Position numbers and translations under genes: made by a program | Virus record (IMG/VR): IMGVR_UViG_3300033145_003233 | Span: 483,944 to 547,943 of that record | Length of the DNA stretch: 64,000 nt | Strand: one strand, 5' to 3' | Part shown: one piece after another, positions 1 through 64,000 of the stretch | Layout: every line of letters begins with the position of its first letter | How positions within the stretch are numbered: the first letter of the stretch is position 1 | Notes under the pieces: model-generated | What the model saw: the letters and a program-made list of their open reading frames with translations, nothing else | Database searches by the model: none | Told to the model about the DNA's origin: nothing

Positions 1-2506
1 CAGAACTTTCTGTTTGCTCAAAATAAAAAGAAATATATTTTTCTTTCTCCGTCAATGTCTCATAATTAGCATAAGAAAATTCTATTTCCAATCTCTTAAC
101 ATACCAATCAGATGGAATAATTAACTTAGGAGGATCATCATCAAAATCAAGATTAAAAGCAGAACCAGTTCCATCATACAATTCTTCTGTCCACCAAAAA
201 TCTCCCTCTTCTATATCCTCCATTCTACAAATATTAATAATATCATCTGCAACAGGAGAACCGTGGCTATAACTAGGTCTATCCCCCAATATTCTATTTT
301 GACCTACTATTAAACTGCCATCATGATTATAGGCATCTTTTACATGACTTTTAGAAGTATCGATATGCAATGCTTGCAACTGACCCTCAAAAAAGTCATC
401 ATTTAATTTATGATATGACAAACCATAATTAACATTTTCATCATTAAATGCTAAAGTAGATGCCCCTATATAATTATTAGTATCTAAAGATATGTTATGG
501 GGAACAAATGGCTGTGTATCAACATATATCCAGCTATAATTATCTAAAGAATTCCCTGCCATTTTTTCAATATATACCCTCGTTCTTCTTGTAAAATTTC
601 CACAAAAATAAGGAGTTTCAGCTTTCCAGTAACTTTCTATTGAAGCCCCACTAGGTCTCCATTCAAAAACTTCATTCTCTATATGATCCACATCATACCA
701 AGCCCCTGGACCTTCACTTTGAGCATCATAGTTTTGAGACCAATAATTATAAGAATGTATATGAAATGGCTCTTCACAAGAATAAGATTTTAATGGTTGG
801 GCATTAGCTGTTTCAAAATCTATGAAAGATAAATCATAATATTTAAGATCTATAGAAGAACTCAAAGACATAATATCTAAATGGGAAATCCCGACCCCAG
901 AAGTATCAGAATCATCACTATATGTGCTAACATTTTTCAAGGCTTCAGCAAATGGCCTATAATAGGGAATTTTTTCTCTATCGAATAACAAACTATTAGC
1001 AACTTCAGATATGTCAAATAAATACCCAGGCTCTCTATCTAAATCTATTCTGTTTTCTATGGATATATTTAAATCAGATGGCAGATAAGATCCATCAGTT
1101 CCTGAAGGATAAGTAAAATCTAAACCTTCCAAATAATCTGTAAACCAATCCTGATCTCTTATCTCAGATCGTGGAAGCATTACTGTGATATCTCCATCAT
1201 CATATAATAATACTCCTCGATAATCCGCCGCCCAGAATTTCTTTACACTAGTAGAAATAGATTCTGATAATCTCCATCCCTCTATTTCATCTGCCACATC
1301 AGTAAGATTAAAATCGTCTTCTTCTCTTTCTCTTCTTTTTATTGTAAAATAATTAGATGAAGCAAGAACGTAATCGCTATCAGAAGAATAATAATCTTCT
1401 AATAAATCTATATTATATATAGTTAACCCAGTTGGTAATTTAGGAACTTTCCATGTCTTTATTTGATAATTCCAAGCATCTACATCACTAGCTATGGCCC
1501 CTATAAATCCTGAGATACCAATAGTATTGCCCTGACCTATCTTGCCCAGATGAGATAAGTTCTGCCTAAGATGCCTATTAGAGGCAACTGAATAAGTAAT
1601 ATAAATAGTTTCCCCTATAACTAAATCAGAAACATCTATTCTAATTTGTTTATCTGTAGCATCTATACCAGCTACTCCGCTCAATTTATAAGGATATGCT
1701 TTACCTCCAGAGGCATCATAATTATCTCCGCGAAACTTTAATTTTCTTTCATCTCTCACTACCTTTATAAATAGCTGTTCTTGATCCTCATATTTAACAT
1801 CTTCAAATTTTACCTCTTCATCTCCAGCTCCTCCGAACAACCCATCACTATCTGTAGCCCCATCTATCCTTTTTCTCCTTGACCCCCTCCATGTTCCATC
1901 ACTATATTTTCCCAATATATCTAATTGCTCAGGAGTGAAAGGAAGACCAACCACCCTATCAACATTATTTTCATCTTCTTCTTCTGTAATTATATGCCTC
2001 TTTACTATACCGAAGACAGAAAGGGGATAACTATTTAAAGAAATGATTCCAGTATCTAATATTTGTTGATTGACTTTGATTGGATAATTTATTTTAGTTT
2101 CTGCATCAAGTAAGTGTAAGGTTATATATGTCAACCCAGATGTTACCCCCCCAAATCCCATAGATGGTAATGCAAAATTACCTATCAAACCCATCATAGG
2201 AATAAAAGAAAGAGCACCAGGAGATATGGGATTCCGAACTGCGCTTTTCATTACCTTACTAAAATCTATTTCAACTTTTATTTTACTGGCCGGTAATAAT
2301 TTCTTTCTTTCTACTACTTTGATAATATTACCATCTTCATCCCTATCAACTATATAAACAGTTCCTTTAGGAGGATTTTTTAATCTGTTAATATTGAATG
2401 TATCAACAGGAACATATTCTTTATTGATAGATGTTTTTATATAGCCATCTCTAATTAAATCGCTATTATCATAACAAAGATATGTTCTTCTATTATTAAA
2501 AGCCAT
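1..2506 (-). CDS. Large hypothetical protein, 3'-truncated at window edge (~835 aa visible); probable tail-tip/virion protein
   Basis: Not in ORF track. Manual translation from ATG 2506 (MAFNNRRTYLCYDNSDLIRDG...) appears open to the left edge. Lies directly downstream of the tape-measure gene. Confidence 0.6.
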   Translation of the reverse strand, partial: MAFNNRRTYLCYDNSDLIRDGYIKTSINKEYVPVDTFNINRLKNPPKGTVYIVDRDEDGNIIKVVERKKLLPASKIKVEIDFSKVMKSAVRNPISPGALSFIPMMGLIGNFALPSMGFGGVTSGLTYITLHLLDAETKINYPIKVNQQILDTGIISLNSYPLSVFGIVKRHIITEEEDENNVDRVVGLPFTPEQLDILGKYSDGTWRGSRRKRIDGATDSDGLFGGAGDEEVKFEDVKYEDQEQLFIKVVRDERKLKFRGDNYDASGGKAYPYKLSGVAGIDATDKQIRIDVSDLVIGETIYITYSVASNRHLRQNLSHLGKIGQGNTIGISGFIGAIASDVDAWNYQIKTWKVPKLPTGLTIYNIDLLEDYYSSDSDYVLASSNYFTIKRREREEDDFNLTDVADEIEGWRLSESISTSVKKFWAADYRGVLLYDDGDITVMLPRSEIRDQDWFTDYLEGLDFTYPSGTDGSYLPSDLNISIENRIDLDREPGYLFDISEVANSLLFDREKIPYYRPFAEALKNVSTYSDDSDTSGVGISHLDIMSLSSSIDLKYYDLSFIDFETANAQPLKSYSCEEPFHIHSYNYWSQNYDAQSEGPGAWYDVDHIENEVFEWRPSGASIESYWKAETPYFCGNFTRRTRVYIEKMAGNSLDNYSWIYVDTQPFVPHNISLDTNNYIGASTLAFNDENVNYGLSYHKLNDDFFEGQLQALHIDTSKSHVKDAYNHDGSLIVGQNRILGDRPSYSHGSPVADDIINICRMEDIEEGDFWWTEELYDGTGSAFNLDFDDDPPKLIIPSDWYVKRLEIEFSYANYETLTEKEKYISFYFEQTESS

Positions 2507-2524
2507 AAGAATATATTTTCATAA

Positions 2525-5500
2525 TTAGGCAGAATATGTACCTAGGGTCTCACTCATCATACCAGGAACTGCTTCATGCAAAGCAGTATTTATTCCCTTT
2601 GCCACCTTAGTAGAAAGGTCATTTAAACCAGATATATTTATATCAAATCGTGCATTCTCTAAAACAACAGTAACAGTATTAGCTGAAGTAGGAGCAGATA
2701 TTAACCCCTTCTCTGCTTCTGAGAAAACAGGTTTTGTGGGATCAGTACCATAAACACTTTCTGTAGGTATTAATAATTGTTGACCTCTTGCCGAAACCTC
2801 AGAAGTTACCCCTTCCCTACCAGGACGACCAACTAAATCAGCCCCCACTTTAACTTCTTGAAGAGCTTCTCTCTCAATAGCTACCTTAACTTCTTGAGGA
2901 GCTTCTCTCCCAACAGCTACCTTAACTTCTTGAGGAGCTTCTCTCCCAACAGCTACCTTAACTTCTTGAGGAGCTTCTCTCCCAACAGCTACCTTAACTT
3001 CTTGAGGAGCTTCTCTCTCTCCTGGCATTGCCTCACCTGATCTGAGTAAGCCAAACATTTTAGGGGGCATTAATTGCTCCCATCTCCCAAACTCCTCCTC
3101 TTCTCCTATTCTTGGAGGCATCCTGCGTGTCGGCCTTATTGTTCTCCCACCACCTCTTCTACCATCGTCCCTACTTAAGCGATGTTCCATTCTTCTTTCA
3201 GAACGACTAGGACGAGGTTGATATTCTCTCCCCATCATAATATCTAACCTAGTACGTCTGCCCTCCCCTGCTTCCCTGCCTCTTGCTCCCCTACGGCGAG
3301 AAACTTTAGGCCCGACTCCTCTTTTGGCAACAATCTTTTCTTGTTCCCTTTCCCTTCTTTTCTCCCAATCAACATATCCTTCTACTTCTCTAACTGCTCC
3401 TGGAGCAGCAGGAGCCTCTGGAGGTACAACAGCAATCCTTGCAGTGTCCTCAGATGGAACTATAATCGTCTGGGGAGCAGGCATGGTGGCCACTTCTGTT
3501 CTTCCAATTTTCTCTTGCTCTATCTGAAGACGCGAACGTTGAGCAAATAGTCCCTCACGCTCACTGTAAACAGTTTCTAATTTTCTTTTTGTATCATCAC
3601 GACCTGCTTCAGCGGCCTGAGCATATTGAAATGGTGGCTGATCTTTTAACCCCTCAATTTTACTATCATAAACTCTCCTATTCTTTTCCCACTGTTCCCT
3701 ATTCGCTGCCGCATCTGCTATTAATTCATCCGAGAGATTTTTAATTATGTCCCCAGAGGCCTCTCCCTCTTTAATAGTCTTTGCATGAACCTCTCTAGAC
3801 CATTCCTTACCAACTCCAACCCCCGTTTCTCTTTCCATCCTAACCAATACCCCTTCATCTTCATCTGATCCAGATTCCTCATACTGCTTAAATGCTTGAA
3901 GATACATATATGATGGAGTCTTCTTCTCTCGTTGTGTTTTTATCTTCTTTCTTCTGATAGCCTTTAAACTAGGCGCTCCAATAGTAAACCCTGGAGGCAC
4001 ACCTTCATATTTTTCTATTTCTTTTTCTTCTCTAGGCTCCTCTCGTATCATTAATGCCACTTTATCAGCTTGCTCCCTGAGTGTCTGTATCTGTGCGGCA
4101 ATTTTTGCTCCTTCATCGCGAACTTTTTGTCTAGCCGCTTCGCTCTTACCAGTTAAATCTAATTTTCCCTCTAAGGTTATAATTCCAGTATCAGGAGCAT
4201 AAAGAATATTTTCAAGATGTGTCATTTCTCTATTCTTAGTCTCTATAACTTTATCTACATCTTGAATTTCCCTAGTTTTACGCTCATATGGAGCCTGTAT
4301 CTCCTTAGCTTTATCAAGATATTCAGTTGATAATCCAGAAGCAACTAAACCAGGTTTACCACCCTCTGCAATTATCTCTTCCTCCCTACCCATAGCAAAT
4401 TTACGACCAGCACTCTTACTTACTTCTTGCTCTAACTGAACCGAGGCCAATGCCATAACACTACCCTTCTGTTCACTAGCAGATTTTTTATATTGACTAA
4501 GGAATCTGGAAATTATATTACCAAGCTCATCATCAAAATCTTCTTGAGCTATTCCTAAATCTTTTTGAGCTTTTGCGACTACCCCATGGGCAACACGAAT
4601 CTCTTTTATACTCATACTGCCACTACCCTTTAATCCATCATAAACATTTTTCATATCTGAAACATTATTGGTAGCTTCCTGAACTGTCTTCCCGAATTCT
4701 CCTAATCTATCAATAGCTCCATTCATTTGATCAAAATCAAAATCTGGAGAAGTATAAATGCCTTCCCTAATTCTATTAATTTCCTCTTTCGATAAAATCC
4801 CATCAATAGACAACTCCTGTAAAAAACTAGATGTTTTTTCTGCCTTATTTATAAAAGCCTGGGTATTAGCTACTATATCTCTTGTTGAGCTATAGACATT
4901 CCCGAAATTAACCAGCAAATCTTTGAACCTAACATCCTTTGTTTCTATTTCCATAGCATCAACAATTGATTTTAGCTCATTATAAATTCTATCATAATTC
5001 TTTTTCCCTATATCTAAAGTAATAACAGGAACCTTACCAACTCCCTCTACAATCTCTTCTGCACTAGTTGCAGTCCCTATAATGCTCTCTAAGAAATTAG
5101 AAATCGACACTCCTGTTTCTTCAGAAAAATCATTAACACTCCTATAAAATTCAGAAAAATATTTAACAAATTGTTGCTTGTCAAGATTTAAAGCTCTAGT
5201 AGCTTCATTAATTTCTACCTCAATATTGGGGAATAACCTTGCTAGCTTATCCATAGGCAATCCTATATCTATACTCTCTACTCCCTCAGGAATATGAATA
5301 GCCGACAACATCTTCTGAGGAGATCTAATATATGTCTCGAAATCTTGATGAAACTTAATAAGACTGCTCATCAAGACTCCTTTATCAATCTTATCGGGAT
5401 CAATAATTTCCTCAAAATCCACTCTTAATTCACTAATAGTTTCATTTATTAACTTATCTACTTCAGAAAAGTTTAATATATATTTTGCTGTTTTGCCAAT

Positions 5501-8500
5501 AACTCCTATATTCTCGGCATTAATTCCCAGCAAGGTTTTCTCAACTAAATCCAAAACCCTGTTCTTGTATTCATCAATACGAGTCTCAACAAGCCCAAGT
5601 TTACCAACTGGTTCATAAATAGCCTGACTAATAGAATCAAAAATATCCTTTATAGAAGATGTGTTAATTTCTGTTCCAGCCTCATACTCTAAATATTTTT
5701 CTACATCTTTCAGAACTATCTCTGCCCTCTCTGGTCTATTTTTAACATCAACAGCAGCAGTAAATAAATGAGGCATTTCTTTAATTATCACTGTAACTAT
5801 ATCAGGAGGTAAACCATCTTGTATTTGCCCACTAATGCTTGATAATATTTTACTTGCAGAAAAAACCATTTGTTCTTTAAAATCATCAAATTTTTCTCTA
5901 GGGAGTTTTATATCAGCAAAAGAATCTTTAACAATTTTACCAAAATCGACATTTAGCTCAGGGGCCTTCTCTCCAGCAAATTTATTATATAAATCAGCTA
6001 TATCGGAAATTGATATACCCATTTTAAGAGACATATTACTAGCGGCCGTATTTAATTCATCAAAACTATTTACAAATTTAGCCTTGTCTGAAGCATCAAC
6101 AATCATCATAGATTCGGCAAGAGAATCTAATAAATCAGTCATTTCTCCAACTGGAGTCTGAACATCAGGTTGGACATAAGACTTAGCTATATTCTGAAGA
6201 ATAATAGTTGGAGTATCTGTTATTTCTATATCCACTTCTTTAATTTTTTCATAAAATTTTTGCAAATTACCCAGTACAGCAGTAGCTTTTTCTGCTGGCA
6301 CATTCATCTTATCCATATTAAACAAAACAGCCAACTCCGGAGGTTCACCAATCGTCACATCTTCTTTTCGATATAGCAATTTTATAGCTTCTACATATGC
6401 TTTGACTCCCTTCCAATCTAATTCTCTATCATCAATAGGAACCAATATAGCATCTGACAATTCCTCAACCTCAAACTCCACCCTAGGAATACGCTTAGTA
6501 ACACCCTGCATCGTAACTTCTTCAGGCATTCCTTGAAGTAAAATATCATATCTATATTTTTTATCAAACTCATCTTTTGCTGTTAATTCTATAAATTCAG
6601 GAACATTCTTTGCTATTAACTCAAGAGCAGAAACATTATTGGGTAATGTTATATCTGCAAGGCCCTCAAATTTGGTTTTAAGGACATTAGAAATACGCTG
6701 TGCAGAATCAACTGCCGCCTCTTTTATTTTTATAATTTGAGTATCATCTAATCCCCAACTCTTACCCACTCTTTTTAATCTATCATCTAGGGAACTACTA
6801 AATCTAATAGCTCTAGCTAATACATCATCAAATGGCTGGCTAGTAGCTAATGAAATATCTGTTATCTTTCTATTTAAACCACCAAAATCCGTAAGAAGTT
6901 TAGTTGTGCTTATATTCATACTAGTAGCCATCATATTTAATTCTTTTGTAAGATCTGGAGTTGGTAATTCCACTTCAAAAACCTTATCAACATTAGTTAT
7001 AAGAACACTAGGCCTCCTATCAGTTCCCTCTACATCTCCGACAACATGATATGCTTCTTCTGTTAAATCCAAAATAGTAGAAACATCAACTTCTTGAGGC
7101 AACTGAGCATTTAATAATATAGAATCAAGAACCTGAGGTAATTTAAAAACAACTTCAGTAGGAAGCTTAGACCAGTCAGCTAAAATACTAAACTCAGTAA
7201 CCAAATTCTTAACATACGCCTCTGCTTCTAATCCTCTTAAATTCTGCTTATCAAGATCAAGAGCTACTTCTCTAGGAACTTGACTTAAAATTGCCGTGAC
7301 AGTAGGCACATCTATAGCTCTTAATCCTATTTTTTCAGGAGCATCCTCTACTACAGTTTTTACTTTTCTCTCTATGTTTTCAGGATCTCCATATAACTCT
7401 AAAACTTCTGGTATTGATTTTATAATTATCTGCCTATCTTCTGAGGATATATCATCAAATGTTTTCTCAAAAACTTTATCAACAACTTTATTTAACTGAG
7501 GATTTATCTCATTTATAGCCATAATATTATGACTAAACGCCTTCCCCAAAGAAATATAAATGTCCTCCATCTTTATTTCAGATGCTCTTTTTATTTTATC
7601 AATTCTACGTTCATCAATATTGAAATCGGAAAAAATATTATCTATCTTATTAGGCCAAGATTTCATAGCATCAAATATTTCATCAACAGAACGACCCGTT
7701 GCCATAGACATCTCTTTGATACTATTAAATACTGGAGAAAAATCTGATTCAAACTCTATTTCACTATCATATCCCAAATTCCTGGCCACAACAGGAAGCA
7801 TATCAGGAATTCGGATATCAGCAGTAACTTTATAAACATCTTCAAGACTCTTAATAATCACATGAGCCTCTTCTGGCTTCTCAATCACCTTAGTTTTTAA
7901 AAGAACTTTCTCTATTTTATCCGGAAATCTCAAAACAGCAGCAGAAGGCTCTCCCCTAACCTTAGTAGGCATTGCCACAATAAGCTCTGCTACATCATAA
8001 TATGCCTCTGCTTCTATATCTCTTAAATTACCATCTTTAACAGGGACCTTTATAGTTTTCGCTATTTCTGTTAATGCAAATACTGCATCAGGCATTTTTT
8101 CTAATCTACCTTCTATTGTCCCAGGTAGCTTAGAAATATCCAAATCTACTATTTGCTCTGGCTTACTCTCTGCCAGCATAGAAACAACACTTGGCAGAGC
8201 CTCATATAAAACATCTATCTCTAGATTATTTAACCCTTGGATCTGTTTTTCTATAGATCCGAAAATAGCAGTAGATTGTTTAAAAAGAGTAGCTTGAACT
8301 TTTTTAATACTATCAGGATCTACATCCCTTATCTCAATAGAAGAAATTGCTGTATCCAACTTATTGAATAAGTTATATACATCATCATCTGAAAATTGAA
8401 GGATAGGTATCCTAATATCTCCTTCTACTTTAGCAGGTATTTTTATAACTTCTTGTAATAATTTATAATATGCTGTTACTTCTAAACCTCTCATCTCCCC

Positions 8501-11500
8501 TTCAACAATCGGAATTCTAACTGTCTCAGCAATATCGGTTAACGCTGTTTTAACAGGAGGAACCTCTGCTAGTTCAACAGGTAACTCTCCAGGAAATGAA
8601 GAAATATCTAATAATATTGGATCAGTAAGAGGAGTTTTAGCTGTCATCGCTATAGTATGAGGCAAAGCCCTAAAAAGAACCTCTACATCACTGTCGTCCA
8701 GCGTCTCAATCTGATCTTTTATTGATTTAAAAATAATAGATGACTGTTCTTTAATCGTCTCTTGAATATTTTTAACTTCTTCTAGATTTACTTTAGGCAC
8801 ATAAGTAGAGGCGATAACATAATTTAATCTTTCAAAAATTCTCATCACATCTTCTTCTGGAAATCTCAATACAGTAGGATCAACTTGCCCCTGCACAACA
8901 ACAGGCATATCTACAACCTGTTCAGCTATATTATAAAATGCCTCTATTTCTAAATCAGAGAAATTCTGTCTAGCAGGAATTTGGATAGATTTAGCTATCC
9001 CCTCTAATTTAACCATAGGTTCTTCTATCTTTTCTAATTTAGCCCTCACTTCATCTGGAAAATTAGAAATATCTAACTCCACAGGTTTAGTAGGATCTTC
9101 GCTTTTAGCCATCATAGAAATAATAGTAGGTAATGCCTCAAATATTACCTTAACATCCGTATCTTTTAATCCATCAATTTCCTCATGTAATGATTCAAAT
9201 ATAGCTGAAGAGTGCTTTTTAAAAGTATCTTGAACCTTCGCTAAATGTGCTGGATCTACTTTAGGAACGTATACGGAAGTAATAAGAGTATTCAATCTAT
9301 TAAATAAAGCCACTACATCATCTTCTGGAAATTGCAAAACAGATGGCTTTATGTCTCCCTCTATCTGAGTAGGTAATTTTATAATCTGTTCAGCTATATC
9401 ATAATATGCCTTAACCTCCACACCACTTAAATCTCCCTCCTCAACAGGAACCCTGATAATTCTTGCTATCTCTGTTAACTTTATTTCTGCCCTTGGTATA
9501 TCTTGCAAGTCAGCAGCAATACCGTCAGGAAACGAAGAAATGTCCAGCTTAACTAGTGGAGTCGGTTCGCTTTCTACCATCATAGAAACTACTTCTGGCA
9601 AAGCCTTAAAAATTACTCTTACTTGCTCATCGTTTAACCCTTCTATTTGTTGCTCTATAGATCTAAATATCTCAGCAGATTGCTTTCTAAGAGTATCTTC
9701 AATTGCTCTTATCCTTTGAGGATCTACTTTTGGAACATACACAGAAGTAATAAGATTATTTAACTCTGTGAAAAGATTATATACATCTTGCTCTGGGAAT
9801 TGTAAGATAGAAGGCTTAACCTCTCCCTCTACTATAGTTGGTATTTTTACAAATTGCTCTGCCACCTCATAATATGCTACTACTTCCAGCCCGCTGATAT
9901 CCCCCTGTTTCACAGGAACCTTAATAGTTTCCGCTATCCCTGTCAACAGGATCTCTGCATCTGGTATCCCGAGAAGCTTAGCCTTTATTTCATCAGGGAA
10001 TTTAGAAATATCCAAATCAACATCTTTTTCAGGCTCACTCTTAGCCAGCATAGATACAACATCAGGCAAAGCATCGAATATAACCTGAATATCAACATTA
10101 TCCAATGCCTCTATCTGTTTATTTATAGATTCAAAAATAGCTGATGATTGTCGAATAAGAGTAGCTTGCACCTTTTTAATACTACCAGCATCAACATCGG
10201 GAATACCAACAGATAAAATAATGTCATTTAATTGCCTAAAAGTATCAAAAACACTGTCGATAGATACATCAGCGCTATCAGAAATGTCCTCTATTATCTT
10301 ATAGATAGGAGAATAATCCATTACAAATTGATCACTTCTAATCCCTAAATTACTAGCAGCAGCATTAATAGATTGTTGCAATCTAATAGCCACATCTGTA
10401 GTTGCCTCCTCAACTCGAGAAAATACCTTTACTAACACATCAAATGGATTCTCTTCTATCTCTAATTCGCTCTTAAGAATATCTCTCCATCCTGTAAAAA
10501 TTAAAGCAGATTTTTCTGGCGGAATATTTTCCTCAACAATTTTACTAACAAACTGATCCCTCCATCCTGATAATTTCATTGCAACTTCTTCTGGAGGTAA
10601 TATACCATATTTAACAAATTGATTGAAAGAATCAATAGCATCATATATCTTTGTGTGAAGATAAATAGGCGGAGCTTCTTTATATACAGCTTCCTGCCTA
10701 AATGAAGAAACATAATTTTCCACAAAAGTTTCAACTCTTTCTGGAGGAAGATCTTGATATTGCACAGTTGATCTGAATTCTTTAATTATTTCCTGAATAT
10801 AAGCAGGAATATTTTCAGGAGGAATTTCATCATAATAGATATGCTGAACAAATGATTTAATATAATCGCTAATAAGGCCAGGAACTTCTTCCTCAGGTAA
10901 CTTAAGGTATGTGGCTCTTTGTGCGAAAGCTTCTATAGATCCGTCTAGAAATATTTGTGCTTCTTTAGGAAGATCAGGGTACATAGCATATTGGGTAAAC
11001 GATTCTTTCAGCCGTCTTAATATAACCTCAAACCTAGTTTTTGGGACATCTTCGTAAGTAGCATATTGAGTCAAGTCCTCCATAACATTTCTTATCGAAG
11101 CTGGAATATTACGTGGAGGAACTTCCCTATAATCTACTACTTGCCTTAACGCCGACATCGAATCCTTAATTATCCCTTTAATTATCTCTGGTGGGAAATC
11201 CTCGTATGTAACACGTTGCACGAATGCCGCTTTTGAACCTCTAATAAATGCCTGAACTTCTTTAGGAACATCTTCCTGATAAATTGCCCATTGGTCAAAT
11301 GCCGTTTCAAAATTATGCATCACACCGACTACACTACGAGGAGGCAATTCCCTATAAATAACTGACTGTCTTAAATATTTTAAATATTGTTTTACAAACC
11401 CAGGAATCTGACTGTCAGGCAACTCGCTATATAAAATATTCTGAACAAAAGATTTTTGAGCGCCCGTTAGTATAGCGTCCATAGTCTCTGGTATTGCATC

Positions 11501-14500
11501 TTTATATTCTATTGACTGAGTGAACTCATCAATAGCCCCCTCTAAGAACAAACTTACCTCTCTAGGAAGAGTTCTATAATCACCATATTGAGTAAACGAA
11601 TCTATAACCTTCCTAACTACAACATCTATTTTATTCTCTGGTATATCTGCATAAGAAAAATATTGCTCGAATTGTGTAATAACTTCTTTGATAGAAGCTG
11701 GGATTATCTTGTCAGGAAGCTCAGTGTATCTAAGATGTTGATTATATAACTCAATCGCCCCCTGTATAAAAGCAGGGACTCTATATTTGGGAAGCTGCTC
11801 ATATTTCATGTGCTGAACAAAACTTGATTTAGCATCTCTAACAAAAGTTAATATTTCTTCTGGAATATCTTGGATATATACAGCTTCTTGCTTGGTGAAT
11901 TTTTTAACATTCTCTACAGCCATCGTTATTTTATCAGATATCTCCGTCTGATAATCAGCATGTTGTATCATAGATGAAATAACATCGCTAATAAAGAAAT
12001 CAACTTCTATTGGGAAGTCTTTATATCTGGACTCCTGCTTATATTCTTGTATCACTCCTTTTATCGTAGCAGACACATCTTCAGGAGGTATCTCTTTATA
12101 TTTAACCAATTGATTTATATCATTTATGAATCCGCTAATAAAAGAAGGTATATTTTCTTCTGGCAAATCAGAATAAACTAGTCTCTGCTGATAAAATCTT
12201 AGCGTGTCTTTAACAAAAGTGCGTATTTTCTCAGATGGCATCAACGGATAAACTGCTCTTTGAGTTATAGATTCCATCAAATCAGTTACAAAGAGTTGGA
12301 CTTCATCTGACACAGGCTTGTATTCAGCCTTCTGTTTGAAATCTCTTATAATATTAATTATTTCTGCATGAACCTTCTCATGTGGGAATTGCTCATCGTC
12401 ATATTCAACATACTGTTTTAATCTATCTATTGCCCCACTCATATACCCAGGAATTTCTTCTGGAGGAACCTCTCCGTAAACTACCTTCTGATTCCAAGAA
12501 TTAATAATATTAGTTAACCATGCATTAGCCTTAGCCGGAGGCTTAATAGGATAATAAGCAGTTTGGGTAAAATCTGCCATAACATCCCTCACAAAGAATT
12601 GAACCTCTTGAGAAATTTTTTCTGGATATTGAGCCTCCTGTCTATAAGATTCTATAAATTTATCAACCTCCATATTGACTTTCTCTGGAGGGATAACAGT
12701 ATAAGAAGCATATTGTTTTATATTATTAATAAAATCTGTGACATACGTTGGGATCTGAGCAGGTGGTAAATCTTTATATTCCATAGATTGAGCATAAGAA
12801 GTTATAGCTCTTTTTATAAAAGCAGGTATCTTTTCAGATGGCAAGGTAGTATAAGAAACATATTGTAAAATAGATTCTTTTACCCCCTGCACCTCTCCAC
12901 TTATTTGCTTAGGAATTTCATCTCCATAAAGAGTATATTGTATAAATGAGTCCTTAATACCCCTAAGCATAACAGGGATTTTAGAAGGCGGAATATTAAC
13001 ATGCTCTAGATGTGGTCTAAACTTATTGATAATATTATCATACTGAACCTCTACCTCTTCCGGCATTTTTGTAACTTCTACAATATTCCTTGTAATCCTA
13101 TCTTTAGCAGCAGTTTCTCCGCTATATGCCAAAAATAAATCATCCGTATTTAATCCGAATTCAATTACTTCTCTTTTTACAGCATCTACCCCAGATGTAA
13201 TCCCCTCATAATTAATCAATAACTCTTCTAGAGACAATCCCTTATCGGTGGCATACCTTTGCAAAACTTTTGTATAACCCACAATAATCTCTTCAACCCT
13301 TTTAGGAGGTTGCTCTGTTAGTTCTGCCACCCTATATATTTCAGAAACAAATCCAGAAAATATCTCTGGAACCTTCTTAGAAGGTAAACCAACTTCATCA
13401 GCAAATCTTTTAATTTCTCTAGTAAAACCAGAATAACGAGTAATAACTTCCAGTGGAGGAAGATTTTGCTCTTTAGCCACTCTCATTATCTCTTTTGTGA
13501 AACCAGTATAATAAGTCAGAACCTTTTCTGGCGGTAAATTATATTCCTTAGAAATCCTAATAATTTCTTTAGTAATATTCTGATAATAGATTTTTAACGG
13601 ATCTTTTACTATTTTTTCTTCTACTGCTCCCTCAATGCCATCCATTGATACTGCCATGCCCTGAAATAATACTCTCATAAATCTAGCTTGCTGTTTAACT
13701 TCGTCTGTAATGTTCTTTTTAAATTGAGCTTCTTTTCTTTGCGAAGAAGAAATATCTCCCTGAATTTCTCTCTGACCAGCAAGTTGAGATTGTGCTAAAA
13801 ATAATGCCTTTTTTCTATGAGCCACAATCTCTGTTTCAAGTTCAACTGCCTTAGATCTCCATTTGAAAGAATCTGCACCAGCTGTCCCTAATACTCTCAT
13901 GCGCTCATTTAGAGTAGTTAACATGCCCTCTTTTAATGTTGCCGCTTTCAACTCATCGTATGCCATTATCTCTCTGGTTCGAGATATTAATTCTTGCATA
14001 CGAACTTGATCGATAACTTCTACGCCAATCTTTTGAATAGCTTTAAAATATTTCTCCCCCTCTTTGGACAAATTACCAGTAGATAGAATTTCTGCCACAT
14101 CTATTTCTTCATCCATTTTTACATATTTCTCTAAATGGATAATTCCTTCTGCTTTTGTTTTTTCAGAAGCCGACAAAGCAGTAAGAGCTTCATGAAATTT
14201 AAAAGTTGATGATGGAGCAACTGCCTTAGGTTGCATTGGCCCAGGGGTCACATCTTCTCCCCTAACAGTGGCTTTAATCTCTCTCCCAATACCAACATCC
14301 CTTAAGTTTCTTAAATCGCTTATATTCACAACATAGACAGGAATAGCATCACGTTTCTCATTAATAATAAGACGAGAAGCAGTTCCCTTAGGAGCTTCTC
14401 TTAATGCTCTAAGCCATTTGCTATCCATTTTTACTGGAGGCAATTGAATTTTTTGAAATCCTGGCCCCATTTGAAAACCACCAGTAGCTCCACCAGCAGC

Positions 14501-17500
14501 AATAGATTGAGCTATATCTCTCGTTGTGCCTACATCTCTTGGGGCCATCTCTTTTTTAGTCTTATTAGCCTCGGAAGCTATTTGTCTTACAAATTGATCG
14601 GTAACATGGGACTCTAAAGCTGCTCCTTTTAGATATTTATTAGCACCAACCGCTAACGTCTCAGCATGACCTGCCATTGTAGCCTCAGCCTGTCTACTCA
14701 AACCTTCTAGTTGATCATAAAATACATCTCTTTCGGCTCTTTCAAATTGCCTCCATCCTCCAGTTTCCTTAGTCACTCCCATTCTTGAAGCAGTTAAGGT
14801 ATCATAAGCCATAGCCCACGCATCTCTTCCACCAGATGCTATAAACTGACCAAACTGATTCATTTTAACAGCGCCGACTCCAACATTTTCTGCAATATCT
14901 CCAAAAGCATCCCGAAGAGCAAAAGCACCACTAGCTGCTGATCTAACTGATCCCTCTAATCTCATAATCTGAGCAGTATTTTGCTCAGCATTCATTATAA
15001 TTTCACTAAATCCTTCTGCCCCTACATTCATAGCAGAAATAACAGAAATCCACCTATCTCTTAAAGCTTTTACAGCTTGTGCTTGACGCATTTGAGCATT
15101 AGCTATCCCTGTTTCCAACTCAACAACCTTCGCTTTTGCTCTAATATTTTCAGAAGATCCATCTTTAAATTTTCTAATAATTGCCGTTTGCACTGATAGT
15201 TGTTTTTGTAACACATCTATATTTTTTCCTTCTGCTTTATATGCCCTTACCCTCATTTCAGCGCTAGCCCCAACACCGATGGCATAATTATCTGCCAATT
15301 GAACTAAAACACTAGACTTTTGAGCAACAGCTTCAGTATATTTTAACTGATCTTGAAATATATTACCCGCCTGCAAAAGAATCTTTGTGCGTTCAACAAC
15401 TTTTTGATTTATCCTATCTTCTGCTTGAAGAATAACCTTATCAATAGCCGCCTGATCAAGAAGCCCTACCTTCATATCAACAAGAGTTTGAAACATGCCC
15501 TGTTCTTGTTTGCTTCTTTTTTCATTAGATGCTTCTTTCCTTGCGTCTAACCCTTCTGATATTTTCATTAATGCAACCATATCCTGTTGAGCAACAATCT
15601 CCTGGTTCAAGAATAACAATGATTTTTCAATTGCTCCAGTCATGACACTAAAATCTATTTGTCCAGTGATGGACATTTTTTCTATAATATTACTAAGATA
15701 AGATGTTTGAGCTTGATACAAACCATTAATAGCAGCTACAACATCCTTTTGTTTCTGAACTACAGTAGTTATGCCATCCATTCTACCTGCTATAACTGCT
15801 TGCAGCCTAGAAAGTCGCTTATACTCATCATTTCCTTCTTCTATAGTTTCAACGATCTCATGTAAATTTTTAACTCTTTTCTGACCTTTCTTAATAATAG
15901 TTTCTGCTATTCTAATTTGAGGAAGGTCTAAATCTTTTCTTCTAGTCTCAAGCAACGTCTTGGCCCTATTGATCTTCTCCTGCTCTTGCTCCATAACTCT
16001 TTGAACAGCATCTGTTGAAGTCTCTTTGCCGACTAAATCTACATCAATATCAAAATATTTTAACTTAAATTTGCTAAGAATCTCTTTATCTATTTTTTTT
16101 CTCTGCTCATCTAAAACTGTATTGGCATCAATTAACTCTGTAGACACTTGCCTATATAGGGCGTTAATAGCCTTTCCTCCTGTTACGGCAGCGATATCCT
16201 CATCTCTCACTTTTTTAATATCAACTTGTAGATTTTTGAGTTCTGCTGCTTTTGTGCCCATTTTTGCCAATTCTTCTTTGAAATCTGGAGGGATCTTTGC
16301 TTTTACCTCTGCCTCAATTTTTCCCTTTTTGCCAAGCAAATTTTCTATGCCGATACCAACTGACTTCCATTGGGTAGCTGCTCCAATTATACCTCCAGCT
16401 ACTCCCCCTAAAGCAGTCCCGATACCTGGAGCTATAAAAGTTCCTATAGTGGCTCCAATTTTAGCCCCACTAGCAAGAGCCAATCCAGCTCCCGCTAGAC
16501 CTACTGCTCCAGCGGCTTGACGATGCCCTCCTCTTTCTAATGCTTCTGCTCCTCTACCTGCTGCCCATGAGCCTCCAGCTAATAGACCTCCTGCTCCTAG
16601 TCCCTTAAGGGCGGTTAAGCCTCTTGCTTTAAATAATCCTTGGAGACCCATTGGGGCAATAGCTGGTACAGGTGCTTTCAAACGCCCGACACCTTTTGTC
16701 GAGAGTTTTTGCATAAGTGCCATTTCTTTAAGATTTACAACTTTAACTCTCACAGGAGCACCAACTGCCCCAGTGACCATTCCGAGCATTCCTCTACCCT
16801 TACCAAATGATCCAGCCCCACCTGCCTTAGCAGCTTTAGCTAACCCACCACCGCCACCTAATAAACTACCTGCCATACCCCCGCCAAGAGTAGCAATAAA
16901 TCCACCAGCAATTTTCAAACCGGCATAAGCAAGACCAACCTTCCCCAATGTTCCAAGCCACGACTTAGTTCCTTCTCTAATTTCTCTTAAGAAATCAGTA
17001 ACATGGGCTAAGTAAGGTAGAATAGACTCCCCAACTGCCAAACCAACAAACTCAATTTGACGTTGAAATTCTTGAGCAGCTTGAATATTCCTTTCCATCT
17101 CTCTTTGACGAGTTTTATCAGAACCTATGATCTGTTGATTACCACTTATATAGGAAGAAAGTTGCTTATATTGAGCATCTGTAATTTTGCCAATAAAATA
17201 TAAATTTCTTATTCTATTTTTAAGTGAGATCTTTTCTGCTGCATCTAAAGTGGCCCCCACTTTAGATAAATTAGCTAATCCCATAGCCAATGATGGATAT
17301 TCTTGAGAAACAGCAGCTATAGCACCTTGCATTTTTCCTATAGCCTGAGCATTAGCTCCAACAATATTCCTAGTTCTTTTTAGAATATCCTCAAATTGAC
17401 TAAGAGATATAAACCTCATACCTGTCTGAAATTCATCAAATAATTGAATCGTCTCTTTTCTAGTAAGACTTACTGAAGAAGCTACTCTTGCTAAAGTTCC

Positions 17501-17944
17501 TTCTAAATAAGACAGCCCTATCCCCAAACGATTAACACTAGCAGACACATCAAGAAGTGATTTATTATAATCTACTGTTAGACGAAGTGCCGACCCAAAA
17601 CTAGCGGGCATAACCATATGCTTAAAAGCTGCCTTTGCCTCAGCACCAGTTGACCGTAACCCACCCCTAAGATTTTCTATAGCCCTTGTTGTTGCTTTTA
17701 CTTGTTTTTGTTCTCGCTTTAGACCATCAATAGCAATCTTATTTCTTGCTTTATACCCGCCTATAAGCGTTTTAACAGCCTTATCTAGACCCCCATATTG
17801 TATCTTTAAAGCATTTACATTACGGAGTGCCTCTTTCTCTTTGTTGCATATTTCTTGAAAGGCCGCTGCTGCATCTGGAACCCCAGACACTGCCAGCATT
17901 ATTTCTAGTCTATTAAAAAATTCTTGTTGTTCTTGATCGGGCAT
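2525..17944 (-). CDS. Giant tape-measure-like protein, 5139 aa
   Basis: Follows tail tube and G/GT chaperones. N-terminal ~1100 aa is helical with a Gly/Ala-rich amphipathic segment (GAKIGATIGTFIAPGIGTALGGVAGGIIGAA), followed by long internal repeat arrays. Confidence 0.75.
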   Translation of the reverse strand: MPDQEQQEFFNRLEIMLAVSGVPDAAAAFQEICNKEKEALRNVNALKIQYGGLDKAVKTLIGGYKARNKIAIDGLKREQKQVKATTRAIENLRGGLRSTGAEAKAAFKHMVMPASFGSALRLTVDYNKSLLDVSASVNRLGIGLSYLEGTLARVASSVSLTRKETIQLFDEFQTGMRFISLSQFEDILKRTRNIVGANAQAIGKMQGAIAAVSQEYPSLAMGLANLSKVGATLDAAEKISLKNRIRNLYFIGKITDAQYKQLSSYISGNQQIIGSDKTRQREMERNIQAAQEFQRQIEFVGLAVGESILPYLAHVTDFLREIREGTKSWLGTLGKVGLAYAGLKIAGGFIATLGGGMAGSLLGGGGGLAKAAKAGGAGSFGKGRGMLGMVTGAVGAPVRVKVVNLKEMALMQKLSTKGVGRLKAPVPAIAPMGLQGLFKARGLTALKGLGAGGLLAGGSWAAGRGAEALERGGHRQAAGAVGLAGAGLALASGAKIGATIGTFIAPGIGTALGGVAGGIIGAATQWKSVGIGIENLLGKKGKIEAEVKAKIPPDFKEELAKMGTKAAELKNLQVDIKKVRDEDIAAVTGGKAINALYRQVSTELIDANTVLDEQRKKIDKEILSKFKLKYFDIDVDLVGKETSTDAVQRVMEQEQEKINRAKTLLETRRKDLDLPQIRIAETIIKKGQKRVKNLHEIVETIEEGNDEYKRLSRLQAVIAGRMDGITTVVQKQKDVVAAINGLYQAQTSYLSNIIEKMSITGQIDFSVMTGAIEKSLLFLNQEIVAQQDMVALMKISEGLDARKEASNEKRSKQEQGMFQTLVDMKVGLLDQAAIDKVILQAEDRINQKVVERTKILLQAGNIFQDQLKYTEAVAQKSSVLVQLADNYAIGVGASAEMRVRAYKAEGKNIDVLQKQLSVQTAIIRKFKDGSSENIRAKAKVVELETGIANAQMRQAQAVKALRDRWISVISAMNVGAEGFSEIIMNAEQNTAQIMRLEGSVRSAASGAFALRDAFGDIAENVGVGAVKMNQFGQFIASGGRDAWAMAYDTLTASRMGVTKETGGWRQFERAERDVFYDQLEGLSRQAEATMAGHAETLAVGANKYLKGAALESHVTDQFVRQIASEANKTKKEMAPRDVGTTRDIAQSIAAGGATGGFQMGPGFQKIQLPPVKMDSKWLRALREAPKGTASRLIINEKRDAIPVYVVNISDLRNLRDVGIGREIKATVRGEDVTPGPMQPKAVAPSSTFKFHEALTALSASEKTKAEGIIHLEKYVKMDEEIDVAEILSTGNLSKEGEKYFKAIQKIGVEVIDQVRMQELISRTREIMAYDELKAATLKEGMLTTLNERMRVLGTAGADSFKWRSKAVELETEIVAHRKKALFLAQSQLAGQREIQGDISSSQRKEAQFKKNITDEVKQQARFMRVLFQGMAVSMDGIEGAVEEKIVKDPLKIYYQNITKEIIRISKEYNLPPEKVLTYYTGFTKEIMRVAKEQNLPPLEVITRYSGFTREIKRFADEVGLPSKKVPEIFSGFVSEIYRVAELTEQPPKRVEEIIVGYTKVLQRYATDKGLSLEELLINYEGITSGVDAVKREVIEFGLNTDDLFLAYSGETAAKDRITRNIVEVTKMPEEVEVQYDNIINKFRPHLEHVNIPPSKIPVMLRGIKDSFIQYTLYGDEIPKQISGEVQGVKESILQYVSYTTLPSEKIPAFIKRAITSYAQSMEYKDLPPAQIPTYVTDFINNIKQYASYTVIPPEKVNMEVDKFIESYRQEAQYPEKISQEVQFFVRDVMADFTQTAYYPIKPPAKANAWLTNIINSWNQKVVYGEVPPEEIPGYMSGAIDRLKQYVEYDDEQFPHEKVHAEIINIIRDFKQKAEYKPVSDEVQLFVTDLMESITQRAVYPLMPSEKIRTFVKDTLRFYQQRLVYSDLPEENIPSFISGFINDINQLVKYKEIPPEDVSATIKGVIQEYKQESRYKDFPIEVDFFISDVISSMIQHADYQTEISDKITMAVENVKKFTKQEAVYIQDIPEEILTFVRDAKSSFVQHMKYEQLPKYRVPAFIQGAIELYNQHLRYTELPDKIIPASIKEVITQFEQYFSYADIPENKIDVVVRKVIDSFTQYGDYRTLPREVSLFLEGAIDEFTQSIEYKDAIPETMDAILTGAQKSFVQNILYSELPDSQIPGFVKQYLKYLRQSVIYRELPPRSVVGVMHNFETAFDQWAIYQEDVPKEVQAFIRGSKAAFVQRVTYEDFPPEIIKGIIKDSMSALRQVVDYREVPPRNIPASIRNVMEDLTQYATYEDVPKTRFEVILRRLKESFTQYAMYPDLPKEAQIFLDGSIEAFAQRATYLKLPEEEVPGLISDYIKSFVQHIYYDEIPPENIPAYIQEIIKEFRSTVQYQDLPPERVETFVENYVSSFRQEAVYKEAPPIYLHTKIYDAIDSFNQFVKYGILPPEEVAMKLSGWRDQFVSKIVEENIPPEKSALIFTGWRDILKSELEIEENPFDVLVKVFSRVEEATTDVAIRLQQSINAAASNLGIRSDQFVMDYSPIYKIIEDISDSADVSIDSVFDTFRQLNDIILSVGIPDVDAGSIKKVQATLIRQSSAIFESINKQIEALDNVDIQVIFDALPDVVSMLAKSEPEKDVDLDISKFPDEIKAKLLGIPDAEILLTGIAETIKVPVKQGDISGLEVVAYYEVAEQFVKIPTIVEGEVKPSILQFPEQDVYNLFTELNNLITSVYVPKVDPQRIRAIEDTLRKQSAEIFRSIEQQIEGLNDEQVRVIFKALPEVVSMMVESEPTPLVKLDISSFPDGIAADLQDIPRAEIKLTEIARIIRVPVEEGDLSGVEVKAYYDIAEQIIKLPTQIEGDIKPSVLQFPEDDVVALFNRLNTLITSVYVPKVDPAHLAKVQDTFKKHSSAIFESLHEEIDGLKDTDVKVIFEALPTIISMMAKSEDPTKPVELDISNFPDEVRAKLEKIEEPMVKLEGIAKSIQIPARQNFSDLEIEAFYNIAEQVVDMPVVVQGQVDPTVLRFPEEDVMRIFERLNYVIASTYVPKVNLEEVKNIQETIKEQSSIIFKSIKDQIETLDDSDVEVLFRALPHTIAMTAKTPLTDPILLDISSFPGELPVELAEVPPVKTALTDIAETVRIPIVEGEMRGLEVTAYYKLLQEVIKIPAKVEGDIRIPILQFSDDDVYNLFNKLDTAISSIEIRDVDPDSIKKVQATLFKQSTAIFGSIEKQIQGLNNLEIDVLYEALPSVVSMLAESKPEQIVDLDISKLPGTIEGRLEKMPDAVFALTEIAKTIKVPVKDGNLRDIEAEAYYDVAELIVAMPTKVRGEPSAAVLRFPDKIEKVLLKTKVIEKPEEAHVIIKSLEDVYKVTADIRIPDMLPVVARNLGYDSEIEFESDFSPVFNSIKEMSMATGRSVDEIFDAMKSWPNKIDNIFSDFNIDERRIDKIKRASEIKMEDIYISLGKAFSHNIMAINEINPQLNKVVDKVFEKTFDDISSEDRQIIIKSIPEVLELYGDPENIERKVKTVVEDAPEKIGLRAIDVPTVTAILSQVPREVALDLDKQNLRGLEAEAYVKNLVTEFSILADWSKLPTEVVFKLPQVLDSILLNAQLPQEVDVSTILDLTEEAYHVVGDVEGTDRRPSVLITNVDKVFEVELPTPDLTKELNMMATSMNISTTKLLTDFGGLNRKITDISLATSQPFDDVLARAIRFSSSLDDRLKRVGKSWGLDDTQIIKIKEAAVDSAQRISNVLKTKFEGLADITLPNNVSALELIAKNVPEFIELTAKDEFDKKYRYDILLQGMPEEVTMQGVTKRIPRVEFEVEELSDAILVPIDDRELDWKGVKAYVEAIKLLYRKEDVTIGEPPELAVLFNMDKMNVPAEKATAVLGNLQKFYEKIKEVDIEITDTPTIILQNIAKSYVQPDVQTPVGEMTDLLDSLAESMMIVDASDKAKFVNSFDELNTAASNMSLKMGISISDIADLYNKFAGEKAPELNVDFGKIVKDSFADIKLPREKFDDFKEQMVFSASKILSSISGQIQDGLPPDIVTVIIKEMPHLFTAAVDVKNRPERAEIVLKDVEKYLEYEAGTEINTSSIKDIFDSISQAIYEPVGKLGLVETRIDEYKNRVLDLVEKTLLGINAENIGVIGKTAKYILNFSEVDKLINETISELRVDFEEIIDPDKIDKGVLMSSLIKFHQDFETYIRSPQKMLSAIHIPEGVESIDIGLPMDKLARLFPNIEVEINEATRALNLDKQQFVKYFSEFYRSVNDFSEETGVSISNFLESIIGTATSAEEIVEGVGKVPVITLDIGKKNYDRIYNELKSIVDAMEIETKDVRFKDLLVNFGNVYSSTRDIVANTQAFINKAEKTSSFLQELSIDGILSKEEINRIREGIYTSPDFDFDQMNGAIDRLGEFGKTVQEATNNVSDMKNVYDGLKGSGSMSIKEIRVAHGVVAKAQKDLGIAQEDFDDELGNIISRFLSQYKKSASEQKGSVMALASVQLEQEVSKSAGRKFAMGREEEIIAEGGKPGLVASGLSTEYLDKAKEIQAPYERKTREIQDVDKVIETKNREMTHLENILYAPDTGIITLEGKLDLTGKSEAARQKVRDEGAKIAAQIQTLREQADKVALMIREEPREEKEIEKYEGVPPGFTIGAPSLKAIRRKKIKTQREKKTPSYMYLQAFKQYEESGSDEDEGVLVRMERETGVGVGKEWSREVHAKTIKEGEASGDIIKNLSDELIADAAANREQWEKNRRVYDSKIEGLKDQPPFQYAQAAEAGRDDTKRKLETVYSEREGLFAQRSRLQIEQEKIGRTEVATMPAPQTIIVPSEDTARIAVVPPEAPAAPGAVREVEGYVDWEKRREREQEKIVAKRGVGPKVSRRRGARGREAGEGRRTRLDIMMGREYQPRPSRSERRMEHRLSRDDGRRGGGRTIRPTRRMPPRIGEEEEFGRWEQLMPPKMFGLLRSGEAMPGEREAPQEVKVAVGREAPQEVKVAVGREAPQEVKVAVGREAPQEVKVAIEREALQEVKVGADLVGRPGREGVTSEVSARGQQLLIPTESVYGTDPTKPVFSEAEKGLISAPTSANTVTVVLENARFDINISGLNDLSTKVAKGINTALHEAVPGMMSETLGTYSA
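2847..3020 (-). repeat. 36-bp tandem repeat, about 5 copies, encoding REAPQEVKVAVG near the TMP C-terminus
   Basis: Unit ctaccttaacttcttgaggagcttctctcccaacag is near-identical in the central copies; flanking copies are degenerate. Confidence 0.95.
7920..10210 (-). repeat. Five ~155-aa protein-level repeats inside TMP
   Basis: Units start PDVDAGSIKKVQ / PKVDPQRIRAIE / PKVDPAHLAKVQ / PKVNLEEVKNIQ / RDVDPDSIKKVQ, spaced ~465-470 nt. Each has QSxxIFxSIxxQI, ALPxxxSM, DISxFP and AYY motifs. Boundaries approximate. Confidence 0.85.
10490..13590 (-). repeat. About 40 degenerate ~25-aa repeats inside TMP with a ~99-aa higher-order period
   Basis: Recurrent QxxxYxxxP every 24-27 aa; about every fourth unit carries E[VIA]xxF[VIL]. 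Boundaries approximate. Confidence 0.8.
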
Positions 17945-18019
17945 AATTAACTCGTATGAAATAAAGTATTATGTATGATTTGTAATACCATTTTTTTAAA
18001 AATATACCTTTATTTTTGC

Positions 18020-18060
18020 AAAAAATAGAAAAGAGGTAATAGAGAACTATTACCTCTTTC
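18020..18060 (-). terminator. Rho-independent terminator upstream of TMP gene
   Basis: Perfect 13-bp stem AAAGAGGTAATAG/CTATTACCTCTTT, 4-nt loop, U-rich tail on minus strand. Confidence 0.85.
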
Positions 18061-18091
18061 AAACGGGATTAAAATACGACACACCAATAAA

Positions 18092-18511
18092 TTATGATAA
18101 AATACCACCTGTTTCCAAATCTATTTGAATTCCTATAGCATTAGCAATTACCGGATGTAATTGTTGTATTTCCGCTTCTGTGGGTTTTTCATCTGTCCCT
18201 TTTAGATTCCAATTTTTTATAAGAGCAGTAATTTTCTTATATCTAGCTAAAACAGGATTAAAATTAACACTCATTTCATCTGTAACACTAAATATAGAAT
18301 CATATAAACCCATGGTATCACCAAATGATGGTTTCCTAAATACTGCCTGATAATCAGCCACCTCAAATGCACCAGTATCATAGCCCATATTTTGTAATGA
18401 CTCTATAAGGGAACCTTTTTTAAGGTCACAGAAGATAGTACCATCCTTGTCTGTAGCAACAGTAAATTTAACAACGAATTCATCATCTTCTTTCACAAAT
18501 AAGTTTTGCAT
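18092..18511 (-). CDS. Second tail-assembly-chaperone-like protein, paralog of 18741..19175
   Basis: Shares NF/FNP...IxxxxxNWN[IL]...xxIxxLxxx pattern with the 144-aa chaperone; located just before TMP. Confidence 0.6.
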   Translation of the reverse strand: MQNLFVKEDDEFVVKFTVATDKDGTIFCDLKKGSLIESLQNMGYDTGAFEVADYQAVFRKPSFGDTMGLYDSIFSVTDEMSVNFNPVLARYKKITALIKNWNLKGTDEKPTEAEIQQLHPVIANAIGIQIDLETGGILS

Positions 18512-18513
18512 TC

Positions 18514-18738
18514 TTATCTCCTCTTTTTAGATTGTTTGTTCATTCTTTCTATTTCTTGATTTTTAATTTTATTATAAGCAGAAAGAATATGTGTAATACC
18601 TTTTAAATCCTTTGATGATTCTTTTTGGCATTGACTAGGAAGCCAACCAAATTCTTTTGCTAATAAAAAATAAGTTATTTCTATTGGAACTGGCCTAACT
18701 GTAATATTGCGGCCACGAGCAAGTTCTGTCGCAGCCAT
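18514..18738 (-). CDS. Tail assembly chaperone, T segment (C-terminal part of GT fusion)
   Basis: In the -1 frame of the upstream chaperone after slippery site GGGAAAC; YFLLAKEFGWLPSQ resembles typical T segments. Confidence 0.7.
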   Translation of the reverse strand: MAATELARGRNITVRPVPIEITYFLLAKEFGWLPSQCQKESSKDLKGITHILSAYNKIKNQEIERMNKQSKKRR

Positions 18739-18740
18739 GG

Positions 18741-19175
18741 TTAGTTTCCCAGTTCTTTTTCACTATAATCAATTAAACTTTCAAATTTTTGATACAAACT
18801 AGTAACAACTGGACCAGGTAACTTATCAATCGCATCAGGAGAGACTGGAACTGGCTTCTCATTAATAGTTATATTCCAATTTCTCAAGCACCTCTTTATA
18901 ATAGCATCTCTATATGCTAAGAAATTAAATTGTCTTTCTCCTGTTTGTTGATTAACTGCCTGAGAAGATAGATTCATCACTTCGTTCTGTTCTTTCCACG
19001 TTAGCAAGCTCCAATTAGTTTCTAAAGTCTCTACAGAGTCAGATTGAGCAGGGTCATTTAACAATTCTTGTACTTTTTTATCTTCTAAAATAACCAATCT
19101 TTTTCCACTACCAACAACAGAGTACTTGTAATAAAGCTTTATTTCGATGAGATTTTGATCATCTAATAACGACAT
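18741..19175 (-). CDS. Tail assembly chaperone G
   Basis: Between tail tube and TMP; ends CTG GGA AAC TAA. Confidence 0.75.
   Translation of the reverse strand: MSLLDDQNLIEIKLYYKYSVVGSGKRLVILEDKKVQELLNDPAQSDSVETLETNWSLLTWKEQNEVMNLSSQAVNQQTGERQFNFLAYRDAIIKRCLRNWNITINEKPVPVSPDAIDKLPGPVVTSLYQKFESLIDYSEKELGN
18744..18750 (-). other. Programmed -1 ribosomal frameshift heptamer G GGA AAC
   Basis: X XXY YYZ heptamer. The -1 frame reads GGG AAA CTA ACC ATG GCT, in frame with 18514..18738. Analogous to lambda G/GT. Confidence 0.8.
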
Positions 19176-19210
19176 ATTGTTTCTCCTATAAAAATTAACA
19201 TCTTTGATTT

Positions 19211-19228
19211 TATAATATATCGGAAAAA
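19211..19228 (-). promoter_or_regulatory. Putative phage promoter motif A (TTCCGATATATTATA)
   Basis: Recurs at about 45466-45485, 30631-30648 and 61911-61928, each upstream of a gene start; two copies follow terminators. Confidence 0.45.
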
Positions 19229-19283
19229 AGGGGGAGTTTCATAAAAAAATGTGATAAAATTACAAATAAGGGGATATAAAGTA

Positions 19284-19319
19284 GGACAAAAGACAGCTAT
19301 ATTAAGCCGCCTTTTGTCC
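19284..19319 (-). terminator. Hairpin terminator after tail tube gene
   Basis: 15-bp stem GGACAAAAGGCGGCT/AGCTGTCTTTTGTCC that pairs fully with G-U wobbles only on the minus strand. Confidence 0.7.
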
Positions 19320-19348
19320 TGCAATAATTCTATTAAATTAAACCAACC

Positions 19349-20455
19349 TTATGCACTTGCTTCATATGTGAAGACAGTATTAGCAAGGGTAGTAAGCATA
19401 GGATCGCAAACACCAGTTCCAGCTGCTGGGAGAGCATGCCAGTTTACAGTTGATTCAAAAATATCGTTAGTAAGACTCATTTCTTCAATTTCAAACACGC
19501 AGTTAGGAAGAGTCACTCCGAATGTAGCAGCACTACATCCTTCACCAGTTCCTTCCGTAGTGAAACCGAATTTGACTTTAGCAGATTCAGTACAGTTATC
19601 TTCATTACTTAATGCCACATTACCAAGAATTGGATGACGACCCATCAATACAACATTGCCAGTAATCTCTCTTTTTCTAGGAGCAATTGCCTGTGCAAAT
19701 AACTTCGTATTTAATGTATAATACCTTTCTGCATCATTATTGATATTAGCTTCAAATGATCTTACATATTGACCTCCGATAGGGGCAGTAAGCCTTCCAC
19801 CAGAAAGTTCTACTCTTGCATCATTCCAGGTAATAATTCTAGTCGTTCCAATTGTTGCTGTTTCAGAAGTAGAAGAACCTTCACAAGCATCTGAGCCATC
19901 AGAATCAGCACTTCTTGCAGGTGCATCCATAGCTCCGATAGTTTCACGGTTAACTCCGATAACATCAACAGAACAAGTAACAACATCAGATTGTGAAACA
20001 GCAAACTGCCAAGTATTAACAATACAACCCGTATATCTAAATTCAGATTCATTGTGAGGCAGTGAATTAGAAGCAGCATATTTTACATCAATGTCAAACG
20101 GGCTAAGAACACCAGCATTAGTTCTAGTAACAGCGTATCTGTAAAGAATTTCAAACAAAGTGTAATCTTCGCCAGTAGGAACTTCATAAACAGCTGGGAA
20201 AGCAACAGTTCCATCAACTAGTTTTGGGCCTAACTGATAAACTGTTCTATCATAACGACTGTCTACTACGTCCGGTTTCGTGATTTCCTGCGTTAAATTG
20301 ATATCTGCCGTTGTAGCTCTGATAAGGTAGTTTCCATGCTGAATGGCACTAATACCATCCGAGTTTCCCTGAATAATACCTCCCAGAACTCTAACGAAGC
20401 CTACAAAGCCCATATAAGCAGGTGGGGCATTCCAAAAATTATGAGGTAGAGCCAT
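19349..20455 (-). CDS. Major tail tube protein, siphovirus-like
   Basis: 368 aa, beta-rich; VRSFEANINN...KREITGNVVL pattern typical of tube proteins; precedes chaperones and TMP. Confidence 0.75.
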   Translation of the reverse strand: MALPHNFWNAPPAYMGFVGFVRVLGGIIQGNSDGISAIQHGNYLIRATTADINLTQEITKPDVVDSRYDRTVYQLGPKLVDGTVAFPAVYEVPTGEDYTLFEILYRYAVTRTNAGVLSPFDIDVKYAASNSLPHNESEFRYTGCIVNTWQFAVSQSDVVTCSVDVIGVNRETIGAMDAPARSADSDGSDACEGSSTSETATIGTTRIITWNDARVELSGGRLTAPIGGQYVRSFEANINNDAERYYTLNTKLFAQAIAPRKREITGNVVLMGRHPILGNVALSNEDNCTESAKVKFGFTTEGTGEGCSAATFGVTLPNCVFEIEEMSLTNDIFESTVNWHALPAAGTGVCDPMLTTLANTVFTYEASA

Positions 20456-20524
20456 CTTTTTATCTCCGTTTTATATAATTAGTAATATTTATCTTAATTT
20501 TAACTTATTTATTCTAAACTAATC

Positions 20525-20959
20525 TTATGACCATGTAGCTGTAGCATATCCAGCATCTGCACATAGGTTTTTCCACCCAGTAGGCACAACATTACCGTCC
20601 CACGTAGTATTCATGTGAGTATTAATCCAGTAATTTAATTTAACCGTTGCTGTCCCTGTTTGGTCTGAGTTATTAATAACATGGTTATTAATAGCTCTCA
20701 CTGCGTCAAGAATTGAACCCGTGCTGTTAGCCAGATTAGAAGAACCAACAAATGCCGTGTTAAAAGGTGTCAAAAGCGCTAGCTCAAGCTCTAAAGCGGC
20801 ATCTGGATTAGCAGAAGGATCTGGATAACCAGTTGTACTGATATCCACGATTGCATCTACAGCCACTCTAGCTTGTGTACTAACACCAGATAGGCTATTG
20901 TCGATAGCAGCATACGCATCTGCGATAGTTTTGTATAAGTCGGGATCTATTTGAGCCAT
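20525..20959 (-). CDS. Hypothetical virion-module protein
   Basis: Strong SD (caggagaaataaaATG); located between neck and tube genes. Confidence 0.6.
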   Translation of the reverse strand: MAQIDPDLYKTIADAYAAIDNSLSGVSTQARVAVDAIVDISTTGYPDPSANPDAALELELALLTPFNTAFVGSSNLANSTGSILDAVRAINNHVINNSDQTGTATVKLNYWINTHMNTTWDGNVVPTGWKNLCADAGYATATWS

Positions 20960-21189
20960 TTTATTTCTCCTGTTTCTTGTAAATTTTATTTAACCATTTA
21001 ATATTTCAAAAATTATTCTTTATTACCTTTTTCTTATTTTTAATTATTTTTCCAATAGAGCATAACCATAATTAATCAATATAAATATACGATCTTCTGC
21101 TAGAATATCCTTTTTTTTATTTCTCCGCATTTTCAATCTACTTCATCTAATTCCATCTTTTATTATTATATCCTTTTTTATTTTTTAAA

Positions 21190-22110
21190 TTATCTCAACC
21201 TAGCTTCGTCTCTTCTCAAGAACTGTATTTCTTCTTCTTCTGCGAACCAGCTAATCTTAGCTGCCTTCAATAATTCTCCCTTATGAATAGTCCCATATTG
21301 AATATTATCTGGCCATGAATTATATATAAATCTCTTAGGAACTATCACAGAAGTATCATCACTATCAAAATCAAATGGTACACAATCTTTTAGCTTAATA
21401 GCTGTTTGTGCTGGATCATCATCTTCTGTATACCAATAAGTCACCCAATTTTCTTGAGATTCAGAATCATCTTCTATTATTATCCTTCTATAGTTATTAA
21501 CTAAAGATCTATCAGTAATCCTAATTACCGTATCTCCTGCCGTTACATCTTCAGTCAAAGATGTAACATCATAATCATTAACTAACGGCATAATATTTCT
21601 TTTTAATCCTAGCTGTATGGTATCTGCCATATTTAATAAAAACCTATAACCCTTTTCATGTGAAGATGCCTGAACCAATACATTAACCTCTACCTGAAAT
21701 CTCTCCTTTGTGCTTTCTAATGTAAACCATTCAGAACCCCTACTAATACCATTCACAGTTATAGCAGGGAAACGAGAAATAACATCTGGATCTCCTATAT
21801 ATATACCCTGAACAAATTGTTCATATATAGTTTTAATTAAAACAGTATTCTCTGCCGTTGTCCAATCATTAAGAATCGGAGTAGAGAGGGTGATACAATG
21901 CGTAATAAGATCTATAGATAAAATAACAAGACCTGTCTCATAAACCGAGTTATTTTTAAGCATAACCTGATCTCCGACACTAAATCTACGAGCATTTCTA
22001 ACCGGGATAACAGTAGCTCCTCGCGATAAATTGGATTGGATTCTACTAGTAGTATTAACCCACTTATGTATGATCCTTCTTATACTATCTAGAACTTCTT
22101 CCATAGCCAT
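21190..22110 (-). CDS. Tail terminator/neck-like protein with inserted beta domains
   Basis: FPAITVNG...FQVEVNVLV...LLNMADTIQLGL resembles tail-completion proteins; position in neck module. Confidence 0.55.
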   Translation of the reverse strand: MAMEEVLDSIRRIIHKWVNTTSRIQSNLSRGATVIPVRNARRFSVGDQVMLKNNSVYETGLVILSIDLITHCITLSTPILNDWTTAENTVLIKTIYEQFVQGIYIGDPDVISRFPAITVNGISRGSEWFTLESTKERFQVEVNVLVQASSHEKGYRFLLNMADTIQLGLKRNIMPLVNDYDVTSLTEDVTAGDTVIRITDRSLVNNYRRIIIEDDSESQENWVTYWYTEDDDPAQTAIKLKDCVPFDFDSDDTSVIVPKRFIYNSWPDNIQYGTIHKGELLKAAKISWFAEEEEIQFLRRDEARLR

Positions 22111-22115
22111 AATAA

Positions 22116-22382
22116 TTATTTCCCTAACACTTTCTCTATTTCTCTTTTAGCCATCTCATCTATGATGTCTTGTTTTTCTATTTCAAGCTCTAGTGGAGGA
22201 GTATCCATAGGCTCTTTATTCAGACATTGATCTGCCAAATGATTCACCCATGCTCCCTTATTATCTTTAGCCAGTCTTAATTTAGAACTATTCATATCTT
22301 TCCCTACAATCTTTCCGTCCATAGATTGAACTTGGAGAAGAATATTATTAAAAAAATCAGCCATTTCTGTTTTATTTTTCAT
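22116..22382 (-). CDS. Hypothetical protein
   Basis: 88-aa ORF tightly packed in the operon. Confidence 0.55.
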   Translation of the reverse strand: MKNKTEMADFFNNILLQVQSMDGKIVGKDMNSSKLRLAKDNKGAWVNHLADQCLNKEPMDTPPLELEIEKQDIIDEMAKREIEKVLGK

Positions 22383-23110
22383 TATTGTTTAATCTGCTTA
22401 AATTGTTTCGGTATCTTTCCACCTGTTGGCAATGCATATTGTTCAACAAGATTAGGATTATAAAATCTACGACCTATTCTTTGATGACCATGCAAAATAA
22501 TACTACCATTTAAAATATCATTTAGTCTATTTTCTGCCAACTCTCTCAATTTATCTCCGAAACCAGAAGTATTAGGAGAACTTTCTGAAGAAAAATATTT
22601 ATCATATATATTAGCAGATGCTATTCTAGCAGATATGAATCTTATTGGAGGAGGATAAGTAACTCTCAAAATTCTAGTGTCCTCTCCAAAGAAATACTGT
22701 ATCTCTGAAACGGTAGCAAAAGTAGACCCATCTATTACTTCACCTATTTCATGCCTTTCTTCTCTAGTCCCATCGGTCAATATAACCATATCTCCAGCTG
22801 CAAACGGACAATACTTTTCAAGAACAATATATGGATTATACTCATCTATTGATGAATATAATGAACTTTCAAAATCACATAATTCACAGAAAGGGGTTAT
22901 ATACAACTGACTTAAAGAACCATCTATTTCGCTATCAGCTAATTGAATATAATAATTTACATTATCTGTGCTTACCAAATTCTTATCTAAAACATTCCCA
23001 ACATTCATTAAATTTGAGAATGTGCCCAAACCATCAGAAGTAGCAGAAGTAGCAGTAGTCAATGATTGAGCTATAGTTTTAACTATATCATTTTCGGTAC
23101 AATAGCCCAT
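22382..23110 (-). CDS. Head-to-tail adaptor, DUF1320/Mu gp36-like, with insertion
   Basis: MGYCTxxDI...YIQLADSEIDGSL...Y..PF...IxxxIASANIY...AENRLNDI pattern. Confidence 0.65.
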   Translation of the reverse strand: MGYCTENDIVKTIAQSLTTATSATSDGLGTFSNLMNVGNVLDKNLVSTDNVNYYIQLADSEIDGSLSQLYITPFCELCDFESSLYSSIDEYNPYIVLEKYCPFAAGDMVILTDGTREERHEIGEVIDGSTFATVSEIQYFFGEDTRILRVTYPPPIRFISARIASANIYDKYFSSESSPNTSGFGDKLRELAENRLNDILNGSIILHGHQRIGRRFYNPNLVEQYALPTGGKIPKQFKQIKQ

Positions 23111-23119
23111 TTTTTCTCC

Positions 23120-23163
23120 TAAAAAATAAAAAAGAAGCCATACCCTTATAGATATAGCTTCTT
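23120..23163 (-). terminator. Terminator after actin-like gene
   Basis: 13-bp stem AAGAAGCTATATC/GGGTATGGCTTCTT with G-U pairs, then a U-run on the minus strand. Confidence 0.7.
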
Positions 23164-23193
23164 AAAAAATGGTCTAAAAACCTTTATTCTGTT

Positions 23194-24219
23194 TTATAAT
23201 TTCTTCTGAGAAATAATTGCCTGTGTAAGACAGCCCTTCACAACTGCATTCCTAGGATCTTTAGAACAAATTACATTTTTGATTTTAAATGGCAATTCCA
23301 AATCTTCTACAACAGACTCCACCTTACTACTAAATCCACTAGGGATTGCGGTTCCTCCCGCTATTACGATATCTAAAGGAGCCTCAAATTCACTCTTAAC
23401 TTTAGAAAATTTCTTAGCAAAATTCTTAAACACATATTCGATCATATTCGTATAATATGCATCTAAAGCAAAAATAACATCATCATCATAATCTATACTA
23501 TTAAAGTCTAACTTCGTTTCTTTAATATTCGTAACTTGTGATAAAGGCTTATCTGTATGCTCTGATACCTTTTGATCAACCCAATCTCCGCTCCTAGCAG
23601 CACTCATACCAACTACTGACAATCCCCTATATGCTAATACACAATTTACTTTTCCAGCACCAAAAGACATACCAATACCACTAAACGGAACTTTCTTTCC
23701 TCCCGCTTCTATAATAACTGGTTTTTCAGATAAAATTACAGCATGACCTTCTTCAATAACCTTAACGTTCCATCCCAATCTTTTAAACATGCCTTCAAGC
23801 CTGGCCTTATGAAACGTATTGTCAACAGCATTATCTACTGGGTCAGAAGAAACACACGTACAAACTAAAGACTTGTCATCAGGAGCCTTACCTATAGAAG
23901 ATTCTATCATTTTAGCCATAACAAGCATCTTCTTATCTTCTCCTTTATTTAAAACCCCTCCCTGCATAGGTCTTCTTAACTCAACTCTTCCAGGGAACAT
24001 CCTTGCCACTCTCATACTATCTTCCCCGATTACATAATAATGTTTACCATCGCTAACATACTGCCAGTCATTTTGCTCTAAAACCTGCTCTATGTCTTCA
24101 TCTGCCTCTAGCTCTACAAAAGCATTTCTTATTTCCTTAAGGTTTAAAGTCCCATCTGTAGCATTTTCTGCCACCTGAAAAAACATAGTGCCGCAATCGA
24201 CTCCATATACTTTACTCAT
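23194..24219 (-). CDS. Actin-like ATPase (ParM/MamK/FtsA superfamily)
   Basis: Phosphate-1 GVDCGTM, connect EEGHAV, phosphate-2 GMSFGAGKVN, adenosine IVIAGGTAIPSGF, connect-2 DPRNAVVKG. Confidence 0.85.
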   Translation of the reverse strand: MSKVYGVDCGTMFFQVAENATDGTLNLKEIRNAFVELEADEDIEQVLEQNDWQYVSDGKHYYVIGEDSMRVARMFPGRVELRRPMQGGVLNKGEDKKMLVMAKMIESSIGKAPDDKSLVCTCVSSDPVDNAVDNTFHKARLEGMFKRLGWNVKVIEEGHAVILSEKPVIIEAGGKKVPFSGIGMSFGAGKVNCVLAYRGLSVVGMSAARSGDWVDQKVSEHTDKPLSQVTNIKETKLDFNSIDYDDDVIFALDAYYTNMIEYVFKNFAKKFSKVKSEFEAPLDIVIAGGTAIPSGFSSKVESVVEDLELPFKIKNVICSKDPRNAVVKGCLTQAIISQKKL

Positions 24220-24481
24220 TATGCTCTCTCCTCTTTTTCTCTAAATTTAATTTTCTTTTTCTTCTAACCTCTTTCGTAAAATCACTTTCTCCGACCCTAA
24301 TCTCAACTTCATGCCCCGCGCCCTTTAGAAAAAGAACCTCATAAAGAGTACGAACCACACTATCGCTTTTATCTAAATACATATTAATACACTTTTTCAT
24401 GCCCTCAATAGACATAAATTCAGGAGAAATTCCATTAATTATTATAGGCTTTCCCACTATGTCATCTTCCATATCTTTCAC
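24212..24481 (-). CDS. Hypothetical protein
   Basis: 89 aa; overlaps both neighbours, consistent with translational coupling. Confidence 0.6.
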   Translation of the reverse strand: MKDMEDDIVGKPIIINGISPEFMSIEGMKKCINMYLDKSDSVVRTLYEVLFLKGAGHEVEIRVGESDFTKEVRRKRKLNLEKKRREHNE

Positions 24482-24696
24482 TCCAAATCTAAAATTTCAA
24501 ATCTATTCTTTATTGGATTATCTTCTATCTCAGCATCATCTAAATTCTCTTTTTCTATTTCTTTTATCCAATCAGAATATCCTCCTCTAACCGGCTCCAC
24601 CATTGCTTCTGCCAAAGCCGACCGGCCCTCTGGGGTGCTCAGCGCCTCAGATAGTATCATTTCCTTATCAGCGTCCGATAGGGGAGTAATTGGCAT
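24478..24696 (-). CDS. Small protein with capsid-N-arm-like N-terminus and C-terminal NRFEILDLE tag
   Basis: 72 aa; PLSDADKEMILSEALSTPEGRSALAEAMVEPVR, then an acidic linker and the tag. Confidence 0.7.
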   Translation of the reverse strand: MPITPLSDADKEMILSEALSTPEGRSALAEAMVEPVRGGYSDWIKEIEKENLDDAEIEDNPIKNRFEILDLE

Positions 24697-24697
24697 T

Positions 24698-25042
24698 TTA
24701 TACCCCTAATTCTTTCATACCTGTAATTATCGACTCTAAATCTAAAATTTCAAACCTATTATCAACTGGGTCATACTCACTATTAACTACACACTTCTTT
24801 GCTTTCTCTGATAGATTTTCTTTTTCTTTATCTTGTTTTTTCATCATATCTTTAGTATAAAGATAATAATACGGAATTTTATTCTGATATAAAAATTGCC
24901 TAACTAAACCCAAGTCTATTCTCTCTTTGTCAAAACTATAATATGGAAAAACTTTTTGAAAATCCAACTTATTCACCAGCTTTCTTATCATTCTTCTACC
25001 AGGAGGACAATTCAAACTATATTTATACCTTTTTATTTTCAT
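24698..25042 (-). CDS. Hypothetical protein with near-C-terminal NRFEILDLE motif
   Basis: 114 aa; YDPVDNRFEILDLE followed by 11 more residues. Confidence 0.65.
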   Translation of the reverse strand: MKIKRYKYSLNCPPGRRMIRKLVNKLDFQKVFPYYSFDKERIDLGLVRQFLYQNKIPYYYLYTKDMMKKQDKEKENLSEKAKKCVVNSEYDPVDNRFEILDLESIITGMKELGV

Positions 25043-25614
25043 CCCAGTAAATCCTCTAACTCATCTGCATTACTTAATATCGTATTTTTTTGCTTTTCTT
25101 CTTTATAATGAACAGATTTCACCTCTGTCCCTTCTACTATTTCATCGACCGCCCTAGCATTAATCTCTGCAAGCATTTCTTCGTCCATTTCTACCTCCTC
25201 ATCTTGTCTTTCAGATTGCCCACCTTCCTTTATTATTATAGTTTCTTTATTAGCAGGCATAGCCTCCAATAAAGTTTGAGTCATTTGTGTTAAATCTTGA
25301 CTAGACATCCCACCTTTAGGTTGCTTATCCAATATCTCCTTCATAGTGTCTTTCATCTCTCCTATAATATCTTGCTTCATTTTATCTAAATCGGAAGATT
25401 TAGGATCTTTTTCTGTTCTAACCGGAACATTCAACGCATCTTTAACTCTTATTTCTATATCACCTTTTTTCTTCGCCATTAATAGATGTTTAGAAGCTTC
25501 GGATTTAGCTCTCGGCATTATCCTATCTAAATCAATAGCCTGCCTAGGCCCTAATGACAGAGCTATATCTCCAAGAGTTATATGTTGTTTTGTTTTATTA
25601 ACAATAAAAAACAT
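25039..25614 (-). CDS. Hypothetical protein
   Basis: 191-aa ORF in operon. Confidence 0.65.
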   Translation of the reverse strand: MFFIVNKTKQHITLGDIALSLGPRQAIDLDRIMPRAKSEASKHLLMAKKKGDIEIRVKDALNVPVRTEKDPKSSDLDKMKQDIIGEMKDTMKEILDKQPKGGMSSQDLTQMTQTLLEAMPANKETIIIKEGGQSERQDEEVEMDEEMLAEINARAVDEIVEGTEVKSVHYKEEKQKNTILSNADELEDLLG

Positions 25615-25616
25615 AA

Positions 25617-25787
25617 TTACATTCTTCTAGTTTTAGGATATGGGCTAGCGTCTGCTGTTAATTCTATTTTACTCTCTTTTTTACATTCAGGGCACATATA
25701 ATATATTTTACCATCTCTAAAATTTATTTCTATATTAGGGTCCTTATCATGATTCCTACAATGAGAACAAACCACAGTTATATTCAT
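25617..25787 (-). CDS. Small zinc-ribbon protein, 56 aa, below ORF-track cutoff
   Basis: Manual translation MNITVVCSHCRNHDKDPNIEINFRDGKIYYMCPECKKESKIELTADASPYPKTRRM; two CxxC; fills the gap between neighbours. Confidence 0.7.
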   Translation of the reverse strand: MNITVVCSHCRNHDKDPNIEINFRDGKIYYMCPECKKESKIELTADASPYPKTRRM

Positions 25788-26350
25788 ATATCAATCATTT
25801 CACTATTAAGCATATCAATCATTTCATCATCTTCTTTATGTTTGATTTTTCTTTCAACAGTAACTATCGTATCGTTATGAATTCCTCCATGTGGAACTAA
25901 TAAGATTTCTACTATCTCAAAACCCCTTGTTTTACCTACCCCATTAGAATTCCACCCACAACTAATAACGATGCCATTATCTTTAATCACTCTTGATATT
26001 CCATCTCTAGCTTCACTCCAAAACGTAGTCCTAGTATTATCTGCGGTCGATTCTAATCCGATACCATCATAGACTCTTTTAACCTGAGTAGGGGAATAGG
26101 GGGGATCATAAATAATACCATCAGCATACTTATCATCAAACATCTTTAAAAACTTTCTGGCATCGATGTGATAATTTGTGTCCATTTTGGGATTTAAATC
26201 GTTGGTTATAGTAGCTGGGCTATAACGACCTGCAAAGGGATCTAACCATATTTTATTTCTATCCACGTACCTTGCAAGCAACTCTTTAATCGGTTTTATC
26301 TTAAAAGTCCATTTATTAGGCATGTTCCATATTCTTTTTATTTCCATCAT
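25784..26350 (-). CDS. DNA N6-adenine methyltransferase
   Basis: SAM-binding LDPFAG and catalytic DPPY motifs. Confidence 0.85.
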   Translation of the reverse strand: MMEIKRIWNMPNKWTFKIKPIKELLARYVDRNKIWLDPFAGRYSPATITNDLNPKMDTNYHIDARKFLKMFDDKYADGIIYDPPYSPTQVKRVYDGIGLESTADNTRTTFWSEARDGISRVIKDNGIVISCGWNSNGVGKTRGFEIVEILLVPHGGIHNDTIVTVERKIKHKEDDEMIDMLNSEMIDI

Positions 26351-26437
26351 ATAGCTTCCCTATAAAAAATGTAGGATATCCTATTTAATATCGTGTTTAT
26401 TTGATAGAGTTCTTGAGATATTTCCATTAAAAATAAA

Positions 26438-29400
26438 TTATGAGAACAATTTATTGAAGAAATGGTCATATTCCCTTCTAGCACTATAAATAAGTTCATC
26501 TATTAAGTAGGAGTTGGAAGATGTAGAAGCGTACTTATAATTTTTCATCTTGGTAAATTGAGATATTTTTGTCATAGCTCTTTGATATGATATATATGCT
26601 AATTTTAGAGCAGATAAATCTATTTGATAATTATGCCGTTCTAACATAGACTTTAATTGTAATTTGATACTATTAGCTTTATCTTGCATCTGTTTTAAGC
26701 CAGGAACAGTCTTCTTCTTACCTTCCTGAGATTTATAACCACTTTTATGCTTATCTATTTTTTCATTTATTTTGGCTAATTTACCAGATGTAGCTTTCTG
26801 CCCTAATGCTGTATAATAACTATCTGGCAACTGACTAGCTCCATCCCACTTGTCCAAAGTTCTTTCAACCTCTTCCCTCAATTGTGGGGCTAATTTACTT
26901 ATAACCCTTCTATATGCAATATCATCTTTTACAATCCTCATAGCTTTATCATTAGCATAACCGACATATTCTGCCTTCTTTTGTTCTAGTTCTTTAATTT
27001 TATCTACTTTGTCTTCCGCTAATCTTTGCAAAGAATCAAAAGTGCTATATAGTTTAAAAAATTGACCATACCATGTGGCAGAATTTATTGTTGGAGCACC
27101 ATGAGATGTTCTTCTAGAATGTTTAAGACCATCATTATATACTTGATATAGCGTCTTAACATGTGATGGAGGTTCTTCCCCTCTTATTAAATAATATAAT
27201 TCCGTATTAGTTCTTTGTTTATCATCAAATGGATTAACAGAGCTACCAGTAGATAAAAAATTCCTCATCTTGGTGGGATGATGATCAAATAAATCTATTA
27301 ATGCTCTTCTAGCAGATGGTGAGCCTCCTCCACCTGTTTCCACGGAACGGGCAAGATATCCTAAAAGAGGAGTGTATGTTGTCCCCATAATAGCTTTCAA
27401 CTGCTTAACTTCTATTTTCTCCTCTACTGATAATTCTTTCATCGCTTTATCTTTCTTCTCTGGATCTTTATATTTTTTAGCTCTACGCTTTTCTATATTT
27501 TCTTTCTTTTTATAAGTATCTGTAAAAACTTTTATTTGATCATCACTTTGAATAGTTGTCATATAAATAAAATTATCTATTTTTCTATTAGCCTCAGATG
27601 GTCTATCTTTTGGAGTGACATTCGAAAATTGCTTTAGAAGAGAATCTGTCCTAGGATCTGTTCTTAGCACTTCTCTTATCCCATCTATAGTGCTATTCTT
27701 TTTGTTTAATTTCTTGATCTGTCCTTTTATTTCTCCCAAATTAGCCTCTGCTAGGAATGGAATCCTATAATTAGTCATCTGCTTCCAATCAGGAACGAAT
27801 GGAGAAGCTATCTCTCCATCTGCCAACCTCTTCTTGTATATTTCAACATATTCTTGAAAACCTTGTACAGTAGTTCTTTCTCCTTCTTCGTCATCCTTAG
27901 ATTTACCAATATTAAACATCTGCTTTAATATGTCCGATGGAATATTTATCTTCCCGAATCTATTTTTATAACTCATAGTTTTGTCCTCTTGACGAAGCGC
28001 TCTCCCTCTTGTCTTGAATAAAGCTTCAAGCTGTTGTGTAATAGATTTAGAATAAGAATTCATTCTTTCCGCAAATGTGTACCTCTTAATAAAAGGCTCC
28101 TGTGATTTTCTTATTCTTTTTATGTCATCAGTATCTATCATCCCAACCATTTTTTGATCTAATCCTCTGCACTTATCTACATTTTCATTCATCATAGTAT
28201 GAACAGAATCTGACGCTAATTGCTGCATAATATCCAGCTCTCCTTGCAAATAGCTTCTCGTAATGGCTGCCACCATTTTAGATGACCTATCCATATCTGA
28301 GTCACTAACAGGATCTCTGCCCATATCTTTAGAGGTAAGACCCGCTAGGTTTTTAGACATAGGATCACCTTCTTCGTCTTCTCCCTGATTATAACTAGCC
28401 CCACTCCCACCAACATCTACATTAAAAATATCTGTTTTTAGCCATTGAGATATAGCAGGATCAAATTTACTTATAAGTTCTTCTAATTTTTTATATAATT
28501 CCTGAGCCTTTTCATTATGTAATATATTTAATATTCTTGATTTATTATGTTTTAGCCCCCATGCCTGAGATAGTATTTCATTAGCTTCTCCATGCAACCC
28601 CATTCTAGCTGATTCTGTTTTTAATCTATCTTCAAAAGATGGATCTGATTTTATAATAGGAACAAGATGATGAGGATATTTTAAAAAGAAATTCATTCTC
28701 TGATCCAGCCCACCTTCTGGAGGAGAACTTAATTTGTTAGCTGTTGCCTGACTTATCATGGCTTCATATTTTTCATTAAAAATATTTCTTGGAGGAATAG
28801 GATGCCCCCAACCTTCCAATACAGCCAATCTTTCCGGCGGCTTTAAATCCAAATAAAGTTTAGCTGCCTTAATATCTAGTCGTGGATCGGGTAAGGATAT
28901 CGGTTGAGCATAAGGATCTGGGCCTCCTTTTCTGGCTTTATCTTCTTCAATAGCCCTTGCTCTCGCTTCTTCTTCAGCCATCTCTGATTCTCTTTGAGTT
29001 ATATCTCCCATCAATCCTTCTGTCTTGGCCAACATGGTATCAACAAATAAACTAGCCTTTTGTTTATCCCCCACAAAAGCCTCCAACTTCGCCACAAAAG
29101 AGTCTTTATATCTAGAATTAGTAAGCATGGCTTGATATAAAACAGGATCTGGGGATAAATAAGAATCAGAAGGAGATACATTTTTTTTGGTCATTAGCTC
29201 AGGCAGAGCATATTGGCTTTCAACTTCCAGTTCTTTTTGATTTTCCCTTATCCACATATCCATCCTTTGATCTATATCTTCTGGCAAATCTCCTGAATGA
29301 TAAACTACTGGAGATGATTGAGGAGGCATTTCTTGAGCTGGCTCCTGAATAGCATTTGGATCTTCGACAAATTCCGGATGGGCCTTATAAAATGCTGCTT

Positions 29401-29524
29401 CTTCGGCAGTCCAATTTTTATCTGCTTTCTTCCTTCTTAAATTAAACGAACTATAAGAGCAGGAATTATTTTTAACAATTCTAAGAATTCTTTGTAACGC
29501 GACCATTATTTTCCCATAGAGCAC
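26438..29524 (-). CDS. Large hypothetical protein, 1028 aa, possibly head-internal
   Basis: Long charged helical ORF; no catalytic motif recognised. Confidence 0.7.
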   Translation of the reverse strand: MLYGKIMVALQRILRIVKNNSCSYSSFNLRRKKADKNWTAEEAAFYKAHPEFVEDPNAIQEPAQEMPPQSSPVVYHSGDLPEDIDQRMDMWIRENQKELEVESQYALPELMTKKNVSPSDSYLSPDPVLYQAMLTNSRYKDSFVAKLEAFVGDKQKASLFVDTMLAKTEGLMGDITQRESEMAEEEARARAIEEDKARKGGPDPYAQPISLPDPRLDIKAAKLYLDLKPPERLAVLEGWGHPIPPRNIFNEKYEAMISQATANKLSSPPEGGLDQRMNFFLKYPHHLVPIIKSDPSFEDRLKTESARMGLHGEANEILSQAWGLKHNKSRILNILHNEKAQELYKKLEELISKFDPAISQWLKTDIFNVDVGGSGASYNQGEDEEGDPMSKNLAGLTSKDMGRDPVSDSDMDRSSKMVAAITRSYLQGELDIMQQLASDSVHTMMNENVDKCRGLDQKMVGMIDTDDIKRIRKSQEPFIKRYTFAERMNSYSKSITQQLEALFKTRGRALRQEDKTMSYKNRFGKINIPSDILKQMFNIGKSKDDEEGERTTVQGFQEYVEIYKKRLADGEIASPFVPDWKQMTNYRIPFLAEANLGEIKGQIKKLNKKNSTIDGIREVLRTDPRTDSLLKQFSNVTPKDRPSEANRKIDNFIYMTTIQSDDQIKVFTDTYKKKENIEKRRAKKYKDPEKKDKAMKELSVEEKIEVKQLKAIMGTTYTPLLGYLARSVETGGGGSPSARRALIDLFDHHPTKMRNFLSTGSSVNPFDDKQRTNTELYYLIRGEEPPSHVKTLYQVYNDGLKHSRRTSHGAPTINSATWYGQFFKLYSTFDSLQRLAEDKVDKIKELEQKKAEYVGYANDKAMRIVKDDIAYRRVISKLAPQLREEVERTLDKWDGASQLPDSYYTALGQKATSGKLAKINEKIDKHKSGYKSQEGKKKTVPGLKQMQDKANSIKLQLKSMLERHNYQIDLSALKLAYISYQRAMTKISQFTKMKNYKYASTSSNSYLIDELIYSARREYDHFFNKLFS

Positions 29525-29579
29525 AAATTAACCATAAATGAATATTATGATTTTTATGGTACAAACCTTTATTTTTCCC

Positions 29580-30017
29580 TTATTCATCAGGGTCATTATC
29601 TTGAGGATCATACACTATTAAACTAACATTGCTGTTTTGAGTGCATTTAATAGAATGAAGACCGTACATAACAAATTTTACATCTTCTGGTTTATAGTGC
29701 TCCATTTGCTCTCTTACTACTTGCCAAAATTTTGTAGGAACATAAACGCTTTTTCCTTTTAATATCTTAGCTCTTAATGACAGAACATCGTATCCATATG
29801 CCTCCTTAAGATCATCAAGCCTTTCATCTATTTCATTACGATAAAAGAGGTCATTCCATCCATCAGCCAAATAAGAATTATCTAGAAATCTCTTTTGCTC
29901 TGACGGCAAACTCTTATATATGAGTTTTCTTTGCGCTCGAGACAAATATTTAGCATAGTACCAATATTCACTAAAACTATTAAAAACTGGCTTTTTTAAC
30001 ATTTTATATGCCTCCAT
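29580..30017 (-). CDS. Hypothetical protein
   Basis: 145-aa ORF. Confidence 0.65.
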   Translation of the reverse strand: MEAYKMLKKPVFNSFSEYWYYAKYLSRAQRKLIYKSLPSEQKRFLDNSYLADGWNDLFYRNEIDERLDDLKEAYGYDVLSLRAKILKGKSVYVPTKFWQVVREQMEHYKPEDVKFVMYGLHSIKCTQNSNVSLIVYDPQDNDPDE

Positions 30018-30021
30018 GAGA

Positions 30022-30303
30022 TTATAAATTTACTATCTCCATACAAACAGCATGATGAGTCACAAATGCCAAACAATCAACATTGTTTTCCTTCAAAAAA
30101 ACAATAAATTTATCTTGGATCTCTTTAATTTGTTCTGGTGAAGCTGGATCAGCAGAAGTGCCAACTCTTATATGAATAAATTTTCCCTCTAAATCTTTAA
30201 TCTTTGTAGTTTTAACAACTTTCTTATTTTGCTTTTTAGAAATTGTTTTCTTGGATTTACTTTTATTCATATTTTCTTTCCCTTTTTTTATTTCTTTACT
30301 CAT
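30022..30303 (-). CDS. Hypothetical protein
   Basis: 93-aa ORF with upstream AAGGAG. Confidence 0.6.
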   Translation of the reverse strand: MSKEIKKGKENMNKSKSKKTISKKQNKKVVKTTKIKDLEGKFIHIRVGTSADPASPEQIKEIQDKFIVFLKENNVDCLAFVTHHAVCMEIVNL

Positions 30304-30604
30304 TGTTATTCTCCTTCATTTTTGTTTCAAATCTTGGAGGAACTACCTTAATATCTCCACGATCTAATAACCATGTATTCTTAGTATTTAACCTATCATT
30401 GCAATATTCAATAATCATCTTACTTTCTAATCTAATAGGCTTACCACTTAATAAAAACTCTATTAAACTGGGATTAAGATCTTTTGTCTCTTCAGTTACT
30501 CTAACAACCATCTCCCGAAGTATGGCTGACGGAATGAACATAAATTCAGCACCATTAAAGGCATAATTTAAAGCTATATTTTTTTCATGTTCTGTTAATC
30601 CCAC
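30296..30604 (-). CDS. Hypothetical protein
   Basis: 102-aa ORF, GTG start. Confidence 0.55.
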   Translation of the reverse strand: MGLTEHEKNIALNYAFNGAEFMFIPSAILREMVVRVTEETKDLNPSLIEFLLSGKPIRLESKMIIEYCNDRLNTKNTWLLDRGDIKVVPPRFETKMKENNNE

Positions 30605-30741
30605 AATAAAGATCCCTTAAATTAATAATCTATTTAAGTATCGGCAAAATTGACTGCCAAAAATGAATAAGATATGACATAATGGCAGTTTCTATTTTTA
30701 TAAATCCTAGATTCTGCACGATTATATAAGATTTGGAACAT

Positions 30742-30757
30742 TGGCACGAAAATTGCT
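30742..30757 (+). promoter_or_regulatory. Sigma54 (RpoN) -24/-12 promoter
   Basis: TGGCACGAAAATTGCT is an exact match to consensus TGGCACG-N4-TTGC[AT], in an intergenic gap. Confidence 0.7.
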
Positions 30758-30767
30758 AATTACTAAG

Positions 30768-30858
30768 ATAGCAGAGAGCGCCAAATGTTACGTATCAAGC
30801 AAATGTATGCCAGTTGCGTCACCGGGAAGGCCATCTTAATTTATTAAGGTGGTCTTTT
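30768..30858 (+). ncRNA. Candidate ~90-nt sigma54-driven small RNA, or 20-aa peptide mRNA
   Basis: Bounded by the sigma54 promoter and a plus-strand terminator. Contains ATG 30785..TAA 30847 (MLRIKQMYASCVTGKAILIY). Start site inferred from -12 spacing. Confidence 0.4.
30827..30858 (+). terminator. Plus-strand intrinsic terminator
   Basis: AAGGCCATCTTAAT/ATTAAGGTGGTCTT pairs fully via two G-U pairs on the plus strand and has A-C mismatches on the minus strand; ends in TTTT. Confidence 0.65.
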
Positions 30859-31419
30859 CTACTCTACATTGGGATTATAATCTGGTTGCCTTTGGATGTT
30901 ATTATCTTCTTCAGACATTTCTATATCTGATACTATCTGTGCTTCATGAAAAGATCCAATAGCATCTAAAATATTACGATCTGAAATAACGCTTTTTGTG
31001 GCATAATCTTTAGCATATAAAATTCTAATATTAGAAGCCATTCTATTAGTATAATCATAATCATACCTATATGAAATCCAGATAGTAGTAGAAGCAGGTC
31101 TTTTACTAAAAGTTTCTGGAAGAGGAGATCCGCCCGATGAAAACCACCTACTAAATTTCTGCCAATCAACAGCTATTTCAGATTCTCCCTGTTGATTAGA
31201 TGAGCCACCTAATTCAGGACCAGCAGGAGGAATATCTCTTTCAGTCATTTGACCAGGAAGATTAGCATCTCCAACAGGCATTTCTTGGGCTTCTTTCTTA
31301 AGATGTTTAATAGTCTTTATCTCTTTCATTACTATACCATTATAGATATTTTTCTTTTTTCCTGCAAATAAAAAATAAGCCACACAGAAAACCATGTGGC
31401 CTATTTCAGGATAGAGCAA
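30859..31419 (-). CDS. Hypothetical protein (true start may be internal MKEIK...)
   Basis: 186-aa ORF; contains KHLKKEAQ. Confidence 0.6.
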   Translation of the reverse strand: MLYPEIGHMVFCVAYFLFAGKKKNIYNGIVMKEIKTIKHLKKEAQEMPVGDANLPGQMTERDIPPAGPELGGSSNQQGESEIAVDWQKFSRWFSSGGSPLPETFSKRPASTTIWISYRYDYDYTNRMASNIRILYAKDYATKSVISDRNILDAIGSFHEAQIVSDIEMSEEDNNIQRQPDYNPNVE

Positions 31420-31433
31420 ATTCCTACTATTTT

Positions 31434-32417
31434 TTAAAAGTTATAACGAATAGTGATTCCTGTCCATACTTCTGCATCAGAATTCCCATCTCCAGCAAGA
31501 GTGTCATCTAGGTAATAGATGTAATTCACAGAAGGAGTAACAATAATACCGCTAGCCAGCTCCATATCAAACAATACACCAACAGTAACATCTGTAAACT
31601 TATTTTCACTACTCTCGAAACCTTCACTATAATTCAATCTTAAATATATATCAGTCAGCCACTTTTCAGTTAATGGCCTATAATAATCAAGACCTCCAGT
31701 GAAAACAGTTCCATCATATTCATTAACATTATTTCCCTGATCGTCCAATTTTAAATTCCATACTTTACCCACATAAAAACTTGGAACTAATGTCCCTTTT
31801 CCTTCAAAAACAAACAAATTTGGGAAAGCCAATCCCACTCCAAACTCTTGACCATCATCTCCGTCCTCAGCATTAGTTAAATCATAATAAATCTCAGAAA
31901 TAGAAAGCTGAACTTGATGTTTTTCTCCCTCAAATATATTTTGGACATAATAAACTTTATAATTATTTTGCTTAGCCTTCTCTGATCCTTCCCTCTTCGT
32001 TCCCATAGGAGACCAATTCATAATATCCAGATAAAGCTGTCCAGGAAGCTCAGTAATCTTAGGAATTCTATAATTCACACCATATCCCACAGCCCCCTTG
32101 TCATCAAACCAATCTTGACCATACCACTTATGTTTCGATTTAAACACAGTTCTAGCAGTAACCTCGGAATCCCCTAAATACTGACCGAGATCTATCCCGA
32201 AAACATTATTCCTTACTTTAGGAGTATGCATCAGATCAATATTCGGAATAGTAGGGATATTAGGCACTATTGACAGAGTATCGAAATTGAAAAACGAAGA
32301 TGGGATCACTGGAACAACTGGAATAGAAGGCTCCGGCTCTGGAACTTCTTGTGCCATTACGGGCACAAAAAACAACAACACACACAGAAAAGTAATTAAT
32401 AACATACCTTTTCTCAT
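31434..32417 (-). CDS. Secreted outer-membrane beta-barrel (porin-like) protein
   Basis: Sec signal MRKGMLLITFLCVLLFFVPVMA, alternating aromatic beta-strands, C-terminal VWTGITIRYNF with terminal Phe. Confidence 0.7.
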   Translation of the reverse strand: MRKGMLLITFLCVLLFFVPVMAQEVPEPEPSIPVVPVIPSSFFNFDTLSIVPNIPTIPNIDLMHTPKVRNNVFGIDLGQYLGDSEVTARTVFKSKHKWYGQDWFDDKGAVGYGVNYRIPKITELPGQLYLDIMNWSPMGTKREGSEKAKQNNYKVYYVQNIFEGEKHQVQLSISEIYYDLTNAEDGDDGQEFGVGLAFPNLFVFEGKGTLVPSFYVGKVWNLKLDDQGNNVNEYDGTVFTGGLDYYRPLTEKWLTDIYLRLNYSEGFESSENKFTDVTVGVLFDMELASGIIVTPSVNYIYYLDDTLAGDGNSDAEVWTGITIRYNF

Positions 32418-32452
32418 AACTTTCTCCTTTTAAACTAACATTTAAAATACTT

Positions 32453-32701
32453 TCAACTTGAATTATTCGTCATATTTTGTTGTTTTTCTTTATTAGAAAA
32501 ATTCTTTAATGCTTTATTAACTGCTTTATAGTTTCTATATCGTAATAATGTTCTTATTTTTTCCATCCAATAAGGGCTAACATTATAATAAGTATAAGTC
32601 GGCCCTCCATTAAAAGAAATGCCCAGCTCCCCAGCTTGATCATAAGAAGTAATAACTATGGGAGCAGGCCTATATTGTTGGGATATCTTATACCAATTCA
32701 C
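32453..32701 (-). CDS. KTSC-like domain protein
   Basis: ITSYD..GELGISFNGG.TYTYYNV pattern; N-terminus MNWYKISQ. Confidence 0.55.
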   Translation of the reverse strand: MNWYKISQQYRPAPIVITSYDQAGELGISFNGGPTYTYYNVSPYWMEKIRTLLRYRNYKAVNKALKNFSNKEKQQNMTNNSS

Positions 32702-33075
32702 TACTTAGCCATCCTTCTTTCTTCATATCTTTTTCCCTTTACCTGTCTTTCTATTACTAATTCAGATAACCTAGCTTCTGCTTGTTTTAATGCCTCTTTT
32801 TCCATAGGGGTAGGCGGAGCAGGTTCTTTCTTTTGCTCAAAAACCTGATAATTCTTCATTTGTTGAATATGTTGCTGTTGCTGAAAAACCCGATCATCAG
32901 AAATAGCCATATCCACTCTTTCATTAATCAATTCGTCATTCTCTACCCTAACTTTAACCTCTTCTTTAACTTCAGCATCTTTAGCAAAATATTTTTCAAT
33001 AGCAAATAAGGTTCCACCAATAGTTATAATACCAATAATAAGGCCAACTACTATTTGCACTTTACCTAACTTCAT
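32701..33075 (-). CDS. Single-pass membrane protein with coiled coil
   Basis: Hydrophobic VQIVVGLIIGIITIGGTLFAI, then charged helix. Confidence 0.65.
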   Translation of the reverse strand: MKLGKVQIVVGLIIGIITIGGTLFAIEKYFAKDAEVKEEVKVRVENDELINERVDMAISDDRVFQQQQHIQQMKNYQVFEQKKEPAPPTPMEKEALKQAEARLSELVIERQVKGKRYEERRMAK

Positions 33076-33141
33076 ATTTCTATCCCTCCAAAATAAATTT
33101 ATACTGATATATATTGAGAAATAGGATTGAAAAACCTCTTA

Positions 33142-33387
33142 TTATCTTGCGTGGAAATGATAATGTTCAGGGATTGCCCTTCTTTTAAAATCCAACTCGG
33201 CATCAGGGAAATACTCTTTGGCATGATCCACCATAACTTCAACTTCTTCTTCAGTAGGAAATACATGACTTTTCCATACATACATAGGAACTTCGCACTT
33301 CATACAATCCATCACGACAAAATCATCTTCTTCAAAATGCCATGTGGTTACTTTTTCTAACTTACATAATCTACATTCTTTAGCCAT
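33142..33387 (-). CDS. Small HIT-like protein
   Basis: N-terminal CxxC and C-terminal HYHFHA histidine triad. Confidence 0.6.
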   Translation of the reverse strand: MAKECRLCKLEKVTTWHFEEDDFVVMDCMKCEVPMYVWKSHVFPTEEEVEVMVDHAKEYFPDAELDFKRRAIPEHYHFHAR

Positions 33388-33575
33388 TACAAATCCAATA
33401 TATCTAATCTATTGAGAGGCTTGGGTTTTCGTCCTCTTTTTTTCTTTTTAGATAAAACTATTTTACCATCTTTAACGGTAATCTTAAAGTCCTTCTCTAA
33501 TTCTTTCAAATCTGGAAGAGAATTAAGCATATTTTTCAACAACTTATTCCTCTCTTCTGTAAACTCAAAACCCAC
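33387..33575 (-). CDS. Small protein ending NRLDILDL
   Basis: 62 aa; stop overlaps next start. Confidence 0.65.
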   Translation of the reverse strand: MGFEFTEERNKLLKNMLNSLPDLKELEKDFKITVKDGKIVLSKKKKRGRKPKPLNRLDILDL

Positions 33576-33583
33576 TATAAATC

Positions 33584-34171
33584 CTATAACAATTTTTCAT
33601 ATTCTACAAAATTATGATCATCAAAGCAAACTATTTGGACCAAATCTATATAAGTATATACATGACTATTAAAAAAATTCCAAAAAGCATTAATTGCTAC
33701 TTCTGCGGCAACATCTTTTGGAAAACAATACGCTCCTGTAGAGATACAAGGAAATGCTATAGATTTTAATCCCTGAAGCTCTGCTAATAACAAACAACTT
33801 TTATAACAGTTTTCTAGCATCTCTTTTTTTATTTCGGGAGAAACACCATCAGTCCAAACAGGCCCAACGGTATGAATTATATATTTAGAAGGCATATTAT
33901 AAGCCCCAGTAATCCTGGCCTCTCCTTGAGGGCATCCATATAAATTAAGACATTCTCCCAGAAGTTTTTGCCCAGAAGCCTGATGCATAGCTCCATCAAC
34001 TCCTCCTCCACCTGTTAAATCATCATGCGCAGCATTTACTACTGCATCTACTTCCAATTGAGTTATGTCCCCCCGAATTAACTCGATATCAACATATGGA
34101 GTCTTTTCATTAGTTTCTCTCTCCATCATACTTACTTCTAAATCTTTACTAATTTCTTCCATGTCAGACAT
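33584..34171 (-). CDS. Macro-domain ADP-ribose hydrolase, YmdB/MacroD-like
   Basis: GDITQLEVDAVVNAA...GGGGVDGAMH...IIHTVGP...SIAFPCISTGAY. Confidence 0.9.
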   Translation of the reverse strand: MSDMEEISKDLEVSMMERETNEKTPYVDIELIRGDITQLEVDAVVNAAHDDLTGGGGVDGAMHQASGQKLLGECLNLYGCPQGEARITGAYNMPSKYIIHTVGPVWTDGVSPEIKKEMLENCYKSCLLLAELQGLKSIAFPCISTGAYCFPKDVAAEVAINAFWNFFNSHVYTYIDLVQIVCFDDHNFVEYEKLL

Positions 34172-34192
34172 AACTTTCTCCCAATCTATAAT

Positions 34193-34471
34193 CTATGTAA
34201 CTGATTCTCGTAATAAGCTATCTTCCTCTGCCTGTCCGTTTCTATCATCTCCTCCTTCTCCATCTGATTTAGATTCCTCAATGCTTCCTTGAACACTTTC
34301 CTCCTCTGTTTTTTCTCTTTCCTGGCTTTTCTTATCGTAGTCATCGATTGCTCTCCTCACTTTTTGTTCTCTATCGATTATTTCGCTCATTTCTTTTAAA
34401 CAACAATGTTTGTACTTGCGGTCACTACCACAAGGACATTTCTCATTTCTCCCTATCTTATTCTTACTCAT
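34193..34471 (-). CDS. SEC-C motif protein
   Basis: IGRNEKCPCGSDRKYKHCC. Confidence 0.85.
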   Translation of the reverse strand: MSKNKIGRNEKCPCGSDRKYKHCCLKEMSEIIDREQKVRRAIDDYDKKSQEREKTEEESVQGSIEESKSDGEGGDDRNGQAEEDSLLRESVT

Positions 34472-34480
34472 TTCCCCCCC

Positions 34481-34768
34481 CTATAAATCCAATATTTCGT
34501 ACCTGCTTACTACCTTAGATGATTTTTTGTGAGAACCTCTTTTATTAAGAGATGGACAGACAGAAGATATAGTCGGGATAGACTCCTTATTGCGTCTCCT
34601 AGCAAGAATCTTTTTTATCCTGTCAGGATCTGCAATGGCCTTATAGGTTTTAGTAGGTCTACCCCGATATATCGCTGGCTCAAATAATCTATCATCCCAA
34701 ATATAAAATTTAGAATGAGGAGTTACTCTTTCTCCCTGCTCGCTTATTATTTCCGCCGAAACTCTCAT
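34481..34768 (-). CDS. Small basic protein ending SRYEILDL
   Basis: 95-aa ORF. Confidence 0.65.
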   Translation of the reverse strand: MRVSAEIISEQGERVTPHSKFYIWDDRLFEPAIYRGRPTKTYKAIADPDRIKKILARRRNKESIPTISSVCPSLNKRGSHKKSSKVVSRYEILDL

Positions 34769-34782
34769 ATAAATATTATCGG

Positions 34783-35202
34783 CTAGAAATCTCCTCCACC
34801 ACTATCGAAATCGCTGCTACCATAATCACTGCTGCTGCCACTGTCAGTATCGCTACTGCCAAAGTCGCTGCTATCGGATGTAATTTCCTCTACAGCTACG
34901 GCTGATTCAGCTTCAACTGCCTCAGGCTCCACTTCTTCAAACGTCAACTCCATCATTTCATCTACAGACTCATCAAATTCCGACATAACTTCCTCATCTA
35001 ATAGAAGTAAATACAGAACGACTAGTTCTACATCAAGGATATCATCATCGTAATCATAAATATCTACACTAGTGCGTGTAGGATATTTTTTACGAAGTTC
35101 TTTTAACCTTTTTACCTTTTCTTCTTTCGACAAGTTTTTCAACTCTTTTTCCTGCTCTGCAATGCTCTTCGCATTCTTCTCTTTTCTACTAAATCCTAAC
35201 AT
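34783..35202 (-). CDS. Hypothetical protein with acidic Ser/Asp/Gly tail
   Basis: 139 aa; SD AAGGAAAG upstream. Confidence 0.6.
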   Translation of the reverse strand: MLGFSRKEKNAKSIAEQEKELKNLSKEEKVKRLKELRKKYPTRTSVDIYDYDDDILDVELVVLYLLLLDEEVMSEFDESVDEMMELTFEEVEPEAVEAESAVAVEEITSDSSDFGSSDTDSGSSSDYGSSDFDSGGGDF

Positions 35203-35249
35203 AACTTCTTTCCTTTCTTCAAAAATGTATTACTAGAAAACAACAATTT

Positions 35250-36182
35250 TTACCCTAAAATATTACAAATTTTGTCAATTTGTATCTTATGGGTCTTTAT
35301 TAATTTCTTTGCTTCTAACTTGAGATTATCAATATTCCCTTTTGTAACATTATCCATATCATCTGAAGCCACAACAAGACTTGTTTGTAATCTTATAAAA
35401 GAATCTCCAAGAATTTGTTTCATCTGATAATCTACAACATCACTAGCCCCATCAAACATGCAACTCAACAAAGGAACCGTCCATCCAACAAGACCCCAAT
35501 CCTTAGCCTCTGAATAAGAAATAGATCTTGTTAATTCTCCAGTCCCTAAAGACACAACAAAAATTTCTTTTTCATCAGGAAATAATCTTTTACATTCAGC
35601 ATACGCAGATACAGCTGGATTATTTACAAATACCCCACCATCAATCAAAACCCTTGTACCGCTACCCACTTGGATAGATGCTGGTTCAAAATACGTTGGA
35701 GCAGCCGAAGTAGCTCTTGCTACAAGTCTCATTTCTGTAGTATTCCACTCATCTCTCCAACTCTTAAAGAAATAAGGCTCTCTATTCTGTATATCATAAC
35801 TAGTTATCAACACATTTTTCAACGAAGCTCCCAAAGGCTCATTTTTAAAATATTCTTTAAGAACTTTTTCTAAACCTTTCTCAGAATATTTCTCATTACC
35901 CAAACCTCCTATTGAAGAGAACCCCTTCCAAAGAGAACGTGGGAAAATCTCTTTTCCTTTTTTCTCATACAGTTCAGCAAAATCCTGAGCAGTATATTTA
36001 GAGCCTCCATTGCCATCGTTGTGGGACATACCCAACGCTATTATCCCACCAGTTGAAGTCCCAGCTAAAAAATCAAATAATTTAGCGACACTCTTCCCTG
36101 TTCTTTTTTCAATCTCAGCCAATATTAATGCTGGGATGATTCCTCTAATCCCACCACCATCTATAGATAAAACACATTTCAT
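35250..36182 (-). CDS. Patatin-like phospholipase
   Basis: DGGGIRG oxyanion loop, GTSTG nucleophile elbow, DGG catalytic Asp. Confidence 0.92.
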   Translation of the reverse strand: MKCVLSIDGGGIRGIIPALILAEIEKRTGKSVAKLFDFLAGTSTGGIIALGMSHNDGNGGSKYTAQDFAELYEKKGKEIFPRSLWKGFSSIGGLGNEKYSEKGLEKVLKEYFKNEPLGASLKNVLITSYDIQNREPYFFKSWRDEWNTTEMRLVARATSAAPTYFEPASIQVGSGTRVLIDGGVFVNNPAVSAYAECKRLFPDEKEIFVVSLGTGELTRSISYSEAKDWGLVGWTVPLLSCMFDGASDVVDYQMKQILGDSFIRLQTSLVVASDDMDNVTKGNIDNLKLEAKKLIKTHKIQIDKICNILG

Positions 36183-36260
36183 TATTACTCCCCCTAAATA
36201 TCCAAAATATCAAATCTATCTATGTTATCTATTACCGTCTCCTTAAAATCTTTCCTCTAA

Positions 36261-36518
36261 TCATTTCTCCTCGTTGAAAGCATCTTTATAAGATTTGTCT
36301 GTTAAAAAATGACAAGCTCCAGCTCTAAATTTCATTCTCTTATAATTATCGATAAGAGGTAAAATGGTTAAAATCGCCCCCAATTTTTTCCAGTTAGACC
36401 ACCCAAACATAGAATCATAGGTTGACCACCACTTATTATTAACACCAAACCTGTTGGTTCTAAAAATAAGATGGACGCCTATTTTCCAATTCTTAACAAA
36501 ATATCTAATTCTCCCCAT
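36261..36518 (-). CDS. Hypothetical protein
   Basis: 85-aa ORF. Confidence 0.5.
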   Translation of the reverse strand: MGRIRYFVKNWKIGVHLIFRTNRFGVNNKWWSTYDSMFGWSNWKKLGAILTILPLIDNYKRMKFRAGACHFLTDKSYKDAFNEEK

Positions 36519-36526
36519 TTACAAAT

Positions 36527-36820
36527 CTATACTTGAGATTGTCTTCTCTTCAATTCTCGTCTTCTCAGCAACTCTTTTCTTTGTAAAATATCCACAGATT
36601 TTTTACTAGGAACAGGGGCATCTCCGTCTGCCTTCTTAAAAACAATCTTGGGCATTAGATGTTTATTCCGATCTTCCCATCCCATCGAATAGCCCGCAAA
36701 AAAGATACCTAGGACTATAGCAAGAAGCAAAAGAACAACAGATGCCCTTCTTACAACCTTCTTCCATGTAGGATTTTGAACCCTGTCAAAATACGCTCGG
36801 TTTTCATAACCTGGTCTCAT
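36527..36820 (-). CDS. Single-pass membrane protein
   Basis: Hydrophobic ASVVLLLLAIVLGIFFAGY; SD AGGAG; directly downstream of sigma70 promoter. Confidence 0.65.
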   Translation of the reverse strand: MRPGYENRAYFDRVQNPTWKKVVRRASVVLLLLAIVLGIFFAGYSMGWEDRNKHLMPKIVFKKADGDAPVPSKKSVDILQRKELLRRRELKRRQSQV

Positions 36821-36879
36821 CAGTCAATCTCCTTCTTTCTAAATCCATAAAATCAACAATCACTATTATATACTATTGT

Positions 36880-36908
36880 ATTATACCACCTTTTCACTTT
36901 CAAGTCAA
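36880..36908 (-). promoter_or_regulatory. Sigma70-type (early) promoter
   Basis: TTGACT-N17-TATAAT on the minus strand, 60 nt upstream of ATG 36820. Confidence 0.8.
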
Positions 36909-37042
36909 ATTAAAAAATTAATAACAATAGCAACAATTAACCTCATAACTACCCTCTATATTGCCTCCACAAGCCCTCAGATCGTCCAGAATCAACTTTA
37001 ATGAACAAGTGGAGTAAATATGCCTTATTTTACTTTTAAGCC

Positions 37043-37243
37043 CTATAAATCTAAAATCTCGAATCTATTTTCTATGGGTTCTGGATTAAGTACATTAGCA
37101 ATACGTTCCCAGCCTATAGACCGATGACAATCAGCACAAAGCAAACGGCTACGAGTTTTGCCAGATGAAGAGACAATAATACGATCAACAAAAAGTGTGC
37201 AATCAACTCCGTCTTTGCCGCAAGCTAAACAGAAACTTCCCAT
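37043..37243 (-). CDS. Small zinc-finger protein ending NRFEILDL
   Basis: CxxC...CxxC; 66 aa. Confidence 0.7.
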   Translation of the reverse strand: MGSFCLACGKDGVDCTLFVDRIIVSSSGKTRSRLLCADCHRSIGWERIANVLNPEPIENRFEILDL

Positions 37244-37249
37244 TTCTTC

Positions 37250-37456
37250 CTACAAATCTAAAATATCAAAACGGCTCTCTATTATTTCTTTTTTAACTAT
37301 TTTTCTCTTCTCTTTCGCAACATGCCATGCTCCACAAGCACAAGGACCATCTATAGTATCGCATCTAACCCCACCATTACTTCCTAAATCGACATATTGG
37401 GAATGAGCATCTACTAATCCAAAATCCAAAGCTCCATCAACATAACAACATGCCAT
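37250..37456 (-). CDS. Small Cys-rich protein ending SRFDILDL
   Basis: CDTIDGPCACGAWH; 68 aa. Confidence 0.65.
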   Translation of the reverse strand: MACCYVDGALDFGLVDAHSQYVDLGSNGGVRCDTIDGPCACGAWHVAKEKRKIVKKEIIESRFDILDL

Positions 37457-37515
37457 TAACTCATCAAAAGTATGGATATGCTTCTCTGGATTATTCTTTA
37501 TATGCCCTAATTTGT

Positions 37516-37764
37516 CTAACCTTCCGATTTTTCTTCCCTTTTCCTAAAAGCCCTTTTTAAAACACCTTCATTATCTACATCTTTACCCCCATCATAAGAT
37601 AAAGGAATATCAAAATATAAAGCACATGCAGAAGCAGCTTCTCGACCCACTGGATACCAACTAGTTAATGACTCTCCGCTCTCAGATTGAAAGAATAATT
37701 CAGATTTACATAAAACTAGTAAAGTGCATTTATCTATTATCTCAAACATTATTTTTACTCCCAT
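37516..37764 (-). CDS. Hypothetical protein
   Basis: 82-aa ORF. Confidence 0.5.
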   Translation of the reverse strand: MGVKIMFEIIDKCTLLVLCKSELFFQSESGESLTSWYPVGREAASACALYFDIPLSYDGGKDVDNEGVLKRAFRKREEKSEG

Positions 37765-38282
37765 GAAAAATCATCTTCCTCGTCAACTTTAGATAATTGT
37801 TTCAGATCTTCTAAAGAATGATTTAAGTCATCTTGTTGTAGGGCATAAGTTTTGCCATACCCCAAATCAGTAATATTATCTTCGCTGATAAGATCATTAC
37901 AATACACCCACCCAACAAAAGTATAAGTAGGCAATTCCCCTACCATTAAAACATATATATCTACATCATTTTTCTCCTTCTTAATATATCCTAACAATCT
38001 TCCTGTTTTATACGAAGTTTGCTTGATATCTATTCTATTATCATCTAGCAAAACATCATAACCACCTTTTCTAGGCTCTATAGAAAAATCAGGGTACAAA
38101 TTACATAATTTACAAAAAGCCAACTCAGCACCAAAACCATCTATATCAGTTATAGCATTACTTTGGCCTCCCATTTTTGCATCATGGACGCCTGCTTTTC
38201 TATTGGATTCGTATCTTAATTGAGCAACTTTTTTAACTATTGCTTGCTCCATATCATCTAAAACAACTATTTTTGAGTCCAT
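37755..38282 (-). CDS. PD-(D/E)xK-like nuclease-fold protein
   Basis: GAELAF...YDV...IDIKQT pattern; SD GGAG. Confidence 0.5.
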   Translation of the reverse strand: MDSKIVVLDDMEQAIVKKVAQLRYESNRKAGVHDAKMGGQSNAITDIDGFGAELAFCKLCNLYPDFSIEPRKGGYDVLLDDNRIDIKQTSYKTGRLLGYIKKEKNDVDIYVLMVGELPTYTFVGWVYCNDLISEDNITDLGYGKTYALQQDDLNHSLEDLKQLSKVDEEDDFSWE

Positions 38283-38291
38283 TTTTCTCTC

Positions 38292-38627
38292 CTACAAATC
38301 TAAAATATCATATCTGCTATATATCTTTTCCACCTCTGCCCTCAAAATATCGACTTCTTCCCTTAAGCCTTTTATCTCCTCCATAAATGCGACTCTCTCT
38401 AACTCTACATTTTTATTTAATACATAAATTTTCCCTGTTGTATTAAAAACATTGCTTTCTGCCCCCTTCTTTTTACCCCATTGACGATTGCCTAAGAATT
38501 TTACCTTAATACTCTTTTGCCTAACTTTAATTATTTCTGCTTCTTCATGAACCATCCCGCCAGGACCACTACGAAAATAAAACACATGCTGCCCTACACG
38601 CAACTCTATTTGCACCATATCTCTCAT
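38292..38627 (-). CDS. Small beta-domain plus coiled-coil protein ending SRYDILDL
   Basis: 111 aa. Confidence 0.65.
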   Translation of the reverse strand: MRDMVQIELRVGQHVFYFRSGPGGMVHEEAEIIKVRQKSIKVKFLGNRQWGKKKGAESNVFNTTGKIYVLNKNVELERVAFMEEIKGLREEVDILRAEVEKIYSRYDILDL

Positions 38628-38818
38628 TATAAATCTAAAATCTCAAATCTACTATTGATAGGATCATAATACTCTACATCATATCTATCATGACAATAAC
38701 TTTCATCACACTTTCTACAAAATGGCATAACGTCCCCCTTATCTACCATGTTAAAGGACTTAAACGAATCCCATGGAAATTCTCTACCACAATGATAACA
38801 TATATATATCTTATTCAC
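38627..38818 (-). CDS. Small zinc-finger protein ending SRFEILDL
   Basis: CYHC...CRKC; GTG start after AGGAG. Confidence 0.7.
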   Translation of the reverse strand: MNKIYICYHCGREFPWDSFKSFNMVDKGDVMPFCRKCDESYCHDRYDVEYYDPINSRFEILDL

Positions 38819-38830
38819 TTTTCTCCTATC

Positions 38831-39004
38831 TTATATCGCAATCTGGGGATTGGCACAGTCAGGGCAAGGAATGATTTTCCAATAAGTCCCAGCGGGGCAA
38901 TCAGATTTGCAAGGATACGACTTATTACAACCAGCACACCACTCTTCGCCCTTGACTTCCCTACTTCCTCCACATGTTTTGCACTGGTTCTGTTGCTTAG
39001 ACAT
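38831..39004 (-). CDS. Small Cys-rich protein, 57 aa, below ORF-track cutoff
   Basis: Manual translation MSKQQNQCKTCGGSREVKGEEWCAGCNKSYPCKSDCPAGTYWKIIPCPDCANPQIAI; SD AGGAG. Confidence 0.7.
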   Translation of the reverse strand: MSKQQNQCKTCGGSREVKGEEWCAGCNKSYPCKSDCPAGTYWKIIPCPDCANPQIAI

Positions 39005-39046
39005 TACTTTTCTCCTATCTTATATCGCATACTGGGGATTATATTC

Positions 39047-39388
39047 TTATTCTGCCAAAAACTTAGTCGTTCCTTCATGATGGTTAAATTCTATATAAAA
39101 ACCTGGAGATGGAGCATGAGAAGGCTGTGTGCCAAGATCTGGATCATAAGCAGGACCATCACATTCTTCGCAATATACTCCTATTCTTATTGTATAATCA
39201 GCACCTCCTTGACATTTATCTATATTAGATATTTCTATATCATTCTGGTTTTGATCTATAATCATTTCCCCACCTCTTTCTTCTAATCTATTTTTGACAA
39301 CATCTACAGATATTATGTGGGTAAAATTGAAACCACAATGAACACAATTCAAATCTCCATCTTTATCTACTAACTCTTTTCCTGCCAT
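39047..39388 (-). CDS. Zinc-binding hypothetical protein
   Basis: CVHC...CEEC; 113 aa. Confidence 0.65.
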   Translation of the reverse strand: MAGKELVDKDGDLNCVHCGFNFTHIISVDVVKNRLEERGGEMIIDQNQNDIEISNIDKCQGGADYTIRIGVYCEECDGPAYDPDLGTQPSHAPSPGFYIEFNHHEGTTKFLAE

Positions 39389-39417
39389 TTTTGTTTCCTT
39401 AACTAAAATTAAATTAT

Positions 39418-40434
39418 TTACTTCTCTCCTATCTTATATCGCATAGAAGGGATAATGTGGGGACGAATGAGATCGAAAAAAGAATGAACAGAATGGAATT
39501 TAACAATAATTCTCCCTCTTGCAGAACGATAATGACAATCAATATTCCATCTCTCTTTGAACCATTCTATAATTAAATCACACGATTCTTTAGAAAAGGA
39601 ATCTGTGCAAAGAATATAATTACTTTTATCTATATATCCATCATCCATCGCCCATACAGCAACTGACAACTCCGTTAAATTATCTAGCACCTCTCTCGTA
39701 ATTTGCTTATCTTCTTTATAAAATTGAGATATTATTTCTTCTATCTCTGTGTTAGCTGTTGTATAAAATCTCCAACTAACATACGTTTTATCAAATCTTT
39801 TATCATACTGAGAATATTTCTTTAAAGATCCCTTACTAGCCAAATTCTCCAATTCTATATATTTCCATCTCAAATAGCTCTCCTGCTTATCACTATGCCC
39901 AAATCCAACAGAAGAACCATGCCTCTTATCATTTCTTTTAGCATCCCCCATGAGGCTACCATATATTATTTCTCTTTGTCTTTGAGAAAGAGGCTCTTCC
40001 GTTTTCTTCCTATTTATATATGTGGCCCCTCTTCTCTTAATACCATATAATTGTCTCAAATAGGTGAGATCTTCTCTTGTTACAGAAAATTCTTTACAAA
40101 TTTCATCTAACGACATCCCCTTCTCATAATTATACTCAAATTGCTCTTTTGTAAGATTTATCTTTCCTTGACAAAAATTGCTAAAAAATTGCAATATCTT
40201 TTTTGATATACCTGTTTGGGCCATATCATTTATAGATAGACCATCCTCTATATTATTTTTAAATTCCCGGAAGGTTATATATTGATTTGTCCTCTTTACA
40301 GATCCATTCTTAATATCTGCATCAAGATATGGCTCTGCTAATACCCAATTATATTTAGACAAAAGCCTCGATAGCTTCGATTCTTTCATCTTATTAATGG
40401 ATTCTATCGATAATGTCTGACCTTTTACTGGCAT
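39418..40434 (-). mobile_element. Free-standing LAGLIDADG homing endonuclease (338-aa CDS)
   Basis: Two LAGLIDADG helices IIYGSLMGDA and LSVAVWAMDDG; NUMOD3-like N-terminus KGQTLSIESINKMKESK. Confidence 0.85.
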
Positions 40435-40565
40435 AAAAAATTCTCCCTATTTCCCAAACTATAAAGAATATGTTTTCACTTTTCAATATAATTCGGAGAA
40501 ACAAGGAGAAATTCCTGCTTTTTTTATTGATTTCCAGAAAATTGTATTCAGGAGTATCGTTAACC

Positions 40566-41915
40566 TTACCCTTTGAACAAGTACCGAAACCAACGACTCC
40601 TCCCCCCAGGCAATGTATATTCAGGTGTCACTACCATTCTGGTAGTTGGATATGGCCCATATTTCTTTTGTTCTAACAGCTTTTCCCAGTCTTTTTCATA
40701 ATTTTGTTTTAAAGTCTCAAAATTAGCAAAAGCCTTTTGAGCATTTTCAAGACCACCAAATACCTGAGCAGGTTGTTGGAACGGCAAACATCCCATTATC
40801 TGCCTAAAAGCATCTTTAGCTGCACCATATAAAACTATGGTAGTATATCTATCAGGAAGATTTTCTAAGGTATAGCCGCTATGAGGAGGATAAATATTGA
40901 CTGTTTGAAGAGCATTTAGAAGAAACCTATTTAGCTTATCCTCATCAAACCATCTAAAATTATAATCCACATGGACTACTTCCTGTGGCATCAAAGCTTC
41001 TGAGAATCTAACTTTTCCATTACCATAATCTACCTCTATGCCAGAGCTAATCAATAACTCATTCCTATAAACCCTTGCTCCAGCTGACTGATTCCATTCA
41101 GGAAAAGAGAACTGAAAAGTTCTTAAATCATATGATGGTTTCGCCTGCTCATAATACACAGGTATAGATTGAGCACAACCTATATGATGTTCTAGGGCAG
41201 TTCTAAATGCTATAAATCTATATGAATAAAAACCTGGGACAGTAGTATCAGCAGTAACCATAACATTTTGATATTCATGTCTTTCTATTTCATCTACAAA
41301 ATATTCCCAGTCTACTACATAGGTTCCTGTAGGAGCATCTGCGGCAACAAACCACTCATAGACATAGAATCCTCTCGCTGCCTGGAAAGGAGTTCCGCTA
41401 TCAGCTTCATGACTAGCACTATCATCTTCTACCGGACCTGTAATAGTAACGGTGATGCGATACGGGTCAATAGGGGTTCCATCAAATGTAGTAATTTTTA
41501 GATTAAGAACTGCTCCACTTCCTTGTTTAAAACTACCCCTAAAATCTGCTACAGCATTAACATTATCTATTAGTCCCTCCCCTATCACATCGTCAGTTCC
41601 AACTACTACAAATGTATAAGTCCTTGCAACAGAATTGCCACTTATTGTTGCTCCAATAACTATAATATACGTTTTGTATAATTCAAAAAGAGTGCTATCT
41701 AAATCTATTATCGCATAATATAACCCAAGGGTATTATCATCAGCTAACATTGAAAGACCGTCTAATCCAGACACTTTATCTGTTTCATTTGTCGTTTCTT
41801 CGTAGACTGTATATGTCGGAGCAGAATCTGCCCAAACCGGGGCATCCTCTGAATCCAGTGTTCTTATAGTAAAGCTTATACTACCGTTTAATATACCTTG
41901 ATTTGGACAAGCCAT
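40566..41915 (-). CDS. Probable virion structural protein (Ig-like N-terminal domains, adaptor-like C-terminus)
   Basis: Beta-sandwich-like segments (GFYVYEWFVAADAPTGTYVVDWEY); C-terminal FDEDKLNRFLLNAL...IVLYGA. Confidence 0.5.
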   Translation of the reverse strand: MACPNQGILNGSISFTIRTLDSEDAPVWADSAPTYTVYEETTNETDKVSGLDGLSMLADDNTLGLYYAIIDLDSTLFELYKTYIIVIGATISGNSVARTYTFVVVGTDDVIGEGLIDNVNAVADFRGSFKQGSGAVLNLKITTFDGTPIDPYRITVTITGPVEDDSASHEADSGTPFQAARGFYVYEWFVAADAPTGTYVVDWEYFVDEIERHEYQNVMVTADTTVPGFYSYRFIAFRTALEHHIGCAQSIPVYYEQAKPSYDLRTFQFSFPEWNQSAGARVYRNELLISSGIEVDYGNGKVRFSEALMPQEVVHVDYNFRWFDEDKLNRFLLNALQTVNIYPPHSGYTLENLPDRYTTIVLYGAAKDAFRQIMGCLPFQQPAQVFGGLENAQKAFANFETLKQNYEKDWEKLLEQKKYGPYPTTRMVVTPEYTLPGGRSRWFRYLFKG

Positions 41916-41976
41916 TTAAAAATTTCCTATTATATTTGTCATTTATATATTATTATTTATGGAGTAAAAACCTTTT

Positions 41977-42675
41977 TTAATCTCCTAAGCTTGGGCCTCC
42001 GCTTCCTGTCCCTGTTGCCCCTCCATATGATAGTTTGCTAATTGATATTATATCTCCATTTACCACATCAAAACTAAGAACTCTATCTAATGTAATCTCC
42101 TTAGTAGCTCCCACATAATCAGCAACTCTTCTCATTTCTATATGACCATCTGTTTGATCTTGAACTGCTATAATACAATTATTATAAGTATCATCAATAC
42201 CTATTCCATCTACCATAGTAAATCTAAGATTAGCAGAACCCGATATAGGATTATTTACTGTCGTGCTTAATGAATATAAAGACTCATCTGAAATAGTTCC
42301 TGTATTATCTGATATATTAGAAATTTCTGCCCCATAAGAACCTGCTACCTGCATACTAGGATCTATAACCTTATCCCAAACTGCATCAGCTACAGCATCT
42401 AAATCTCCACCTGCCGAAGCTTCTTCCAATTTCTCTCCTGCTGAATCTCCAGTAGTATGAGTAGTTAAATCTTCTTCTTCTCCGAATCCTCTCATCCAAG
42501 GGCACAAGAAAGTAGAACACATCTCTGGTCTTGTATCTTCATTATAAATACTACATCCTTTTTCGCATAAATATTTACACCAGACTAAAGATGGTTTAAC
42601 TTCTCCATTTGGGAACTCCACCACTGAAGCATAGCAACATTCTCTACATTCTCCACAACTCCTATTGTTTCTCAT
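41977..42675 (-). CDS. Chimeric ORF: CxxCxxCC (YkgJ-like) domain joined to a virion-protein-like segment
   Basis: First ~70 aa CGECRECC...CSIYNEDTRPEMCSTFLCPW, then an abrupt switch to DAVADAVWDKV...GSYG. Confidence 0.6.
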   Translation of the reverse strand: MRNNRSCGECRECCYASVVEFPNGEVKPSLVWCKYLCEKGCSIYNEDTRPEMCSTFLCPWMRGFGEEEDLTTHTTGDSAGEKLEEASAGGDLDAVADAVWDKVIDPSMQVAGSYGAEISNISDNTGTISDESLYSLSTTVNNPISGSANLRFTMVDGIGIDDTYNNCIIAVQDQTDGHIEMRRVADYVGATKEITLDRVLSFDVVNGDIISISKLSYGGATGTGSGGPSLGD

Positions 42676-43207
42676 CTTTTATTTTTCCCAATTTTTTATC
42701 TATAGGTTCCGGAGGCCCCACCATTTCTTCTAAAGGAATTTCTATATGCTCATGCGATGGAACTTCTACTTTTTCCTGTGAAGCTGGAATAACTTTTTCT
42801 TTAATTTTATCTAACGAGACCCCTCTAAAATTTCCACCTAGCATCAATATTATCATTATAAATAAAATTACACCAAGAATTCTTATCCACCATCTATGTG
42901 ACCTTAATGTTTCCCATATTCCTGGGTCTCCATTGCCTCTCAAAGAATCATCAAAATCATCTAATTGATCTATTTTATCCCCTATATTTTTTTCAGTAAG
43001 AATGATCTTATTTTTAAGATTCTGATTTTTTTCATTTATGTCCTTTTTTAGGTCTATAATCATGTCTTTAAGTTCTTGGTGATTTCTTTCATCAGATTCT
43101 TTTATATCTAACAAATCTTTATCTAGTGCTTTATGTTTTAATTGACATACATCAGGATTGAATTTAGTCATATCATAGAAATCGCCATTAGGTGCTCCGT
43201 TGGCCAT
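42662..43207 (-). CDS. Coiled-coil membrane protein, possibly lysis-related
   Basis: Coiled coil, then TM WWIRILGVILFIMIILMLGG. Confidence 0.6.
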   Translation of the reverse strand: MANGAPNGDFYDMTKFNPDVCQLKHKALDKDLLDIKESDERNHQELKDMIIDLKKDINEKNQNLKNKIILTEKNIGDKIDQLDDFDDSLRGNGDPGIWETLRSHRWWIRILGVILFIMIILMLGGNFRGVSLDKIKEKVIPASQEKVEVPSHEHIEIPLEEMVGPPEPIDKKLGKIKDEKQ

Positions 43208-43216
43208 ATTTCTCTC

Positions 43217-44041
43217 CTATTTAATGGTTTTTAATAAACTAGCATATACTTTTTCAGGAATATCCCTTCTTCCCTCTTTTTTATATTGTTCAACTAAAAC
43301 AGCCGCCAATCCTGCAAAAAATGCGGTAGCAACACTGGAACCAGATGCTCTCACATATTTATCATCTATATATGTAGTAAATAGGCTTTTATTAGGTAAA
43401 TAGAAATCAGTTTTTTCTCTGATAATATTGTTTTTTATTTTTGATCTTGTTAAGAATCCCGTTGAAAAGACTTCTTTATATCTTGCCGGATAATCTATTT
43501 CCCAGTTTTTATCAATTTTTTTATCTCCTGAGGCGGCAAAGATGCAAATATTATAATTTTTTGCTTTTTTAATTGCATCATGTAATACCCTATAATCATA
43601 CTGTGTTCCAAGTGCCATCACAATTATATCTACTTCTTTTACGATAGCCCACAAAACCCCTGCTACTAATGAATTAAAATCACACATCCCATGATTATCT
43701 ATTATTTTACCAAATAGTAATTGTGCATTAGGAGCTAATCCTACAATAGATTTTTTATTATTTGCCTTTACAATACCAGAAACTATAGTAGCATGTCCAT
43801 TTTTATCATAAACATTTATGTTTTCTTGGCAAAAACTAAGCTTTTCACTTCCTATTTTAATATCTTTATGCTGTGGAGCGCCAGAATCAAGAATAGCTAT
43901 TTTGATATTTTTACCAGTACACATATTCTTTATCCCATAGGAGAGAGGAGAATAGATAACCTGTTGAGGCAATTTGTCTGTAATATTTCTGGTTCTATTT
44001 TTTTCTATATTGATTTTGTCAGGAAGTAGCTCTAAGTCCAT
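43217..44041 (-). CDS. S8 subtilisin-like serine protease
   Basis: IAILDSG (Asp), DKNGHAT (His), SGSSVAT (Ser); no signal peptide. Confidence 0.85.
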   Translation of the reverse strand: MDLELLPDKINIEKNRTRNITDKLPQQVIYSPLSYGIKNMCTGKNIKIAILDSGAPQHKDIKIGSEKLSFCQENINVYDKNGHATIVSGIVKANNKKSIVGLAPNAQLLFGKIIDNHGMCDFNSLVAGVLWAIVKEVDIIVMALGTQYDYRVLHDAIKKAKNYNICIFAASGDKKIDKNWEIDYPARYKEVFSTGFLTRSKIKNNIIREKTDFYLPNKSLFTTYIDDKYVRASGSSVATAFFAGLAAVLVEQYKKEGRRDIPEKVYASLLKTIK

Positions 44042-44057
44042 ATAAATATCCTACCTT

Positions 44058-44789
44058 TTATTGAAAAACACTTGTTGGAACTTTGTGAATTTGACCATTA
44101 TTAAATAACTCTAATTTTGCCCGGAGTGGAAATGTATTTAAATAATAAACATATTTTCTCATAGATATAGCAAGATGTAGAGTTGTTAAGTCATCTGTAA
44201 TTATTTTTTTACACCTATTAATCTCGTCCATTTTTCTAAAGATATTCTTTTTATATGGTATATACCATACCTTCATATCTTCTAGTTCTAAATTCTCTAG
44301 TACATAATTCCTCAAATTAGCATTTGCCACAGATATCCCCACTCTATTTTTTCTACTTTTTGTTTTAGGATAGTATCCAGTATTATACCCCTCACCCTTC
44401 CATGTAAAACCACATAACATAAAATATAACTGCAAAACACTAATATCTAAGAAACTATTTTCTCCTAAAAATATTCCTTTAAACTCATCATATTTTTCGC
44501 AAAAACAAAATCCTGTAGTATTCCTGATCCCAGCATTAGATTTTAAATTAGTTGGAAAAATAGGATACAAATTAATAAATAAATCATACATCTTTTTTTC
44601 TTGTGAAAACTGAGGCAGAGTAATGGTTCTTTTAACATCTCTATTATATTTATTTATATAACAGAGATTCTCCTCTTTCACTACCCACGTTATATCAATC
44701 TTTATTTCTTGTTTTTTAATACGCTTTATAACGCTTAAGGCAGGAACTAATTGAGACATATTCCCCATATGGGCTATTACTATTTCCAC
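44058..44789 (-). CDS. Divergent glycosyltransferase family 9-like protein
   Basis: MGNMSQLVPALSVIKRIK...ITWVV and IITDDLTTLHLAISM mirror GT9 GDxxxxxP and DTGxxHLA motifs. Confidence 0.55.
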   Translation of the reverse strand: MEIVIAHMGNMSQLVPALSVIKRIKKQEIKIDITWVVKEENLCYINKYNRDVKRTITLPQFSQEKKMYDLFINLYPIFPTNLKSNAGIRNTTGFCFCEKYDEFKGIFLGENSFLDISVLQLYFMLCGFTWKGEGYNTGYYPKTKSRKNRVGISVANANLRNYVLENLELEDMKVWYIPYKKNIFRKMDEINRCKKIITDDLTTLHLAISMRKYVYYLNTFPLRAKLELFNNGQIHKVPTSVFQ

Positions 44790-44797
44790 TAACTTTA

Positions 44798-45436
44798 TTA
44801 CTCCATACCTTCCATCTCTGATAGTAATTCGCTCATTGTATTAACAGAGGCTCCCTCTATAGCAGAACCTCCCCCCATAATATCTATTTCTTTAGCATCA
44901 TATTCATCTGGTGGAAGTCCCTTATAATCTTCTACTCTTTCATCCAAAAGAATTCTATCTAAACTAGAATCTACCTCTCTTTGCTTCTTTATCTCTTCGG
45001 CTTGGAAAATTTTAAAGTCATGTATAAGTTTTCTTTTTTTAATTTCCCCTATTACTTCTATCTTCTTATTTTTTATTAATTGCTGAAGAATAGGATTTTC
45101 TTGTATCACCCGATTCATGGCTTCGTCCATTATCCTAAGATCAAATTTACCTTTAAATTTTAATTCATCATTAATATATATAGTCTCATCTCCTATCCCA
45201 TGTAAATATTTTATACCCGTTTCGACAGGGGCAGATGATTCTACCTGAACGCCCATCTTTTGTATCATATTAACAATATCATAGGCATTAACCTCCATAG
45301 CGTTAGTAATATAATAAACGTTTTTATCTTCTATATAGTCAAACAAATCATTGGCTTTTCTAAACGGGATCACTACCATTCCTTCTTTGCCATATAGAGA
45401 TATTCTTTTATTATTTACATCTAATAATACTATCAT
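44798..45436 (-). CDS. Hypothetical protein
   Basis: 212-aa ORF. Confidence 0.65.
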   Translation of the reverse strand: MIVLLDVNNKRISLYGKEGMVVIPFRKANDLFDYIEDKNVYYITNAMEVNAYDIVNMIQKMGVQVESSAPVETGIKYLHGIGDETIYINDELKFKGKFDLRIMDEAMNRVIQENPILQQLIKNKKIEVIGEIKKRKLIHDFKIFQAEEIKKQREVDSSLDRILLDERVEDYKGLPPDEYDAKEIDIMGGGSAIEGASVNTMSELLSEMEGME

Positions 45437-45492
45437 AATAAATTCCCTAACAAATCTAATTTCACTATATTATATATCGGAAAAACCATAAA

Positions 45493-45522
45493 AAAATCCA
45501 CACCCAATTGAATGTGGATTTT
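45493..45522 (-). terminator. Rho-independent terminator
   Basis: AAAATCCACATTC/GGGTGTGGATTTT stem followed by a U-run on the minus strand. Confidence 0.75.
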
Positions 45523-45667
45523 AAAAAAATATAAAAAATATAAAAAGTATAAAAATTAATATGTTGGGTTATCATTCCCCAACCAGTTATATAGTCTTTT
45601 AAATAGCGAACAGATCTCTTAAATTTTACGAGATCTTATTTCCTCCTCTAGTAATCTTATTGGGAAA

Positions 45668-46174
45668 TTACACCCTATTAAGATTGCCCCTATGAATCAT
45701 AAATTCTACTGTCCTAACTTCACTAGCCAAACCTCGTGCATATGTTCTGGCCTTAAAAATAGTATTATCGTGACCAGATAGATTTCTCCTAATCCGCACT
45801 TGTCCAGTATATAAATTAGCTTTAGTTCTAACAGGATCTTTGCCATTAACAGTATAATATGTTTCTGAATTCCAGTTCATACCACCCGAAGATGCTTCTG
45901 TCTTTCCTATAATATCGTCTGTAGAACGATTCTCATAGGTAGTAGTTTCAAACTTACTATCTGGAGTCAACGTAACATAAACATCTCCATCAAAAATCAG
46001 AGAGTCTCTCCTTCTAGCAGTAGGACTACCAGCTATAGATCCCTCAACTACTAACTGGGTATTAATAGTAGTTGTAGAAGTAGGATCAATGACCCCATCT
46101 GTACCAATAAAAGCCCCATTTAAAACTATAGTTGGGGGTTCAACCCTAGTGCTAGAATGATTAATATTAGGCAT
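45668..46174 (-). CDS. Protein with chitobiase/Fn3-associated (CHB_HEX_C-like) beta domain
   Basis: TYYTVNGKDP...LYTGQVRI...TIFKART..SEV. Confidence 0.6.
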   Translation of the reverse strand: MPNINHSSTRVEPPTIVLNGAFIGTDGVIDPTSTTTINTQLVVEGSIAGSPTARRRDSLIFDGDVYVTLTPDSKFETTTYENRSTDDIIGKTEASSGGMNWNSETYYTVNGKDPVRTKANLYTGQVRIRRNLSGHDNTIFKARTYARGLASEVRTVEFMIHRGNLNRV

Positions 46175-46262
46175 TATTTTTTCTCCTTTGAAAAATTTAT
46201 CTTTCTATAATTCAACTCTTTACTGTGATATTCTCTTAAAATAAGAAAAATCCTTTTTATTT

Positions 46263-46964
46263 TTAAACATATATCACATTTATATTGTTATTTGACCTAA
46301 TCTTTCTAAATGTAGTATATAAATGAAAATTTATATTTGGAAAAGCATCACATAAATGATAAAATGTTTTTATCATCCCCTCTCTAAATCCGTTATAAAT
46401 TTCTGCCCCTTTCTTTTTTGGCAGATCATGTTCCTCTCTAGCGAAATAAGGTTTTACATTTCTATTATAAAAATCCACCCCTATAATATATATGTTTTTA
46501 GGATTAAAATAAGTAGCAAACAAAATAGATGCCATTCCTGTAGAATAAAGACTAGATTCATCATCTATTTTATTTATCAATTCACAATGTCTTTTATTAT
46601 ATCCCACCACTTTTAAATCTGGAAACTTTTTAACACATTCTTTATAATCGTCAGTACCTTCTTGAGATTTTAGCTGAATATTTTTAATACCCAACTTCTG
46701 ACAATGATATTTTGAAGTTCTATATCTATCATACTGTATCACGCACAACACAATATTTTTGCCCAGCAAGTATTTCCCTATATAATCTAAAGAATTATTG
46801 AATTCTCCCGCCAAATAACAATAATTAAATTTTTTATAGCACAAATCTAGTCTAGACACAGAAGGACCTCTTGCTATAACTCCTATATTTTCTGCTTTAA
46901 AAAAATCAGAATCTTTGTACTGGAGAGAAGCACGATATATTTTATCTTCAAATGTTAGCATCAA
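46263..46964 (-). CDS. Sialyltransferase-like (CstII/DUF115-like) nucleotide-sugar enzyme
   Basis: IGVIARGPSV...STGMASILFATYFNPKNIYIIGVDFY. Confidence 0.6.
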   Translation of the reverse strand: MMLTFEDKIYRASLQYKDSDFFKAENIGVIARGPSVSRLDLCYKKFNYCYLAGEFNNSLDYIGKYLLGKNIVLCVIQYDRYRTSKYHCQKLGIKNIQLKSQEGTDDYKECVKKFPDLKVVGYNKRHCELINKIDDESSLYSTGMASILFATYFNPKNIYIIGVDFYNRNVKPYFAREEHDLPKKKGAEIYNGFREGMIKTFYHLCDAFPNINFHLYTTFRKIRSNNNINVIYV

Positions 46965-46970
46965 AATATT

Positions 46971-47804
46971 TTATGTTGTGATATCTAAACTTTCTTTAAT
47001 AGCTAGAATCAATGCTTGATCAGCAGAAAGCTCACCAGCACTAACCATCTCTACCAATTTATCTTCCTTCTCTTCGGTTGTTAGACCAACAAATAATGGG
47101 TGGTACTGTTGATATAATGCTTCCATCTCTTCCTCTGTATACTTCCTCAAGATAAATGGGTCGATAGCTCCATGGGCAGAAGACGATGGAGGAGCCGAAG
47201 ACGAAGACGAAGAAGATAATGAAGACGAAGACGAAATCGAAGATGAAGAAGACGAAGAAGATATCGAAGACGAAGATGAAGACGATGATGAAGATAGCGA
47301 AGACGATGATGAAGATGAAGAAATCGAAGATGAAGAACTTGAAGACAACGAAGATGACGAACTTGAAGACGACAATGAAGACGAACTTGAAGACGACAAT
47401 GAAGACGAACTTGAAGATGACCTTGAGGACGAAGACGAAGACGAACTCGAAGAAGATAATGACGAAGACGAAGATGATGAACTTGAAGAAGATAATGACG
47501 ATGACGAAGATGAAGAACTTGAAGAAGATAATGACGAAGATGAAGAACTTGAAGAAGATAATGACGAAGATGAAGAACTTGAAGAAGATAATGACGAAGA
47601 TGAAGAACTTGAAGAAGATAAACTTGAAGATGACGATGATGACGAAGAAAGCGAAGATGAAGAAGACAGAGATGACGAAGAAGACGAAGAGGATGAAGAT
47701 GAGGAAGAAGCAACCCCAGGATAAAAATTAAATGTTTTAGTTGCCGCACCTTCACTGATAGTTAAAACTCTTCCATCAAGAAAAAATGTTCTTGGCCCTG
47801 CCAT
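46971..47804 (-). CDS. Poly-serine protein with conserved C-terminal ~40-aa domain
   Basis: ~175-residue Ser tract including a perfect 30-nt repeat. C-terminus EEKEDKLVEMVSAGELSADQALILAIKESL resembles the end of 50905..52551. Confidence 0.75.
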   Translation of the reverse strand: MAGPRTFFLDGRVLTISEGAATKTFNFYPGVASSSSSSSSSSSSSLSSSSSLSSSSSSSSSLSSSSSSSSSLSSSSSSSSSLSSSSSSSSSLSSSSSSSSSSSLSSSSSSSSSSSLSSSSSSSSSSSRSSSSSSSLSSSSSSSLSSSSSSSSLSSSSSSSISSSSSSSSLSSSSSSSSSSISSSSSSSSISSSSSLSSSSSSSAPPSSSAHGAIDPFILRKYTEEEMEALYQQYHPLFVGLTTEEKEDKLVEMVSAGELSADQALILAIKESLDITT

Positions 47805-47913
47805 AATCTATTCCACCTGTCTTTTCACTTACTTTATAATTATCCCTTAGATTAATAATTTATAAAATAAATCATTATATCCTTGTTTTTTGTTTATTTT
47901 AACCATAAAAATA

Positions 47914-48456
47914 TTATGCTTCTTCCGTCCATGCTCCATTTCTGGCTATTGTAGCCCAATCTCCATTTTCATCGGAAATCAATGTTATACAAGCCCCGAT
48001 ATTACTGTTACTCTTATACTTACTAGCTGTTTGACCACTTAAGTCTCGAATTGTTTTACCTGCCTCTGGATAAATCCGAATCTCTTGGGCGACCTGCACA
48101 GCAAATATCAGTTCAATCCCTTCTCCCGGAGAAGGAGGTAGGTTAAACTTAATTCCAAAATTTGCCCCTAAATTAGTAAAAACTGATTGATGATCTCCTA
48201 TATCTAAATCATGTGGAGAACCTACCTCTGTGTATGATTTTATTACTTTAGTTCCATGAGCTAATGGAAATCCATATGTTAGCTGCCATAAGGTATAAGT
48301 TCCAGCAACCGTATCTTTAAAAGTTAAATTACCAGAGTCATCTTCCCATATTCTAGTATTTGTATCAAAGAAACATACTCCATCCGATCCATTAACATAT
48401 AAATCAGCATTAGTAATTAAAAAGCCATATATAGTTGTAGGATTTAATTCTGCCAT
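47914..48456 (-). CDS. Virion fibre/adhesin module A protein (start refined to MAELN)
   Basis: Paralog of 48456..48992 and of the N-terminus of 50905..52551 (LTFKD.VAG.YTL.QL; ITLI.D..G.W.TIA..G.W). Confidence 0.65.
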   Translation of the reverse strand: MAELNPTTIYGFLITNADLYVNGSDGVCFFDTNTRIWEDDSGNLTFKDTVAGTYTLWQLTYGFPLAHGTKVIKSYTEVGSPHDLDIGDHQSVFTNLGANFGIKFNLPPSPGEGIELIFAVQVAQEIRIYPEAGKTIRDLSGQTASKYKSNSNIGACITLISDENGDWATIARNGAWTEEA

Positions 48457-48992
48457 TAAGGTCCCTCCGTCCACGTTCCTTCTTTAGCTATTGTTCCCCA
48501 ATTCCCATCCCTATCAGCAATTAAGGTGATAGTTTCACCTATAACATTTGCTGTTTTATAACTATCTATAGTTTGCCCACTATCATCTTTAATAGAACGT
48601 CCAGACCCAGGATATATAAACAAACTTTGAGCCGCTTGCACTGCGAAAATAAATTCAATACCATCTACCACAGCAAGAGGAAGATAAAAAGAAACGCTGT
48701 TAATAGCCCCAAGGTTTGTAAGAATATTACCCGTTTGCCTTGCCTGTAAATTAACAGGAGAATCTGACTCTGTGTAGGATTCTATTATTCTACTCCCTTG
48801 AACAGAAGGATTTCCTGTTAAAAGTTGCTGTAGGGTATATTCTCCAGCAACTGCATCTTTAAAAGTTAAATCAACATTTTTCCAAATCTTAGTATTTAAA
48901 TCATTGAAACATATACCATTTGACCCCTTAATATATAGATCATCATTGCCAAATAATGATCCCTGTATAGTTGTAGAAGATAATATCGCCAT
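48456..48992 (-). CDS. Virion fibre/adhesin module A protein
   Basis: Same paralogous module; TAATG stop/start overlap with next gene. Confidence 0.65.
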   Translation of the reverse strand: MAILSSTTIQGSLFGNDDLYIKGSNGICFNDLNTKIWKNVDLTFKDAVAGEYTLQQLLTGNPSVQGSRIIESYTESDSPVNLQARQTGNILTNLGAINSVSFYLPLAVVDGIEFIFAVQAAQSLFIYPGSGRSIKDDSGQTIDSYKTANVIGETITLIADRDGNWGTIAKEGTWTEGP

Positions 48993-49011
48993 AATTATTT
49001 TATATTAACCA

Positions 49012-49126
49012 TTAATCCCTAATTTTTCTTGAATAGCTATATAAACTGCTTCATAAGCTGTTATTTTTCCGTCCCCGACCATCTTAATAATAAAGGTTTC
49101 TTTTTCAGAGTTGGTTAAATCTACTT
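49012..49126. repeat. 115-bp exact duplication of 50915..51029
   Basis: Identical sequence; encodes the C-terminal domain in frame in 50905..52551 but out of frame here. Confidence 0.9.
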
Positions 49127-50860
49127 ACTTAGGCTTGAACTACTTTGGCTTGAGCTACTTGAACTTGAGCTACTTACACTAGAACTACTTGAGCTAGAGC
49201 TACTTAAACTTGAACTACTTGAGCTTGAGCTACTTAAGCTTGAGCTACTCAGGCTAGAACTACTTGAGCTTGAGCTACTTGAGCTTGAACTACTTGAACT
49301 GCTTGAGCTACTTTCAATAGGTAGACAACCATTCAAATTTTCAGTTCCACACTCAATTGATGGATTATAGCAATTAAACAGACCATTAACCTCATTGCCA
49401 GTTAGTGCTCTATTAAATAATATTACATTATCAATTTTACCATTGAATAAACCATAATTATAAGGATCAGAGCCAACAACAAAAGCTCCTCCAGAATCAG
49501 CCAAACCATTAGTAGGAGCAGCACTTGCATCATAAGAACTACCTGCTACTGTATTAACATATATTTTACTATTTGTGCCATCATATGTAGCAACAATATG
49601 ATACCAGTCTCCAAGATTATCAGCAGCAAAATCGAACTTAGCTGCTTCATCATAATTATTCCATACATAATTATTTGTTACCCAGAATCTAATTTGATCT
49701 GTAGACAAGGTAGTGGCAGCACTTGCCCAATAAACAGCCCAACCATTGTTCCAACCACTATCAGTTACTTTTGAAACAAAAACTTCTTCAGAATTTAAAG
49801 CATCTGCATTCATCCAGAAAGAAACAGACATAGCGCCAGTTAATTCTATAGAAGAATGAGTTCCCATATTTATAGCATCATTATTGCCTGGAGTAAGGTC
49901 AACTGCATTACCAGTGACTCCATCAACATATGTCTCAACTCCAGAGTTCCCAGTATATTCACCATTATTGCTAGGATTAATTGAATCTGTTAAATCATTA
50001 TTAAATTTCCACTGAGCAAGAGCAGCATCTGAGACATCCCAAGTTCCAAATTCACAAGAAGAACTTGAAGAACTTGAAGAACTTGATAAACTTGAAGAGC
50101 TTGAAGAGCTTGAAGAACTTGAAGCGCTTGAAGCAGTCGGATATCCAGTAACAATCTTTACGGAAGCACCTGTTGTTTTTGTTATTATTTTGCCTCCATC
50201 AGTACGAATCCTTAATCCAGGAGTGGCCCCAGTGTAGATATAAGAATCTCCGAATAAAATAGCGGTCTCTGCATCAATAACATCCCTGCCATCTATAGTA
50301 AATGGCCACCAATGAATTAGCTTTCCGCTACCAGCTCCGACCGTCATGAATTGAGAATTCCTGCCAAGATTATATAAGGAGGTAATCTCACTTTCTGTTA
50401 AATCATCATTAAATAACATTACATCGCAAATATAGCCACTCCATGGGTCCGTCTGGTGAGAACTTGCCCCTATCGACAAAGGGGTTAGCGTACTAGTAGC
50501 GGGATCTACCGCACCCGTAGCTTCTCCATCTATATCTCCATCAACATATATTTTATGATCTGCCCCATCGTATAAAACAACGATATGATGCCAAAGATTA
50601 TCACATACATTAACATTGTGTTCTAAACTTCCAGCATTAACAACAACTTTAATATATCCATCACTAGTTGTTAGTATGTCCCATGCTAGATTACCAGGGT
50701 CATCCCAAAGCCCATATCCAAAAATATATCGCCCTGTAAAGCTCGTCTTGAACCATGCAGCAAAAGATCTGGACGAAGCACCGGCTATGTCATCACCAGT
50801 ATAATCAGGAGTATAGGCGTAATCAGCGCCTCCTGGCAAAACTAAATATCCTCTACTCAT
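49121..50860 (-). CDS. Two-LamG-domain protein with poly-Ser linkers
   Basis: LamG motifs (WHHIVVLYDG..KIYVDG; WYHIVATYDG..KIYVN..FNGKIDNVILFNRAL) separated and followed by Ser tracts. Start refined to MSRGY (SD AGGTG). Confidence 0.85.
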   Translation of the reverse strand: MSRGYLVLPGGADYAYTPDYTGDDIAGASSRSFAAWFKTSFTGRYIFGYGLWDDPGNLAWDILTTSDGYIKVVVNAGSLEHNVNVCDNLWHHIVVLYDGADHKIYVDGDIDGEATGAVDPATSTLTPLSIGASSHQTDPWSGYICDVMLFNDDLTESEITSLYNLGRNSQFMTVGAGSGKLIHWWPFTIDGRDVIDAETAILFGDSYIYTGATPGLRIRTDGGKIITKTTGASVKIVTGYPTASSASSSSSSSSSSSLSSSSSSSSSSCEFGTWDVSDAALAQWKFNNDLTDSINPSNNGEYTGNSGVETYVDGVTGNAVDLTPGNNDAINMGTHSSIELTGAMSVSFWMNADALNSEEVFVSKVTDSGWNNGWAVYWASAATTLSTDQIRFWVTNNYVWNNYDEAAKFDFAADNLGDWYHIVATYDGTNSKIYVNTVAGSSYDASAAPTNGLADSGGAFVVGSDPYNYGLFNGKIDNVILFNRALTGNEVNGLFNCYNPSIECGTENLNGCLPIESSSSSSSSSSSSSSSSSSSSLSSSSLSSSSSSSSSLSSSSSSSSSVSSSSSSSSSQSSSSLSK

Positions 50861-50904
50861 TATTCTCACCTATTATTTTAAATAATATCTTTATTTTTTA
50901 ATCC

Positions 50905-52551
50905 CTAATTCTTTTTAATCCCTAATTTTTCTTGAATAGCTATATAAACTGCTTCATAAGCTGTTATTTTTCCGTCCCCGACCATCTTAATAATAAAGGT
51001 TTCTTTTTCAGAGTTGGTTAAATCTACTTCAGTAAATACAAAGAATTGACCATGAACTGATTCTTCACTTGAACTACTTGAACTACTTAGGCTTGAACTA
51101 CTTGAGCTAGAGCTACTTAAACTTGAACTACTTAGGCTAGAACTGCTTGAGCTAGAGCTACTTAGACTTGAGCTGCTTGAGCTACTTAGACTTGAGCTAC
51201 TTAGGCTAGAGCTACTTGAGCTAGAGCTACTCTGACTTGAACTTGAACTTGAACTTGAACTTGAGCTTGAGCTTGAACTCGAACTAGGTAATAGAGGCAA
51301 ACAACCAGACAATTCTTCTGTTCCACATTCAATTGATGGATCTTGACAATTATAAAGACCTATAACTTCAGTACTGGTTAACGCTCTATTAAATAATATT
51401 ACATTATCAATTCTGCCATCAAATGTTTGATATGTATCCACCATGTCCCCAATACCCATTGCCGCCCCAGAATCAGCTAACCCTCCAGGGTTGCCAGCTG
51501 AAACATCATAAGGACTACCTGCTACTGTATTAATATATATTTTACTATTTGTTCCATCATATGTAGCTACAACATGATACCAGTCTCCTGTATTGTCAGC
51601 AGGAAAATCAAATTTAGCAGCTTCAAGATAATTAACCCATACATAATTATCTGTCACCCAAAATCTAACTTGATTAGGACTTGTTGCATTTGTCCAATAA
51701 ACAACCCACCCATTCTGCCAATTAGCATCTATTTTTGAAATCATTATCGGTTCAGATGTTAATGTATCTGCATTTATCCAAAAAGAAACGGACATAGCAG
51801 CAGTTAATTCTATAGAGTGATGAGTTCCTACATTTATGTGCTCTAAATTCCCAGGATTAAAATCTACTGCATTGCCAGTAACACCGGCAGCATATGTTTC
51901 AACAGTACCAGTTCCAGCATATTCACCATTATTACTAGGATTAATTGAATCTGTTAAGTCGTCATTAAATTTCCACTGAGCAACTGCTGCATTAATAACA
52001 TCCCAGGAACCGAACTCACAACCAGCCGATTCCCATGTTCCATTTTTAGCTATTGTAGCCCAATCTCCATTCTCGTCAGAAATTAATGTGATACAAGAAC
52101 CTATAGTAGAAGATGTCTTATACGCTCCAGTAACTACCCCACTATCATCCCTAATAGTAGAATTGGCCCCAGGGTCAATCCTAAATTCTTCTGACTCCTG
52201 AACTTCAAATGTAAAAACTATTCCTTCCGAAGCTGCTTTTGGCAAAGATAATATTATCAAATCATTTGCCCCAAGATTACTATGTACACTCCCTGATTCT
52301 TCTTCAGTTAGAATATCATTATTAGTATGGAATTCGATTCTTTCCCCCTCCTGATAAGATGGGCTTCCTACAATAAGTTGTTCTAACGTATATGTTCCAA
52401 CCACAGCATCTTTAAAAGTTAAATTAGAAGCTTTACCTTCCCATATTTGGGTATTGATATCATCAAAATATATATTATTTGGACCTTTAACATATAGATC
52501 TTCCGCGACTATTAAATCCCCGTATGTAGTTGTGGTTCTTAATTTAGCCAT
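50905..52551 (-). CDS. Module A + LamG + poly-Ser + C-terminal domain protein
   Basis: LamG domain closely similar to the second LamG of 49121..50860; start refined to MAKLR (TAATG overlap). Confidence 0.85.
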   Translation of the reverse strand: MAKLRTTTTYGDLIVAEDLYVKGPNNIYFDDINTQIWEGKASNLTFKDAVVGTYTLEQLIVGSPSYQEGERIEFHTNNDILTEEESGSVHSNLGANDLIILSLPKAASEGIVFTFEVQESEEFRIDPGANSTIRDDSGVVTGAYKTSSTIGSCITLISDENGDWATIAKNGTWESAGCEFGSWDVINAAVAQWKFNDDLTDSINPSNNGEYAGTGTVETYAAGVTGNAVDFNPGNLEHINVGTHHSIELTAAMSVSFWINADTLTSEPIMISKIDANWQNGWVVYWTNATSPNQVRFWVTDNYVWVNYLEAAKFDFPADNTGDWYHVVATYDGTNSKIYINTVAGSPYDVSAGNPGGLADSGAAMGIGDMVDTYQTFDGRIDNVILFNRALTSTEVIGLYNCQDPSIECGTEELSGCLPLLPSSSSSSSSSSSSSSSSSQSSSSSSSSSLSSSSLSSSSSSSLSSSSSSSSSLSSSSLSSSSSSSSSLSSSSSSSEESVHGQFFVFTEVDLTNSEKETFIIKMVGDGKITAYEAVYIAIQEKLGIKKN

Positions 52552-53312
52552 TATAGCTGTTCTTTTATCTCTCCAAAAACGTACCAATTATCTAAATTTA
52601 ATTGCATATTTGTCATAGAGGCTGCGTCAGTATCGAACATTTTTGATAGCACTCCTATTTCTGGAAGAGGAGATTCAATATGAACATAAGCATCTCCTTG
52701 AATAACACCATGATTAAGACCCTTTTTATCACTAGCATCTACAGTAAAAGGCCACCAAGAAATTAGATTATCATATGTAGAAAGATCTGATACCTGATTA
52801 TTATTAGGGTTCCTGCCTAAATCATAAATCTCTTGAATGTCTGATTGCGTTAAATACTCATCAAAAAACATTACATCAGAAAAATTCCCTTCAAAATCAG
52901 AAGATAAAACAGTCGATACACCCATAACTACAGGGTCAGAAGAACCATCTGAAGCTAATGCACTTAAAGCACCTGAATTATTTGCAACCCCAGCATCAAT
53001 ATATAGATATGCAGTATCATCACTAGTATCAAAAGCTACTGCAACAAAGGTCCAAATGTTAGTAGGTATAATATCTACAGAATCTATAAGGCCTACATGA
53101 GAAGCTACTCTAAGCTTGTTTGACGAATTAATAATAATAAAACGAAAATGAGATATACCACTATCTCCATAATCTAAAATACAACTGTTTTTAGTGGAAT
53201 TCCAGTATACCCAAGCACAAACTGTCCTTGATGCGTTCCCCGAAACACCTGTATAACTAGTACTAATATAATCATCTGAACCCTGTAAAACCAAATATCC
53301 ACTATTACTCAT
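52551..53312 (-). CDS. LamG (concanavalin A-like) domain protein
   Basis: WTFVAVAFD..YLYIDAG..FEGNFSDVMFFD; paralog of the N-terminal LamG of 49121..50860. Confidence 0.85.
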   Translation of the reverse strand: MSNSGYLVLQGSDDYISTSYTGVSGNASRTVCAWVYWNSTKNSCILDYGDSGISHFRFIIINSSNKLRVASHVGLIDSVDIIPTNIWTFVAVAFDTSDDTAYLYIDAGVANNSGALSALASDGSSDPVVMGVSTVLSSDFEGNFSDVMFFDEYLTQSDIQEIYDLGRNPNNNQVSDLSTYDNLISWWPFTVDASDKKGLNHGVIQGDAYVHIESPLPEIGVLSKMFDTDAASMTNMQLNLDNWYVFGEIKEQL

Positions 53313-53324
53313 TATTTTTCCTAT

Positions 53325-54008
53325 TTAAACCAATTTTTTATTATATATTCTAAAATCAAACATCAAACCATTAAAAGCAGTTAAAGCAGAACTATCAGGA
53401 TTATCTCCTATCCTATTAACATCTATATCTCCAGCAAGCACAACTTCTCCAACATGAACAGCATCTAAATAAAATTGAAAAACATTATTGCTAGTATGTG
53501 TAATAACAAAATTAAACCATTTATTAACAGGACAAGAATCTGTTAAATTCACCGCCTCATTACTAGCTGTAGTAGTATAAATAGCTAACTGAGCAGGACT
53601 TTTGAAACTTATTGCTCCACTAGGACTAGTTATAGTGTGATCATCTTGATTACCAGCTATACCATCATCGCCATATGATATTTTGTATCCCCAAAATGAC
53701 CAAGACCATTCTGCCCCATCATTACACTCAACAATAGAATCTAAATTAATTTTATCATTATTATAATTAGTAAAATCATAACACCCTCTATCTCTTGGAG
53801 CAGTATAATTCAACATGAGATCAGCACTAGGAGATGTCACTGTCCCATGATTCATATTGCCGCTTAAATCTCTAGCATGGCCGTCCATAGGCCAATATCC
53901 TATTAGTGCATCTGTAGGACCAACCTCAGAAAAAGAATCGCTGTATATATTCCCCTGTTTATCAATATAATTATTTTTGTCAGAAGCTAAATGTTCTCTT
54001 AACACCAT
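53325..54008 (-). CDS. LamG domain protein
   Basis: LIGYWPMDG...WFNFVITH...FNGLMFDFRIYN. Confidence 0.8.
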   Translation of the reverse strand: MVLREHLASDKNNYIDKQGNIYSDSFSEVGPTDALIGYWPMDGHARDLSGNMNHGTVTSPSADLMLNYTAPRDRGCYDFTNYNNDKINLDSIVECNDGAEWSWSFWGYKISYGDDGIAGNQDDHTITSPSGAISFKSPAQLAIYTTTASNEAVNLTDSCPVNKWFNFVITHTSNNVFQFYLDAVHVGEVVLAGDIDVNRIGDNPDSSALTAFNGLMFDFRIYNKKLV

Positions 54009-55309
54009 AAATTCCCATTTTTATCTAAAGCTGCACTTGTTTTATATAATCTTAATACTTCATCAGCGGAGAATACCTTATTGTAAAGTCTCATATCTGT
54101 TATGTGACCAACATAATCTCTTCCTCCGACTCCAGCTTCTCCCACTGTTATCCCAGATTGCACGTCCATATCTCCACCAGATAAAAGAGTTTTCTGTTCT
54201 TGATTACCATCTATATAAACAATACCATAACTTCCATCATAAGTACAACAAATATGATGCCATACGTCATCAACAATAGAAAATGTAGCATCAGTGTACT
54301 CAACACTTTCGATGTCAACTCCCCATCTTACTGTGGTATTATTTATATGAATACCATAAGAAGATGAAAACGATGAAGAAATGTCCCCATGAAAAACAGT
54401 GTCCGTTCCAGTAATAGAATTTGCTACCTTAATCCAGATACTAATAGTTATCTTATCAACAAAAACAACTGGAAAATCAGTTGAATTAATCTCAATTTTA
54501 ACAGCATCAGCACCCGTAGGAAAATAATAAGAACCAACTCCTTTCCCAGTATCTGATGACCATGTTAATGCATCAGCGCCTATAATAGCATGATGTCCAT
54601 AATCACTACTATCTACAACAACTTCTCCAGTAGCCGTTCTATCTAAATCACATTTCCAATGCAATACTTTTGCTTCTGCTAAATTTTGTATCTCTTGAAG
54701 AGATAATTTATGATCATAAATCCTAACATCATTTATAAGACCTTCAAAACTATTATCAACAGTAGGGCCAGGATAATCTAATTCCCCCCCTATCCCCATA
54801 AAATTACTACTTTCCACATCTGAATTCATCTCCGTATCTTTGCCCAACCCATCAAACTCTCCATCTACATATCCCACAACCTTATCCGTTATAACATCAT
54901 ATATATAACAAACATGATACCATCTATTAAAACTTATAACATGCTCCCCAGTAACTGTTATATTATTGCTATGACCCAATCTCATTCTTTTTATGCTGGA
55001 AACAGTAGCAATGCGCCATAATCTCTGCTGCCATCCGCTTTCATCTCCCTTATTTATAGATACTATTTCTGCCCCACCGACATCAGGAATATTGGTTAGA
55101 TATATCCATGCGCACATAGTATAAGATTTTCCAACAAGATATGGAATGACATCATTTATAGAGACATAAGATCCAGAACCATCAAAGGAACCAGCTTGTC
55201 CTATTATGCCTCCAGTGTCCCATGTAACATCTGTATTTATTCCATGAGCACCATTTATAGAGCTATCATTAACATCCCCATTTAATTTCCACCATCCGAC
55301 AAGAGACAT
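53999..55309 (-). CDS. Tandem LamG domain protein
   Basis: LVGWWKLNG...WYHVCYIYD...FEGLINDVRIYD and a second WHHICCTYDG...ITDMRLYN; start refined to MSLVG. Confidence 0.85.
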   Translation of the reverse strand: MSLVGWWKLNGDVNDSSINGAHGINTDVTWDTGGIIGQAGSFDGSGSYVSINDVIPYLVGKSYTMCAWIYLTNIPDVGGAEIVSINKGDESGWQQRLWRIATVSSIKRMRLGHSNNITVTGEHVISFNRWYHVCYIYDVITDKVVGYVDGEFDGLGKDTEMNSDVESSNFMGIGGELDYPGPTVDNSFEGLINDVRIYDHKLSLQEIQNLAEAKVLHWKCDLDRTATGEVVVDSSDYGHHAIIGADALTWSSDTGKGVGSYYFPTGADAVKIEINSTDFPVVFVDKITISIWIKVANSITGTDTVFHGDISSSFSSSYGIHINNTTVRWGVDIESVEYTDATFSIVDDVWHHICCTYDGSYGIVYIDGNQEQKTLLSGGDMDVQSGITVGEAGVGGRDYVGHITDMRLYNKVFSADEVLRLYKTSAALDKNGNLWC

Positions 55310-55370
55310 ATTTCTCCCCAAAAAAAAGATTCTATACTATTTATTTTCCACTTTAACAACATAAAAACCT

Positions 55371-57692
55371 CTATTCAGATAATAGACTATATGTTAATAT
55401 TTTATCTTCATGCTCTCTTTCATTATAATGCAATCTTATTAACCAATTAATACACTTCTTATCTAAAGCCTTTGCCCACTGATTATGACCTATTTTTGTT
55501 GAATAAATAATTTTATTATTGTCTCTATTAATAAATTCAACTAAATATTTTTCCCATGGATTACCTCCCTTTAATTTAACATAAGGACCATCCCGAAGAA
55601 CACAATTCCAGAATATAGGACGATTAAAAAACTTTATACCATTTTTTTCTTTATAATTTATTATTTTATTAGCGTCACTAAGAATATTAGCTGTCATTTC
55701 ATCTTCATAATATTCTTTTATAGTTTCTTGGGTTTTTTTATTTTTTTCTACATCAGCATAAACAACATCTATATCTAACTCAATAAAACTCCCAGTCAAA
55801 TACCCTACATCTTCCATATAACTATCTGTATGAGCGCTTAAACTCAGATGCCCTAATATCTCATATATTTTTCTACCAACTATTGGAGCAAGATTGGCAC
55901 ATATCCTCTTTCTTTCCCCATCTTTCTCAGAATAAACAACCGGAGCAATAATTGATAAAGTATCTGCTTGGGATTTTATGATAGAATCCCATCCTTTAGT
56001 TTTAATACTAAAATCACCACCATAACAAAGAATAAAATCTCCTTCACTAATAGCCGCTAATTCATTCTGATATTTGAATAAACCCTGATAGCCAAATCTA
56101 GGACCAGTAATAATATTAATGCTAAGCTCATTAATAATTGGATTAGAATTCAACTTATCAATAGTTTCGACATCATCTTCATCCAACCGAATAAAAGCCT
56201 CTACTTCATCTGGATTGTCGGCAAGAGAAAATAAATTATTTAAACTACTTAGCAGATTGTCCACACCATCTATCCCCCTGTGAGGAATAATAGCTGAAAA
56301 TTTCTTTTTATTTTTACCTATTATTTTATCTATTCTTTCAATAACCATATCTGGAGTGATTGTAGTTGTACATTCAAAATCTTTTTTATGAGGGCACCAA
56401 TACCAATCTCCTCTATCAAAAATAATATCTTCATCATTCATACAACCATTACACACATCTGAATTATGTATTCTCTCCACCCCAGATTCAAATTCATTAA
56501 AAGGAGTAGTACATCCTGAAATTAAAATTGTAGGAGTCCCGATAGCCCAGGATAACCACGACAATCCAGAGCTAATTCCTATAAACATATCAGCATATTT
56601 TAAATCAATAATTCTATCTTCAATAGAAATAGGCCCTGTTTTATTTATAATCCCATCAGGAGGAACATTGCCCATATATAATCCCTCTTCCTTAGAAATA
56701 AAAACAACTTCATATCCTTTCTTATTTAAATAATCTATCACTTTTTGCCACCCATCGGGATAATTCCAATATTTACACTGTGCGGTAGCATGTATCCCTA
56801 TGCATACATATTTGTCCTTAATATTTCTTGGCTTACTAGGAATTGTTATTTTTGACCGGATTTCCTTATATTCTAATCCCAATATATCAGAGGCTATCTT
56901 AGGAATAGGGGTTCTTCTCCAATCTTCTTTATTCCTATCAAGATCATTATCCCAACAACCTATTGTATATTGAGCATATAGGTTTTGGACGGGGGAATCT
57001 GGGTCAATAAATTCTATTTCAGGATATTGATCTTCAAATAATTTATTCCAAAATGTTGATAATATCACATGGCATTCATGTTTCTTTCTAAATTCCTCAA
57101 CCTGAGGAAGCCACCCTATATTATCTCCTAGAGATTTACTATCAAAACTGATCAGGACTCTTTTGTTGCTTAAATTAAATTTATGTTCAAATATAGTTGT
57201 GTCATATGTACTTATGCTTAGTAGCCATTCAGTAAAATATTTTCTATTCGGCCGTGCCCAATGATTCGGCATTAATAAATCACTGTATAGAATAGAACCA
57301 TCTGCCGCATCCTTAAATTCAAATTTATAAAGCTTCTGATCTTCACTCTTTAATTCCATATATGCCCCATTAATGAAATTAAATATAACTTTTATATCCC
57401 CATCACCAACAGTAGACTTGGTTATTTTGGGTGTATCATCATAATCTCCTAATAAATCATCATCATCTCTTTCTATATCATAACTAATATAACAATCATT
57501 AACCACCTCTCCACATTCGATAAAACCATCTATATCAATCATCTCTGTTTTTAAGATGTCATTAAACTTACTAGCTATAAATAATTTACAATCATGTTCT
57601 TTTTTATATTCTACAGCTTGGATACACCATCTGAATACTTCTTCAAAATAATTAGATAGTAAATTTATTTGTACATTTTTCCCCTCATGCAT
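55371..57692 (-). CDS. Aah/TibC-family protein O-heptosyltransferase (GT9-like) fused to a GT2-like domain
   Basis: VLISFDSKSLGDNIGW, FIGISSGLSWLSWAIGTPTILISG and four-Cys VCNGCMND...WCP...FEC motif; C-terminal FSAIIPHRG...SEGDFIL. Confidence 0.8.
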   Translation of the reverse strand: MHEGKNVQINLLSNYFEEVFRWCIQAVEYKKEHDCKLFIASKFNDILKTEMIDIDGFIECGEVVNDCYISYDIERDDDDLLGDYDDTPKITKSTVGDGDIKVIFNFINGAYMELKSEDQKLYKFEFKDAADGSILYSDLLMPNHWARPNRKYFTEWLLSISTYDTTIFEHKFNLSNKRVLISFDSKSLGDNIGWLPQVEEFRKKHECHVILSTFWNKLFEDQYPEIEFIDPDSPVQNLYAQYTIGCWDNDLDRNKEDWRRTPIPKIASDILGLEYKEIRSKITIPSKPRNIKDKYVCIGIHATAQCKYWNYPDGWQKVIDYLNKKGYEVVFISKEEGLYMGNVPPDGIINKTGPISIEDRIIDLKYADMFIGISSGLSWLSWAIGTPTILISGCTTPFNEFESGVERIHNSDVCNGCMNDEDIIFDRGDWYWCPHKKDFECTTTITPDMVIERIDKIIGKNKKKFSAIIPHRGIDGVDNLLSSLNNLFSLADNPDEVEAFIRLDEDDVETIDKLNSNPIINELSINIITGPRFGYQGLFKYQNELAAISEGDFILCYGGDFSIKTKGWDSIIKSQADTLSIIAPVVYSEKDGERKRICANLAPIVGRKIYEILGHLSLSAHTDSYMEDVGYLTGSFIELDIDVVYADVEKNKKTQETIKEYYEDEMTANILSDANKIINYKEKNGIKFFNRPIFWNCVLRDGPYVKLKGGNPWEKYLVEFINRDNNKIIYSTKIGHNQWAKALDKKCINWLIRLHYNEREHEDKILTYSLLSE

Positions 57693-57695
57693 GCC

Positions 57696-58487
57696 TTATC
57701 TCCACATATACAACATTTGGATATGATTATTAGCCCCCAGGAATAAAGCATGGGTATGAAAACCTGAAGATAAAAATCTATTCAATAATTGATCTCTCCT
57801 ACTCTTATCAAAGTAAAACATAAAATTATGATATTCCATACATATTTTATTTATTTTCAAAAGATTATGATCAGAGATACCTTTAAAGATGTCTAATTCC
57901 GACCCTTCTGCATCAATCTTTAAGAAATCTATATGAGATTTAATATTATCTAAAAAATAATTGAGAGAAATACATCCGATAATTTGTGTCTCTCCTGTTT
58001 TTGTATTATTAGTATCATTATTTAAAATAGTATGCCCACCAGTATATTTATCTATATTTAAAAAACTCACTTTATTTTCATTAGAAAACCCAAAATTATA
58101 AACTTTTTGATTACTAGATTGATTTCTTTCCAGGCAATAAAAACTTTTTATCTCTGGCTCAAATGAGAATATTTCTCTTCCACCATTCATATAAGCATAC
58201 CTACTGAATATCCCAACATTAGCTCCTATATCAACAACAATATCTCCTTTTTCTACCTTGCATTGATTATAAGAATAATTTTCCTGCTCAAATATTTCTG
58301 CATATATGCAACAAACTGTTTCATAATCTTTTCGATTATCCCATACAAATCCCATGGATTCTTCATATAAATTCATTTTCTTCAAAAAACCATCATCTGA
58401 TACAATCACAAAATCATCATTAGATATAATTGGAGATGGATCTACCACCCTAGTATCTCTATAAACATTTTTTAATTCATCGTACAT
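57696..58487 (-). CDS. FkbM-family methyltransferase
   Basis: VVDIGANVGIFS...FSFEP...IDFLKIDAEGSE. Confidence 0.9.
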   Translation of the reverse strand: MYDELKNVYRDTRVVDPSPIISNDDFVIVSDDGFLKKMNLYEESMGFVWDNRKDYETVCCIYAEIFEQENYSYNQCKVEKGDIVVDIGANVGIFSRYAYMNGGREIFSFEPEIKSFYCLERNQSSNQKVYNFGFSNENKVSFLNIDKYTGGHTILNNDTNNTKTGETQIIGCISLNYFLDNIKSHIDFLKIDAEGSELDIFKGISDHNLLKINKICMEYHNFMFYFDKSRRDQLLNRFLSSGFHTHALFLGANNHIQMLYMWR

Positions 58488-61400
58488 TATTTTTCTATTC
58501 CCAACAAAGACAATATTCTTTCAGCATCTTTCTCATTCTCTCCGGTTAGAAAATCAACATTTTCTTTTTCATCATATTTGCCGCAATAAGTTTCTAGATT
58601 ACGCATCAAAACAGGCATCTTCCAACCTAACGCCTCTTTTATAACAACTGGATTACACTCTACCTTAGAAGGAAACAAAAACAAATCCATAGACCCATAA
58701 AAGTTATCTACATCATTTCTTTCTCCCCATATAACACAATTAGAAGATTTATTTTTCATTAAGGGAGACCAATAATGTGCAAAATTACTAGCCTGATTAC
58801 CAACAAAATGAAACTTGATATTCTTATCTTTAAGTAAGAGAGCTATATTAAAAATTTCTTCCTGATTTTTACCAGGAGTAAACAATCCGACATGCAGAAC
58901 ATGGAGGTCACTTGGATTTAATCCTAATTTTTTTAAAGTATCTTCCCTAGAAAGCCTCTCTTTTAACTCTATGGGATATTCTATTACTTCCATAGGAACA
59001 TCAAAATTTTTATACTTTTTTAAATGCCAAGGACTAACAAATAAAAATTTATCTGGTATCCATCTTTTATGAATATCTGGATTAAAAGTAGAATTATGAG
59101 ATGTCTCATATATTGAATATTCTCTATACTCATCATATAACTCTCTACCCAACTCATCAGGAAAACCACTAAAATCAAACAACTCTGGAGCTTCTTCAAT
59201 ATGAACTATATCTGGATTAATTTTTTCTATTATATCTATTAATTTTAATCTATTTCTTACATGAGTTTCTTGATCTTCGTTCAAATTACCTAAAGTATAG
59301 AATTTATCTTCCCCCACCATCTCTATAATAGCATTTCTCTGCACTATAAATCCAGGACCATAAAAAGTGAATTCGACAACATAAATATTAAAATCATCTT
59401 TCATAAGTTCTATTGTTTTTCTTAAAAATTCCGGCATCCCCCCAGTTGAAAGATGTGGAGCAACAAATAAAATTTTTCTCCTATTATCGTTTTCTCCCGC
59501 ATCAATAATATCAAATTTATGTAACAGATCATTATCTTTAACCAAAGATTCTATATACTCTCTTTTCTCTCCACCTGATAAACTTTTTATTTTATCAGAT
59601 ATTATATCATCAGGGTTATTATTTACGACAGTATAAACTTCCTTTAATTTATTAATATTCTCCATAAAAGGAGATCTTGAATATGTTTTTGCTCTATCTC
59701 GAAGAAAATCTATTTCGGTATAAACGAGAAAAACCACATCAAAATCATGGATATATTCAAGAGAATCATTTCCTATCATAATTAATTTTTCAAAACTCCT
59801 CATCCGTTCAAGATGTTCCTTTGTTATATGAGAAAACTCATCACTCATATTCTCTTTAGTAGGTTGAGGATATCCCTCTCCTAAAGAATTATATCCATAC
59901 TCTAAAGTTCCTAAATCATCAATAATAACAAAATCTTTTAAATTATTATTTTCTGCAATAACTTTTCGTATGCATGATTTACCTGAGCTACTTTTCCCGA
60001 TAATAGCTATTTTATTATTCCTACTACAAACATCCAATATTTTTTCTTCTATATTTTTAATATCAACCGTATCTCTAGAACATCTAAAAAACGGTCTACT
60101 ATTAGAAACATCTCCCTTATAGACTATCTCTGTAAAATCTGTATAATCTAAAATATTTCTCATATATTTTTTATAATGTTGAGAATGATGGCCTTCAAAA
60201 TACATAACTTTTTTAGTTCTATTAGATGCTTTGGTTAGTCCCCCATACCTATTTTGTAATTCAATAGTATCTATAACAGAAAGATATAAAACAACATCAA
60301 AATCCGTCAATTGATGCCAGCACAAAGGGCTATCAATATCATCAATATAAAAATCAATATCTAAATTTAATTTTTCATTTAATTCAATAGCTTTTTTGAT
60401 AGCTGTTAAGTCATAATCAATTCCTACTACTTTTTCTGCCCCCCAATTTTTAGACTGAATTGACATTTGCCCCATATTACACCCTACATCCAAAACTGAA
60501 GCTCCGTCAAAATCAGCATTATTAAAATACTGCACCCTGGAAACAACAGAACGCCCCCCTTTGATATTTAAATCTGGTATTTCATGATATCCCGTAAACC
60601 AATTATCACGTTTTGTATAAGGTTGACAATGTTCGTCATTTTCAAAGATTGTACGGGAATAAACTAAATCCCCATCTTCCCCAAAAATTTCAAATATAAT
60701 ACCTTTTAGAGTATGTTTGAGTCTATTCGGCATAAACCAATAAGAGCTTCTGGGATGTAAAATAAATTTATCACTATAAAAATTAGTGTACTCTCCAATC
60801 CCCCTAAGAGCCACAAGATGTCTTTCTACTCCAAAATCAACAAGAGAATGAAAACTTACTTTGATGCGATCAGGATTCTCTAAAAACTCACATTTAATTT
60901 CCATTTTATCTCTAGCATCATAAAATTTTCTATTTCTTAAAATATCTCCAACCTTTTTTAAAACCTGATCTACATTAGGATGACACCCAAATTCGCTCTT
61001 ATTTTCTAAGCAACCTTTTAGTGGTGGTATGCCATGAATATTCCCATGTTCTTCTAACCCATATTTTATATTAGAGGCACAGAATAAATCACAATCCCCC
61101 AAAACATAATCATATTTATAATCTTGACTTCCTCCTCTGAAGGGAGATCTAAATTTAGGATTAATAGAACTGCCTAGCTGAATAATATTTGCATCAGTAG
61201 TGCCAGCCAAATGTAATATACCACTATCCATAACAACTACACATTCTGATTTATTTATAATATGCCAACACTGAGATAAATTAGTTTTATTTAACAGATT
61301 CAACCCAATAGAAATATTGATATCAAAAACAAATTTATCAGGATCATTTGATTTATGACAAAAATCCCTACCGATAGCAACCACAGCAATATTATTATCA

Positions 61401-61867
61401 TTCAATTCATTAATCAATTTTTGCCATTTATTTTTCCCCCAACTTCTAGATTCCCAGGTCATAGTAGGATGAACCACAGCATACCTATCCGGTAAATTGT
61501 CCACCAACTCATATTTATTAGGATAAAAATCTAAAGAACATTCTGAAGGCAAGAGCTGCATACCCATATAGGCAGCATGATATTGCACGATATGCATTCT
61601 ATTATGTTTTAATTCCCCATCCTCTTTAAATAATTTCTGCTCTGGCGTGCCTATTATATGAATAAGAAATTTATTAGATTCTTCATTATAATTTTTATTT
61701 GAGATATTAAAATTATGCTTTACATATGGGTTGTTATCAAAAACCTCTGGGAGATAAGAAAAAACAGTTATTTTTTCATCATATGTCTCATATAACTTTC
61801 TAAGGATGGGAGTAGAGCATAATATATCCCCCATTCCGACACAATCAATCCACAAAGCTTTATCCAT
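58487..61867 (-). CDS. Multidomain GT9 + class I methyltransferase + P-loop + GT4 glycosyltransferase
   Basis: GMGDILCSTP...MDSGILHLAG (GT9); VLDVGCNMG (SAM); IIGKSSSGKS (Walker A); FVAPHLSTGGM...DLFLFPSKVECNPVVIKEAL (GT4). Confidence 0.85.
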   Translation of the reverse strand: MDKALWIDCVGMGDILCSTPILRKLYETYDEKITVFSYLPEVFDNNPYVKHNFNISNKNYNEESNKFLIHIIGTPEQKLFKEDGELKHNRMHIVQYHAAYMGMQLLPSECSLDFYPNKYELVDNLPDRYAVVHPTMTWESRSWGKNKWQKLINELNDNNIAVVAIGRDFCHKSNDPDKFVFDINISIGLNLLNKTNLSQCWHIINKSECVVVMDSGILHLAGTTDANIIQLGSSINPKFRSPFRGGSQDYKYDYVLGDCDLFCASNIKYGLEEHGNIHGIPPLKGCLENKSEFGCHPNVDQVLKKVGDILRNRKFYDARDKMEIKCEFLENPDRIKVSFHSLVDFGVERHLVALRGIGEYTNFYSDKFILHPRSSYWFMPNRLKHTLKGIIFEIFGEDGDLVYSRTIFENDEHCQPYTKRDNWFTGYHEIPDLNIKGGRSVVSRVQYFNNADFDGASVLDVGCNMGQMSIQSKNWGAEKVVGIDYDLTAIKKAIELNEKLNLDIDFYIDDIDSPLCWHQLTDFDVVLYLSVIDTIELQNRYGGLTKASNRTKKVMYFEGHHSQHYKKYMRNILDYTDFTEIVYKGDVSNSRPFFRCSRDTVDIKNIEEKILDVCSRNNKIAIIGKSSSGKSCIRKVIAENNNLKDFVIIDDLGTLEYGYNSLGEGYPQPTKENMSDEFSHITKEHLERMRSFEKLIMIGNDSLEYIHDFDVVFLVYTEIDFLRDRAKTYSRSPFMENINKLKEVYTVVNNNPDDIISDKIKSLSGGEKREYIESLVKDNDLLHKFDIIDAGENDNRRKILFVAPHLSTGGMPEFLRKTIELMKDDFNIYVVEFTFYGPGFIVQRNAIIEMVGEDKFYTLGNLNEDQETHVRNRLKLIDIIEKINPDIVHIEEAPELFDFSGFPDELGRELYDEYREYSIYETSHNSTFNPDIHKRWIPDKFLFVSPWHLKKYKNFDVPMEVIEYPIELKERLSREDTLKKLGLNPSDLHVLHVGLFTPGKNQEEIFNIALLLKDKNIKFHFVGNQASNFAHYWSPLMKNKSSNCVIWGERNDVDNFYGSMDLFLFPSKVECNPVVIKEALGWKMPVLMRNLETYCGKYDEKENVDFLTGENEKDAERILSLLGIEK

Positions 61868-61952
61868 AATTATTCCATAAAAGATGCTTATAATATCAAT
61901 TATATAATCGACATTATAAGCATCGGAAATTAATTAATTACTGACTAAGATA

Positions 61953-64000
61953 TTATAAGAAATTAAAATCTATAGTTTCAGTAACTTCGTTATAAACCAT
62001 TTCTGCTTTAGAGTCAAAAGGATCGCTTTGTTCTTTCATTTGAAAAGCATCTGATTCGATATATCCTAATATATTTAAAGTTCCGCCCCAATCTCCAGAT
62101 GGACCTGACATAGGATCAACAACAAGATCATTCCCATCGAAATAAATACTACCACTATTGATTGTTCCCATAAAAATTCTTTTTCCATCAGCAAAGAACA
62201 TATGATCATCATCATCTACAATAATGCCCGTTTCTTCTAATTCTCCTATTGAGGGGTTATTATATACTGTTTTAACTAATCTATTATCATTAAAAACAGT
62301 AAGTGTAGCTCCACCACCTCCTGCTTCACCTGCTCCATCAGCCCCATCTTGACCAGAGCTTCCGCTACTTCCAGAAGATCCCGAACTTCCACTACTTCCT
62401 GAACTTCCAGAACTTCCTGATGTTCCACTACTACCTGAAGTTCCTGACGAACCACTACTACCTGAACTTCCTGATGTTCCACTACTACCTGAAGTTCCTG
62501 ATGAACCACTACTACCTGAGCTACCAGAAGATCCAGAAGAACCTGATGTTCCACTACTACCTGAACTTCCACTACTACCTGAAGAACCACTGCTGCCAGA
62601 AGTTCCACTACTTCCAGAACTACCTGAAGTCCCACTACTACCTGAAGTTCCTGACGAACCACTACTACCTGAACTACCTGAAGAACCGCTACTACCAGAA
62701 GTTCCTGAACTTCCTGAACTTCCACTACTAACTACCAGAAGTTCCTGAACTTCCACTACTACCTGACGAACCTGAACTTCCACTACTACCAGAAGTTCCT
62801 GAACTTCCGCTACTGCCAGAAGAACCCGAACTACCTGATGTCCCGCTACTTCCCGATGTTCCTGACGAACCACTACTACCTGAACTACCTGAAGAACCGC
62901 TACTACCAGAAGTTCCTGAACTTCCACTACTACCTGAAGAACCTGAACTACCTGAGGTTCCACTACTACCAGAAGTCCCTGAACTTCCACTACTACCTGA
63001 ACTTCCTGAACTACCTGAGGTTCCACTACTACCTGATGAACCTGAAGAGCCACTACTACCTGAACTTCCACTACTACCCGAAGAACCCGAACTACCTGAT
63101 GTTCCCGATTCACCTACAGCACTGGGATCTGCTTCTATAAGAGTAGCATTTACCCAAGCTAAACCATTCCACTTTAAGTACTCATCAATTTGTATATTAG
63201 TAAGAGTAACATCACACAAATCTTCTACATTTAAACAACTTGAAGTAAGATTAAAAATTGTAGTGCAATAATAATTACCACCTATTTCAGTTACTGTGAT
63301 TTCGTCACCATTAACTAAACGAGGTGTAGCACTATTTAAGTCTTCATCTAGTGAAGGATTGTTACCTGCTATTAAGCAAATAACATTTGTAGGTGTTCCA
63401 CCTGGGGTATCTAAGTTACATAAAATAATATTACCTTCAGGAGCATCTTCCTGACAATAAGCTTTCTTACCATACGCAGAAACACCTGAGCTACCTGAAG
63501 AGCCTGAACTACCAGAAGAACCTGAACTTCCACTACTACCTGAAGTTCCTGACGAACCACTACTACCTGAACTTCCTGATGTTCCACTACTACCTGAGCT
63601 TCCTGAAGAACCTGATGTTCCACTACTACCTGATGTTCCCGAAGAACCACTACTACCAGAAGAACCACTACTACCTGAACTTCCTGATGTTCCCGAAGAA
63701 CCGCTACTTCCAGAACTTCCTGAGCTACCTGATGTTCCGCTACTACCTGAAGTTCCTGAAGAACCGCTACTTCCAGAACTTCCACTACTACCTGATGTTC
63801 CACTACTCCCTGAAGATCCACTACTACCTGAACTACCTGAAGATCCTGAGCTTCCTGATTCTCCTACAGCACTAGGATCTGCTTCCGTAAGAGTAGCATT
63901 AACCCATGCAGAACCATTCCACTTTAAGTATTCATCTAGTTTAAGATCAGTTAAAGTAACATCATCTAAATCTTCCAAATTGAAAGCTTCAGCAGCAAGA
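61953..64000 (-). CDS. Ser/Gly/Thr-repeat (SSG/TSG) virion fibre-like protein, 5'-partial, with a frameshift at ~62730
   Basis: Frame is open from the right edge to TAG 62728; the repeat continues in another frame to IDFNFL* 61953. Duplicated spacer EDLxDVTLT..DEYLKWNG.AWVNATL.EADPSAVGESG. Confidence 0.75.

Follow-up and report, generated by a model that had tools for sequence, protein, structure and literature searches.

An actin homologue of the volactin family located directly in front of the neck and tail genes in a clade of huge bacteriophages

The cytoskeletal proteins of bacteriophages are known almost only as tubulins, namely PhuZ and TubZ, and PhuZ belongs to the nucleus-forming jumbo phages of the Chimalliviridae. 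The few phage or prophage actins known are partition-type proteins, and the actin-like proteins of mobile elements (ParM, AlfA, Alp7A, and AlpC of prophage CGP3) segregate or position DNA with the aid of a small adjacent adaptor. Outside of these systems, the founding member of the volactin family, HVO_2015 of Haloferax volcanii, forms dynamic filaments in vivo and affects cell shape (PMC10869688), the magnetosome actin MamK is a filament that positions large cargo, and closteroviruses use an Hsp70 homologue for virion tail assembly. Two broad reviews of jumbo phages (2021, 2026) and the recent phage G genome paper do not mention actin homologues at all. In the present study we analyzed a window of 64,000 nucleotides, which is the last 64 kb of a 547,943-bp phage genome (IMGVR_UViG_3300033145_003233), because an earlier note made from the sequence alone had pointed to an actin-like ATPase with intact motifs, located directly upstream of a head-tail adaptor gene in an operon with four small ORFs, two of which carry an RFEILDL tag.

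To verify this observation, we first examined the ORF itself, which is located at 23194..24219 on the minus strand, starts with ATG and encodes 341 aa. In a Pfam profile search the protein matched Volactin (PF25216) with an E-value of 4.4e-59 and 201 bits against a cut-off of 35, covering profile positions 3-321 of 321. A search of the genome with this model gave 200.5 bits, and Haloferax volcanii was among the four control genomes that gave a signal, of which one passed the cut-off. The AlphaFold (AF2) model has a mean pLDDT of 96.1 and a pTM of 0.93. In fold comparisons this model matched MamK, BeeR, MreB and F-actin with Z-scores from 25 to 29.5, the best match being MamK in its filament form (Z 29.5, rmsd 2.8 Å over 297 residues), followed by BeeR (28.5) and MreB (about 27). 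A family profile searched against PDB sequences likewise gave MamK first (E 8e-16), and then BeeR, MreB and FtsA, with E-values of 2e-8 to 6e-10 for MreB/Mbl and BeeR. No Hsp70, sugar kinase or ParM/StbA family was found in Pfam at E < 0.1, nor among the best 60 of 144 PDB matches listed at E ≤ 1. The protein cannot be assigned to the MamK or MreB families, since it scored only 22.4 bits against a cut-off of 400 for NCBIfam NF040964 (MamK) and 14.5 bits against 293 for PRK13927 (MreB), gave no hit to Pfam MreB (PF06723) at E < 0.1, and was separated in a tree from the MreB sequences of five bacterial genomes by a long branch. The match is more than a chance event, as we found 496 homologues at E ≤ 1e-3 and 731 clusters at 50% identity.

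The motifs of the actin fold could be located as phosphate-1 (D8-x-G10-T11), connect-1 (E156/E157-G), adenosine (A-G288-G289-T290) and connect-2 (G329). However, the phosphate-2 motif reads S185-F-G187-A-G189, in which the usual Asp is replaced by a Ser. This Ser is nearly invariant across the whole family and is therefore a family trait and not a sign of decay, although it may mean that the ATPase kinetics are unusual. Residues D8, G10, T11, G187, G189, G288 and G289 are invariant in 83 diverse homologues. Several homologues carry inteins in the phosphate-2 region, as is often seen in conserved phage genes.

The gene downstream of the actin gene (22382..23110, minus strand, 242 aa) encodes a probable head-tail adaptor with a Mu gp36/DUF1320-like N-terminus. 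The evidence consists of three weak signals that agree with each other but cover the N-terminal third only, namely phrog_195 (E 1.5e-4), Pfam Mu Gp36 (E 0.012; 16.2 bits, below the cut-off of 24.7) and, with the family profile, the DUF1320 chain 8rka_B (E 0.028). This gene is followed by genes for a conserved 306-aa neck/tail assembly protein, p306 (21190..22110, minus strand; phrog_1082, E 1e-6), and a tail tube protein (19349..20455, minus strand; Pfam Phage_tube_2, E 7.3e-14; phrog_290, E 8.8e-15). After the tube gene and two small ORFs in chaperone position, there is a 5139-aa tape-measure-like ORF (2525..17944, minus strand), which has a Gly/Ala-rich N-terminal part, repeats and no Cys, and which is conserved in position but gave no family hit. 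No capsid or portal gene was recognised near the locus, and capsid and portal Pfam models gave no hits on the whole genome. We therefore prefer the term neck-tail module to the head-tail assembly module of the earlier note. A terminator-like hairpin with a 14-bp stem and a T-run (23132..23163, minus strand) lies directly after the actin stop codon and is followed by an AGGAG ribosome-binding site and the start of the adaptor gene. A similar hairpin is present in the nearest relatives (loci L002, L006, L007, L011, L015, L046 and L047 of our set of related contigs), whereas in many of the other loci the adaptor start lies within about 10 nt of the actin stop, an arrangement that we regard as an argument for co-expression with the structural genes.

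To assess whether the position of the actin gene is conserved, we compared about 40 related huge-phage loci from IMG/VR. In these loci the order is a 56-aa Zn-ribbon protein (zn56), a 191-aa protein (p191), the actin, the adaptor, p306, the tube and the giant tape-measure-like ORF. When loci were instead collected independently through the adaptor gene, 35 of 35 had the actin gene directly upstream. The lineage that shares this synteny forms one clade in the tree (SH-aLRT 95), and it is separate from the bacterial clade. Over the 35 loci the actin has a median identity of 61%, compared to 45% for zn56 (found in 31 of 35), 44% for the adaptor, 42% for p306 (found in 34 of 35), 38% for the tube and 30% for p191, and it is the best-conserved gene of the block in 32 of 35 loci. 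Other viral volactin clades, however, are found in unrelated contexts with different upstream genes, so that the family as a whole has no single fixed role. One alignment of homologues was too diverse to seed a locus search.

The first gene of the conserved trio, zn56, is located at 25617..25787 (minus strand) and encodes a protein with four Cys that gave only weak Zn-ribbon hits. The second, p191 (25039..25614, minus strand), encodes an acidic protein with a folded N-terminal domain (residues 1-58) in its AF2 model, a DIHxRTVxR helix and a conserved C-terminus, ELE(G/D)LL. By tblastn p191 was detected upstream of the actin gene in 27 of 35 loci, in some of them with lineage-specific ORFs inserted in between, and an ORF with the same C-terminal motif is present in the other loci examined. 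Searches of p191 for domains, fold relatives and ESM Atlas relatives gave nothing informative. Prediction of a complex between p191 and the actin gave ipSAE values of 0.60, 0.56 and 0.61 against 0.00 for the best control, with the interface on p191 residues 145-190. This amounts to weak support only. The mark was reached by 58 of 80 solved complexes and by 2 of 110 mismatched pairs, but scores of 0.60 or lower were seen in only 7 of those 80 solved complexes and in both of the mismatched pairs that passed, so that a complex predicted at this score is more often wrong than right unless the prior is good.

The four small ORFs upstream of the actin gene in this genome encode 89, 72, 114 and 191 aa, of which only the last, p191, is part of the conserved trio. 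The 89-aa ORF (24212..24481, minus strand) overlaps the actin start by 8 nt with its end and has no homologue in the related loci. The 72-aa ORF (24478..24696, minus strand) ends in NRFEILDLE and has its only homologue in the closest relative, L006, and the 114-aa ORF (24698..25042, minus strand) carries NRFEILDL 12 residues before its end. A DNA methyltransferase gene with a DPPY motif (25784..26350, minus strand; phrog_11619, E 7.5e-49) is absent from the related loci, and all four of these ORFs are lineage-specific insertions, absent from most relatives. A 1028-aa ORF upstream gave no hits in Pfam, PHROGs or the ESM Atlas. The RFEILDL tag itself is real, but it is a genome-wide C-terminal tag on about 55 small proteins, mostly in clusters of small genes far from the actin gene, the motif occurring 55 times near C-termini and once internally. 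We considered whether the tag might be a DNA element such as a promoter, terminator or repeat, but synonymous codons vary freely at every position while the residues stay fixed, which rules this out and indicates selection at the peptide level. The tag is abundant only in the closest relative, with 25 copies at 85% actin identity, 1 copy at 73% and none in three relatives at 60-62%, although the actin is present in all of them. It also differs from the conserved p191 C-terminus. Two other C-terminal features were seen: an enriched WKDHPFINE ending, which belongs to one paralogous gene family and is not a tag, and a second motif (..LG) on structural proteins, with too few cases to call.

The host is bacterial, as judged from sigma-70-like factors encoded by the phage (four Sigma70_r2 matches, two of which are above the cut-off). 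An Asgard archaeal host had been suggested by a 7.6-kb contig that is 100% identical over the actin ORF and was binned in a 'Candidatus Asgardarchaeum abyssi' MAG. We judged this to be mis-binning, in view of the sigma factors, the hairpin plus T-run terminators, the AGGAG ribosome-binding sites, the LPS-type glycosyltransferases and an outer-membrane-barrel-like protein. Other homologues are binned in Clostridiales and Woesearchaeota MAGs. In a search for transcript evidence no sequencing run was listed for a 6.4-kb stretch, and only two marine DNA runs held 4% of the words of the gene.

Taken together, the observation made in the earlier note holds, whereas its interpretation is supported only in part. 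An actin-fold ATPase of the filament-forming branch in a conserved position is supported, and the two findings named beforehand as evidence against it that we could examine, an affiliation with sugar kinases or Hsp70 and a non-conserved gene position, were not obtained. A role of the tagged proteins as adaptors is not supported, and the conserved candidate partner is instead p191. In the explanation that we tentatively favour, without holding it to be more likely than not, the gene encodes a core, vertically inherited component of the neck/tail morphogenesis operon of a clade of huge phages (genomes up to about 550 kb), which most likely binds ATP and polymerises into filaments late in infection. 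In this view p191, whose gene lies directly upstream of the actin gene in most relatives, probably docks onto actin subdomains IA/IB and the cleft next to the C-terminal helix through its conserved C-terminal helices (DIHxRTVxR ... ELEGLL), which would leave its separately folded N-terminal domain free to hold a cargo or a regulator, and together they would organise, move or template proheads, necks or very long tails in the infected cell. Our analyses demonstrate the fold, the family membership, the conserved synteny and the unusually strong sequence conservation, and modelling lends weak support to the contact with p191, while polymerisation, the timing of expression and the cargo are inferred in the absence of experimental or expression data. 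Within the volactin family, dynamic polymerisation is known only for the archaeal founder. Capsid transport, factory organisation and long-tail assembly, as proposed in the earlier note, are likewise inferences, although a very long tail is at least plausible in view of the 5139-aa tape-measure-like ORF. The p191 protein could equally be a scaffolding-type protein, as it is acidic and helical with a conserved C-terminal peptide.

Several alternatives have to be weighed against this view, each of which we consider unlikely. An actin filament that pushes or positions phage genomes or replication centres, with zn56 and/or p191 as DNA-binding adaptor, would agree with the arrangement of an actin and a conserved small partner, and with the predicted contact in the cleft region that ParR uses on ParM. 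However, there was no ParM/StbA similarity at any threshold used, no DNA-binding domain was recognised in p191, and around the locus we found only chance-size two-copy repeats plus the duplicated tag-coding segment, with no tandem array that would resemble a centromere. Moreover, the gene is fixed inside the neck/tail operon in every relative and is not near replication genes. About equally unlikely is a non-filamentous actin-fold ATPase that acts as an assembly chaperone or minor virion component, similar to the closterovirus Hsp70 homologue. Its position between a scaffold-like acidic protein and the adaptor would fit this idea, viral Hsp70 homologues are among the matches in the viral structure library, and many relatives carry a C-terminal extension ending in an acidic-hydrophobic peptide that resembles the p191 C-terminus and could be a common docking signal to a third structure such as the prohead. 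On the other hand, Hsp70 sequence similarity and a substrate-binding domain are absent, the closest structures are all polymerising actins, and the family founder polymerises.

Slightly less likely still is a cytoskeleton that remodels the host, changing cell shape or envelope growth as MreB and volactin do for their own cells, so that the cell can hold very large particles with tails possibly near 0.8 micrometres. Bacterial genomes do carry their own volactin-family paralogues, one of which is fused to a Wzc-type polysaccharide co-polymerase, and the window encodes the outer-membrane beta-barrel-like protein and many glycosyltransferases. Nevertheless, no membrane-targeting helix is evident in the window's copy, the linkage is to neck/tail rather than envelope genes, and the phage lineage is separate from the bacterial one. 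The least likely possibility is that the RFEILDL-tagged proteins are cargo adaptors riding on the filament. Two tagged ORFs do lie directly upstream, and C-terminal peptides are how ParR binds ParM and how FtsZ binds FtsA, but the genomic distribution of the tag, its absence from relatives that keep the actin, and the inserted nature of the tagged neighbours argue against it. A more far-reaching version of the favoured explanation, which we regard as possible but rather unlikely, is that a widespread clade of huge phages builds its own actin cytoskeleton, with p191 as dedicated adaptor, as an integral part of the virion assembly line, for example to carry or align proheads and to template tails approaching a micrometre, while the sub-lineage studied here separately sorts about 55 small proteins through a shared C-terminal peptide (R-x-E-I-L-D-L) to an unknown receptor.

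Here an actin homologue is the most conserved gene of the neck/tail operon in a globally sampled clade with genomes of roughly 350-550 kb, and in some members it even hosts inteins. If it polymerises and works in assembly, bacterial viruses would have recruited actin-based intracellular organisation for morphogenesis, there would be a testable handle on how cells of about a micrometre assemble particles with tape-measure proteins of more than 5000 residues, and the volactin family would extend from archaeal cell shape to bacteria and their viruses. Compared to volactin itself, the phage protein belongs to the same sequence family and shares the actin fold, but it is encoded by a phage of a bacterial host, is fixed in a neck/tail operon and has a candidate dedicated upstream partner, and a role in cell shape is not implied. 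MamK (5ljv, 5jyg) is the nearest solved structure, yet the magnetosome context is lacking and MamK has the phosphate-2 Asp where the phage protein has Ser. MreB, Mbl and BeeR are similar in fold, but no membrane-binding element was seen in the phage protein. With ParM/ParR, AlfA/AlfB, Alp7A/Alp7R and AlpC/AlpA it has in common that it is encoded by a mobile element, with a small adjacent partner weakly predicted to bind through its C-terminal part, but no sequence relationship was detectable, the partner lies upstream, centromere repeats were not found, and the locus is structural rather than a replication or partition locus. The closterovirus Hsp70h is also an actin-fold ATPase encoded within a virion-assembly gene set and appears among the fold matches, but it belongs to the Hsp70 branch, has a substrate-binding region and comes from an RNA plant virus. 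The closest functional analogy, for moving capsids or organising the infected cell, is provided by the phage tubulins PhuZ and TubZ, which are cytoskeletal polymers encoded by jumbo phages, but which have a tubulin fold, are GTPases and are not part of a tail operon; the system inferred here would be a functional analogue of PhuZ built on actin.

The virus record of 547,943 bp is rated as complete by CheckV, and almost all of the genes in the window, its last 64 kb (483,944-547,943), lie on the minus strand. The ORF at 23194-24219 of the window (minus strand) encodes a protein of 341 aa that matches the Pfam family PF25216 (Volactin) with an E-value of 4.4e-59 and 201 bits against a cut-off of 35, the match covering profile positions 3-321 of 321. 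No other actin-fold family was detected at E < 0.1, and the protein had neither a match in PHROGs nor a direct sequence match in the PDB. To place the protein among the known actin folds, we built an AlphaFold2 model on the basis of 83 diverse homologues (mean pLDDT 96.1, pTM 0.93) and compared it with solved structures using Foldseek and VIA-align. The model was placed among the filament-forming actins, the best match being MamK in its filament form (Z 29.5, rmsd 2.8 A over 297 residues), followed by the BeeR filament (Z 28.5), MreB/Mbl (Z about 27) and F-actin (Z about 26). A profile of the family was also searched against PDB sequences, which returned MamK at 8e-16, BeeR at 6e-10, MreB at 2e-8, FtsA at 4e-7 and EutJ at 6e-4, while actin scored about 0.02, and no Hsp70, sugar kinase or ParM appeared among the best 60 of the 144 matches at E <= 1. 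The NCBIfam models confirmed that the protein is neither a MamK (22 bits against a cut-off of 400) nor an MreB (14.5 bits against 293). The nucleotide-binding signature is conserved and consists of D8-x-G10-T11, E156/E157, G187-x-G189, G288-G289-T290 and G329. The one departure is that the phosphate-2 Asp is replaced by a Ser (S185), but since this Ser is nearly invariant across the whole family it represents a family trait. The observation in the earlier note of an actin-like ATPase gene at this position is therefore confirmed.

In a collection clustered at 90% identity we found 496 homologues at E <= 1e-3, of which the best 120 are all full length and 63-90% identical, many of them being located on contigs of 200-550 kb. 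An exhaustive search of representatives at 50% identity identified 731 clusters, 181 of them at E <= 1e-30. Some homologues, including P0121, P0124 and P0129, are about 700-750 aa long because inteins are inserted at the phosphate-2 region (Volactin profile positions about 182-196), and these carry an Intein_splicing domain plus a LAGLIDADG or HNH endonuclease. Two published huge phages, LR745208 (485 kb) and LR756511 (595 kb), also encode Volactin-family proteins at 27-28% identity, but in unrelated gene contexts. Furthermore, copies with 28-32% identity were found in bacterial MAGs from Acidobacteriota, Thermodesulfobacteriota, Bdellovibrionota and Gammaproteobacteria (loci L078-L097), some of them on large chromosomal contigs. 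One bacterial-type protein, the metagenomic homologue P0219 of 1160 aa, fuses the domain to Wzz/GNVR and a ParA-like tyrosine-kinase domain, as in a Wzc-like polysaccharide co-polymerase/kinase, and in one deltaproteobacterial genome the gene lies about 4 kb from mreB. In a quick ML tree rooted on five bona fide MreB sequences, the family is separated from MreB by a long branch, the MAG copies form one clade (SH-aLRT 95), and the viral copies form several clades, with the lineage of the present protein and all other loci that share its synteny forming one clade (95). A different phage lineage (loci L005, L064, L066, L068, L070 and L073, belonging to another viral volactin clade) pairs its volactin-family gene with an upstream ORF of 72-85 aa that ends in W-(A/E)-I-P-x-F...K-F-G-K-K, and this may represent another actin/partner pair.

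Downstream of the actin gene, in transcription order, lies a probable head-tail adaptor gene, for which three weak but concordant signals were obtained (phrog_195, E 1.5e-4; Mu Gp36, E 0.012; DUF1320 chain 8rka_B, E 0.028). It is followed by an 88-aa ORF (22116-22382), a gene for a 306-aa tail-assembly-like protein (p306; phrog_1082), a 144-aa ORF, a tail tube gene (Phage_tube_2, E 7e-14), two small ORFs in the chaperone position, and a 5139-aa ORF at 2525-17944 (minus strand). The latter has no family hits, but it occupies the tape-measure position and has a Gly/Ala-rich N-terminal part, typical of tape-measure proteins, no Cys and C-terminal repeats. At the usual 1.5 A per residue, it would imply a tail of about 0.77 micrometres. 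Since searches for capsid and portal genes gave no recognisable candidates, the module is best called a neck/tail module. In about 40 IMG/VR loci with 55-85% actin identity the gene order is conserved, running from a 56-aa Zn-ribbon protein through a 191-aa protein (p191), the actin, the adaptor, p306 and the tube to the giant ORF. Four more distant loci (31-34% identity) retain the order actin-adaptor-p306, with an insert between actin and adaptor in one of them. Moreover, a search seeded with the adaptor gene alone recovered 35 loci, and all 35 have the actin gene directly upstream. In four loci (L018, L021, L026 and L036) an extra ORF of 240-275 aa is inserted between p191 and the actin gene, and a related peptide forms an N-terminal extension of the homologue P0104.

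We next compared the conservation of the proteins in this block over 35 non-redundant loci, using the proteins of the window as the reference. The median identity was 61% for the actin, 45% for the Zn-ribbon protein, 44% for the adaptor, 42% for p306, 38% for the tube, 30% for p191 and 29% for the giant ORF, and the actin was the best-conserved protein in 32 of the 35 loci. Constraint of this strength over the whole sequence is what filament-forming cytoskeletal proteins typically show, although the link to filament formation is an inference in this case. In the present genome, the actin stop codon is followed by a 14-bp hairpin plus T-run, an AGGAG site and the adaptor start. The nearest relatives keep such a hairpin, whereas in many others the adaptor start lies within about 10 nt of the actin stop. 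From this arrangement we infer that the gene is co-transcribed with structural genes. Upstream of the module, the regions 33584-34171, 35250-36182, 39418-40434, 43217-44041 and 49121-63113 hold accessory genes that encode a Macro domain protein, a patatin-like phospholipase, a LAGLIDADG endonuclease, a subtilase, five Laminin_G_3/pentraxin-like proteins, large glycosyltransferase/methyltransferase fusions and a collagen-repeat protein.

The earlier note had described four small ORFs in an operon with the actin gene, two of which carry an RFEILDL tag, and had proposed that the tagged proteins serve as adaptors of an actin filament. Of these four ORFs, only that for the 191-aa protein (25039-25614) is conserved, together with the gene for the 56-aa Zn-ribbon protein upstream of it. 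The 89-, 72- and 114-aa ORFs, as well as a gene for a 188-aa DNA methyltransferase, are insertions that are missing from most relatives. The RFEILDL motif is real, but it is not a feature of this locus. A six-frame scan of the whole genome identified 37 ORFs with the strict motif, 29 of them having it as the last seven residues. With the wider pattern R-x-[ED]-[ILM]-[LM]-D-[LIM], 55 of about 775 crude genes (7%) carry the motif within 20 residues of the C-terminus, 36 of them at the very end, and there is only one internal occurrence in the entire proteome. The consensus is (E/D)-P-I-x-(S/N)-R-(F/S/A/Y)-(E/D)-I-L-D-(L/I)-end. As synonymous codons vary at every position, selection acts on the peptide. 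The carriers are small (median 111 aa) and mostly clustered at 136-153 kb of the genome, those in the window being located at 24478-24696, 24698-25042, 33387-33575, 34481-34768 and 38292-38627, with further ORFs ending near 36217, 37066, 37273 and 38650. The tag is abundant only in the closest relative, the exact coding pattern occurring 25 times in the relative with 85% actin identity, once in the one at 73%, and never in three complete relatives at 60-62%. No paper in the literature collection searched contained the peptide. The tag thus appears as a recent, sub-lineage-specific sorting or recognition signal that could be a capsid-loading signal, a degron or a docking peptide, whereas the actin is far older and universal in the clade. 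On this distributional evidence, the idea that the tagged proteins are actin adaptors is not supported. Another recurrent ending, W-(K/R)-(D/N)-H-P-F-I-N-(E/G), is shared by about 12 tandem paralogues of 260-280 aa at 124.9-134.7 kb and 278.9-280.4 kb of the genome, but these form one gene family and the ending is not a tag.

A better candidate partner for the actin is p191. Proteins of this family have a conserved, confidently folded N-terminal domain (residues 1-58, pLDDT about 95), a variable acidic middle part, a conserved helix with the sequence DIHxRTVxR, and a C-terminus, ELE(G/D)LL, that is conserved across the clade. Co-folding of the actin and p191, each with its own alignment, gave ipSAE values of 0.60, 0.56 and 0.61 against 0.00 for all three controls, which amounts to weak support for a complex. 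In the calibration of this method the mark was reached by 58 of 80 solved complexes and 2 of 110 mismatched pairs, but with scores of 0.60 or lower it was reached by only 7 of those solved complexes and by both of the mismatched pairs that passed. Because our own alignments were used, these counts hold only roughly. The confident contacts involve residues 145-190 of p191 and, on the actin, residues 16-30, 47-58, 95-108, 136-147, 163-168, 176-178 and 321-339, which lie on subdomains IA/IB and the surface around the C-terminal helix. The conserved adjacency of the two genes raises the prior, but the contact remains a model. Fold and family searches with p191 returned no relatives, and repeat searches revealed no centromere-like repeats nearby. 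In the alignment of the actin with its relatives, most relatives have a C-terminal extension of 10-30 aa that the present copy lacks. This extension often ends in an acidic-hydrophobic peptide (for example ..AEILGE or ..DEMIG), reminiscent of the C-termini of p191 (ELEDLLG) and of the 88-aa ORF (EKVLGK), but there are too few cases to call it a motif.

With respect to the host, four Sigma70_r2 matches, two of which are above the cut-off, point to a Gram-negative bacterium. So do the hairpin terminators, LPS-type glycosyltransferases and a 327-aa protein (31434-32417, minus strand) that has no Pfam or PHROG hit but resembles outer-membrane beta-barrel proteins (Gcw_chp, OmpA_membrane and Phage_OMP clusters; TM 0.65-0.69). 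The nearest Atlas clusters of this protein are from Verrucomicrobiota and Planctomycetota, which is a possible hint to the host. A 7.6-kb contig (JBECUL010000084.1), which is 100% identical over the actin ORF, is deposited in a 'Candidatus Asgardarchaeum abyssi' MAG, and other homologues are binned in Clostridiales and Woesearchaeota MAGs. Since the phage encodes sigma-70-like factors, the former looks like a binning artefact rather than an Asgard virus, and we read the latter as binning artefacts as well.

Taken together, these data lead us to the tentative view, held at slightly less than even confidence as a whole, that a polymerising volactin-family actin, co-expressed with neck and tail genes, works with p191 in late morphogenesis or in the spatial organisation of very large virions. 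The parts of this view are not equally secure. The actin fold and the family membership are established by the analysis with near certainty, and the conserved gene order is shown in the loci compared. Polymerisation, on the other hand, is inferred and seems probable, and the inferred role in morphogenesis rather than in another process is about as likely as not, while the partnership with p191 rests on a weakly supported prediction. The interpretation in the earlier note, namely that of a filament with tagged proteins as its adaptors, is thus only partly supported. Among the other possible readings, ParM-like DNA positioning and a non-filament chaperone or virion component both appear unlikely, a remodelling of host cell shape slightly more so, and the model with tagged adaptors is the least likely of all.

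Two jumbo-phage reviews and the phage G genome paper do not mention actin homologues, and Gp506 of phage G is only a distant fold match to the present protein. Although the protein is a member of a known family, and although actin-like proteins of mobile elements are known, its obligate place in a structural operon of a huge-phage clade, its predicted dedicated partner and its extreme conservation appear to be undescribed.

Follow-up and report, generated by a model that had tools for sequence, protein, structure and literature searches.

We analyzed a 64,000-nt stretch of DNA (the window), the last 64 kb of a 547,943-bp contig from an uncultivated huge phage (IMG/VR record IMGVR_UViG_3300033145_003233), in which otherwise unrelated small proteins end in the same short peptide. 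In order of position, a gene for an actin-like protein (23194-24219; Pfam Volactin, 4.4e-59) is followed by eight tagged ORFs on the minus strand, a remnant of a ninth tag, and two promoter-like sites:

24478-24696 (-), tagged ORF of 72 aa; the tag NRFEILDL is at 24507-24484 and is followed by one Glu through a stop loss (TAG to GAG); orthologues (L002:9605-9829 and others; L numbers are our handles for related sequences) end at the tag.
24698-25042 (-), tagged ORF of 114 aa; the tag NRFEILDL is at 24760-24737 and is followed by a 12-residue read-through tail (TAG to GAG); an orthologue (L169:6013-6321, 65% identity) ends exactly at NNRFEILDL.
33387-33575 (-), tagged ORF of 62 aa, basic, ending in KPLNRLDILDL (tag 33413-33390).
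34481-34768 (-), tagged ORF of 95 aa, basic, ending in VVSRYEILDL (tag 34507-34484).
36197-36256 (-), orphan tag remnant, a 20-codon frame without a start codon that ends in TVIDNIDRFDILDI and a stop; it is out of frame with the upstream 85-aa ORF (36261-36518), which stops at TGA 36263-36261.
36880-36908 (-), near-consensus sigma-70-type promoter (TTGACT-17-TG-TATAAT, 11 of 12) in the 222-nt gap downstream of the 37-38.8 kb tagged cluster.
37043-37243 (-), tagged ORF of 66 aa, CxxC...CxxC zinc-ribbon-like, ending in EPIENRFEILDL (tag 37069-37046).
37250-37456 (-), tagged ORF of 68 aa, Cys-rich, ending in IIESRFDILDL (tag 37276-37253; Arg encoded by CGT).
38292-38627 (-), tagged ORF of 111 aa with 8 orthologues, predicted by AF2 (pLDDT 81) to form a small beta-barrel (residues 14-69) and a long C-terminal helix (74-110) that runs into the tag, KIYSRYDILDL (tag 38318-38295); structure matches were weak (Tudor/PWWP/SH3-like).
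38627-38818 (-), tagged ORF of 63 aa, zinc-ribbon-like, ending in DPINSRFEILDL (tag 38653-38630).
40458-40486 (-), sigma-70-type promoter-like site (TTGAAA-17-TATAGT, 10 of 12) in the gap upstream of the block that contains the 37-38.8 kb tagged cluster.

We first asked whether the shared tag, originally noticed in a sequence-only reading of the window, was real. It was: all eight ORFs have the reported ends and C-termini, the strict motif occurs nowhere else in any of the six frames of the window, and 7e-5 hits are expected anywhere in the proteome given its amino acid composition, compared with 8 observed. (For 24698-25042, the earlier notation of NRFEILDLE plus 11 residues and ours of NRFEILDL plus 12 are the same thing.) Five of the eight carry a Pro 2-3 residues before the [NS], and codons differ synonymously between copies (AGA/AGG/CGT, GAA/GAG/GAT, ATT/ATA, and TTA/TTG), both as had been claimed. 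None of the eight bodies clusters with another by BLASTP, and none has a significant Pfam hit. We made three additions. The orphan copy (DRFDILDI and a stop, 36217-36197) is a ninth instance. The two extended tags are derived stop-codon losses, because an orthologue of 24698-25042 ends exactly at the tag. Finally, the full motif is longer than reported, spanning 11 residues: P(-10) I(-9) x [SND] R F [ED] I L D [LI].

The phenomenon proved much larger than the window. In the 27% of the phage genome that could be sampled, 66 distinct small ORFs carry the tag, mostly in long gap-free arrays, and about 300 more, in about 119 body families, occur in related viral and metagenomic contigs. In two sets, 68 of 75 and 324 of 364 proteins (about 89%) end exactly at the tag, usually after a charged, Pro-containing linker. 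The proteins lack transmembrane segments and signal peptides and are mostly acidic (median pI 5.2). The tag is specific to a phage lineage: DNA matches in unrelated phages and in cellular genomes are internal or lie in tiny frames. A search of the literature and of solved structures (PDB) found no precedent.

We next examined what is conserved. Among 238 tags there are 156 distinct 21-mers, every third position is variable, Arg uses both AGR and CGN codons, and nucleotide similarity stops at the tag; selection therefore acts on the peptide, and the tag is not a DNA repeat. The tag is also modular. Bodies fall into 53 of 75 and 119 of 297 clusters, and a tryptophan-repeat body that is tagged here is untagged in Bacillus phage G (gp556/gp558) and in coliphage EJP2 (gp302).

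The motif is ancestral, in looser form and often with short tails, on a few proteins of the replication module, whose orthologues keep diverging versions of it across lineages. One is a conserved 263-aa HExxH protein (a putative zinc-metallopeptidase) with 103 orthologues. This protein has no Pfam or PDB relative, and its structure prediction had low confidence (pLDDT 51). Only in the window's subclade did the tag become uniform and spread genome-wide, to at least 66 genes per genome. Near-consensus sigma-70-type promoters were found only in front of the small-gene arrays and not in front of structural genes, which suggests that the arrays are early genes, although this evidence rests on a consensus scan only.

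Taken together, these data are best explained by a modular C-terminal short linear motif that lets many different small, soluble, mostly acidic phage proteins be recognized by one conserved receptor. The sequence data establish the peptide-level selection, the extreme C-terminal position, the attachment to at least 119 unrelated body families (in one case to a body untagged in other phages), the looser ancestral form in the replication module, and the later uniformity and spread. By contrast, it is inference that the arrays are transcribed early by the host RNA polymerase, that the bodies bind diverse targets, that the tag binds a receptor at all and tethers its carriers, as clients or as adaptors, to a single machine, and that this machine is phage-encoded. 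Many proteins sharing one invariant peptide does argue for one common receptor, and the tag is modeled as the end of a helix with falling confidence, which fits an exposed docking element. We consider a common-receptor docking or recognition tag likely, whereas the explanation as a whole, with its proposed machine, stands at about even confidence.

No receptor was identified. Our best candidate, a tentative one, is a 552-aa Cdc48/p97-like AAA ATPase (an N-domain of residues 1-260 without assignment, then one classical AAA module) encoded two genes upstream of DnaB, next to the ancestral tagged genes. It matches PF00004, its best PDB matches are to p97/VCP (3e-51 over residues 264-505), and it holds a conserved position (AAA, then a 272-aa P-loop protein, then DnaB) in tag-bearing lineages. 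The proposal is by analogy with eukaryotic Wss1/SPRTN proteases and about 40 p97 cofactors, which dock on Cdc48/p97 through short motifs, or with ESCRT-III C-terminal MIM helices, which dock on Vps4. However, the AAA family, N-domain included, also occurs in 29 more distant huge-phage loci that have no tags; its presence is therefore not sufficient, and any core gene specific to the clade would correlate equally well. Moreover, its pore-loop-1 position reads SLVG, without an aromatic residue, as in the non-threading D1 ring of p97, and the tag matches none of the known p97 or Vps4 binding motifs. Because only 27% of the genome was sampled, better receptors (clamp, protease, PDZ or TPR proteins, and capsid proteins) may lie in the remaining 73%.

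The sequence-only reading had inferred a phage-encoded docking code that recruits many small proteins to one hub, and this interpretation is partly supported. Peptide-level conservation, modularity on unrelated bodies, and lineage specificity all held, whereas recruitment remains inferred. Of its proposed hubs, the clamp, the actin-like protein, and the capsid are weakened, and an AAA ATPase or protease remains possible, now with a concrete candidate.

Among the alternatives, a replisome toolbelt motif survives best, although we consider it unlikely. In this view, the tag would dock proteins on a sliding clamp, DnaE-type polymerase, DnaB-like helicase, or SSB, as the C-terminal tails of T4 gp43/gp33/gp55 do on gp45 or the acidic tails of T7 gp4 and gp2.5 do on the polymerase. 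The ancestral carriers lie between primase/helicase and DnaE, two tagged genes sit between the two DnaE halves, and other replisome proteins here also end in acidic-aromatic tails. A replication-associated HExxH protease with a C-terminal docking motif would parallel SPRTN, which has a PIP box. However, the phage's own DnaE ends in SVDMFEDLF and a 92-aa neighbor ends in DEIDMFD, classical clamp-type tails unlike the tag. No DnaN or clamp-loader Pfam hit was seen in 388-429 kb, and a 368-aa candidate is not clamp-like. In addition, more than 60 unrelated ORFan proteins, most in arrays far from the replication genes (137-160 kb), are hard to fit on a replisome.

A degron is more doubtful. The tag could mark early proteins for timed destruction by a host protease (ClpXP, Lon, or FtsH, or a PDZ-type tail-specific protease), like an ssrA tag written into the gene. 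Its place at the exact C-terminus with a hydrophobic last residue, its 11-residue bipartite layout, which recalls ssrA, and the early-looking arrays are consistent with this, and ILDL-COOH fits a class II PDZ ligand (hydrophobic, any, hydrophobic, then the free C-terminus). Yet the sequence is unlike known ClpX, Lon, or Tsp signals, and class 2 tags and the ancestral forms carry tails of 1-7 residues, including Arg, which speaks against a strict need for the free carboxylate. A conserved enzyme (the HExxH protein) keeps the motif across 103 orthologues, which is odd for a mere destruction signal, and the tag is nearly invariant across phages from many different samples.

A virion cargo signal, loading small proteins into the capsid or tail for coinjection like encapsulin cargo-loading peptides, the T4 capsid-targeting sequence, or the P1 Dar proteins, appears less likely still. 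The C-terminal peptide follows a flexible linker as in encapsulin cargo, the carriers are small, the tagged genes of the window lie between tail and fiber genes on the same strand, and the paralogue arrays are arms-race-like. Against this, the promoters sit in front of the arrays rather than the structural genes, the ancestral carriers are replication-module proteins, the bodies are mostly acidic, and no cleavage motif is evident, in sampled sequence that offered no capsid genes for comparison.

Host-directed mimicry is similarly improbable. The core aromatic-x-hydrophobic-L-D-L resembles SUMO-interacting motifs (IVDL/VVDL type), Atg8-interacting motifs ([WFY]xx[LIV]), and the clathrin box (L-hydrophobic-x-hydrophobic-[DE]), and distant variants such as FLDLDDDD and LMDLD occur. 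The tag might dock on a host beta-grasp or beta-propeller protein, for example the membrane-coat-like proteins of Planctomycetota, the probable host phylum. This idea is entirely analogical, and the pattern resemblance is a lead only. The only Ubl gene found (ThiS, L345:12374-12592) is an ordinary host-derived sulfur carrier that was not seen in other tag-bearing phages, and no host protein with the motif was found, although that control was blind to GC-rich genomes.

Two further readings are least likely. Adaptors for the actin-like filament, which would bind the Volactin-family protein as the C-terminal tail of ParR binds ParM, are suggested by the two tagged genes just upstream of the actin-like gene and by a conserved 191-aa protein upstream of it that ends in DELEDLL in all relatives, an acidic, Leu-rich tail of similar flavor. 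However, those two tags are the damaged ones, their genes are lineage-specific insertions between core genes, and at least 64 other tagged genes lie elsewhere. In sister phages the actin neighborhood holds no tagged genes, although diverged forms of the motif occur elsewhere in at least two of those genomes, and the contig we call rel2 was not found by the actin search, though it may be incomplete. A signal at the DNA, RNA, or translation level (recombination joints for cassette shuffling, promoter or processing sites, or a nascent-peptide signal at termination) draws on the orphan remnant, which suggests gene replacement upstream of a retained tag, on codon skew at the last Leu (TTA 177 observed against 90 expected) and at Glu, and on the frequent TAG after the tag, which arises because it overlaps the next gene's Shine-Dalgarno sequence. 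It is countered by the codon diversity and the end of similarity at the tag described above and by persistence of the motif through 34% protein identity in one family; recombination at the tags may help them spread but cannot explain their conservation.

We finally compared the tag with known systems. Sliding-clamp-binding C-terminal peptides (T4 gp43/gp33/gp55 on gp45, the bacterial QL[SD]LF motif, and PIP boxes) are likewise short, often strictly C-terminal hydrophobic-acidic peptides shared by several different proteins that dock on one hub, and the ancestral carriers here are in a replication module. However, the tag has no Gln and no terminal aromatic pair, the phage polymerase carries a different, clamp-type tail, and the number (more than 60 per genome) and nature (ORFan small proteins) of the carriers go far beyond any clamp toolbelt. 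In the cofactor motifs of Cdc48/p97 and Vps4 (SHP, VIM, and VBM; the MIT-MIM interaction; and Wss1/SPRTN protease coupling), many unrelated cofactors share short motifs that dock on the N-domain of a classical AAA ATPase, and here a putative metalloprotease with a C-terminal motif sits next to a p97-like AAA gene in a DNA-replication context. The tag, however, fits none of those consensus sequences, the phage AAA has a single AAA module, and the interaction is purely inferred. The ssrA degron is also an 11-residue C-terminal peptide, and SspB, with its C-terminal ClpX-binding peptide, has the same layout of a body, a flexible linker, and a docking peptide at the extreme C-terminus, but the sequences are unrelated, and this tag is genome-encoded on many genes rather than added by tmRNA, with any protease link hypothetical.

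Encapsulin cargo-loading peptides, microcompartment encapsulation peptides, and the T4 capsid-targeting sequence address unrelated cargo to one protein shell through a short terminal peptide after a linker; here, no shell gene is linked to the tagged genes, the promoters look early, the ancestral carriers are replication proteins, and the consensus sequences differ. The eukaryotic C-terminal sorting signals PTS1 (-SKL) and KDEL similarly place the same few residues, read by a single receptor, at the end of many unrelated proteins, but these signals are 3-4 residues long and belong to organelles, whereas neither a compartment nor a receptor has been identified here. Finally, poxvirus ankyrin/PRANC (F-box-like) proteins are many variable virus-encoded binding proteins that share one C-terminal element, which plugs them into a single effector machine; PRANC is a folded domain of about 30-50 residues that binds host Skp1, whereas the element shared here is a peptide of 7-11 residues.

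To verify the motif, we listed the ORFs across 23.5-39.5 kb and scanned all six frames of the window. This confirmed eight ORFs, all on the - strand, that contain [NS]R[FYL][ED]ILDL: six end exactly on it, one has one extra Glu, and one has 12 extra residues. The eight tagged ORFs claimed by the sequence-only reading are therefore real. The strict motif occurs nowhere else in 64 kb, and from the amino-acid composition 7e-5 hits are expected in the whole predicted proteome. A ninth copy (...DRFDILDI, then a stop; 36217-36197) sits in a 20-codon frame with no start codon, out of frame behind the 85-aa ORF 36261-36518, and is a stranded remnant. The two extended tags are stop-codon losses (TAG to GAG). 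These two adjacent genes both lost their TAG stop through the same T-to-G change (GAT TTR GAG, at 24481-24486 and 24734-24739), which extends the proteins past the tag, and an orthologue of 24698-25042 in another contig ends exactly ...NRFEILDL.

We next asked whether conservation acts on the peptide or on the DNA. In the window, third codon positions vary, while first and second positions are fixed. Because loci had been found with a DNA pattern, we dropped the single proband tag from each locus, which left 238 tags comprising 156 distinct 21-mers. Arg is encoded by AGR 156 times and by CGN 82 times, and every synonymous position varies roughly with the background codon usage, although there is some skew (TTA at the last Leu and GAG over GAA). 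Nucleotide similarity is confined to the tag-coding 21-33 nt and falls to 62-83% over 34-53 nt.

The window is the last 64 kb of IMGVR_UViG_3300033145_003233 (Ga0366840_1000004; 547,943 bp), a tailed phage with no close relative among GenBank phages. It encodes a tail tube protein, lectin-like and collagen-like fibre proteins, and glycosyltransferases; elsewhere, the genome encodes a DnaB-like helicase, DnaG parts, a split DnaE, a gp32-like SSB, RecA, and IF3. Further features of the window and of other loci of this and related phages are as follows:
Window 2525-17944 (-): a single 5,139-aa ORF next to the tail genes, with no Pfam match in either half.
Window 23194-24219 (-) and 25039-25614 (-), and loci L002-L015 of related phages: a Volactin-family actin-like gene (4.4e-59), conserved in 14 other huge-phage contigs, and upstream of it a conserved ~190-aa protein that ends ...DELE[DG]LL in most relatives, possibly a ParR-like tail that binds the actin.
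Window 33584-34171, 35250-36182, 39418-40434, 43217-44041, and 34193-34471: a macro domain, a patatin-like phospholipase, a LAGLIDADG endonuclease, a subtilase (S8), and a small protein with a SecA-type CPCGS...KHCC metal-binding motif, interspersed with the tagged genes. Relatives' loci also hold NADAR and a Tad5-type Thoeris inhibitor, which suggests counter-defence islands.
Window 49121-50869 and 62728-63978: fibre-like proteins with long Ser-rich and collagen (G-x-y) repeats. The Ser repeats read as LELLEL repeats on the opposite strand and gave false loose-motif hits.
L205:6608-8020, 9173-9505, and 10001-11983 (contig ~405-410 kb): DnaE split into a PHP/N-terminal part (470 aa) and a fingers/HhH part (660 aa), with a zinc-finger gene and two tagged genes between them. 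Both the N-terminal part and a 110-aa ORF end ...ELEDDLGGVDRY. Relatives carry inteins with LAGLIDADG domains at this site (loci L187 and L099).
L345:12374-12592 (contig ~145.5 kb): a ThiS sulfur-carrier gene.
L352:6920-7426: translation initiation factor IF3 (IF3_N plus IF3_C).
L053:614-4742: five tandem paralogues of 274-279 aa (ending ...HPF[IL]N[ED](G)), directly next to an array of eight tagged genes.
L353:10734-13179: a cluster of three radical-SAM genes plus a CxxCxxCC protein, an acyl-carrier-like protein, and a CYTH protein, downstream of the replication module.

The ThiS gene is 65-75% identical to Planctomycetota ThiS and has the same unusual ...FMGGG+x ending, marking it as a host-derived auxiliary gene and suggesting the host phylum. 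However, a protein identical to P0166 (L205:4234-5025) is deposited at NCBI under a "Candidatus Asgardarchaeia archaeon" MAG. The bacterial-type IF3, RecA, DnaE, and DnaB and the sigma-70-type promoters argue for a bacterial host and make a binning artefact, in which the phage contig was binned with an archaeal genome, the likelier reading.

To gauge the scale, we searched with a back-translated DNA pattern, which gave 18 matches in this contig, 8 in a 351-kb relative, and 6 in a 298-kb relative; other contigs had single matches. At the protein level, nearly every hit in the three relatives is 0-3 residues from a stop, whereas in unrelated contigs the same DNA pattern is internal or out of frame (126 of 132 unrelated loci have no C-terminal instance). 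One region of this genome (137.8-158.1 kb, continuing into locus L053) is a nearly gap-free array of 62 small genes in 20 kb, about 36 of them tagged. In the 27% of the genome sampled, there are 66 distinct tagged ORFs, and metagenome contigs added at least 238 more in 583 kb. In all, we collected 297 tagged proteins from relatives and other parts of this genome, in 119 body clusters. A control search of cellular genomes returned 20 scattered hits in tiny frames, but this control is weak, as the AT-rich codon pattern cannot see GC-rich hosts such as most Planctomycetota.

The consensus is P(-10) I(-9) x [SND](-7) R F [ED] I L D [LI](0), and 68 of 75 proteins in one set and 324 of 364 in a larger one end exactly at position 0. 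The preceding 10 residues are charged and linker-like. The bodies are 38-263 aa long (median about 100) with a median pI of 5.2; 11 of 75 have at least two CxxC motifs, and only one has a transmembrane-like segment. A second class, a 14-member paralogue family, has Ala or Ser instead of Phe at -5 and usually a 2-7-residue tail. We considered whether a negative charge must follow the last hydrophobic residue, but this rule was not upheld: extensions start with D 13, R 10, S 8, G 6, and E 3 times. We infer that [SND]-R-F-[ED] reads as a helix N-capping box. An AlphaFold model of the 111-aa protein 38292-38627 (pLDDT 81) shows a small beta-barrel plus a long helix that runs into the tag, with falling confidence at the end; its fold matches are weak and Tudor/PWWP/SH3-like.

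With the tag removed, the bodies fall into 53 clusters for 75 proteins, and 37 for 44 in this genome. Pfam and PHROGs searches of 165 tagged proteins showed that almost all are ORFans. Three tagged proteins belong to a repeat family (phrog_3532, annotated "tryptophan repeat gene family") that is multi-copy in jumbo phages. Its members in Bacillus phage G (gp556 and gp558) and Escherichia phage EJP2 (gp302) have no tag, whereas the tagged copies here add a Pro-rich linker plus the tag. Around the actin gene, sister phages keep the core gene order without tagged genes, and the window's tagged genes there are insertions. Nevertheless, of the sister phages L003-L015 and L384, L003 and L384 appear tag-free only if the search is confined to the surroundings of the actin gene and requires Arg at position -6.

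Following the replication module through relatives showed that the motif is older than the uniform tag. In the related loci L206/L351/L360 (DnaE 65% identical), syntenic proteins end ...NRFDLMDF, ...NRFDIMDI-EEEE, ...TRLDYLDI-ESE, and ...SRVDLIDM-D, which is 4 hits against 0.01 expected. In the contig of L003, they end ...TRYDFIEI-EDEEE and ...TRWDLIDV-GEDMDA, and in the 461-kb sister genome they end ...FDVLDL-E, ...FDIIDV-D, ...WDYIDL-ER, and ...FDYIDI-EE, without the Arg. Across 39 loci that carry a homologue of the neighbouring AAA ATPase, all ten with at least 48% identity (this genome included) have the motif on these orthologues, all 29 with 44% or less have none, and the two distant loci inspected lack the orthologues altogether. 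One carrier is a 263-aa protein with an invariant HELCH (HExxH) motif. It has 103 homologues, all with HExxH, of which about 90 keep the motif core within 8 residues of the end, with variants ranging from DRFD[ILF]LDL and GR[YWF]GMLDL to FSFLDF-DD and FGMMDF-G(F). An AlphaFold model of this protein was too poor to use (pLDDT 51). Thus, a loose, near-terminal motif on a few replication-module proteins came first, and the window's subclade then made it uniform, strictly terminal, and genome-wide.

To investigate timing, we scanned for promoters. The only 11-of-12 sigma-70-type matches lie on the coding strand in the rare intergenic gaps in front of small-gene arrays, at window 36908-36880 and at 1322, 2861, and 4945 of locus L345, the last directly upstream of the gap-free tagged array of at least 15 kb. 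The structural regions have none, and their hits are at shuffle level. As this is a consensus scan, it is only modest evidence that tagged genes are early and transcribed by host RNA polymerase.

We then looked for a receptor, and none of the candidates examined could be identified as such. The best candidate is a 552-aa protein encoded two genes upstream of DnaB (L352:7511-9169; PF00004), with one classical AAA module closest to p97/Cdc48/VAT (3e-51 over residues 264-505) behind a 260-residue N-terminal region with no assigned fold. It keeps its position in tag-bearing lineages. Classical AAA ATPases typically read short motifs through their N-domains (p97 cofactors; Vps4 MIT-MIM), and the eukaryotic DNA-protein-crosslink proteases Wss1 and SPRTN dock on Cdc48/p97 through C-terminal short motifs; a p97-like AAA next to a tagged HExxH protein in a replication module is a suggestive parallel. 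However, the AAA family is also present in tag-free distant phages, its pore loop lacks an aromatic residue, and its role as receptor is inferred by analogy alone. A sliding clamp is weakened as a candidate: the phage DnaE ends ...SVDMFEDLF and a neighbouring protein ends ...DEIDMFD, both classical clamp-type tails and unlike the tag, and no clamp gene was found in the sampled 27% of the genome. The 368-aa conserved protein after DnaE was rejected as a clamp because it looks helical, with a conserved ...IGWGDI tail, and has no Pfam or PDB relative. The actin-like protein is also weakened, as the tagged genes around it are insertions that sister phages lack there, and the ThiS-like ubiquitin-fold gene inside the largest array was rejected, given its resemblance to Planctomycetota ThiS and its absence from the other tag-bearing loci examined. 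Pfam searches of 126 untagged neighbours showed no PDZ, TPR, Clp, Lon, or clamp domain among the 25 of 86 families inspected. A profile of the tag against all PDB chain sequences gave only chance internal matches (e.g., an acetylcholine-binding-protein strand; E about 0.4), and literature searches for the exact motif and the topic found nothing relevant.

What the analysis shows is a real, peptide-level, modular C-terminal tag of a huge-phage clade, on a scale not known to us from any other phage; that it serves in docking to or recognition by a common receptor is inferred, as are binding itself, the receptor's identity, and early transcription. The sequence-only proposal of a docking code that recruits many small proteins to one hub is thus partly supported: we consider common-receptor docking or recognition likely, but the phage AAA ATPase is only a tentative choice of receptor. 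A replisome hub is doubtful and a host protease unlikely. The capsid, the actin-like protein, a host mimic, and a DNA-level signal are each very unlikely.

A more far-reaching possibility, which we hold only tentatively, is that a clade of huge phages, probably infecting Planctomycetota, has evolved its own proteome-addressing code. In this view, one genome-encoded C-terminal peptide, written onto 5-10% or more of all genes, would plug a large, fast-evolving repertoire of small early proteins into a single phage-encoded machine, possibly a Cdc48-like unfoldase working with an HExxH protease. This would be a viral analogue of a cofactor or E3-adaptor network, in which each small protein would bring a different host target to be remodelled or destroyed. 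If the receptor is an unfoldase or protease, this would be the first virus-encoded adaptor network of that kind in a phage, and the tag and receptor could also become a portable targeting pair. Most genes of huge phages are small ORFans with no functional handle. The tag groups hundreds of them into a single functional class, predicts that they share a binding partner that a synthetic 11-mer peptide could retrieve, and offers a natural experiment in how a short linear motif is born on a few replication proteins, sharpens, and then spreads across a genome. Even if the receptor proves to be an ordinary hub, the scale is unusual for a phage, with at least 66 genes in 27% of one genome and about 119 body families overall.

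Finally, we compared the tag with known motifs, system by system. It does not fit a DNA repeat or mobile cassette (MITE-like, or PeSL-like as in T4-type phages), as nucleotide conservation does not extend beyond the coding constraint into the flanks. It also differs from encapsulin cargo-loading peptides, which have a C-terminal consensus rich in Gly, Ser, Leu, and basic residues and a cargo gene next to an HK97-fold shell gene; the neighbours here are small ORFans, replication genes, and modification genes, not shell genes. It is unlike ssrA/ClpX-type degrons (...LAA-COOH or a related ClpX motif, dependent on the free alpha-carboxylate), as the sequence differs, 40 of 364 tags carry extensions, including Arg, and tags of the second class mostly have tails. 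L-D-L-COOH fits the class II PDZ ligand pattern (hydrophobic, any, hydrophobic, free C-terminus) in 324 of 364 cases, but the tolerated tails and the ancestral forms with tails argue against a strict carboxylate pocket, and no PDZ protein was seen in the sampled DNA. The bacterial beta-clamp-binding consensus (QL[SD]LF or QLxLxL, with a Gln and a Leu/Phe pair that fills subsite 1) is not matched, as the tag profile has no Gln and ends I-L-D-[LI]; the phage DnaE tail fits that class far better. F-E-I-L and I-L-D-L do fit SUMO-interacting and Atg8-interacting motifs (two hydrophobic residues, any residue, one hydrophobic residue, or [WFY]xx[LIV], flanked by acidic residues), and distant variants carry acidic tails (...FLDLDDDD and ...IMDIEEEE). 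However, this is a pattern match only, and the only beta-grasp (Ubl) protein found is the ThiS, present in this genome only among the loci examined. The tag profile likewise matches none of the known consensus motifs of p97/Cdc48 or Vps4 cofactors (VIM, VBM, SHP, and MIM), although the same genome does encode a classical AAA ATPase with a separate N-terminal region, as such a system would require.

What the first reader, a model, noticed from the sequence alone, without database searches (positions are those of the whole stretch)
24478..24696. 72-aa protein that looks like a capsid N-terminal arm joined to the RFEILDL tag
Seen: MPITPLSDADKEMILSEALSTPEGRSALAEAMVEPVR, an acidic linker, then the tag. 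From memory, not verified here, this closely resembles the N-terminal helix of major capsid proteins in some large uncultured phages (ALxTPEGRxALAxAMVEPIR). Inference: a bifunctional adaptor or decoy linking the capsid or scaffold to the tag-binding hub, which would tie the tag system to head assembly.
Basis: inference. Interest (0 to 1): 0.6.

Follow-up and report, generated by a model that had tools for sequence, protein, structure and literature searches.

The report
Capsid-arm mimic fused to sorting tag
A 72-residue protein of a 548-kb phage joins an old, diverged copy of the first two helices of the phage's own major capsid protein to an 11-residue C-terminal tag shared by about 50 other small proteins; related uncultured phages have the same design, so it is probably a tether or decoy linking head assembly to whatever reads the tag.

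Summary
Window 24478..24696(-) encodes 72 aa. Residues 6-37 match residues 8-39 (the N-arm) of this phage's own major capsid protein, which lies outside the window at genome 10648-11520 and is a phage G gp27 homolog: 62.5% identity, E 4e-10. Residues 61-71 are the tag, P-I-x-[SND]-R-F-[ED]-I-L-D-[LI], which closes 53 ORFs of this genome. The capsid-like part is an ancient copy kept by selection: 15 of the 20 identical residues use different codons. AlphaFold gives the same helix-turn-helix for both proteins.

The design (N-arm copy, variable linker, tag) is a family. It has syntenic orthologs in close relatives, and an exhaustive profile search found 16 further clusters. Relatives without the tag (capsid protein 76-90% identical) have no such gene.

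The most likely function is a two-ended tether or decoy. One end docks where the capsid N-arm docks, on a neighbouring capsid subunit or on the scaffold. The other end binds the unidentified tag receptor. No binding was shown: the one complex prediction gave no answer. A co-transcribed actin homolog is a candidate receptor, but only by gene neighbourhood.

The parts
24478..24696 (-). 72-aa ORF (stop codon included): capsid N-arm copy, linker and tag
   Evidence: orthologs
24586..24681 (-). Residues 6-37. Copy of capsid protein residues 8-39 (helix-turn-helix N-arm). Keeps 10 of the 13 positions that are invariant in 42 capsid proteins.
24517..24585 (-). Residues 38-60. The homology ends at a Gly-Gly break, followed by a net acidic, poorly conserved linker.
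   Evidence: Low pLDDT. Not alignable between orthologs, and pN is about equal to pS.
24484..24516 (-). Residues 61-71. C-terminal tag P-I-K-N-R-F-E-I-L-D-L, followed by one extra Glu and the stop.
24703..24706 (-). GGGG Shine-Dalgarno-like run 7-10 nt upstream of the ATG, inside the 3' end region of the upstream gene
   Evidence: Read from the sequence
24698..25042 (-). Upstream neighbour, 114 aa. It carries the same tag internally, followed by 12 more residues. Absent at the syntenic site of relatives.
24212..24481 (-). Downstream neighbour, 89 aa, no tag. Its start overlaps the stop of the 72-aa gene. This slot holds unrelated small ORFs in relatives.
23194..24219 (-). Volactin-family actin homolog, 341 aa. 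Last gene of the transcription unit and a candidate tag receptor, by neighbourhood only.
   Evidence: PF25216 E 4e-59; conserved in relatives; same gene order
23132..23163 (-). Terminator-like hairpin (14 pairs, then a T-run) 31 nt after the actin-homolog gene
25039..25614 (-). Conserved 191-aa protein of unknown function. In the tagless relative G001 it directly abuts the actin-homolog gene, so the 114-, 72- and 89-aa genes are an insertion.

Best explanation
The protein is a two-ended tether or decoy built from two short binding modules. Residues 6-37 are a diverged but selectively maintained copy of the helix-turn-helix N-arm of the phage's HK97-fold major capsid protein. In HK97-fold capsids the N-arm lies on the inner face of the shell and is the handle that contacts neighbouring subunits and the C-terminal end of the scaffolding protein. 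A free copy should therefore dock where the real arm docks, or take the partner the real arm takes. After a flexible linker, residues 61-71 form a short linear motif shared with about 50 other small proteins of this phage lineage, and presumably bind one common receptor. The protein would thereby couple capsid protein or scaffold to that receptor, or hold the capsid-arm mimic where the receptor is.

Shown: the homology, the module boundaries, the selection on both ends, the family and its synteny.
Inferred: both binding events and the direction of recruitment.
For: 1. There is specific homology to the cognate capsid protein's N-arm, to relatives' capsid proteins and to phage G gp27.
2. The copy is old and under selection. 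Nucleotide identity is 59%, third codon positions match in 10 of 32, second positions in 30 of 32, and 15 of 20 identical residues use different codons. Between orthologs pN/pS is about 0.3-0.5 in the arm and about 1 or more in the linker.
3. AlphaFold gives helices 8-19 and 22-32 (pLDDT 77-87). These are in register with helices 10-22 and 24-47 of the capsid protein; the rest is of low confidence.
4. The architecture recurs. There is a syntenic 74-aa ortholog in G006 and two paralogs in G007. Orthologs of 69 and 75 aa sit at the same site in JGI and ENA contigs. The profile search of 1.84 billion representatives found 20 tagged clusters in all, some only 56 aa long, that is, nothing but arm, short linker and tag.
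5. Every significant small N-arm-like protein in the four compared genomes carries the tag. Tagless relatives have none.
6. The gene sits in a tight co-directional unit beside neck and tail genes.
7. There is precedent that the N-arm helix is a docking handle. In phage 80alpha, the C-terminal helix-and-hook of the scaffold, and its SaPI1 mimic CpmB, bind the capsid protein N-arm (PMC5644958).
Against: - No interaction was demonstrated. The complex prediction with two capsid protein copies scored 0.00 and counts neither way.
- The real N-arm (capsid residues 18-70) is invariant across 42 capsid proteins, whereas the mimic is only 53-72% identical. It cannot be serving all the arm's interfaces.
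- The receptor of the tag is unknown.
- Most tagged proteins look like accessory or early small proteins (zinc ribbons, two with membrane segments) with no link to heads.
- No expression data: no sequencing run was listed.
Confidence: 0.45

Rival explanations
1. Dominant-negative decoy with a controlled fate. The free N-arm caps the arm-acceptor site on capsid protein or scaffold to delay or limit head assembly, in this phage or in a co-infecting relative whose arm is nearly identical. The tag serves only to remove, sequester or time the decoy, for example through a tag-specific protease or sink.
For: Same anatomy as the best explanation. The capsid N-arm is identical across the clade, so a decoy would act broadly. 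Minimal 56-aa members have no room for a further function.
Against: No ClpP, PDZ or similar tag-reading protease was found in the genome with the models tried. A decoy against the phage's own essential protein, sitting in what looks like a late structural operon, needs tight control for which there is no evidence.
Confidence: 0.2
2. The tag is a capsid-loading peptide. It would work like the scaffold helix-and-hook of 80alpha, encapsulin cargo peptides or the T4 capsid-targeting sequence, binding the inner face of the capsid protein or the scaffold core. The 72-aa protein would then be a cargo, or an extension piece that binds the shell through its tag and offers a spare N-arm to the next tagged protein.
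For: The build (diverse small proteins, flexible linker, short terminal amphipathic peptide) is typical of compartment-targeting peptides. A C-terminal peptide binding the N-arm helix is documented in 80alpha and SaPI1.
Against: - Two tagged proteins have transmembrane segments.
- The capsid protein shows no lineage-specific change in the N-arm or nearby between tag-bearing and tagless phages.
- The tag is acidic and hydrophobic, unlike the basic hook of known scaffolds, and the arm itself is acidic.
- The complex job gave no answer.
Confidence: 0.12
3. The N-arm hairpin has been co-opted as a small stable handle with no capsid-related partner. The protein would be a regulator or competitor of the tag receptor, essentially a tag on a stick.
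For: The mimic has lost 3 of the 13 positions that are invariant in the capsid protein, and family members vary in the second half of helix 2.
Against: Capsid-like residues persist over deep divergence and in at least 20 clusters. Independent fusions of the same arm to other modules (twin-arginine signals, tandem repeats) suggest the arm itself is the functional unit.
Confidence: 0.1
4. Non-functional leftover of a partial capsid gene duplication that happens to be in frame with a tag, or an assembly chimera.
For: The gene lies in an insertion-prone slot absent from the tagless relative G001.
Against: The ORF and its architecture are conserved in independent assemblies from JGI, ENA and IMG/VR. 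Synonymous sites are saturated while the peptide is retained.
Confidence: 0.03

Closest known systems
N-arm of HK97-fold major capsid proteins of the phage G gp27 family (PDB 6wkk; NCBIfam NF042927; phrog_2522)
   Same: Residues 6-37 are homologous to capsid protein residues 8-39, with the same predicted helix-turn-helix.
   Different: Only the arm is present. There are no P or A domains and no E-loop, homology stops at a Gly-Gly, and no family model reports the 72-aa protein.
SaPI1 CpmB and the 80alpha scaffolding protein (competing C-terminal helix-and-hook that binds the capsid N-arm; PMC5644958)
   Same: A small protein copies one side of the capsid-scaffold interface. A short C-terminal peptide shared between different proteins acts as the docking element.
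   Different: Here the copied side is the capsid arm, not the scaffold tail. The gene belongs to the phage itself, not to a satellite. The shared C-terminal peptide is acidic and hydrophobic, and it is carried by about 50 proteins.
ParR-type adaptors of actin-like (ParM, Alp7A) systems (own knowledge)
   Same: A small protein encoded next to an actin-family ATPase, with an N-terminal cargo-binding part, a flexible linker and a C-terminal peptide that in ParR inserts into the actin-like protein.
   Different: No ribbon-helix-helix DNA-binding domain was detected. The 'cargo' module would be a capsid piece. Binding to the actin homolog is untested. The actin homolog is also present in tagless relatives.
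Terminal targeting peptides: encapsulin cargo-loading peptides, the T4 capsid-targeting sequence, microcompartment encapsulation peptides (own knowledge)
   Same: One short terminal peptide behind a linker on many unrelated small proteins.
   Different: The sequence motif is different, and the compartment or receptor is unknown. Some tagged proteins are membrane proteins.
Hydrophobic-acidic C-terminal tails that bind the T4/RB69 sliding clamp (polymerase, gp33, gp55) (own knowledge)
   Same: A similar pattern of alternating aromatic/aliphatic and acidic residues at the extreme C-terminus, shared by several clients of one ring-shaped hub.
   Different: No clamp gene was detected with the models tried (the gp45 model rang nowhere, so this is uninformative). 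No polymerase-sized protein carries the tag.

Membership tests
HK97-fold major capsid protein (NF042927 / phrog_2522 / gp27) | Full HK97 fold of about 280 aa (P domain with spine helix, A domain, E-loop) | tested here: not met
   The protein has 72 aa. It has no hit to Pfam, PHROGs or NCBIfam capsid models. Homology covers only capsid protein residues 8-39.
HK97-fold major capsid protein (NF042927 / phrog_2522 / gp27) | N-arm sequence signature and helix-turn-helix | tested here: met
   E 3.7e-10 to the cognate capsid protein. 10 of 13 invariant arm positions are kept. Helices are in register.
Tagged small proteins of this phage lineage (R-F-[ED]-I-L-D-[LI] tag) | Motif P-I-x-[SND]-R-[FYWL]-[ED]-[ILM]-[LM]-D-[LI] within 12 residues of the C-terminus | tested here: met
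   Residues 61-71, followed by one extra Glu.
Tagged small proteins of this phage lineage (R-F-[ED]-I-L-D-[LI] tag) | Binds the same receptor as the other tagged proteins | not testable with these tools
ParR-like adaptor of an actin-like ATPase | Gene adjacent to and co-directional with the actin-family gene | tested here: met
   It lies one small ORF away in G000, G006 and the JGI contig. The unit ends with a terminator-like hairpin after the actin homolog.
ParR-like adaptor of an actin-like ATPase | N-terminal ribbon-helix-helix DNA-binding domain | tested here: not met
   No such domain in Pfam or NCBIfam scans. The N-terminus is capsid-derived.
ParR-like adaptor of an actin-like ATPase | C-terminal peptide binds the actin-like protein | not tested
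Scaffold-type capsid-binding tail (80alpha SP / CpmB helix-and-hook) | C-terminal amphipathic helix plus basic hook that contacts the capsid protein | tested here: inconclusive
   The tag is a short terminal hydrophobic-acidic peptide without a basic hook. The complex with the capsid protein gave no answer.

The most novel reading that the evidence does not exclude
A lineage of phage G-like megaphages has built a peptide-tag sorting network with about 50 clients. The conserved N-arm-plus-tag protein is the plug that connects the head-assembly line to it. For example, it could act as a ParR-like adaptor that tethers capsid protein, scaffold or nascent procapsids to filaments of the co-transcribed volactin-family actin. 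Membrane-anchored and zinc-ribbon tagged proteins would then serve as further anchors and cargoes.
Probability: 0.2. Interest if true: 0.85.

Novelty: new variant of a known kind. Interest (0 to 1): 0.68.

Why it matters
Small proteins that copy one side of a capsid-assembly interface are known from satellites that hijack helper phages. A phage-encoded free copy of the capsid protein's own N-arm has not been described, as far as I know. Nor has one welded to a tag shared by dozens of other proteins; the searchable literature holds neither tag string.

If the two ends bind what their origins suggest, the family gives a direct experimental handle on two open questions for uncultured megaphages: how very large heads are nucleated or positioned in the cell, and what the large sets of tiny orphan proteins do.

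The arm is nearly identical across the clade, including cultivable phage G. The decoy or tether idea can therefore be tested in a laboratory system.

Tried and rejected
- **Complex prediction.** Two capsid protein copies (alignment A2) plus the 72-aa protein scored ipSAE 0.00, which is no answer. It is not used as evidence either way.
- **Searches for relatives.**
  - The word-based protein search found only the query itself.
  - The back-translated scan of IMG/VR found no relative.
  - The exhaustive profile search was therefore run and did find the family.
- **Receptor hunt by presence and absence.** 135 ORFs are shared with tag-bearing relatives and missing from G001, which is too many to discriminate. 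G001 also has four looser 'proto-tags', so the receptor may be a core gene.
- **Receptor hunt by family.**
  - No ClpP, beta-clamp C domain or PDZ_2 was found in the genome.
  - The T4 gp45 model rang nowhere, including the controls, so it is uninformative.
- **Capsid co-adaptation.** There are no lineage-specific substitutions in or near the capsid N-arm.
- **Tagged proteins.** The ten largest have no Pfam family.
- **DNA-level explanation of the tag** (promoter or recombination site). Rejected because codons wobble while the peptide is kept.
- **Alternative genetic code.** Table 11 already gives dense long ORFs, and relaxing any stop codon gives no specific gain.
- **Promoter scan.** Matches are at the chance level.
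- **D-variant tag scan of IMG/VR.** The extra single matches are spurious short frames.
- **Other sources.**
  - No sequencing run was listed.
  - The phage G capsid paper (PMC7316594) is not held.
- **Numbering.** My first notebook entries number the capsid match 12-43, counted from the stop-to-stop frame. Counted from the ATG it is 8-39.

Full report
**Setting**

The window is the last 64 kb of a single 547,943-bp viral contig (33.6% G+C, CheckV 100% complete). Table 11 reads it well. Its major capsid protein lies outside the window at genome 10648-11520(-). It belongs to the phage G gp27 family: phrog_2522 E 1e-64, NF042927 E 8e-54, PDB 6wkk E 3e-97. Upstream of the capsid gene are a 187-aa gene and an 1868-aa protein with an N-terminal head-maturation protease domain. 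IMG/VR holds many relatives whose capsid proteins are 70-96% identical.

**The observation**

- Its first 45 residues, searched against every ORF of the genome, find only the capsid protein. Residues 6-37 pair with capsid residues 8-39, at 62.5% identity and E 3.7e-10.
- The same segment hits the capsid proteins of five related phage records and the N-terminus of phage G gp27.
- The nearest structural cluster in the ESM Atlas is a Gp27 family (weak, TM 0.48).
- AlphaFold gives helices 8-19 and 22-32 with fair confidence and little else. The capsid protein model has helices 10-22 and 24-47, so the two are in register.
- The copy stops at a Gly-Gly, halfway along the capsid protein's second helix.
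- It keeps 10 of the 13 arm positions that are invariant in 42 capsid proteins.

**Age and selection**

- Against the capsid gene, the 96 nucleotides are 59% identical.
- Third codon positions agree in 10 of 32, second positions in 30 of 32.
- 15 of the 20 identical residues use different codons.
- This is an old copy whose peptide has been preserved, with chemically conservative replacements.
- Between four orthologs, synonymous sites in the arm are near saturation, with pN/pS about 0.3-0.5. In the linker pN is about equal to or above pS, and the few tag codons are again constrained.

**The tag**

- The C-terminal consensus is [DE]-P-I-x-[SND]-R-[FYWL]-[ED]-I-L-D-[LI].
- It closes 53 ORFs in this genome: 44 at the exact C-terminus and 51 on the minus strand, many in a tandem array at 136-153 kb.
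- Arg, Phe, Glu, Ile and Leu codons wobble freely and the stop codons vary, so the constraint is on the peptide.
- The carriers are diverse orphans: many with paired CxxC motifs, two with membrane segments, one with HExxH, and none with a Pfam family.
- Two long contigs of close relatives carry 29 and 26 tagged ORFs. A complete relative with a 90% identical capsid protein (G001) has none, only four ORFs with a looser F-D-[IV]-[IL]-D-x-[DE] ending.
- DNA-pattern scans of IMG/VR find the tag only in this lineage.

**A family, not a one-off**

- G006 has a 74-aa ortholog at the syntenic site, and G007 has two adjacent paralogs of 75 and 97 aa.
- In G001, G002, G003 and G005 only the capsid protein itself matches.
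- The word-based search found nothing but the query. I therefore ran the exhaustive profile search with the four small proteins.
  - It returned 136 hits at E 0.001 or better, mostly short proteins.
  - Twenty clusters show an N-arm copy at the N-terminus and the tag at the C-terminus.
  - They fall into two size classes, about 56-75 aa and about 118-125 aa.
- The smallest members are just arm, a linker of about 10 residues, and tag.
- Contigs from JGI and ENA place orthologs directly after the conserved protein of about 190 aa, and in the JGI contig one small ORF before the actin homolog.
- In G001 the 190-aa gene abuts the actin-homolog gene, so the small genes are an insertion at that junction.
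- Within the four compared genomes, every significant small N-arm-like protein is tagged.
- Among the tagged proteins of this genome, only this one resembles a core protein.

**Context**

- The gene is packed head to tail with its neighbours on the minus strand: 191 aa, then 114 aa (tag internal), then 72 aa, then 89 aa, then a volactin-family actin homolog (PF25216 E 4e-59).
- A terminator-like hairpin follows, then head-tail adaptor-like, tail assembly-like and tail tube genes.
- The actin homolog is 61-85% identical in tag-bearing and tagless relatives alike.

**Interpretation**

- In HK97-fold capsids the N-arm runs along the inner face of the shell. In 80alpha it is the helix against which the C-terminal helix-and-hook of the scaffold, and of its SaPI1 competitor CpmB, docks (PMC5644958).
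- A free, selectively maintained arm is therefore most simply a module that binds what the arm binds.
- A terminal motif shared by 50 proteins is most simply a module that binds one receptor.
- Two constrained ends joined by an unconstrained linker suggest a tether, or a decoy whose place or lifetime the tag controls.
- I could not show either binding event.
- The receptor remains unidentified after presence/absence comparison, family searches and a look for capsid co-adaptation.
- The invariance of the true arm (capsid residues 18-70) against 53-72% identity in the mimic means the mimic can serve at most a subset of the arm's contacts.
- Membrane-anchored tagged proteins argue that the tag is not purely a capsid-cargo signal.
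- The ParR-like reading, with the actin homolog as receptor, rests on gene neighbourhood and on architectural analogy only.

**Verdict**

The functional link to head assembly is a reasonable inference that has not been tested.

Noticed in passing
window 23194..24219 (-): A volactin-family actin homolog (PF25216 E 4e-59) closes the operon. It is conserved at 61-85% identity in related megaphages, but tblastn does not find it in phage G. I found no paper on phage volactins.
   Followed up: partly
genome-wide; in the window at 24484-24516, about 24734-24754, 34481-34768, 36193-36255, 37043-37243, 37250-37456, 38292-38627, 38627-38818: 53 ORFs end in the R-F-[ED]-I-L-D-[LI] tag, with Y, W or L variants at the Phe position. 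The largest array lies at genome 136-153 kb. The tagless relative G001 has four looser proto-tags, one of them on the homolog of a 263-aa HExxH protein.
   Followed up: partly
proteins P0090, P0093, P0135, P0074 (metagenomic, not in the window): Small proteins that join a twin-arginine signal (TIGR01409, above the cut-off) to the same capsid N-arm. Other proteins carry 2-3 tandem arm repeats (P0010, P0017, P0027). A further set has an arm ending in C-G-G-L-E-Y at the C-terminus. Some may be truncated or frameshifted capsid gene calls on short contigs.
   Followed up: partly
window 35250..36182 (-): A 310-aa ORF with patatin-like phospholipase motifs (G-G-G-x-R-G and G-T-S-T-G-G) sits among tagged small genes. 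It was not scanned against family libraries.
   Followed up: no
window 25784..26350 (-): A DNA methyltransferase (phrog_11619, E 7e-49) is inserted between two conserved genes, compared with relative G001.
   Followed up: partly
L001:9782-10549 (genome coordinates, outside the window): A LAGLIDADG homing endonuclease with a MerR-like HTH lies directly downstream of the major capsid gene.
   Followed up: no
genome-wide (G000 and G001): Other repeated terminal motifs occur among the ORFs. N-terminal M-N-W-Y-K appears 9-10 times. N-terminal G-F-V-S-N-S-S-S appears 6 times here and 13-15 times in G001. N-terminal Y-L-V-Q-T-P-D-Y-I appears 8-9 times. C-terminal F-I-N-E appears 7 times.
   Followed up: no
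genome 143728-144042 (-) (L166:8728-9042): A 104-aa tagged protein has an N-terminus that looks like a much more diverged capsid arm and extends further into helix 2. The HMM gives only E 8, so this is a lead, not a finding.
   Followed up: partly

What the first reader, a model, noticed from the sequence alone, without database searches (positions are those of the whole stretch)
30653..30858. Lone antisense sigma54 promoter-terminator unit encoding a small RNA or 20-aa peptide
Seen: in a window where essentially all genes are on the minus strand, a perfect TGGCACG-N4-TTGCT sits on the plus strand (30742-30757). About 70 nt later is a hairpin that pairs fully only on the plus strand. Between them is a 20-codon ORF (30785-30847). 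An inverted repeat ACTGCCA-N23-TGGCAGT (30653-30689) lies upstream across an AT-rich spacer, where an enhancer-binding site would be. Established: sigma54 promoters need bacterial enhancer-binding proteins and often drive sRNAs. Inference: the phage couples a regulatory RNA or peptide to a host sigma54 signal such as nitrogen status or envelope stress.
Basis: partly seen in the sequence, partly recalled or inferred. Interest (0 to 1): 0.7.

Follow-up and report, generated by a model that had tools for sequence, protein, structure and literature searches.

The report
Orphaned sigma-54 heat-shock promoter relic
The lone antisense sigma-54 promoter and terminator in this 548-kb phage are real, but they are the empty shell of a host-regulated small heat-shock protein (hsp20) gene that related phages still carry, not a demonstrated small-RNA or peptide gene.

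Summary
The perfect TGGCACG-N4-TTGCT is the only exact match in the 547,943-bp genome (about 0.03 expected).

Six independent related phage contigs carry the same arrangement at the same place, divergent from the homologue of the 102-aa gene. Each has a 14-bp site (CTGCCA-N3-TGACA-like) starting 66-70 nt upstream of TGGCA. Then come a sigma-54 -24/-12 element, a 41-54-nt leader with AAGGAG, an intact hsp20 gene and a terminator.

In the window's own clade hsp20 is decaying:
- L083 keeps a C-terminal hsp20 fragment but has no promoter.
- L002 keeps almost nothing.
- The window and L082 keep the upstream sites, promoter and terminator but no recognisable coding sequence.

The 20-codon ORF is not conserved: in L082, 8 codons are frame-shifted and the ribosome-binding-like stretch is deleted. 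No RNA family or covariation supports a structured sRNA.

All 11 consensus promoter positions and the proximal upstream site are unchanged between the window and L082, while 3 of 5 spacer bases changed. The promoter may therefore still be in use.

Verdict: a genuine sigma-54, activator-dependent promoter, most likely a gutted hsp20 "moron". Residual function is open. No sequencing run was listed, so transcription could not be checked, and the host is unknown.

The parts
30296..30604 (-). 102-aa gene of unknown function, first gene of the sense operon that diverges from the antisense unit. The start position is confirmed by an ATG at the same place in relatives.
   Evidence: 29 homologues at E<=0.001; no Pfam or PHROG family
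30605..30652 (-). Conserved leader and promoter block of the 102-aa gene. On the minus strand it holds CGATA-N-TTAAATAGAT and the ribosome-binding site AAGGGA 8 nt before the start.
   Evidence: Conserved in L002, L082 and L083 and recognisable in all distant relatives. It is not a genome-wide motif.
30653..30668 (+). Distal upstream site (site 1), ACTGCCAAAAATGAAT, a degenerate copy of the CTGCCA-N3-TGACA motif.
   Evidence: It is kept in L002, L082 and L083. It has one change in L082.
30674..30689 (.). Proximal upstream site (site 2), TGACATAATGGCAG, whose reverse complement is CTGCCATTATGTCA. It starts 67 nt upstream of TGGCA, the conserved position in relatives, and is the likely enhancer-binding-protein site.
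   Evidence: a site at -66 to -67 in window, L082, L195, L007, L009, L079 and L081; at -70 in L006. It is identical in L082. The motif occurs only twice in 548 kb, with 0 in the control.
30690..30741 (+). AT-rich spacer of 52 nt between the upstream site and the promoter. It may allow DNA bending; this is inferred.
   Evidence: 3 substitutions against L082
30742..30757 (+). Sigma-54 -24/-12 promoter element TGGCACG-N4-TTGCT. The transcription start is inferred near 30768-30770.
   Evidence: Unique in the genome. TGGCA and TTGC are invariant across homologous loci while the spacer varies.
30758..30823 (+). Residual transcribed body in place of the hsp20 leader and coding sequence. Its origin is unresolved.
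   Evidence: No significant similarity to hsp20 5' or 3' sequences. It has three indels against L082. No Rfam family matches.
30785..30847 (+). 20-codon ORF (MLRIKQ...ILIY), probably fortuitous. Its last six codons lie in the terminator stem-loop.
   Evidence: In L082, 8 codons are frame-shifted and the purine-rich stretch before the ATG is deleted.
30824..30859 (+). Plus-strand hairpin followed by UUUUC, homologous to the hsp20 terminators of relatives (5' arm AAGGCCAYC, 3' arm GTGGYCTT).
   Evidence: strand asymmetry; L081 and L195 terminators. The strict scan did not call it.
30859..31419 (-). 186-aa gene of unknown function with a TAG stop at 30861-30859. It has no sense-strand terminator of its own.

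Best explanation
The unit is the regulatory shell of a self-contained accessory cassette, a phage "moron". Related huge phages carry the cassette intact at this exact position, divergent from the 102-aa gene. Its parts are one or two upstream activator sites (consensus CTGCCA-N3-TGACA), an AT-rich spacer, a sigma-54 -24/-12 promoter, a leader with a ribosome-binding site, an hsp20 (small heat-shock protein) gene and an intrinsic terminator.

Shown:
- The architecture and its spacing are conserved across six independent relatives.
- hsp20 is absent from this genome.
- hsp20 fragments survive in two close relatives.

Inferred:
- In the intact cassettes, host RNA polymerase with sigma-54 sits on the promoter, and a host enhancer-binding ATPase bound at the upstream site switches it on, probably under heat or protein-folding stress. 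Phage hsp20 is thereby plugged into a host stress regulon.
- In this phage and L082 a deletion removed essentially the whole hsp20 coding sequence and left sites, promoter and terminator.
- The promoter is probably still competent and would give a transcript of roughly 80-90 nt from about 30768 to the hairpin. That RNA has no demonstrated coding or structural function. The default reading is a decaying remnant.
For: 1. Six independent relatives (L006, L007, L009, L079/L080, L081, L195; 45-51% identity in the 102-aa protein) have an opposite-strand hsp20 directly upstream of the 102-aa homologue. Each is preceded by TGGCAY-N5-TTGCW with 0-2 mismatches.
2. The upstream site starts 66-70 nt before TGGCA in all of them and in the window.
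3. In the DNA alignment, TGGCA and TTGC are invariant while the flanks and spacer vary.
4. Negative control: 0 of 67 bacterial hsp20 loci, and 0 of one other viral hsp20 locus, have such a motif within 600 nt upstream.
5. The genome has no PF00011 hsp20 anywhere.
6. In the window's clade, L083 (72% identity) has an hsp20 C-terminal fragment (hmmsearch E 7e-11) plus the same terminator arm but no promoter. L002 (70%) has only a possible LIIKGE fragment (E 0.007). L082 (92%) has the same shell as the window.
7. The window's hairpin arms match the hsp20 terminators of L081 and L195.
8. The same site-plus-sigma-54 module precedes Pfam-confirmed hsp20 in unrelated IMG/VR contigs L087 and L137. It also precedes dnaK in two Bacteroidota genomes.
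Against: - No transcript data could be obtained: no run was listed. Promoter activity and the transcript ends are therefore inferred.
- The 66-nt body between promoter and terminator shows no significant similarity to hsp20 sequences. The deletion breakpoints are not mapped, and replacement by unrelated DNA cannot be excluded.
- The shell is more conserved between the window and L082 than a neutral remnant should be. It has 13 substitutions in about 196 nt, against 21-22% at third codon positions (binomial P about 1e-8). There are 0 changes in 25 consensus or site-2 positions against 3 of 5 in the promoter spacer (Fisher P 0.0025). This argues for residual function or recent recombination.
- The host is unknown, and no enhancer-binding protein or sigma-54 is encoded by the phage.
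Confidence: 0.72

Rival explanations
1. The shell has been retained for a function of its own. One possibility is a sigma-54- and activator-dependent short RNA. Because the 186-aa gene has no sense terminator, this RNA would be perfectly antisense to any read-through mRNA joining the 186-aa and 102-aa genes. Another is a stress-gated roadblock or interference device between the two sense genes. A third is a decoy that soaks up the host activator and sigma-54 holoenzyme once the phage genome is amplified.
For: - Perfect consensus promoter, site 2 at the canonical distance, and an intact plus-strand hairpin.
- Between the window and L082, 0 of 25 key positions changed against 3 of 5 spacer positions. 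The unit as a whole diverged about 3-fold less than third codon positions.
- The minus-strand RNA has no terminator here.
Against: - It is absent from L002 and L083, which are viable lineages of the same clade.
- Three indels totalling 12 nt fall in the roughly 80-nt transcribed body.
- There is no covariation and only a weak consensus fold, and no Rfam family.
- The low divergence could reflect recent recombination.
- Only two sequences carry the shell.
Confidence: 0.22
2. The unit encodes a 20-aa peptide (30785-30847).
For: An ATG-initiated ORF has a weak purine-rich stretch (AGAGAG) 6 nt upstream. In L082 a -4 and a +1 indel restore the frame, so the first 5 and last 6 residues are kept.
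Against: - Eight internal codons are frame-shifted in L082, and the purine-rich stretch is deleted there.
- The conserved C-terminal codons are simply the terminator stem-loop.
- Frame restoration by two indels has about a 1 in 3 chance.
- The ORF is absent from L002 and L083.
Confidence: 0.03
3. It is a sigma-70-type promoter (TTGGCA, 17 nt, TAAGAT at 30741-30769) rather than a sigma-54 promoter.
For: The simple scan lists it at 9 of 12 matches. Most relatives also have a TA-rich hexamer 17 nt after TGGCA.
Against: TTGC lies inside what would be the sigma-70 spacer, yet it is invariant at a fixed 5-nt distance from TGGCA[C/T] in all eight loci while the rest of that spacer varies. TA-rich hexamers are expected by chance in these AT-rich leaders. 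The scan found 6 such promoter-like sites in 1 kb against 4.8 expected.
Confidence: 0.04
4. The motif, hairpin and repeat are a chance coincidence.
For: The motif was found by eye among many possible motifs.
Against: About 0.03 exact matches are expected genome-wide. The same composite architecture recurs at the syntenic site in seven other contigs. It recurs in 0 of 68 control hsp20 loci.
Confidence: 0.01

Closest known systems
Sigma-54 (RpoN) promoters activated by bacterial enhancer-binding proteins, such as glnAp2/NtrC or pspA/PspF (from established knowledge)
   Same: The -24 GG and -12 GC elements have exact spacing and a consensus sequence. An activator-site candidate is centred roughly 85 nt upstream of the start, across an AT-rich spacer. 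The unit is independent of sigma-70 signals.
   Different: It lies in a phage genome that encodes neither sigma-54 nor an activator. The upstream motif (CTGCCA-N3-TGACA, or TGGCAG in the palindromic form) does not match any activator site I can name from memory. The activator and host are unidentified.
E. coli ibpB, a small heat-shock gene reported to have a sigma-54 promoter besides its sigma-32 promoter (recalled from Kuczynska-Wisnik et al. 2001; not checked here)
   Same: A small heat-shock protein gene of the hsp20 family under sigma-54 control.
   Different: That is a cellular gene with no known dedicated upstream site of this kind. Here the cassette is phage-borne, and in this genome the hsp20 gene is gone.
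Phage morons: accessory genes with their own promoter and terminator inserted between core phage genes (concept from HK97/HK022 comparisons; from memory)
   Same: A self-contained promoter-gene-terminator unit, present in some relatives (L006, L007, L009, L079, L081, L195) and absent in others (L003/L004, L005, L010). It is transcribed against the flow of the surrounding operon.
   Different: Classical morons use sigma-70 promoters and are best known in temperate phages. Here the promoter is sigma-54 and activator-dependent, the phage is a 548-kb genome, and the payload has been deleted.
hsp20 auxiliary genes of cyanophages and large freshwater phages (mentioned in PMC3037559 and PMC7674155, found; not read in detail)
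   Same: Phage-encoded small heat-shock proteins as host-derived accessory genes.
   Different: Whether those genes use sigma-54 was not checked here; those papers were listed but not read. The present lineage adds a defined stress-type regulatory module and shows its decay.

Membership tests
Sigma-54-dependent promoter | GG at -24 and GC at -12 separated by exactly 10 nt, within TGGCAC-N5-TTGCW | tested here: met
   Perfect 12 of 12 specified positions at 30742-30757, unique in 548 kb.
Sigma-54-dependent promoter | The -24/-12 blocks are conserved among homologous loci while the intervening bases are free | tested here: met
   TGGCA and TTGC are invariant in window, L082, L195, L006, L007, L009, L079 and L081. 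Three of 5 spacer bases differ between window and L082.
Sigma-54-dependent promoter | Upstream activator (enhancer-binding protein) site roughly 80-150 nt from the start | tested here: met
   A 14-bp CTGCCA-N3-TGACA-like site starts 66-70 nt before TGGCA in all eight loci. The palindromic form is enriched, 91 of 145 against 25% expected, in an IMG/VR scan. Binding itself was not tested.
Sigma-54-dependent promoter | Host provides RpoN and a cognate AAA+ activator, and transcription depends on them | not testable with these tools
   The host is unknown. The phage has no PF00158 or PF04552 match. No sequencing run was listed.
Intrinsic (Rho-independent) terminator | Stable GC-containing stem-loop followed by a U tract on the transcribed strand | tested here: inconclusive
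   The plus strand forms a 16-bp stem, and the minus strand is much weaker. The arms are homologous to the hsp20 terminators of L081 and L195. However, there are only four U, partly inside the stem, and the scan did not call it.
HSP20 / alpha-crystallin (PF00011) | Recognisable alpha-crystallin domain in the unit | tested here: not met
   The best frame of 30758-30862 scores E 2.8 against a phage-hsp20 profile. There is no PF00011 match anywhere in the genome.
Phage moron (autonomous accessory cassette) | Own promoter and terminator, patchy presence among relatives, located between conserved genes | tested here: met
   It is present with hsp20 in six relatives, absent in L003/L004, L005 and L010, and decayed in L083, L002, L082 and the window. 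In the window the payload is missing.
Known bacterial or phage sRNA family | Match to a curated RNA family, or a conserved structure with covariation | tested here: not met
   No relevant Rfam match even at E<=10. The two-sequence consensus fold is weak (-7 kcal/mol) with 0 compensatory pairs. Two sequences give little power.
Conserved small protein | Reading frame and translation signals conserved in relatives | tested here: not met
   In L082, 8 of 20 codons are frame-shifted and the purine-rich leader is deleted. The ORF is absent in L002 and L083.

The most novel reading that the evidence does not exclude
After losing hsp20, the phage kept the sigma-54 promoter, its activator sites and the terminator as a stress-sensing device in its own right. 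It could make a short activator-dependent cis-antisense RNA acting on read-through mRNA between the 186-aa and 102-aa genes. Alternatively it could act as a multicopy decoy that titrates the host's heat-shock enhancer-binding protein and sigma-54 holoenzyme during genome amplification. More broadly, a family of phages wires genes into a host sigma-54 heat-shock regulon defined by the TGCCA-N3-TGGCA site. Some IMG/VR phages appear to run eight or nine genes from such promoters.
Probability: 0.22. Interest if true: 0.75.

Novelty: new variant of a known kind. Interest (0 to 1): 0.5.

Why it matters
Sigma-54 promoters are silent without a signal-activated ATPase, so a phage gene behind one is expressed only when the host senses a particular stress. 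The comparison shows three things:
- A lineage of very large uncultivated phages placed a chaperone gene under such control.
- The control module (site, spacing, promoter) is conserved enough to be recognised from sequence.
- The module is gained, lost and eroded like any accessory cassette.

This gives a concrete, testable example of phage-host regulatory coupling through sigma-54. It yields a candidate DNA site for an unidentified heat-shock activator, and the same site also precedes bacterial dnaK. It is also a caution: a textbook-perfect promoter-terminator pair can be a fossil.

For annotation, the window's unit should be labelled as an hsp20-cassette remnant, not as an sRNA or peptide gene.

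Tried and rejected
Searches that found nothing:
- GenBank phages, by blastn of the locus and by tblastn of the 1028-aa neighbour: no match.
- IMG/VR with four flanking proteins: no relatives.
- Public sequencing runs, two queries: none was listed, so no transcript evidence.
- Rfam at a permissive threshold: only chance-level hits.
- Phage-encoded sigma-54 or enhancer-binding protein: none.
- The intergenic DNA as a repeated or mobile element in the genome: no other copy.
- The sense-promoter block as a genome-wide phage promoter motif: no.

Tests that did not support an idea:
- Similarity of the 66-nt body to hsp20 leaders, coding ends or 3' regions of relatives was not above shuffles.
- An apparent compensatory C-G to U-A change between the window and L082 was not upheld by the consensus fold.

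Host inference:
- The nearest cellular hsp20 matches were Acidobacteriota at about 40% identity. The scan was biased by its peptide patterns, and none of them has the promoter.
- The composite site-plus-promoter pattern is not enriched in a Bacteroidota sample: 2 of 301 genomes, and 1 of 61 in the class of one hit.
- Only 1 of 30 sampled dnaK loci has the promoter.
- The hsp20 clusters of the two dnaK-positive genomes lack it.
- The Atlas look-alike search gave no host signal.

Literature searches found no report of sigma-54-driven phage hsp20.

Full report
**The observation.** The window is the last 64 kb of a 547,943-bp linear virus record with 33.6% G+C. It encodes tailed-phage functions such as a tail tube protein, Laminin_G-domain proteins and glycosyltransferases. 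Nearly all ORFs are on the minus strand.

- The perfect TGGCACG-N4-TTGCT is unique in the window and in the whole genome on both strands. About 0.03 exact matches are expected from composition.
- The hairpin is strongly strand-asymmetric: a 16-bp stem with G-U pairs on the plus-strand RNA, and three mismatches with no U run on the minus strand.
- The U tract is short, and a strict terminator scan does not call it.

**Finding relatives.** GenBank phages and IMG/VR gave nothing with the flanking proteins. Searches of the large protein collections did. The 186-aa protein has one 81%-identical relative (contig L002). The 102-aa protein has 29 homologues at E<=0.001. I fetched their contigs.

**What sits at this position in relatives.** In six independent contigs the gene immediately upstream of the 102-aa homologue lies on the opposite strand and is an hsp20 / alpha-crystallin gene. 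These are L006, L007, L009, L079/L080, L081 and L195, with 45-51% identity in the 102-aa protein. Pfam-family marks come from the collection's precomputed hits, and translations are.
- Each hsp20 is preceded by TGGCAY-N5-TTGCW with 0-2 mismatches to the full consensus, then a 41-54-nt AT-rich leader ending in AAGGAG and ATG.
- A 14-bp site resembling CTGCCA-N3-TGACA begins 66-67 nt upstream of TGGCA in L195, L007, L009, L079 and L081. It begins 70 nt upstream in L006. L079 has two tandem copies.
- In the window the site at that position is 30674-30689, in inverted orientation. Its reverse complement, CTGCCATTATGTCA, differs by one base from the L009 site.
- The motif occurs only twice in the whole 548-kb genome.
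- In a four-way DNA alignment, the promoter columns TGGCA and TTGC stay invariant.
- As a control, none of 67 bacterial hsp20 loci, nor one unrelated viral hsp20 locus, has such a promoter motif within 600 nt upstream.

**Decay of the cassette in the window's clade.** The genome has no hsp20 anywhere. Four contigs share the 186-aa gene, this gap and the 102-aa gene: the window, L082 (92% identity), L083 (72%) and L002 (70%).
- L083 has no promoter motif. It retains an open hsp20 C-terminal fragment (E 7e-11 against a profile of the phage hsp20 proteins, positions 98-136) followed by the same terminator arm.
- L002 has lost about 137 nt relative to the window, including half of site 2, the promoter and most of the body. 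It keeps only a possible LIIKGE fragment (E 0.007).
- The window and L082 keep both sites, the promoter and the terminator. The best frame scores only E 2.8 against hsp20, and the 66-nt body shows no similarity above shuffles to hsp20 leaders or ends.
- The hairpin arms (AAGGCCAYC ... GTGGYCTT) match the hsp20 terminators of L195 and L081.
- Other relatives (L003/L004, L005, L010) lack the cassette altogether. They have a same-strand upstream gene with a sense-strand terminator.

The unit thus behaves as an accessory, self-contained cassette, a moron, that is gained, lost and eroded. Because the three remnant types keep different pieces, the losses were probably independent.

**Is the shell still used?** I compared the window with L082 over 240 aligned nt.
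- The intergenic region has 19 substitutions (about 8%) and four indels. Third codon positions of the two flanking genes differ at 21-22%, and four-fold sites at 26-31%.
- For the antisense unit alone, 13 substitutions in about 196 nt gives a binomial P of about 1e-8 under the third-position rate.
- None of the 11 TGGCAC/TTGCT positions or the 14 site-2 positions changed, whereas 3 of the 5 bases between the promoter blocks did (Fisher P 0.0025).

This is what purifying selection on a working sigma-54 promoter looks like. A recent recombination that makes the region younger than its flanks would also lower divergence, and only two sequences are available.

The transcribed body is indel-prone, with changes of -7, -4 and +1 nt.
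- The -7 removes the purine-rich stretch before the ATG.
- The -4 and +1 shift 8 of the 20 codons.
- The conserved last six codons are simply the terminator stem.

The peptide reading is therefore rejected, and a structured sRNA has no support. L002 and L083 show that the promoter is dispensable.

**Mechanism.** Shown: the composite architecture, its conservation, and hsp20 as its payload in relatives. Inferred from how sigma-54 promoters work in general: the host sigma-54 holoenzyme forms a closed complex at 30742-30757. A host AAA+ enhancer-binding protein bound at site 2 (and site 1) loops over the AT-rich spacer and opens it. Transcription would start near 30768 and stop at the hairpin.

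The phage encodes neither sigma-54 nor an activator. The signal is probably heat or proteotoxic stress, on two grounds.
- The payload in relatives is a chaperone.
- An IMG/VR scan for site plus promoter returned 109 stretches, in which the free position strongly prefers the palindrome TGCCA-N3-TGGCA (91 of 145 matches). These include Pfam-confirmed hsp20 genes behind the module in unrelated contigs L087 and L137. The only two matches in 301 Bacteroidota genomes both lie directly upstream of dnaK.

That regulon is rare in the sampled Bacteroidota. It does not include hsp20 in those two genomes, so the host lineage remains unknown.

**Rivals.**
- A sigma-70 reading (TTGGCA-17-TAAGAT) is unlikely because TTGC is invariant inside what would be a free spacer.
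- Chance is excluded by synteny.
- The live alternative is that the shell was retained for a role of its own: a cis-antisense RNA against read-through from the 186-aa gene (which lacks a sense terminator), an interference device, or an activator decoy. I give this about 0.2.

**Comparison with known systems and novelty.** It works like a classical sigma-54 / enhancer-binding-protein promoter and like a phage moron. It recalls the sigma-54 promoter reported for E. coli ibpB (from memory). I found no report of phage hsp20 under sigma-54 control in the searchable literature. The element in this window is a remnant, which lowers its own interest. The conserved phage module and its upstream site are a new variant of a known kind and are directly testable.

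**Verdict.** Best explanation: a gutted sigma-54-driven hsp20 cassette (confidence about 0.72). Interest 0.5.

Noticed in passing
L130/L159, L090/L153, L084/L134/L163 (IMG/VR contigs 3300036770_006768, 3300034073_004006, 3300035670_000546): These phage contigs (G+C 0.44-0.48, 15-29% complete) carry eight or nine promoters each. The form is two CTGCCA-N3-TGGCAG palindromes 14 nt apart, then about 12 nt, then TTTGGCAC-N5-TTGCA, in front of small ORFs without Pfam families. They look like phages that run many genes from sigma-54 promoters with paired upstream sites. No PF00158 activator was found in the fragments.
   Followed up: partly
L193 (G294:C119) and L194/L202 (G114:C1:177601-177690): In two Bacteroidota-phylum genomes (G+C 0.58 and 0.41), a TGCCA-N3-TGGCA site about 75 nt upstream of a sigma-54 -24/-12 element lies directly in front of dnaK. 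This points to a sigma-54-dependent heat-shock activator in some bacteria. Only 1 of 30 sampled dnaK loci in the phylum has it.
   Followed up: partly
L087:6705-7159, L137:2607-3082, L174:3127-3602, L110: Unrelated low-G+C IMG/VR contigs also have the upstream site plus sigma-54 promoter in front of hsp20. PF00011 is confirmed for L087 and L137. The cassette therefore recurs in several phage lineages.
   Followed up: partly
window 30605-30652 (minus strand) and the equivalent in L002-L010, L079-L083, L195: A block, CGATA-N-TT(A/T)3TA(G/T)AT followed by a strong ribosome-binding site, is conserved 25-35 nt upstream of the 102-aa gene start in all relatives. It is not repeated elsewhere in the 548-kb genome. 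It is presumably the locus-specific promoter or leader of the sense operon.
   Followed up: partly
window 26438-30604 versus L003, L006, L007, L009: Downstream synteny is conserved: the 102-aa gene, a gene of about 90 aa, a gene of about 140 aa, then a protein of 1000-1300 aa. Relatives have a PhoH-like ATPase gene before the large protein, and it is missing in the window.
   Followed up: no
L006:1-2247: The hsp20-bearing relative also encodes host-like regulators and enzymes just upstream: a radical SAM protein, PTS HPr, a SEC-C motif protein, CsrA and a cytidylyltransferase-like protein. HPr and CsrA could be host-takeover factors and might hint at the host group.
   Followed up: no
window 2525-17944 (minus): A single open reading frame of 5139 aa under the standard code. 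No evidence of stop-codon reassignment was seen in the window.
   Followed up: no
window 33584-34171, 35250-36182, 39418-40434, 55371-61867: Accessory genes near the locus include a Macro-domain protein and a patatin-like phospholipase. There is also a LAGLIDADG endonuclease, plus two large proteins with family-9 (heptosyltransferase-like) glycosyltransferase domains, one of them also with methyltransferase domains. The glycosyltransferases may hint at a host with lipopolysaccharide.
   Followed up: no
window 30859-30861 and 30824-30859: The 186-aa gene ends in TAG directly against the plus-strand hairpin and has no sense-strand terminator. Sense transcription probably reads through the gap into the 102-aa gene and would collide with any plus-strand transcription.
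   Followed up: partly
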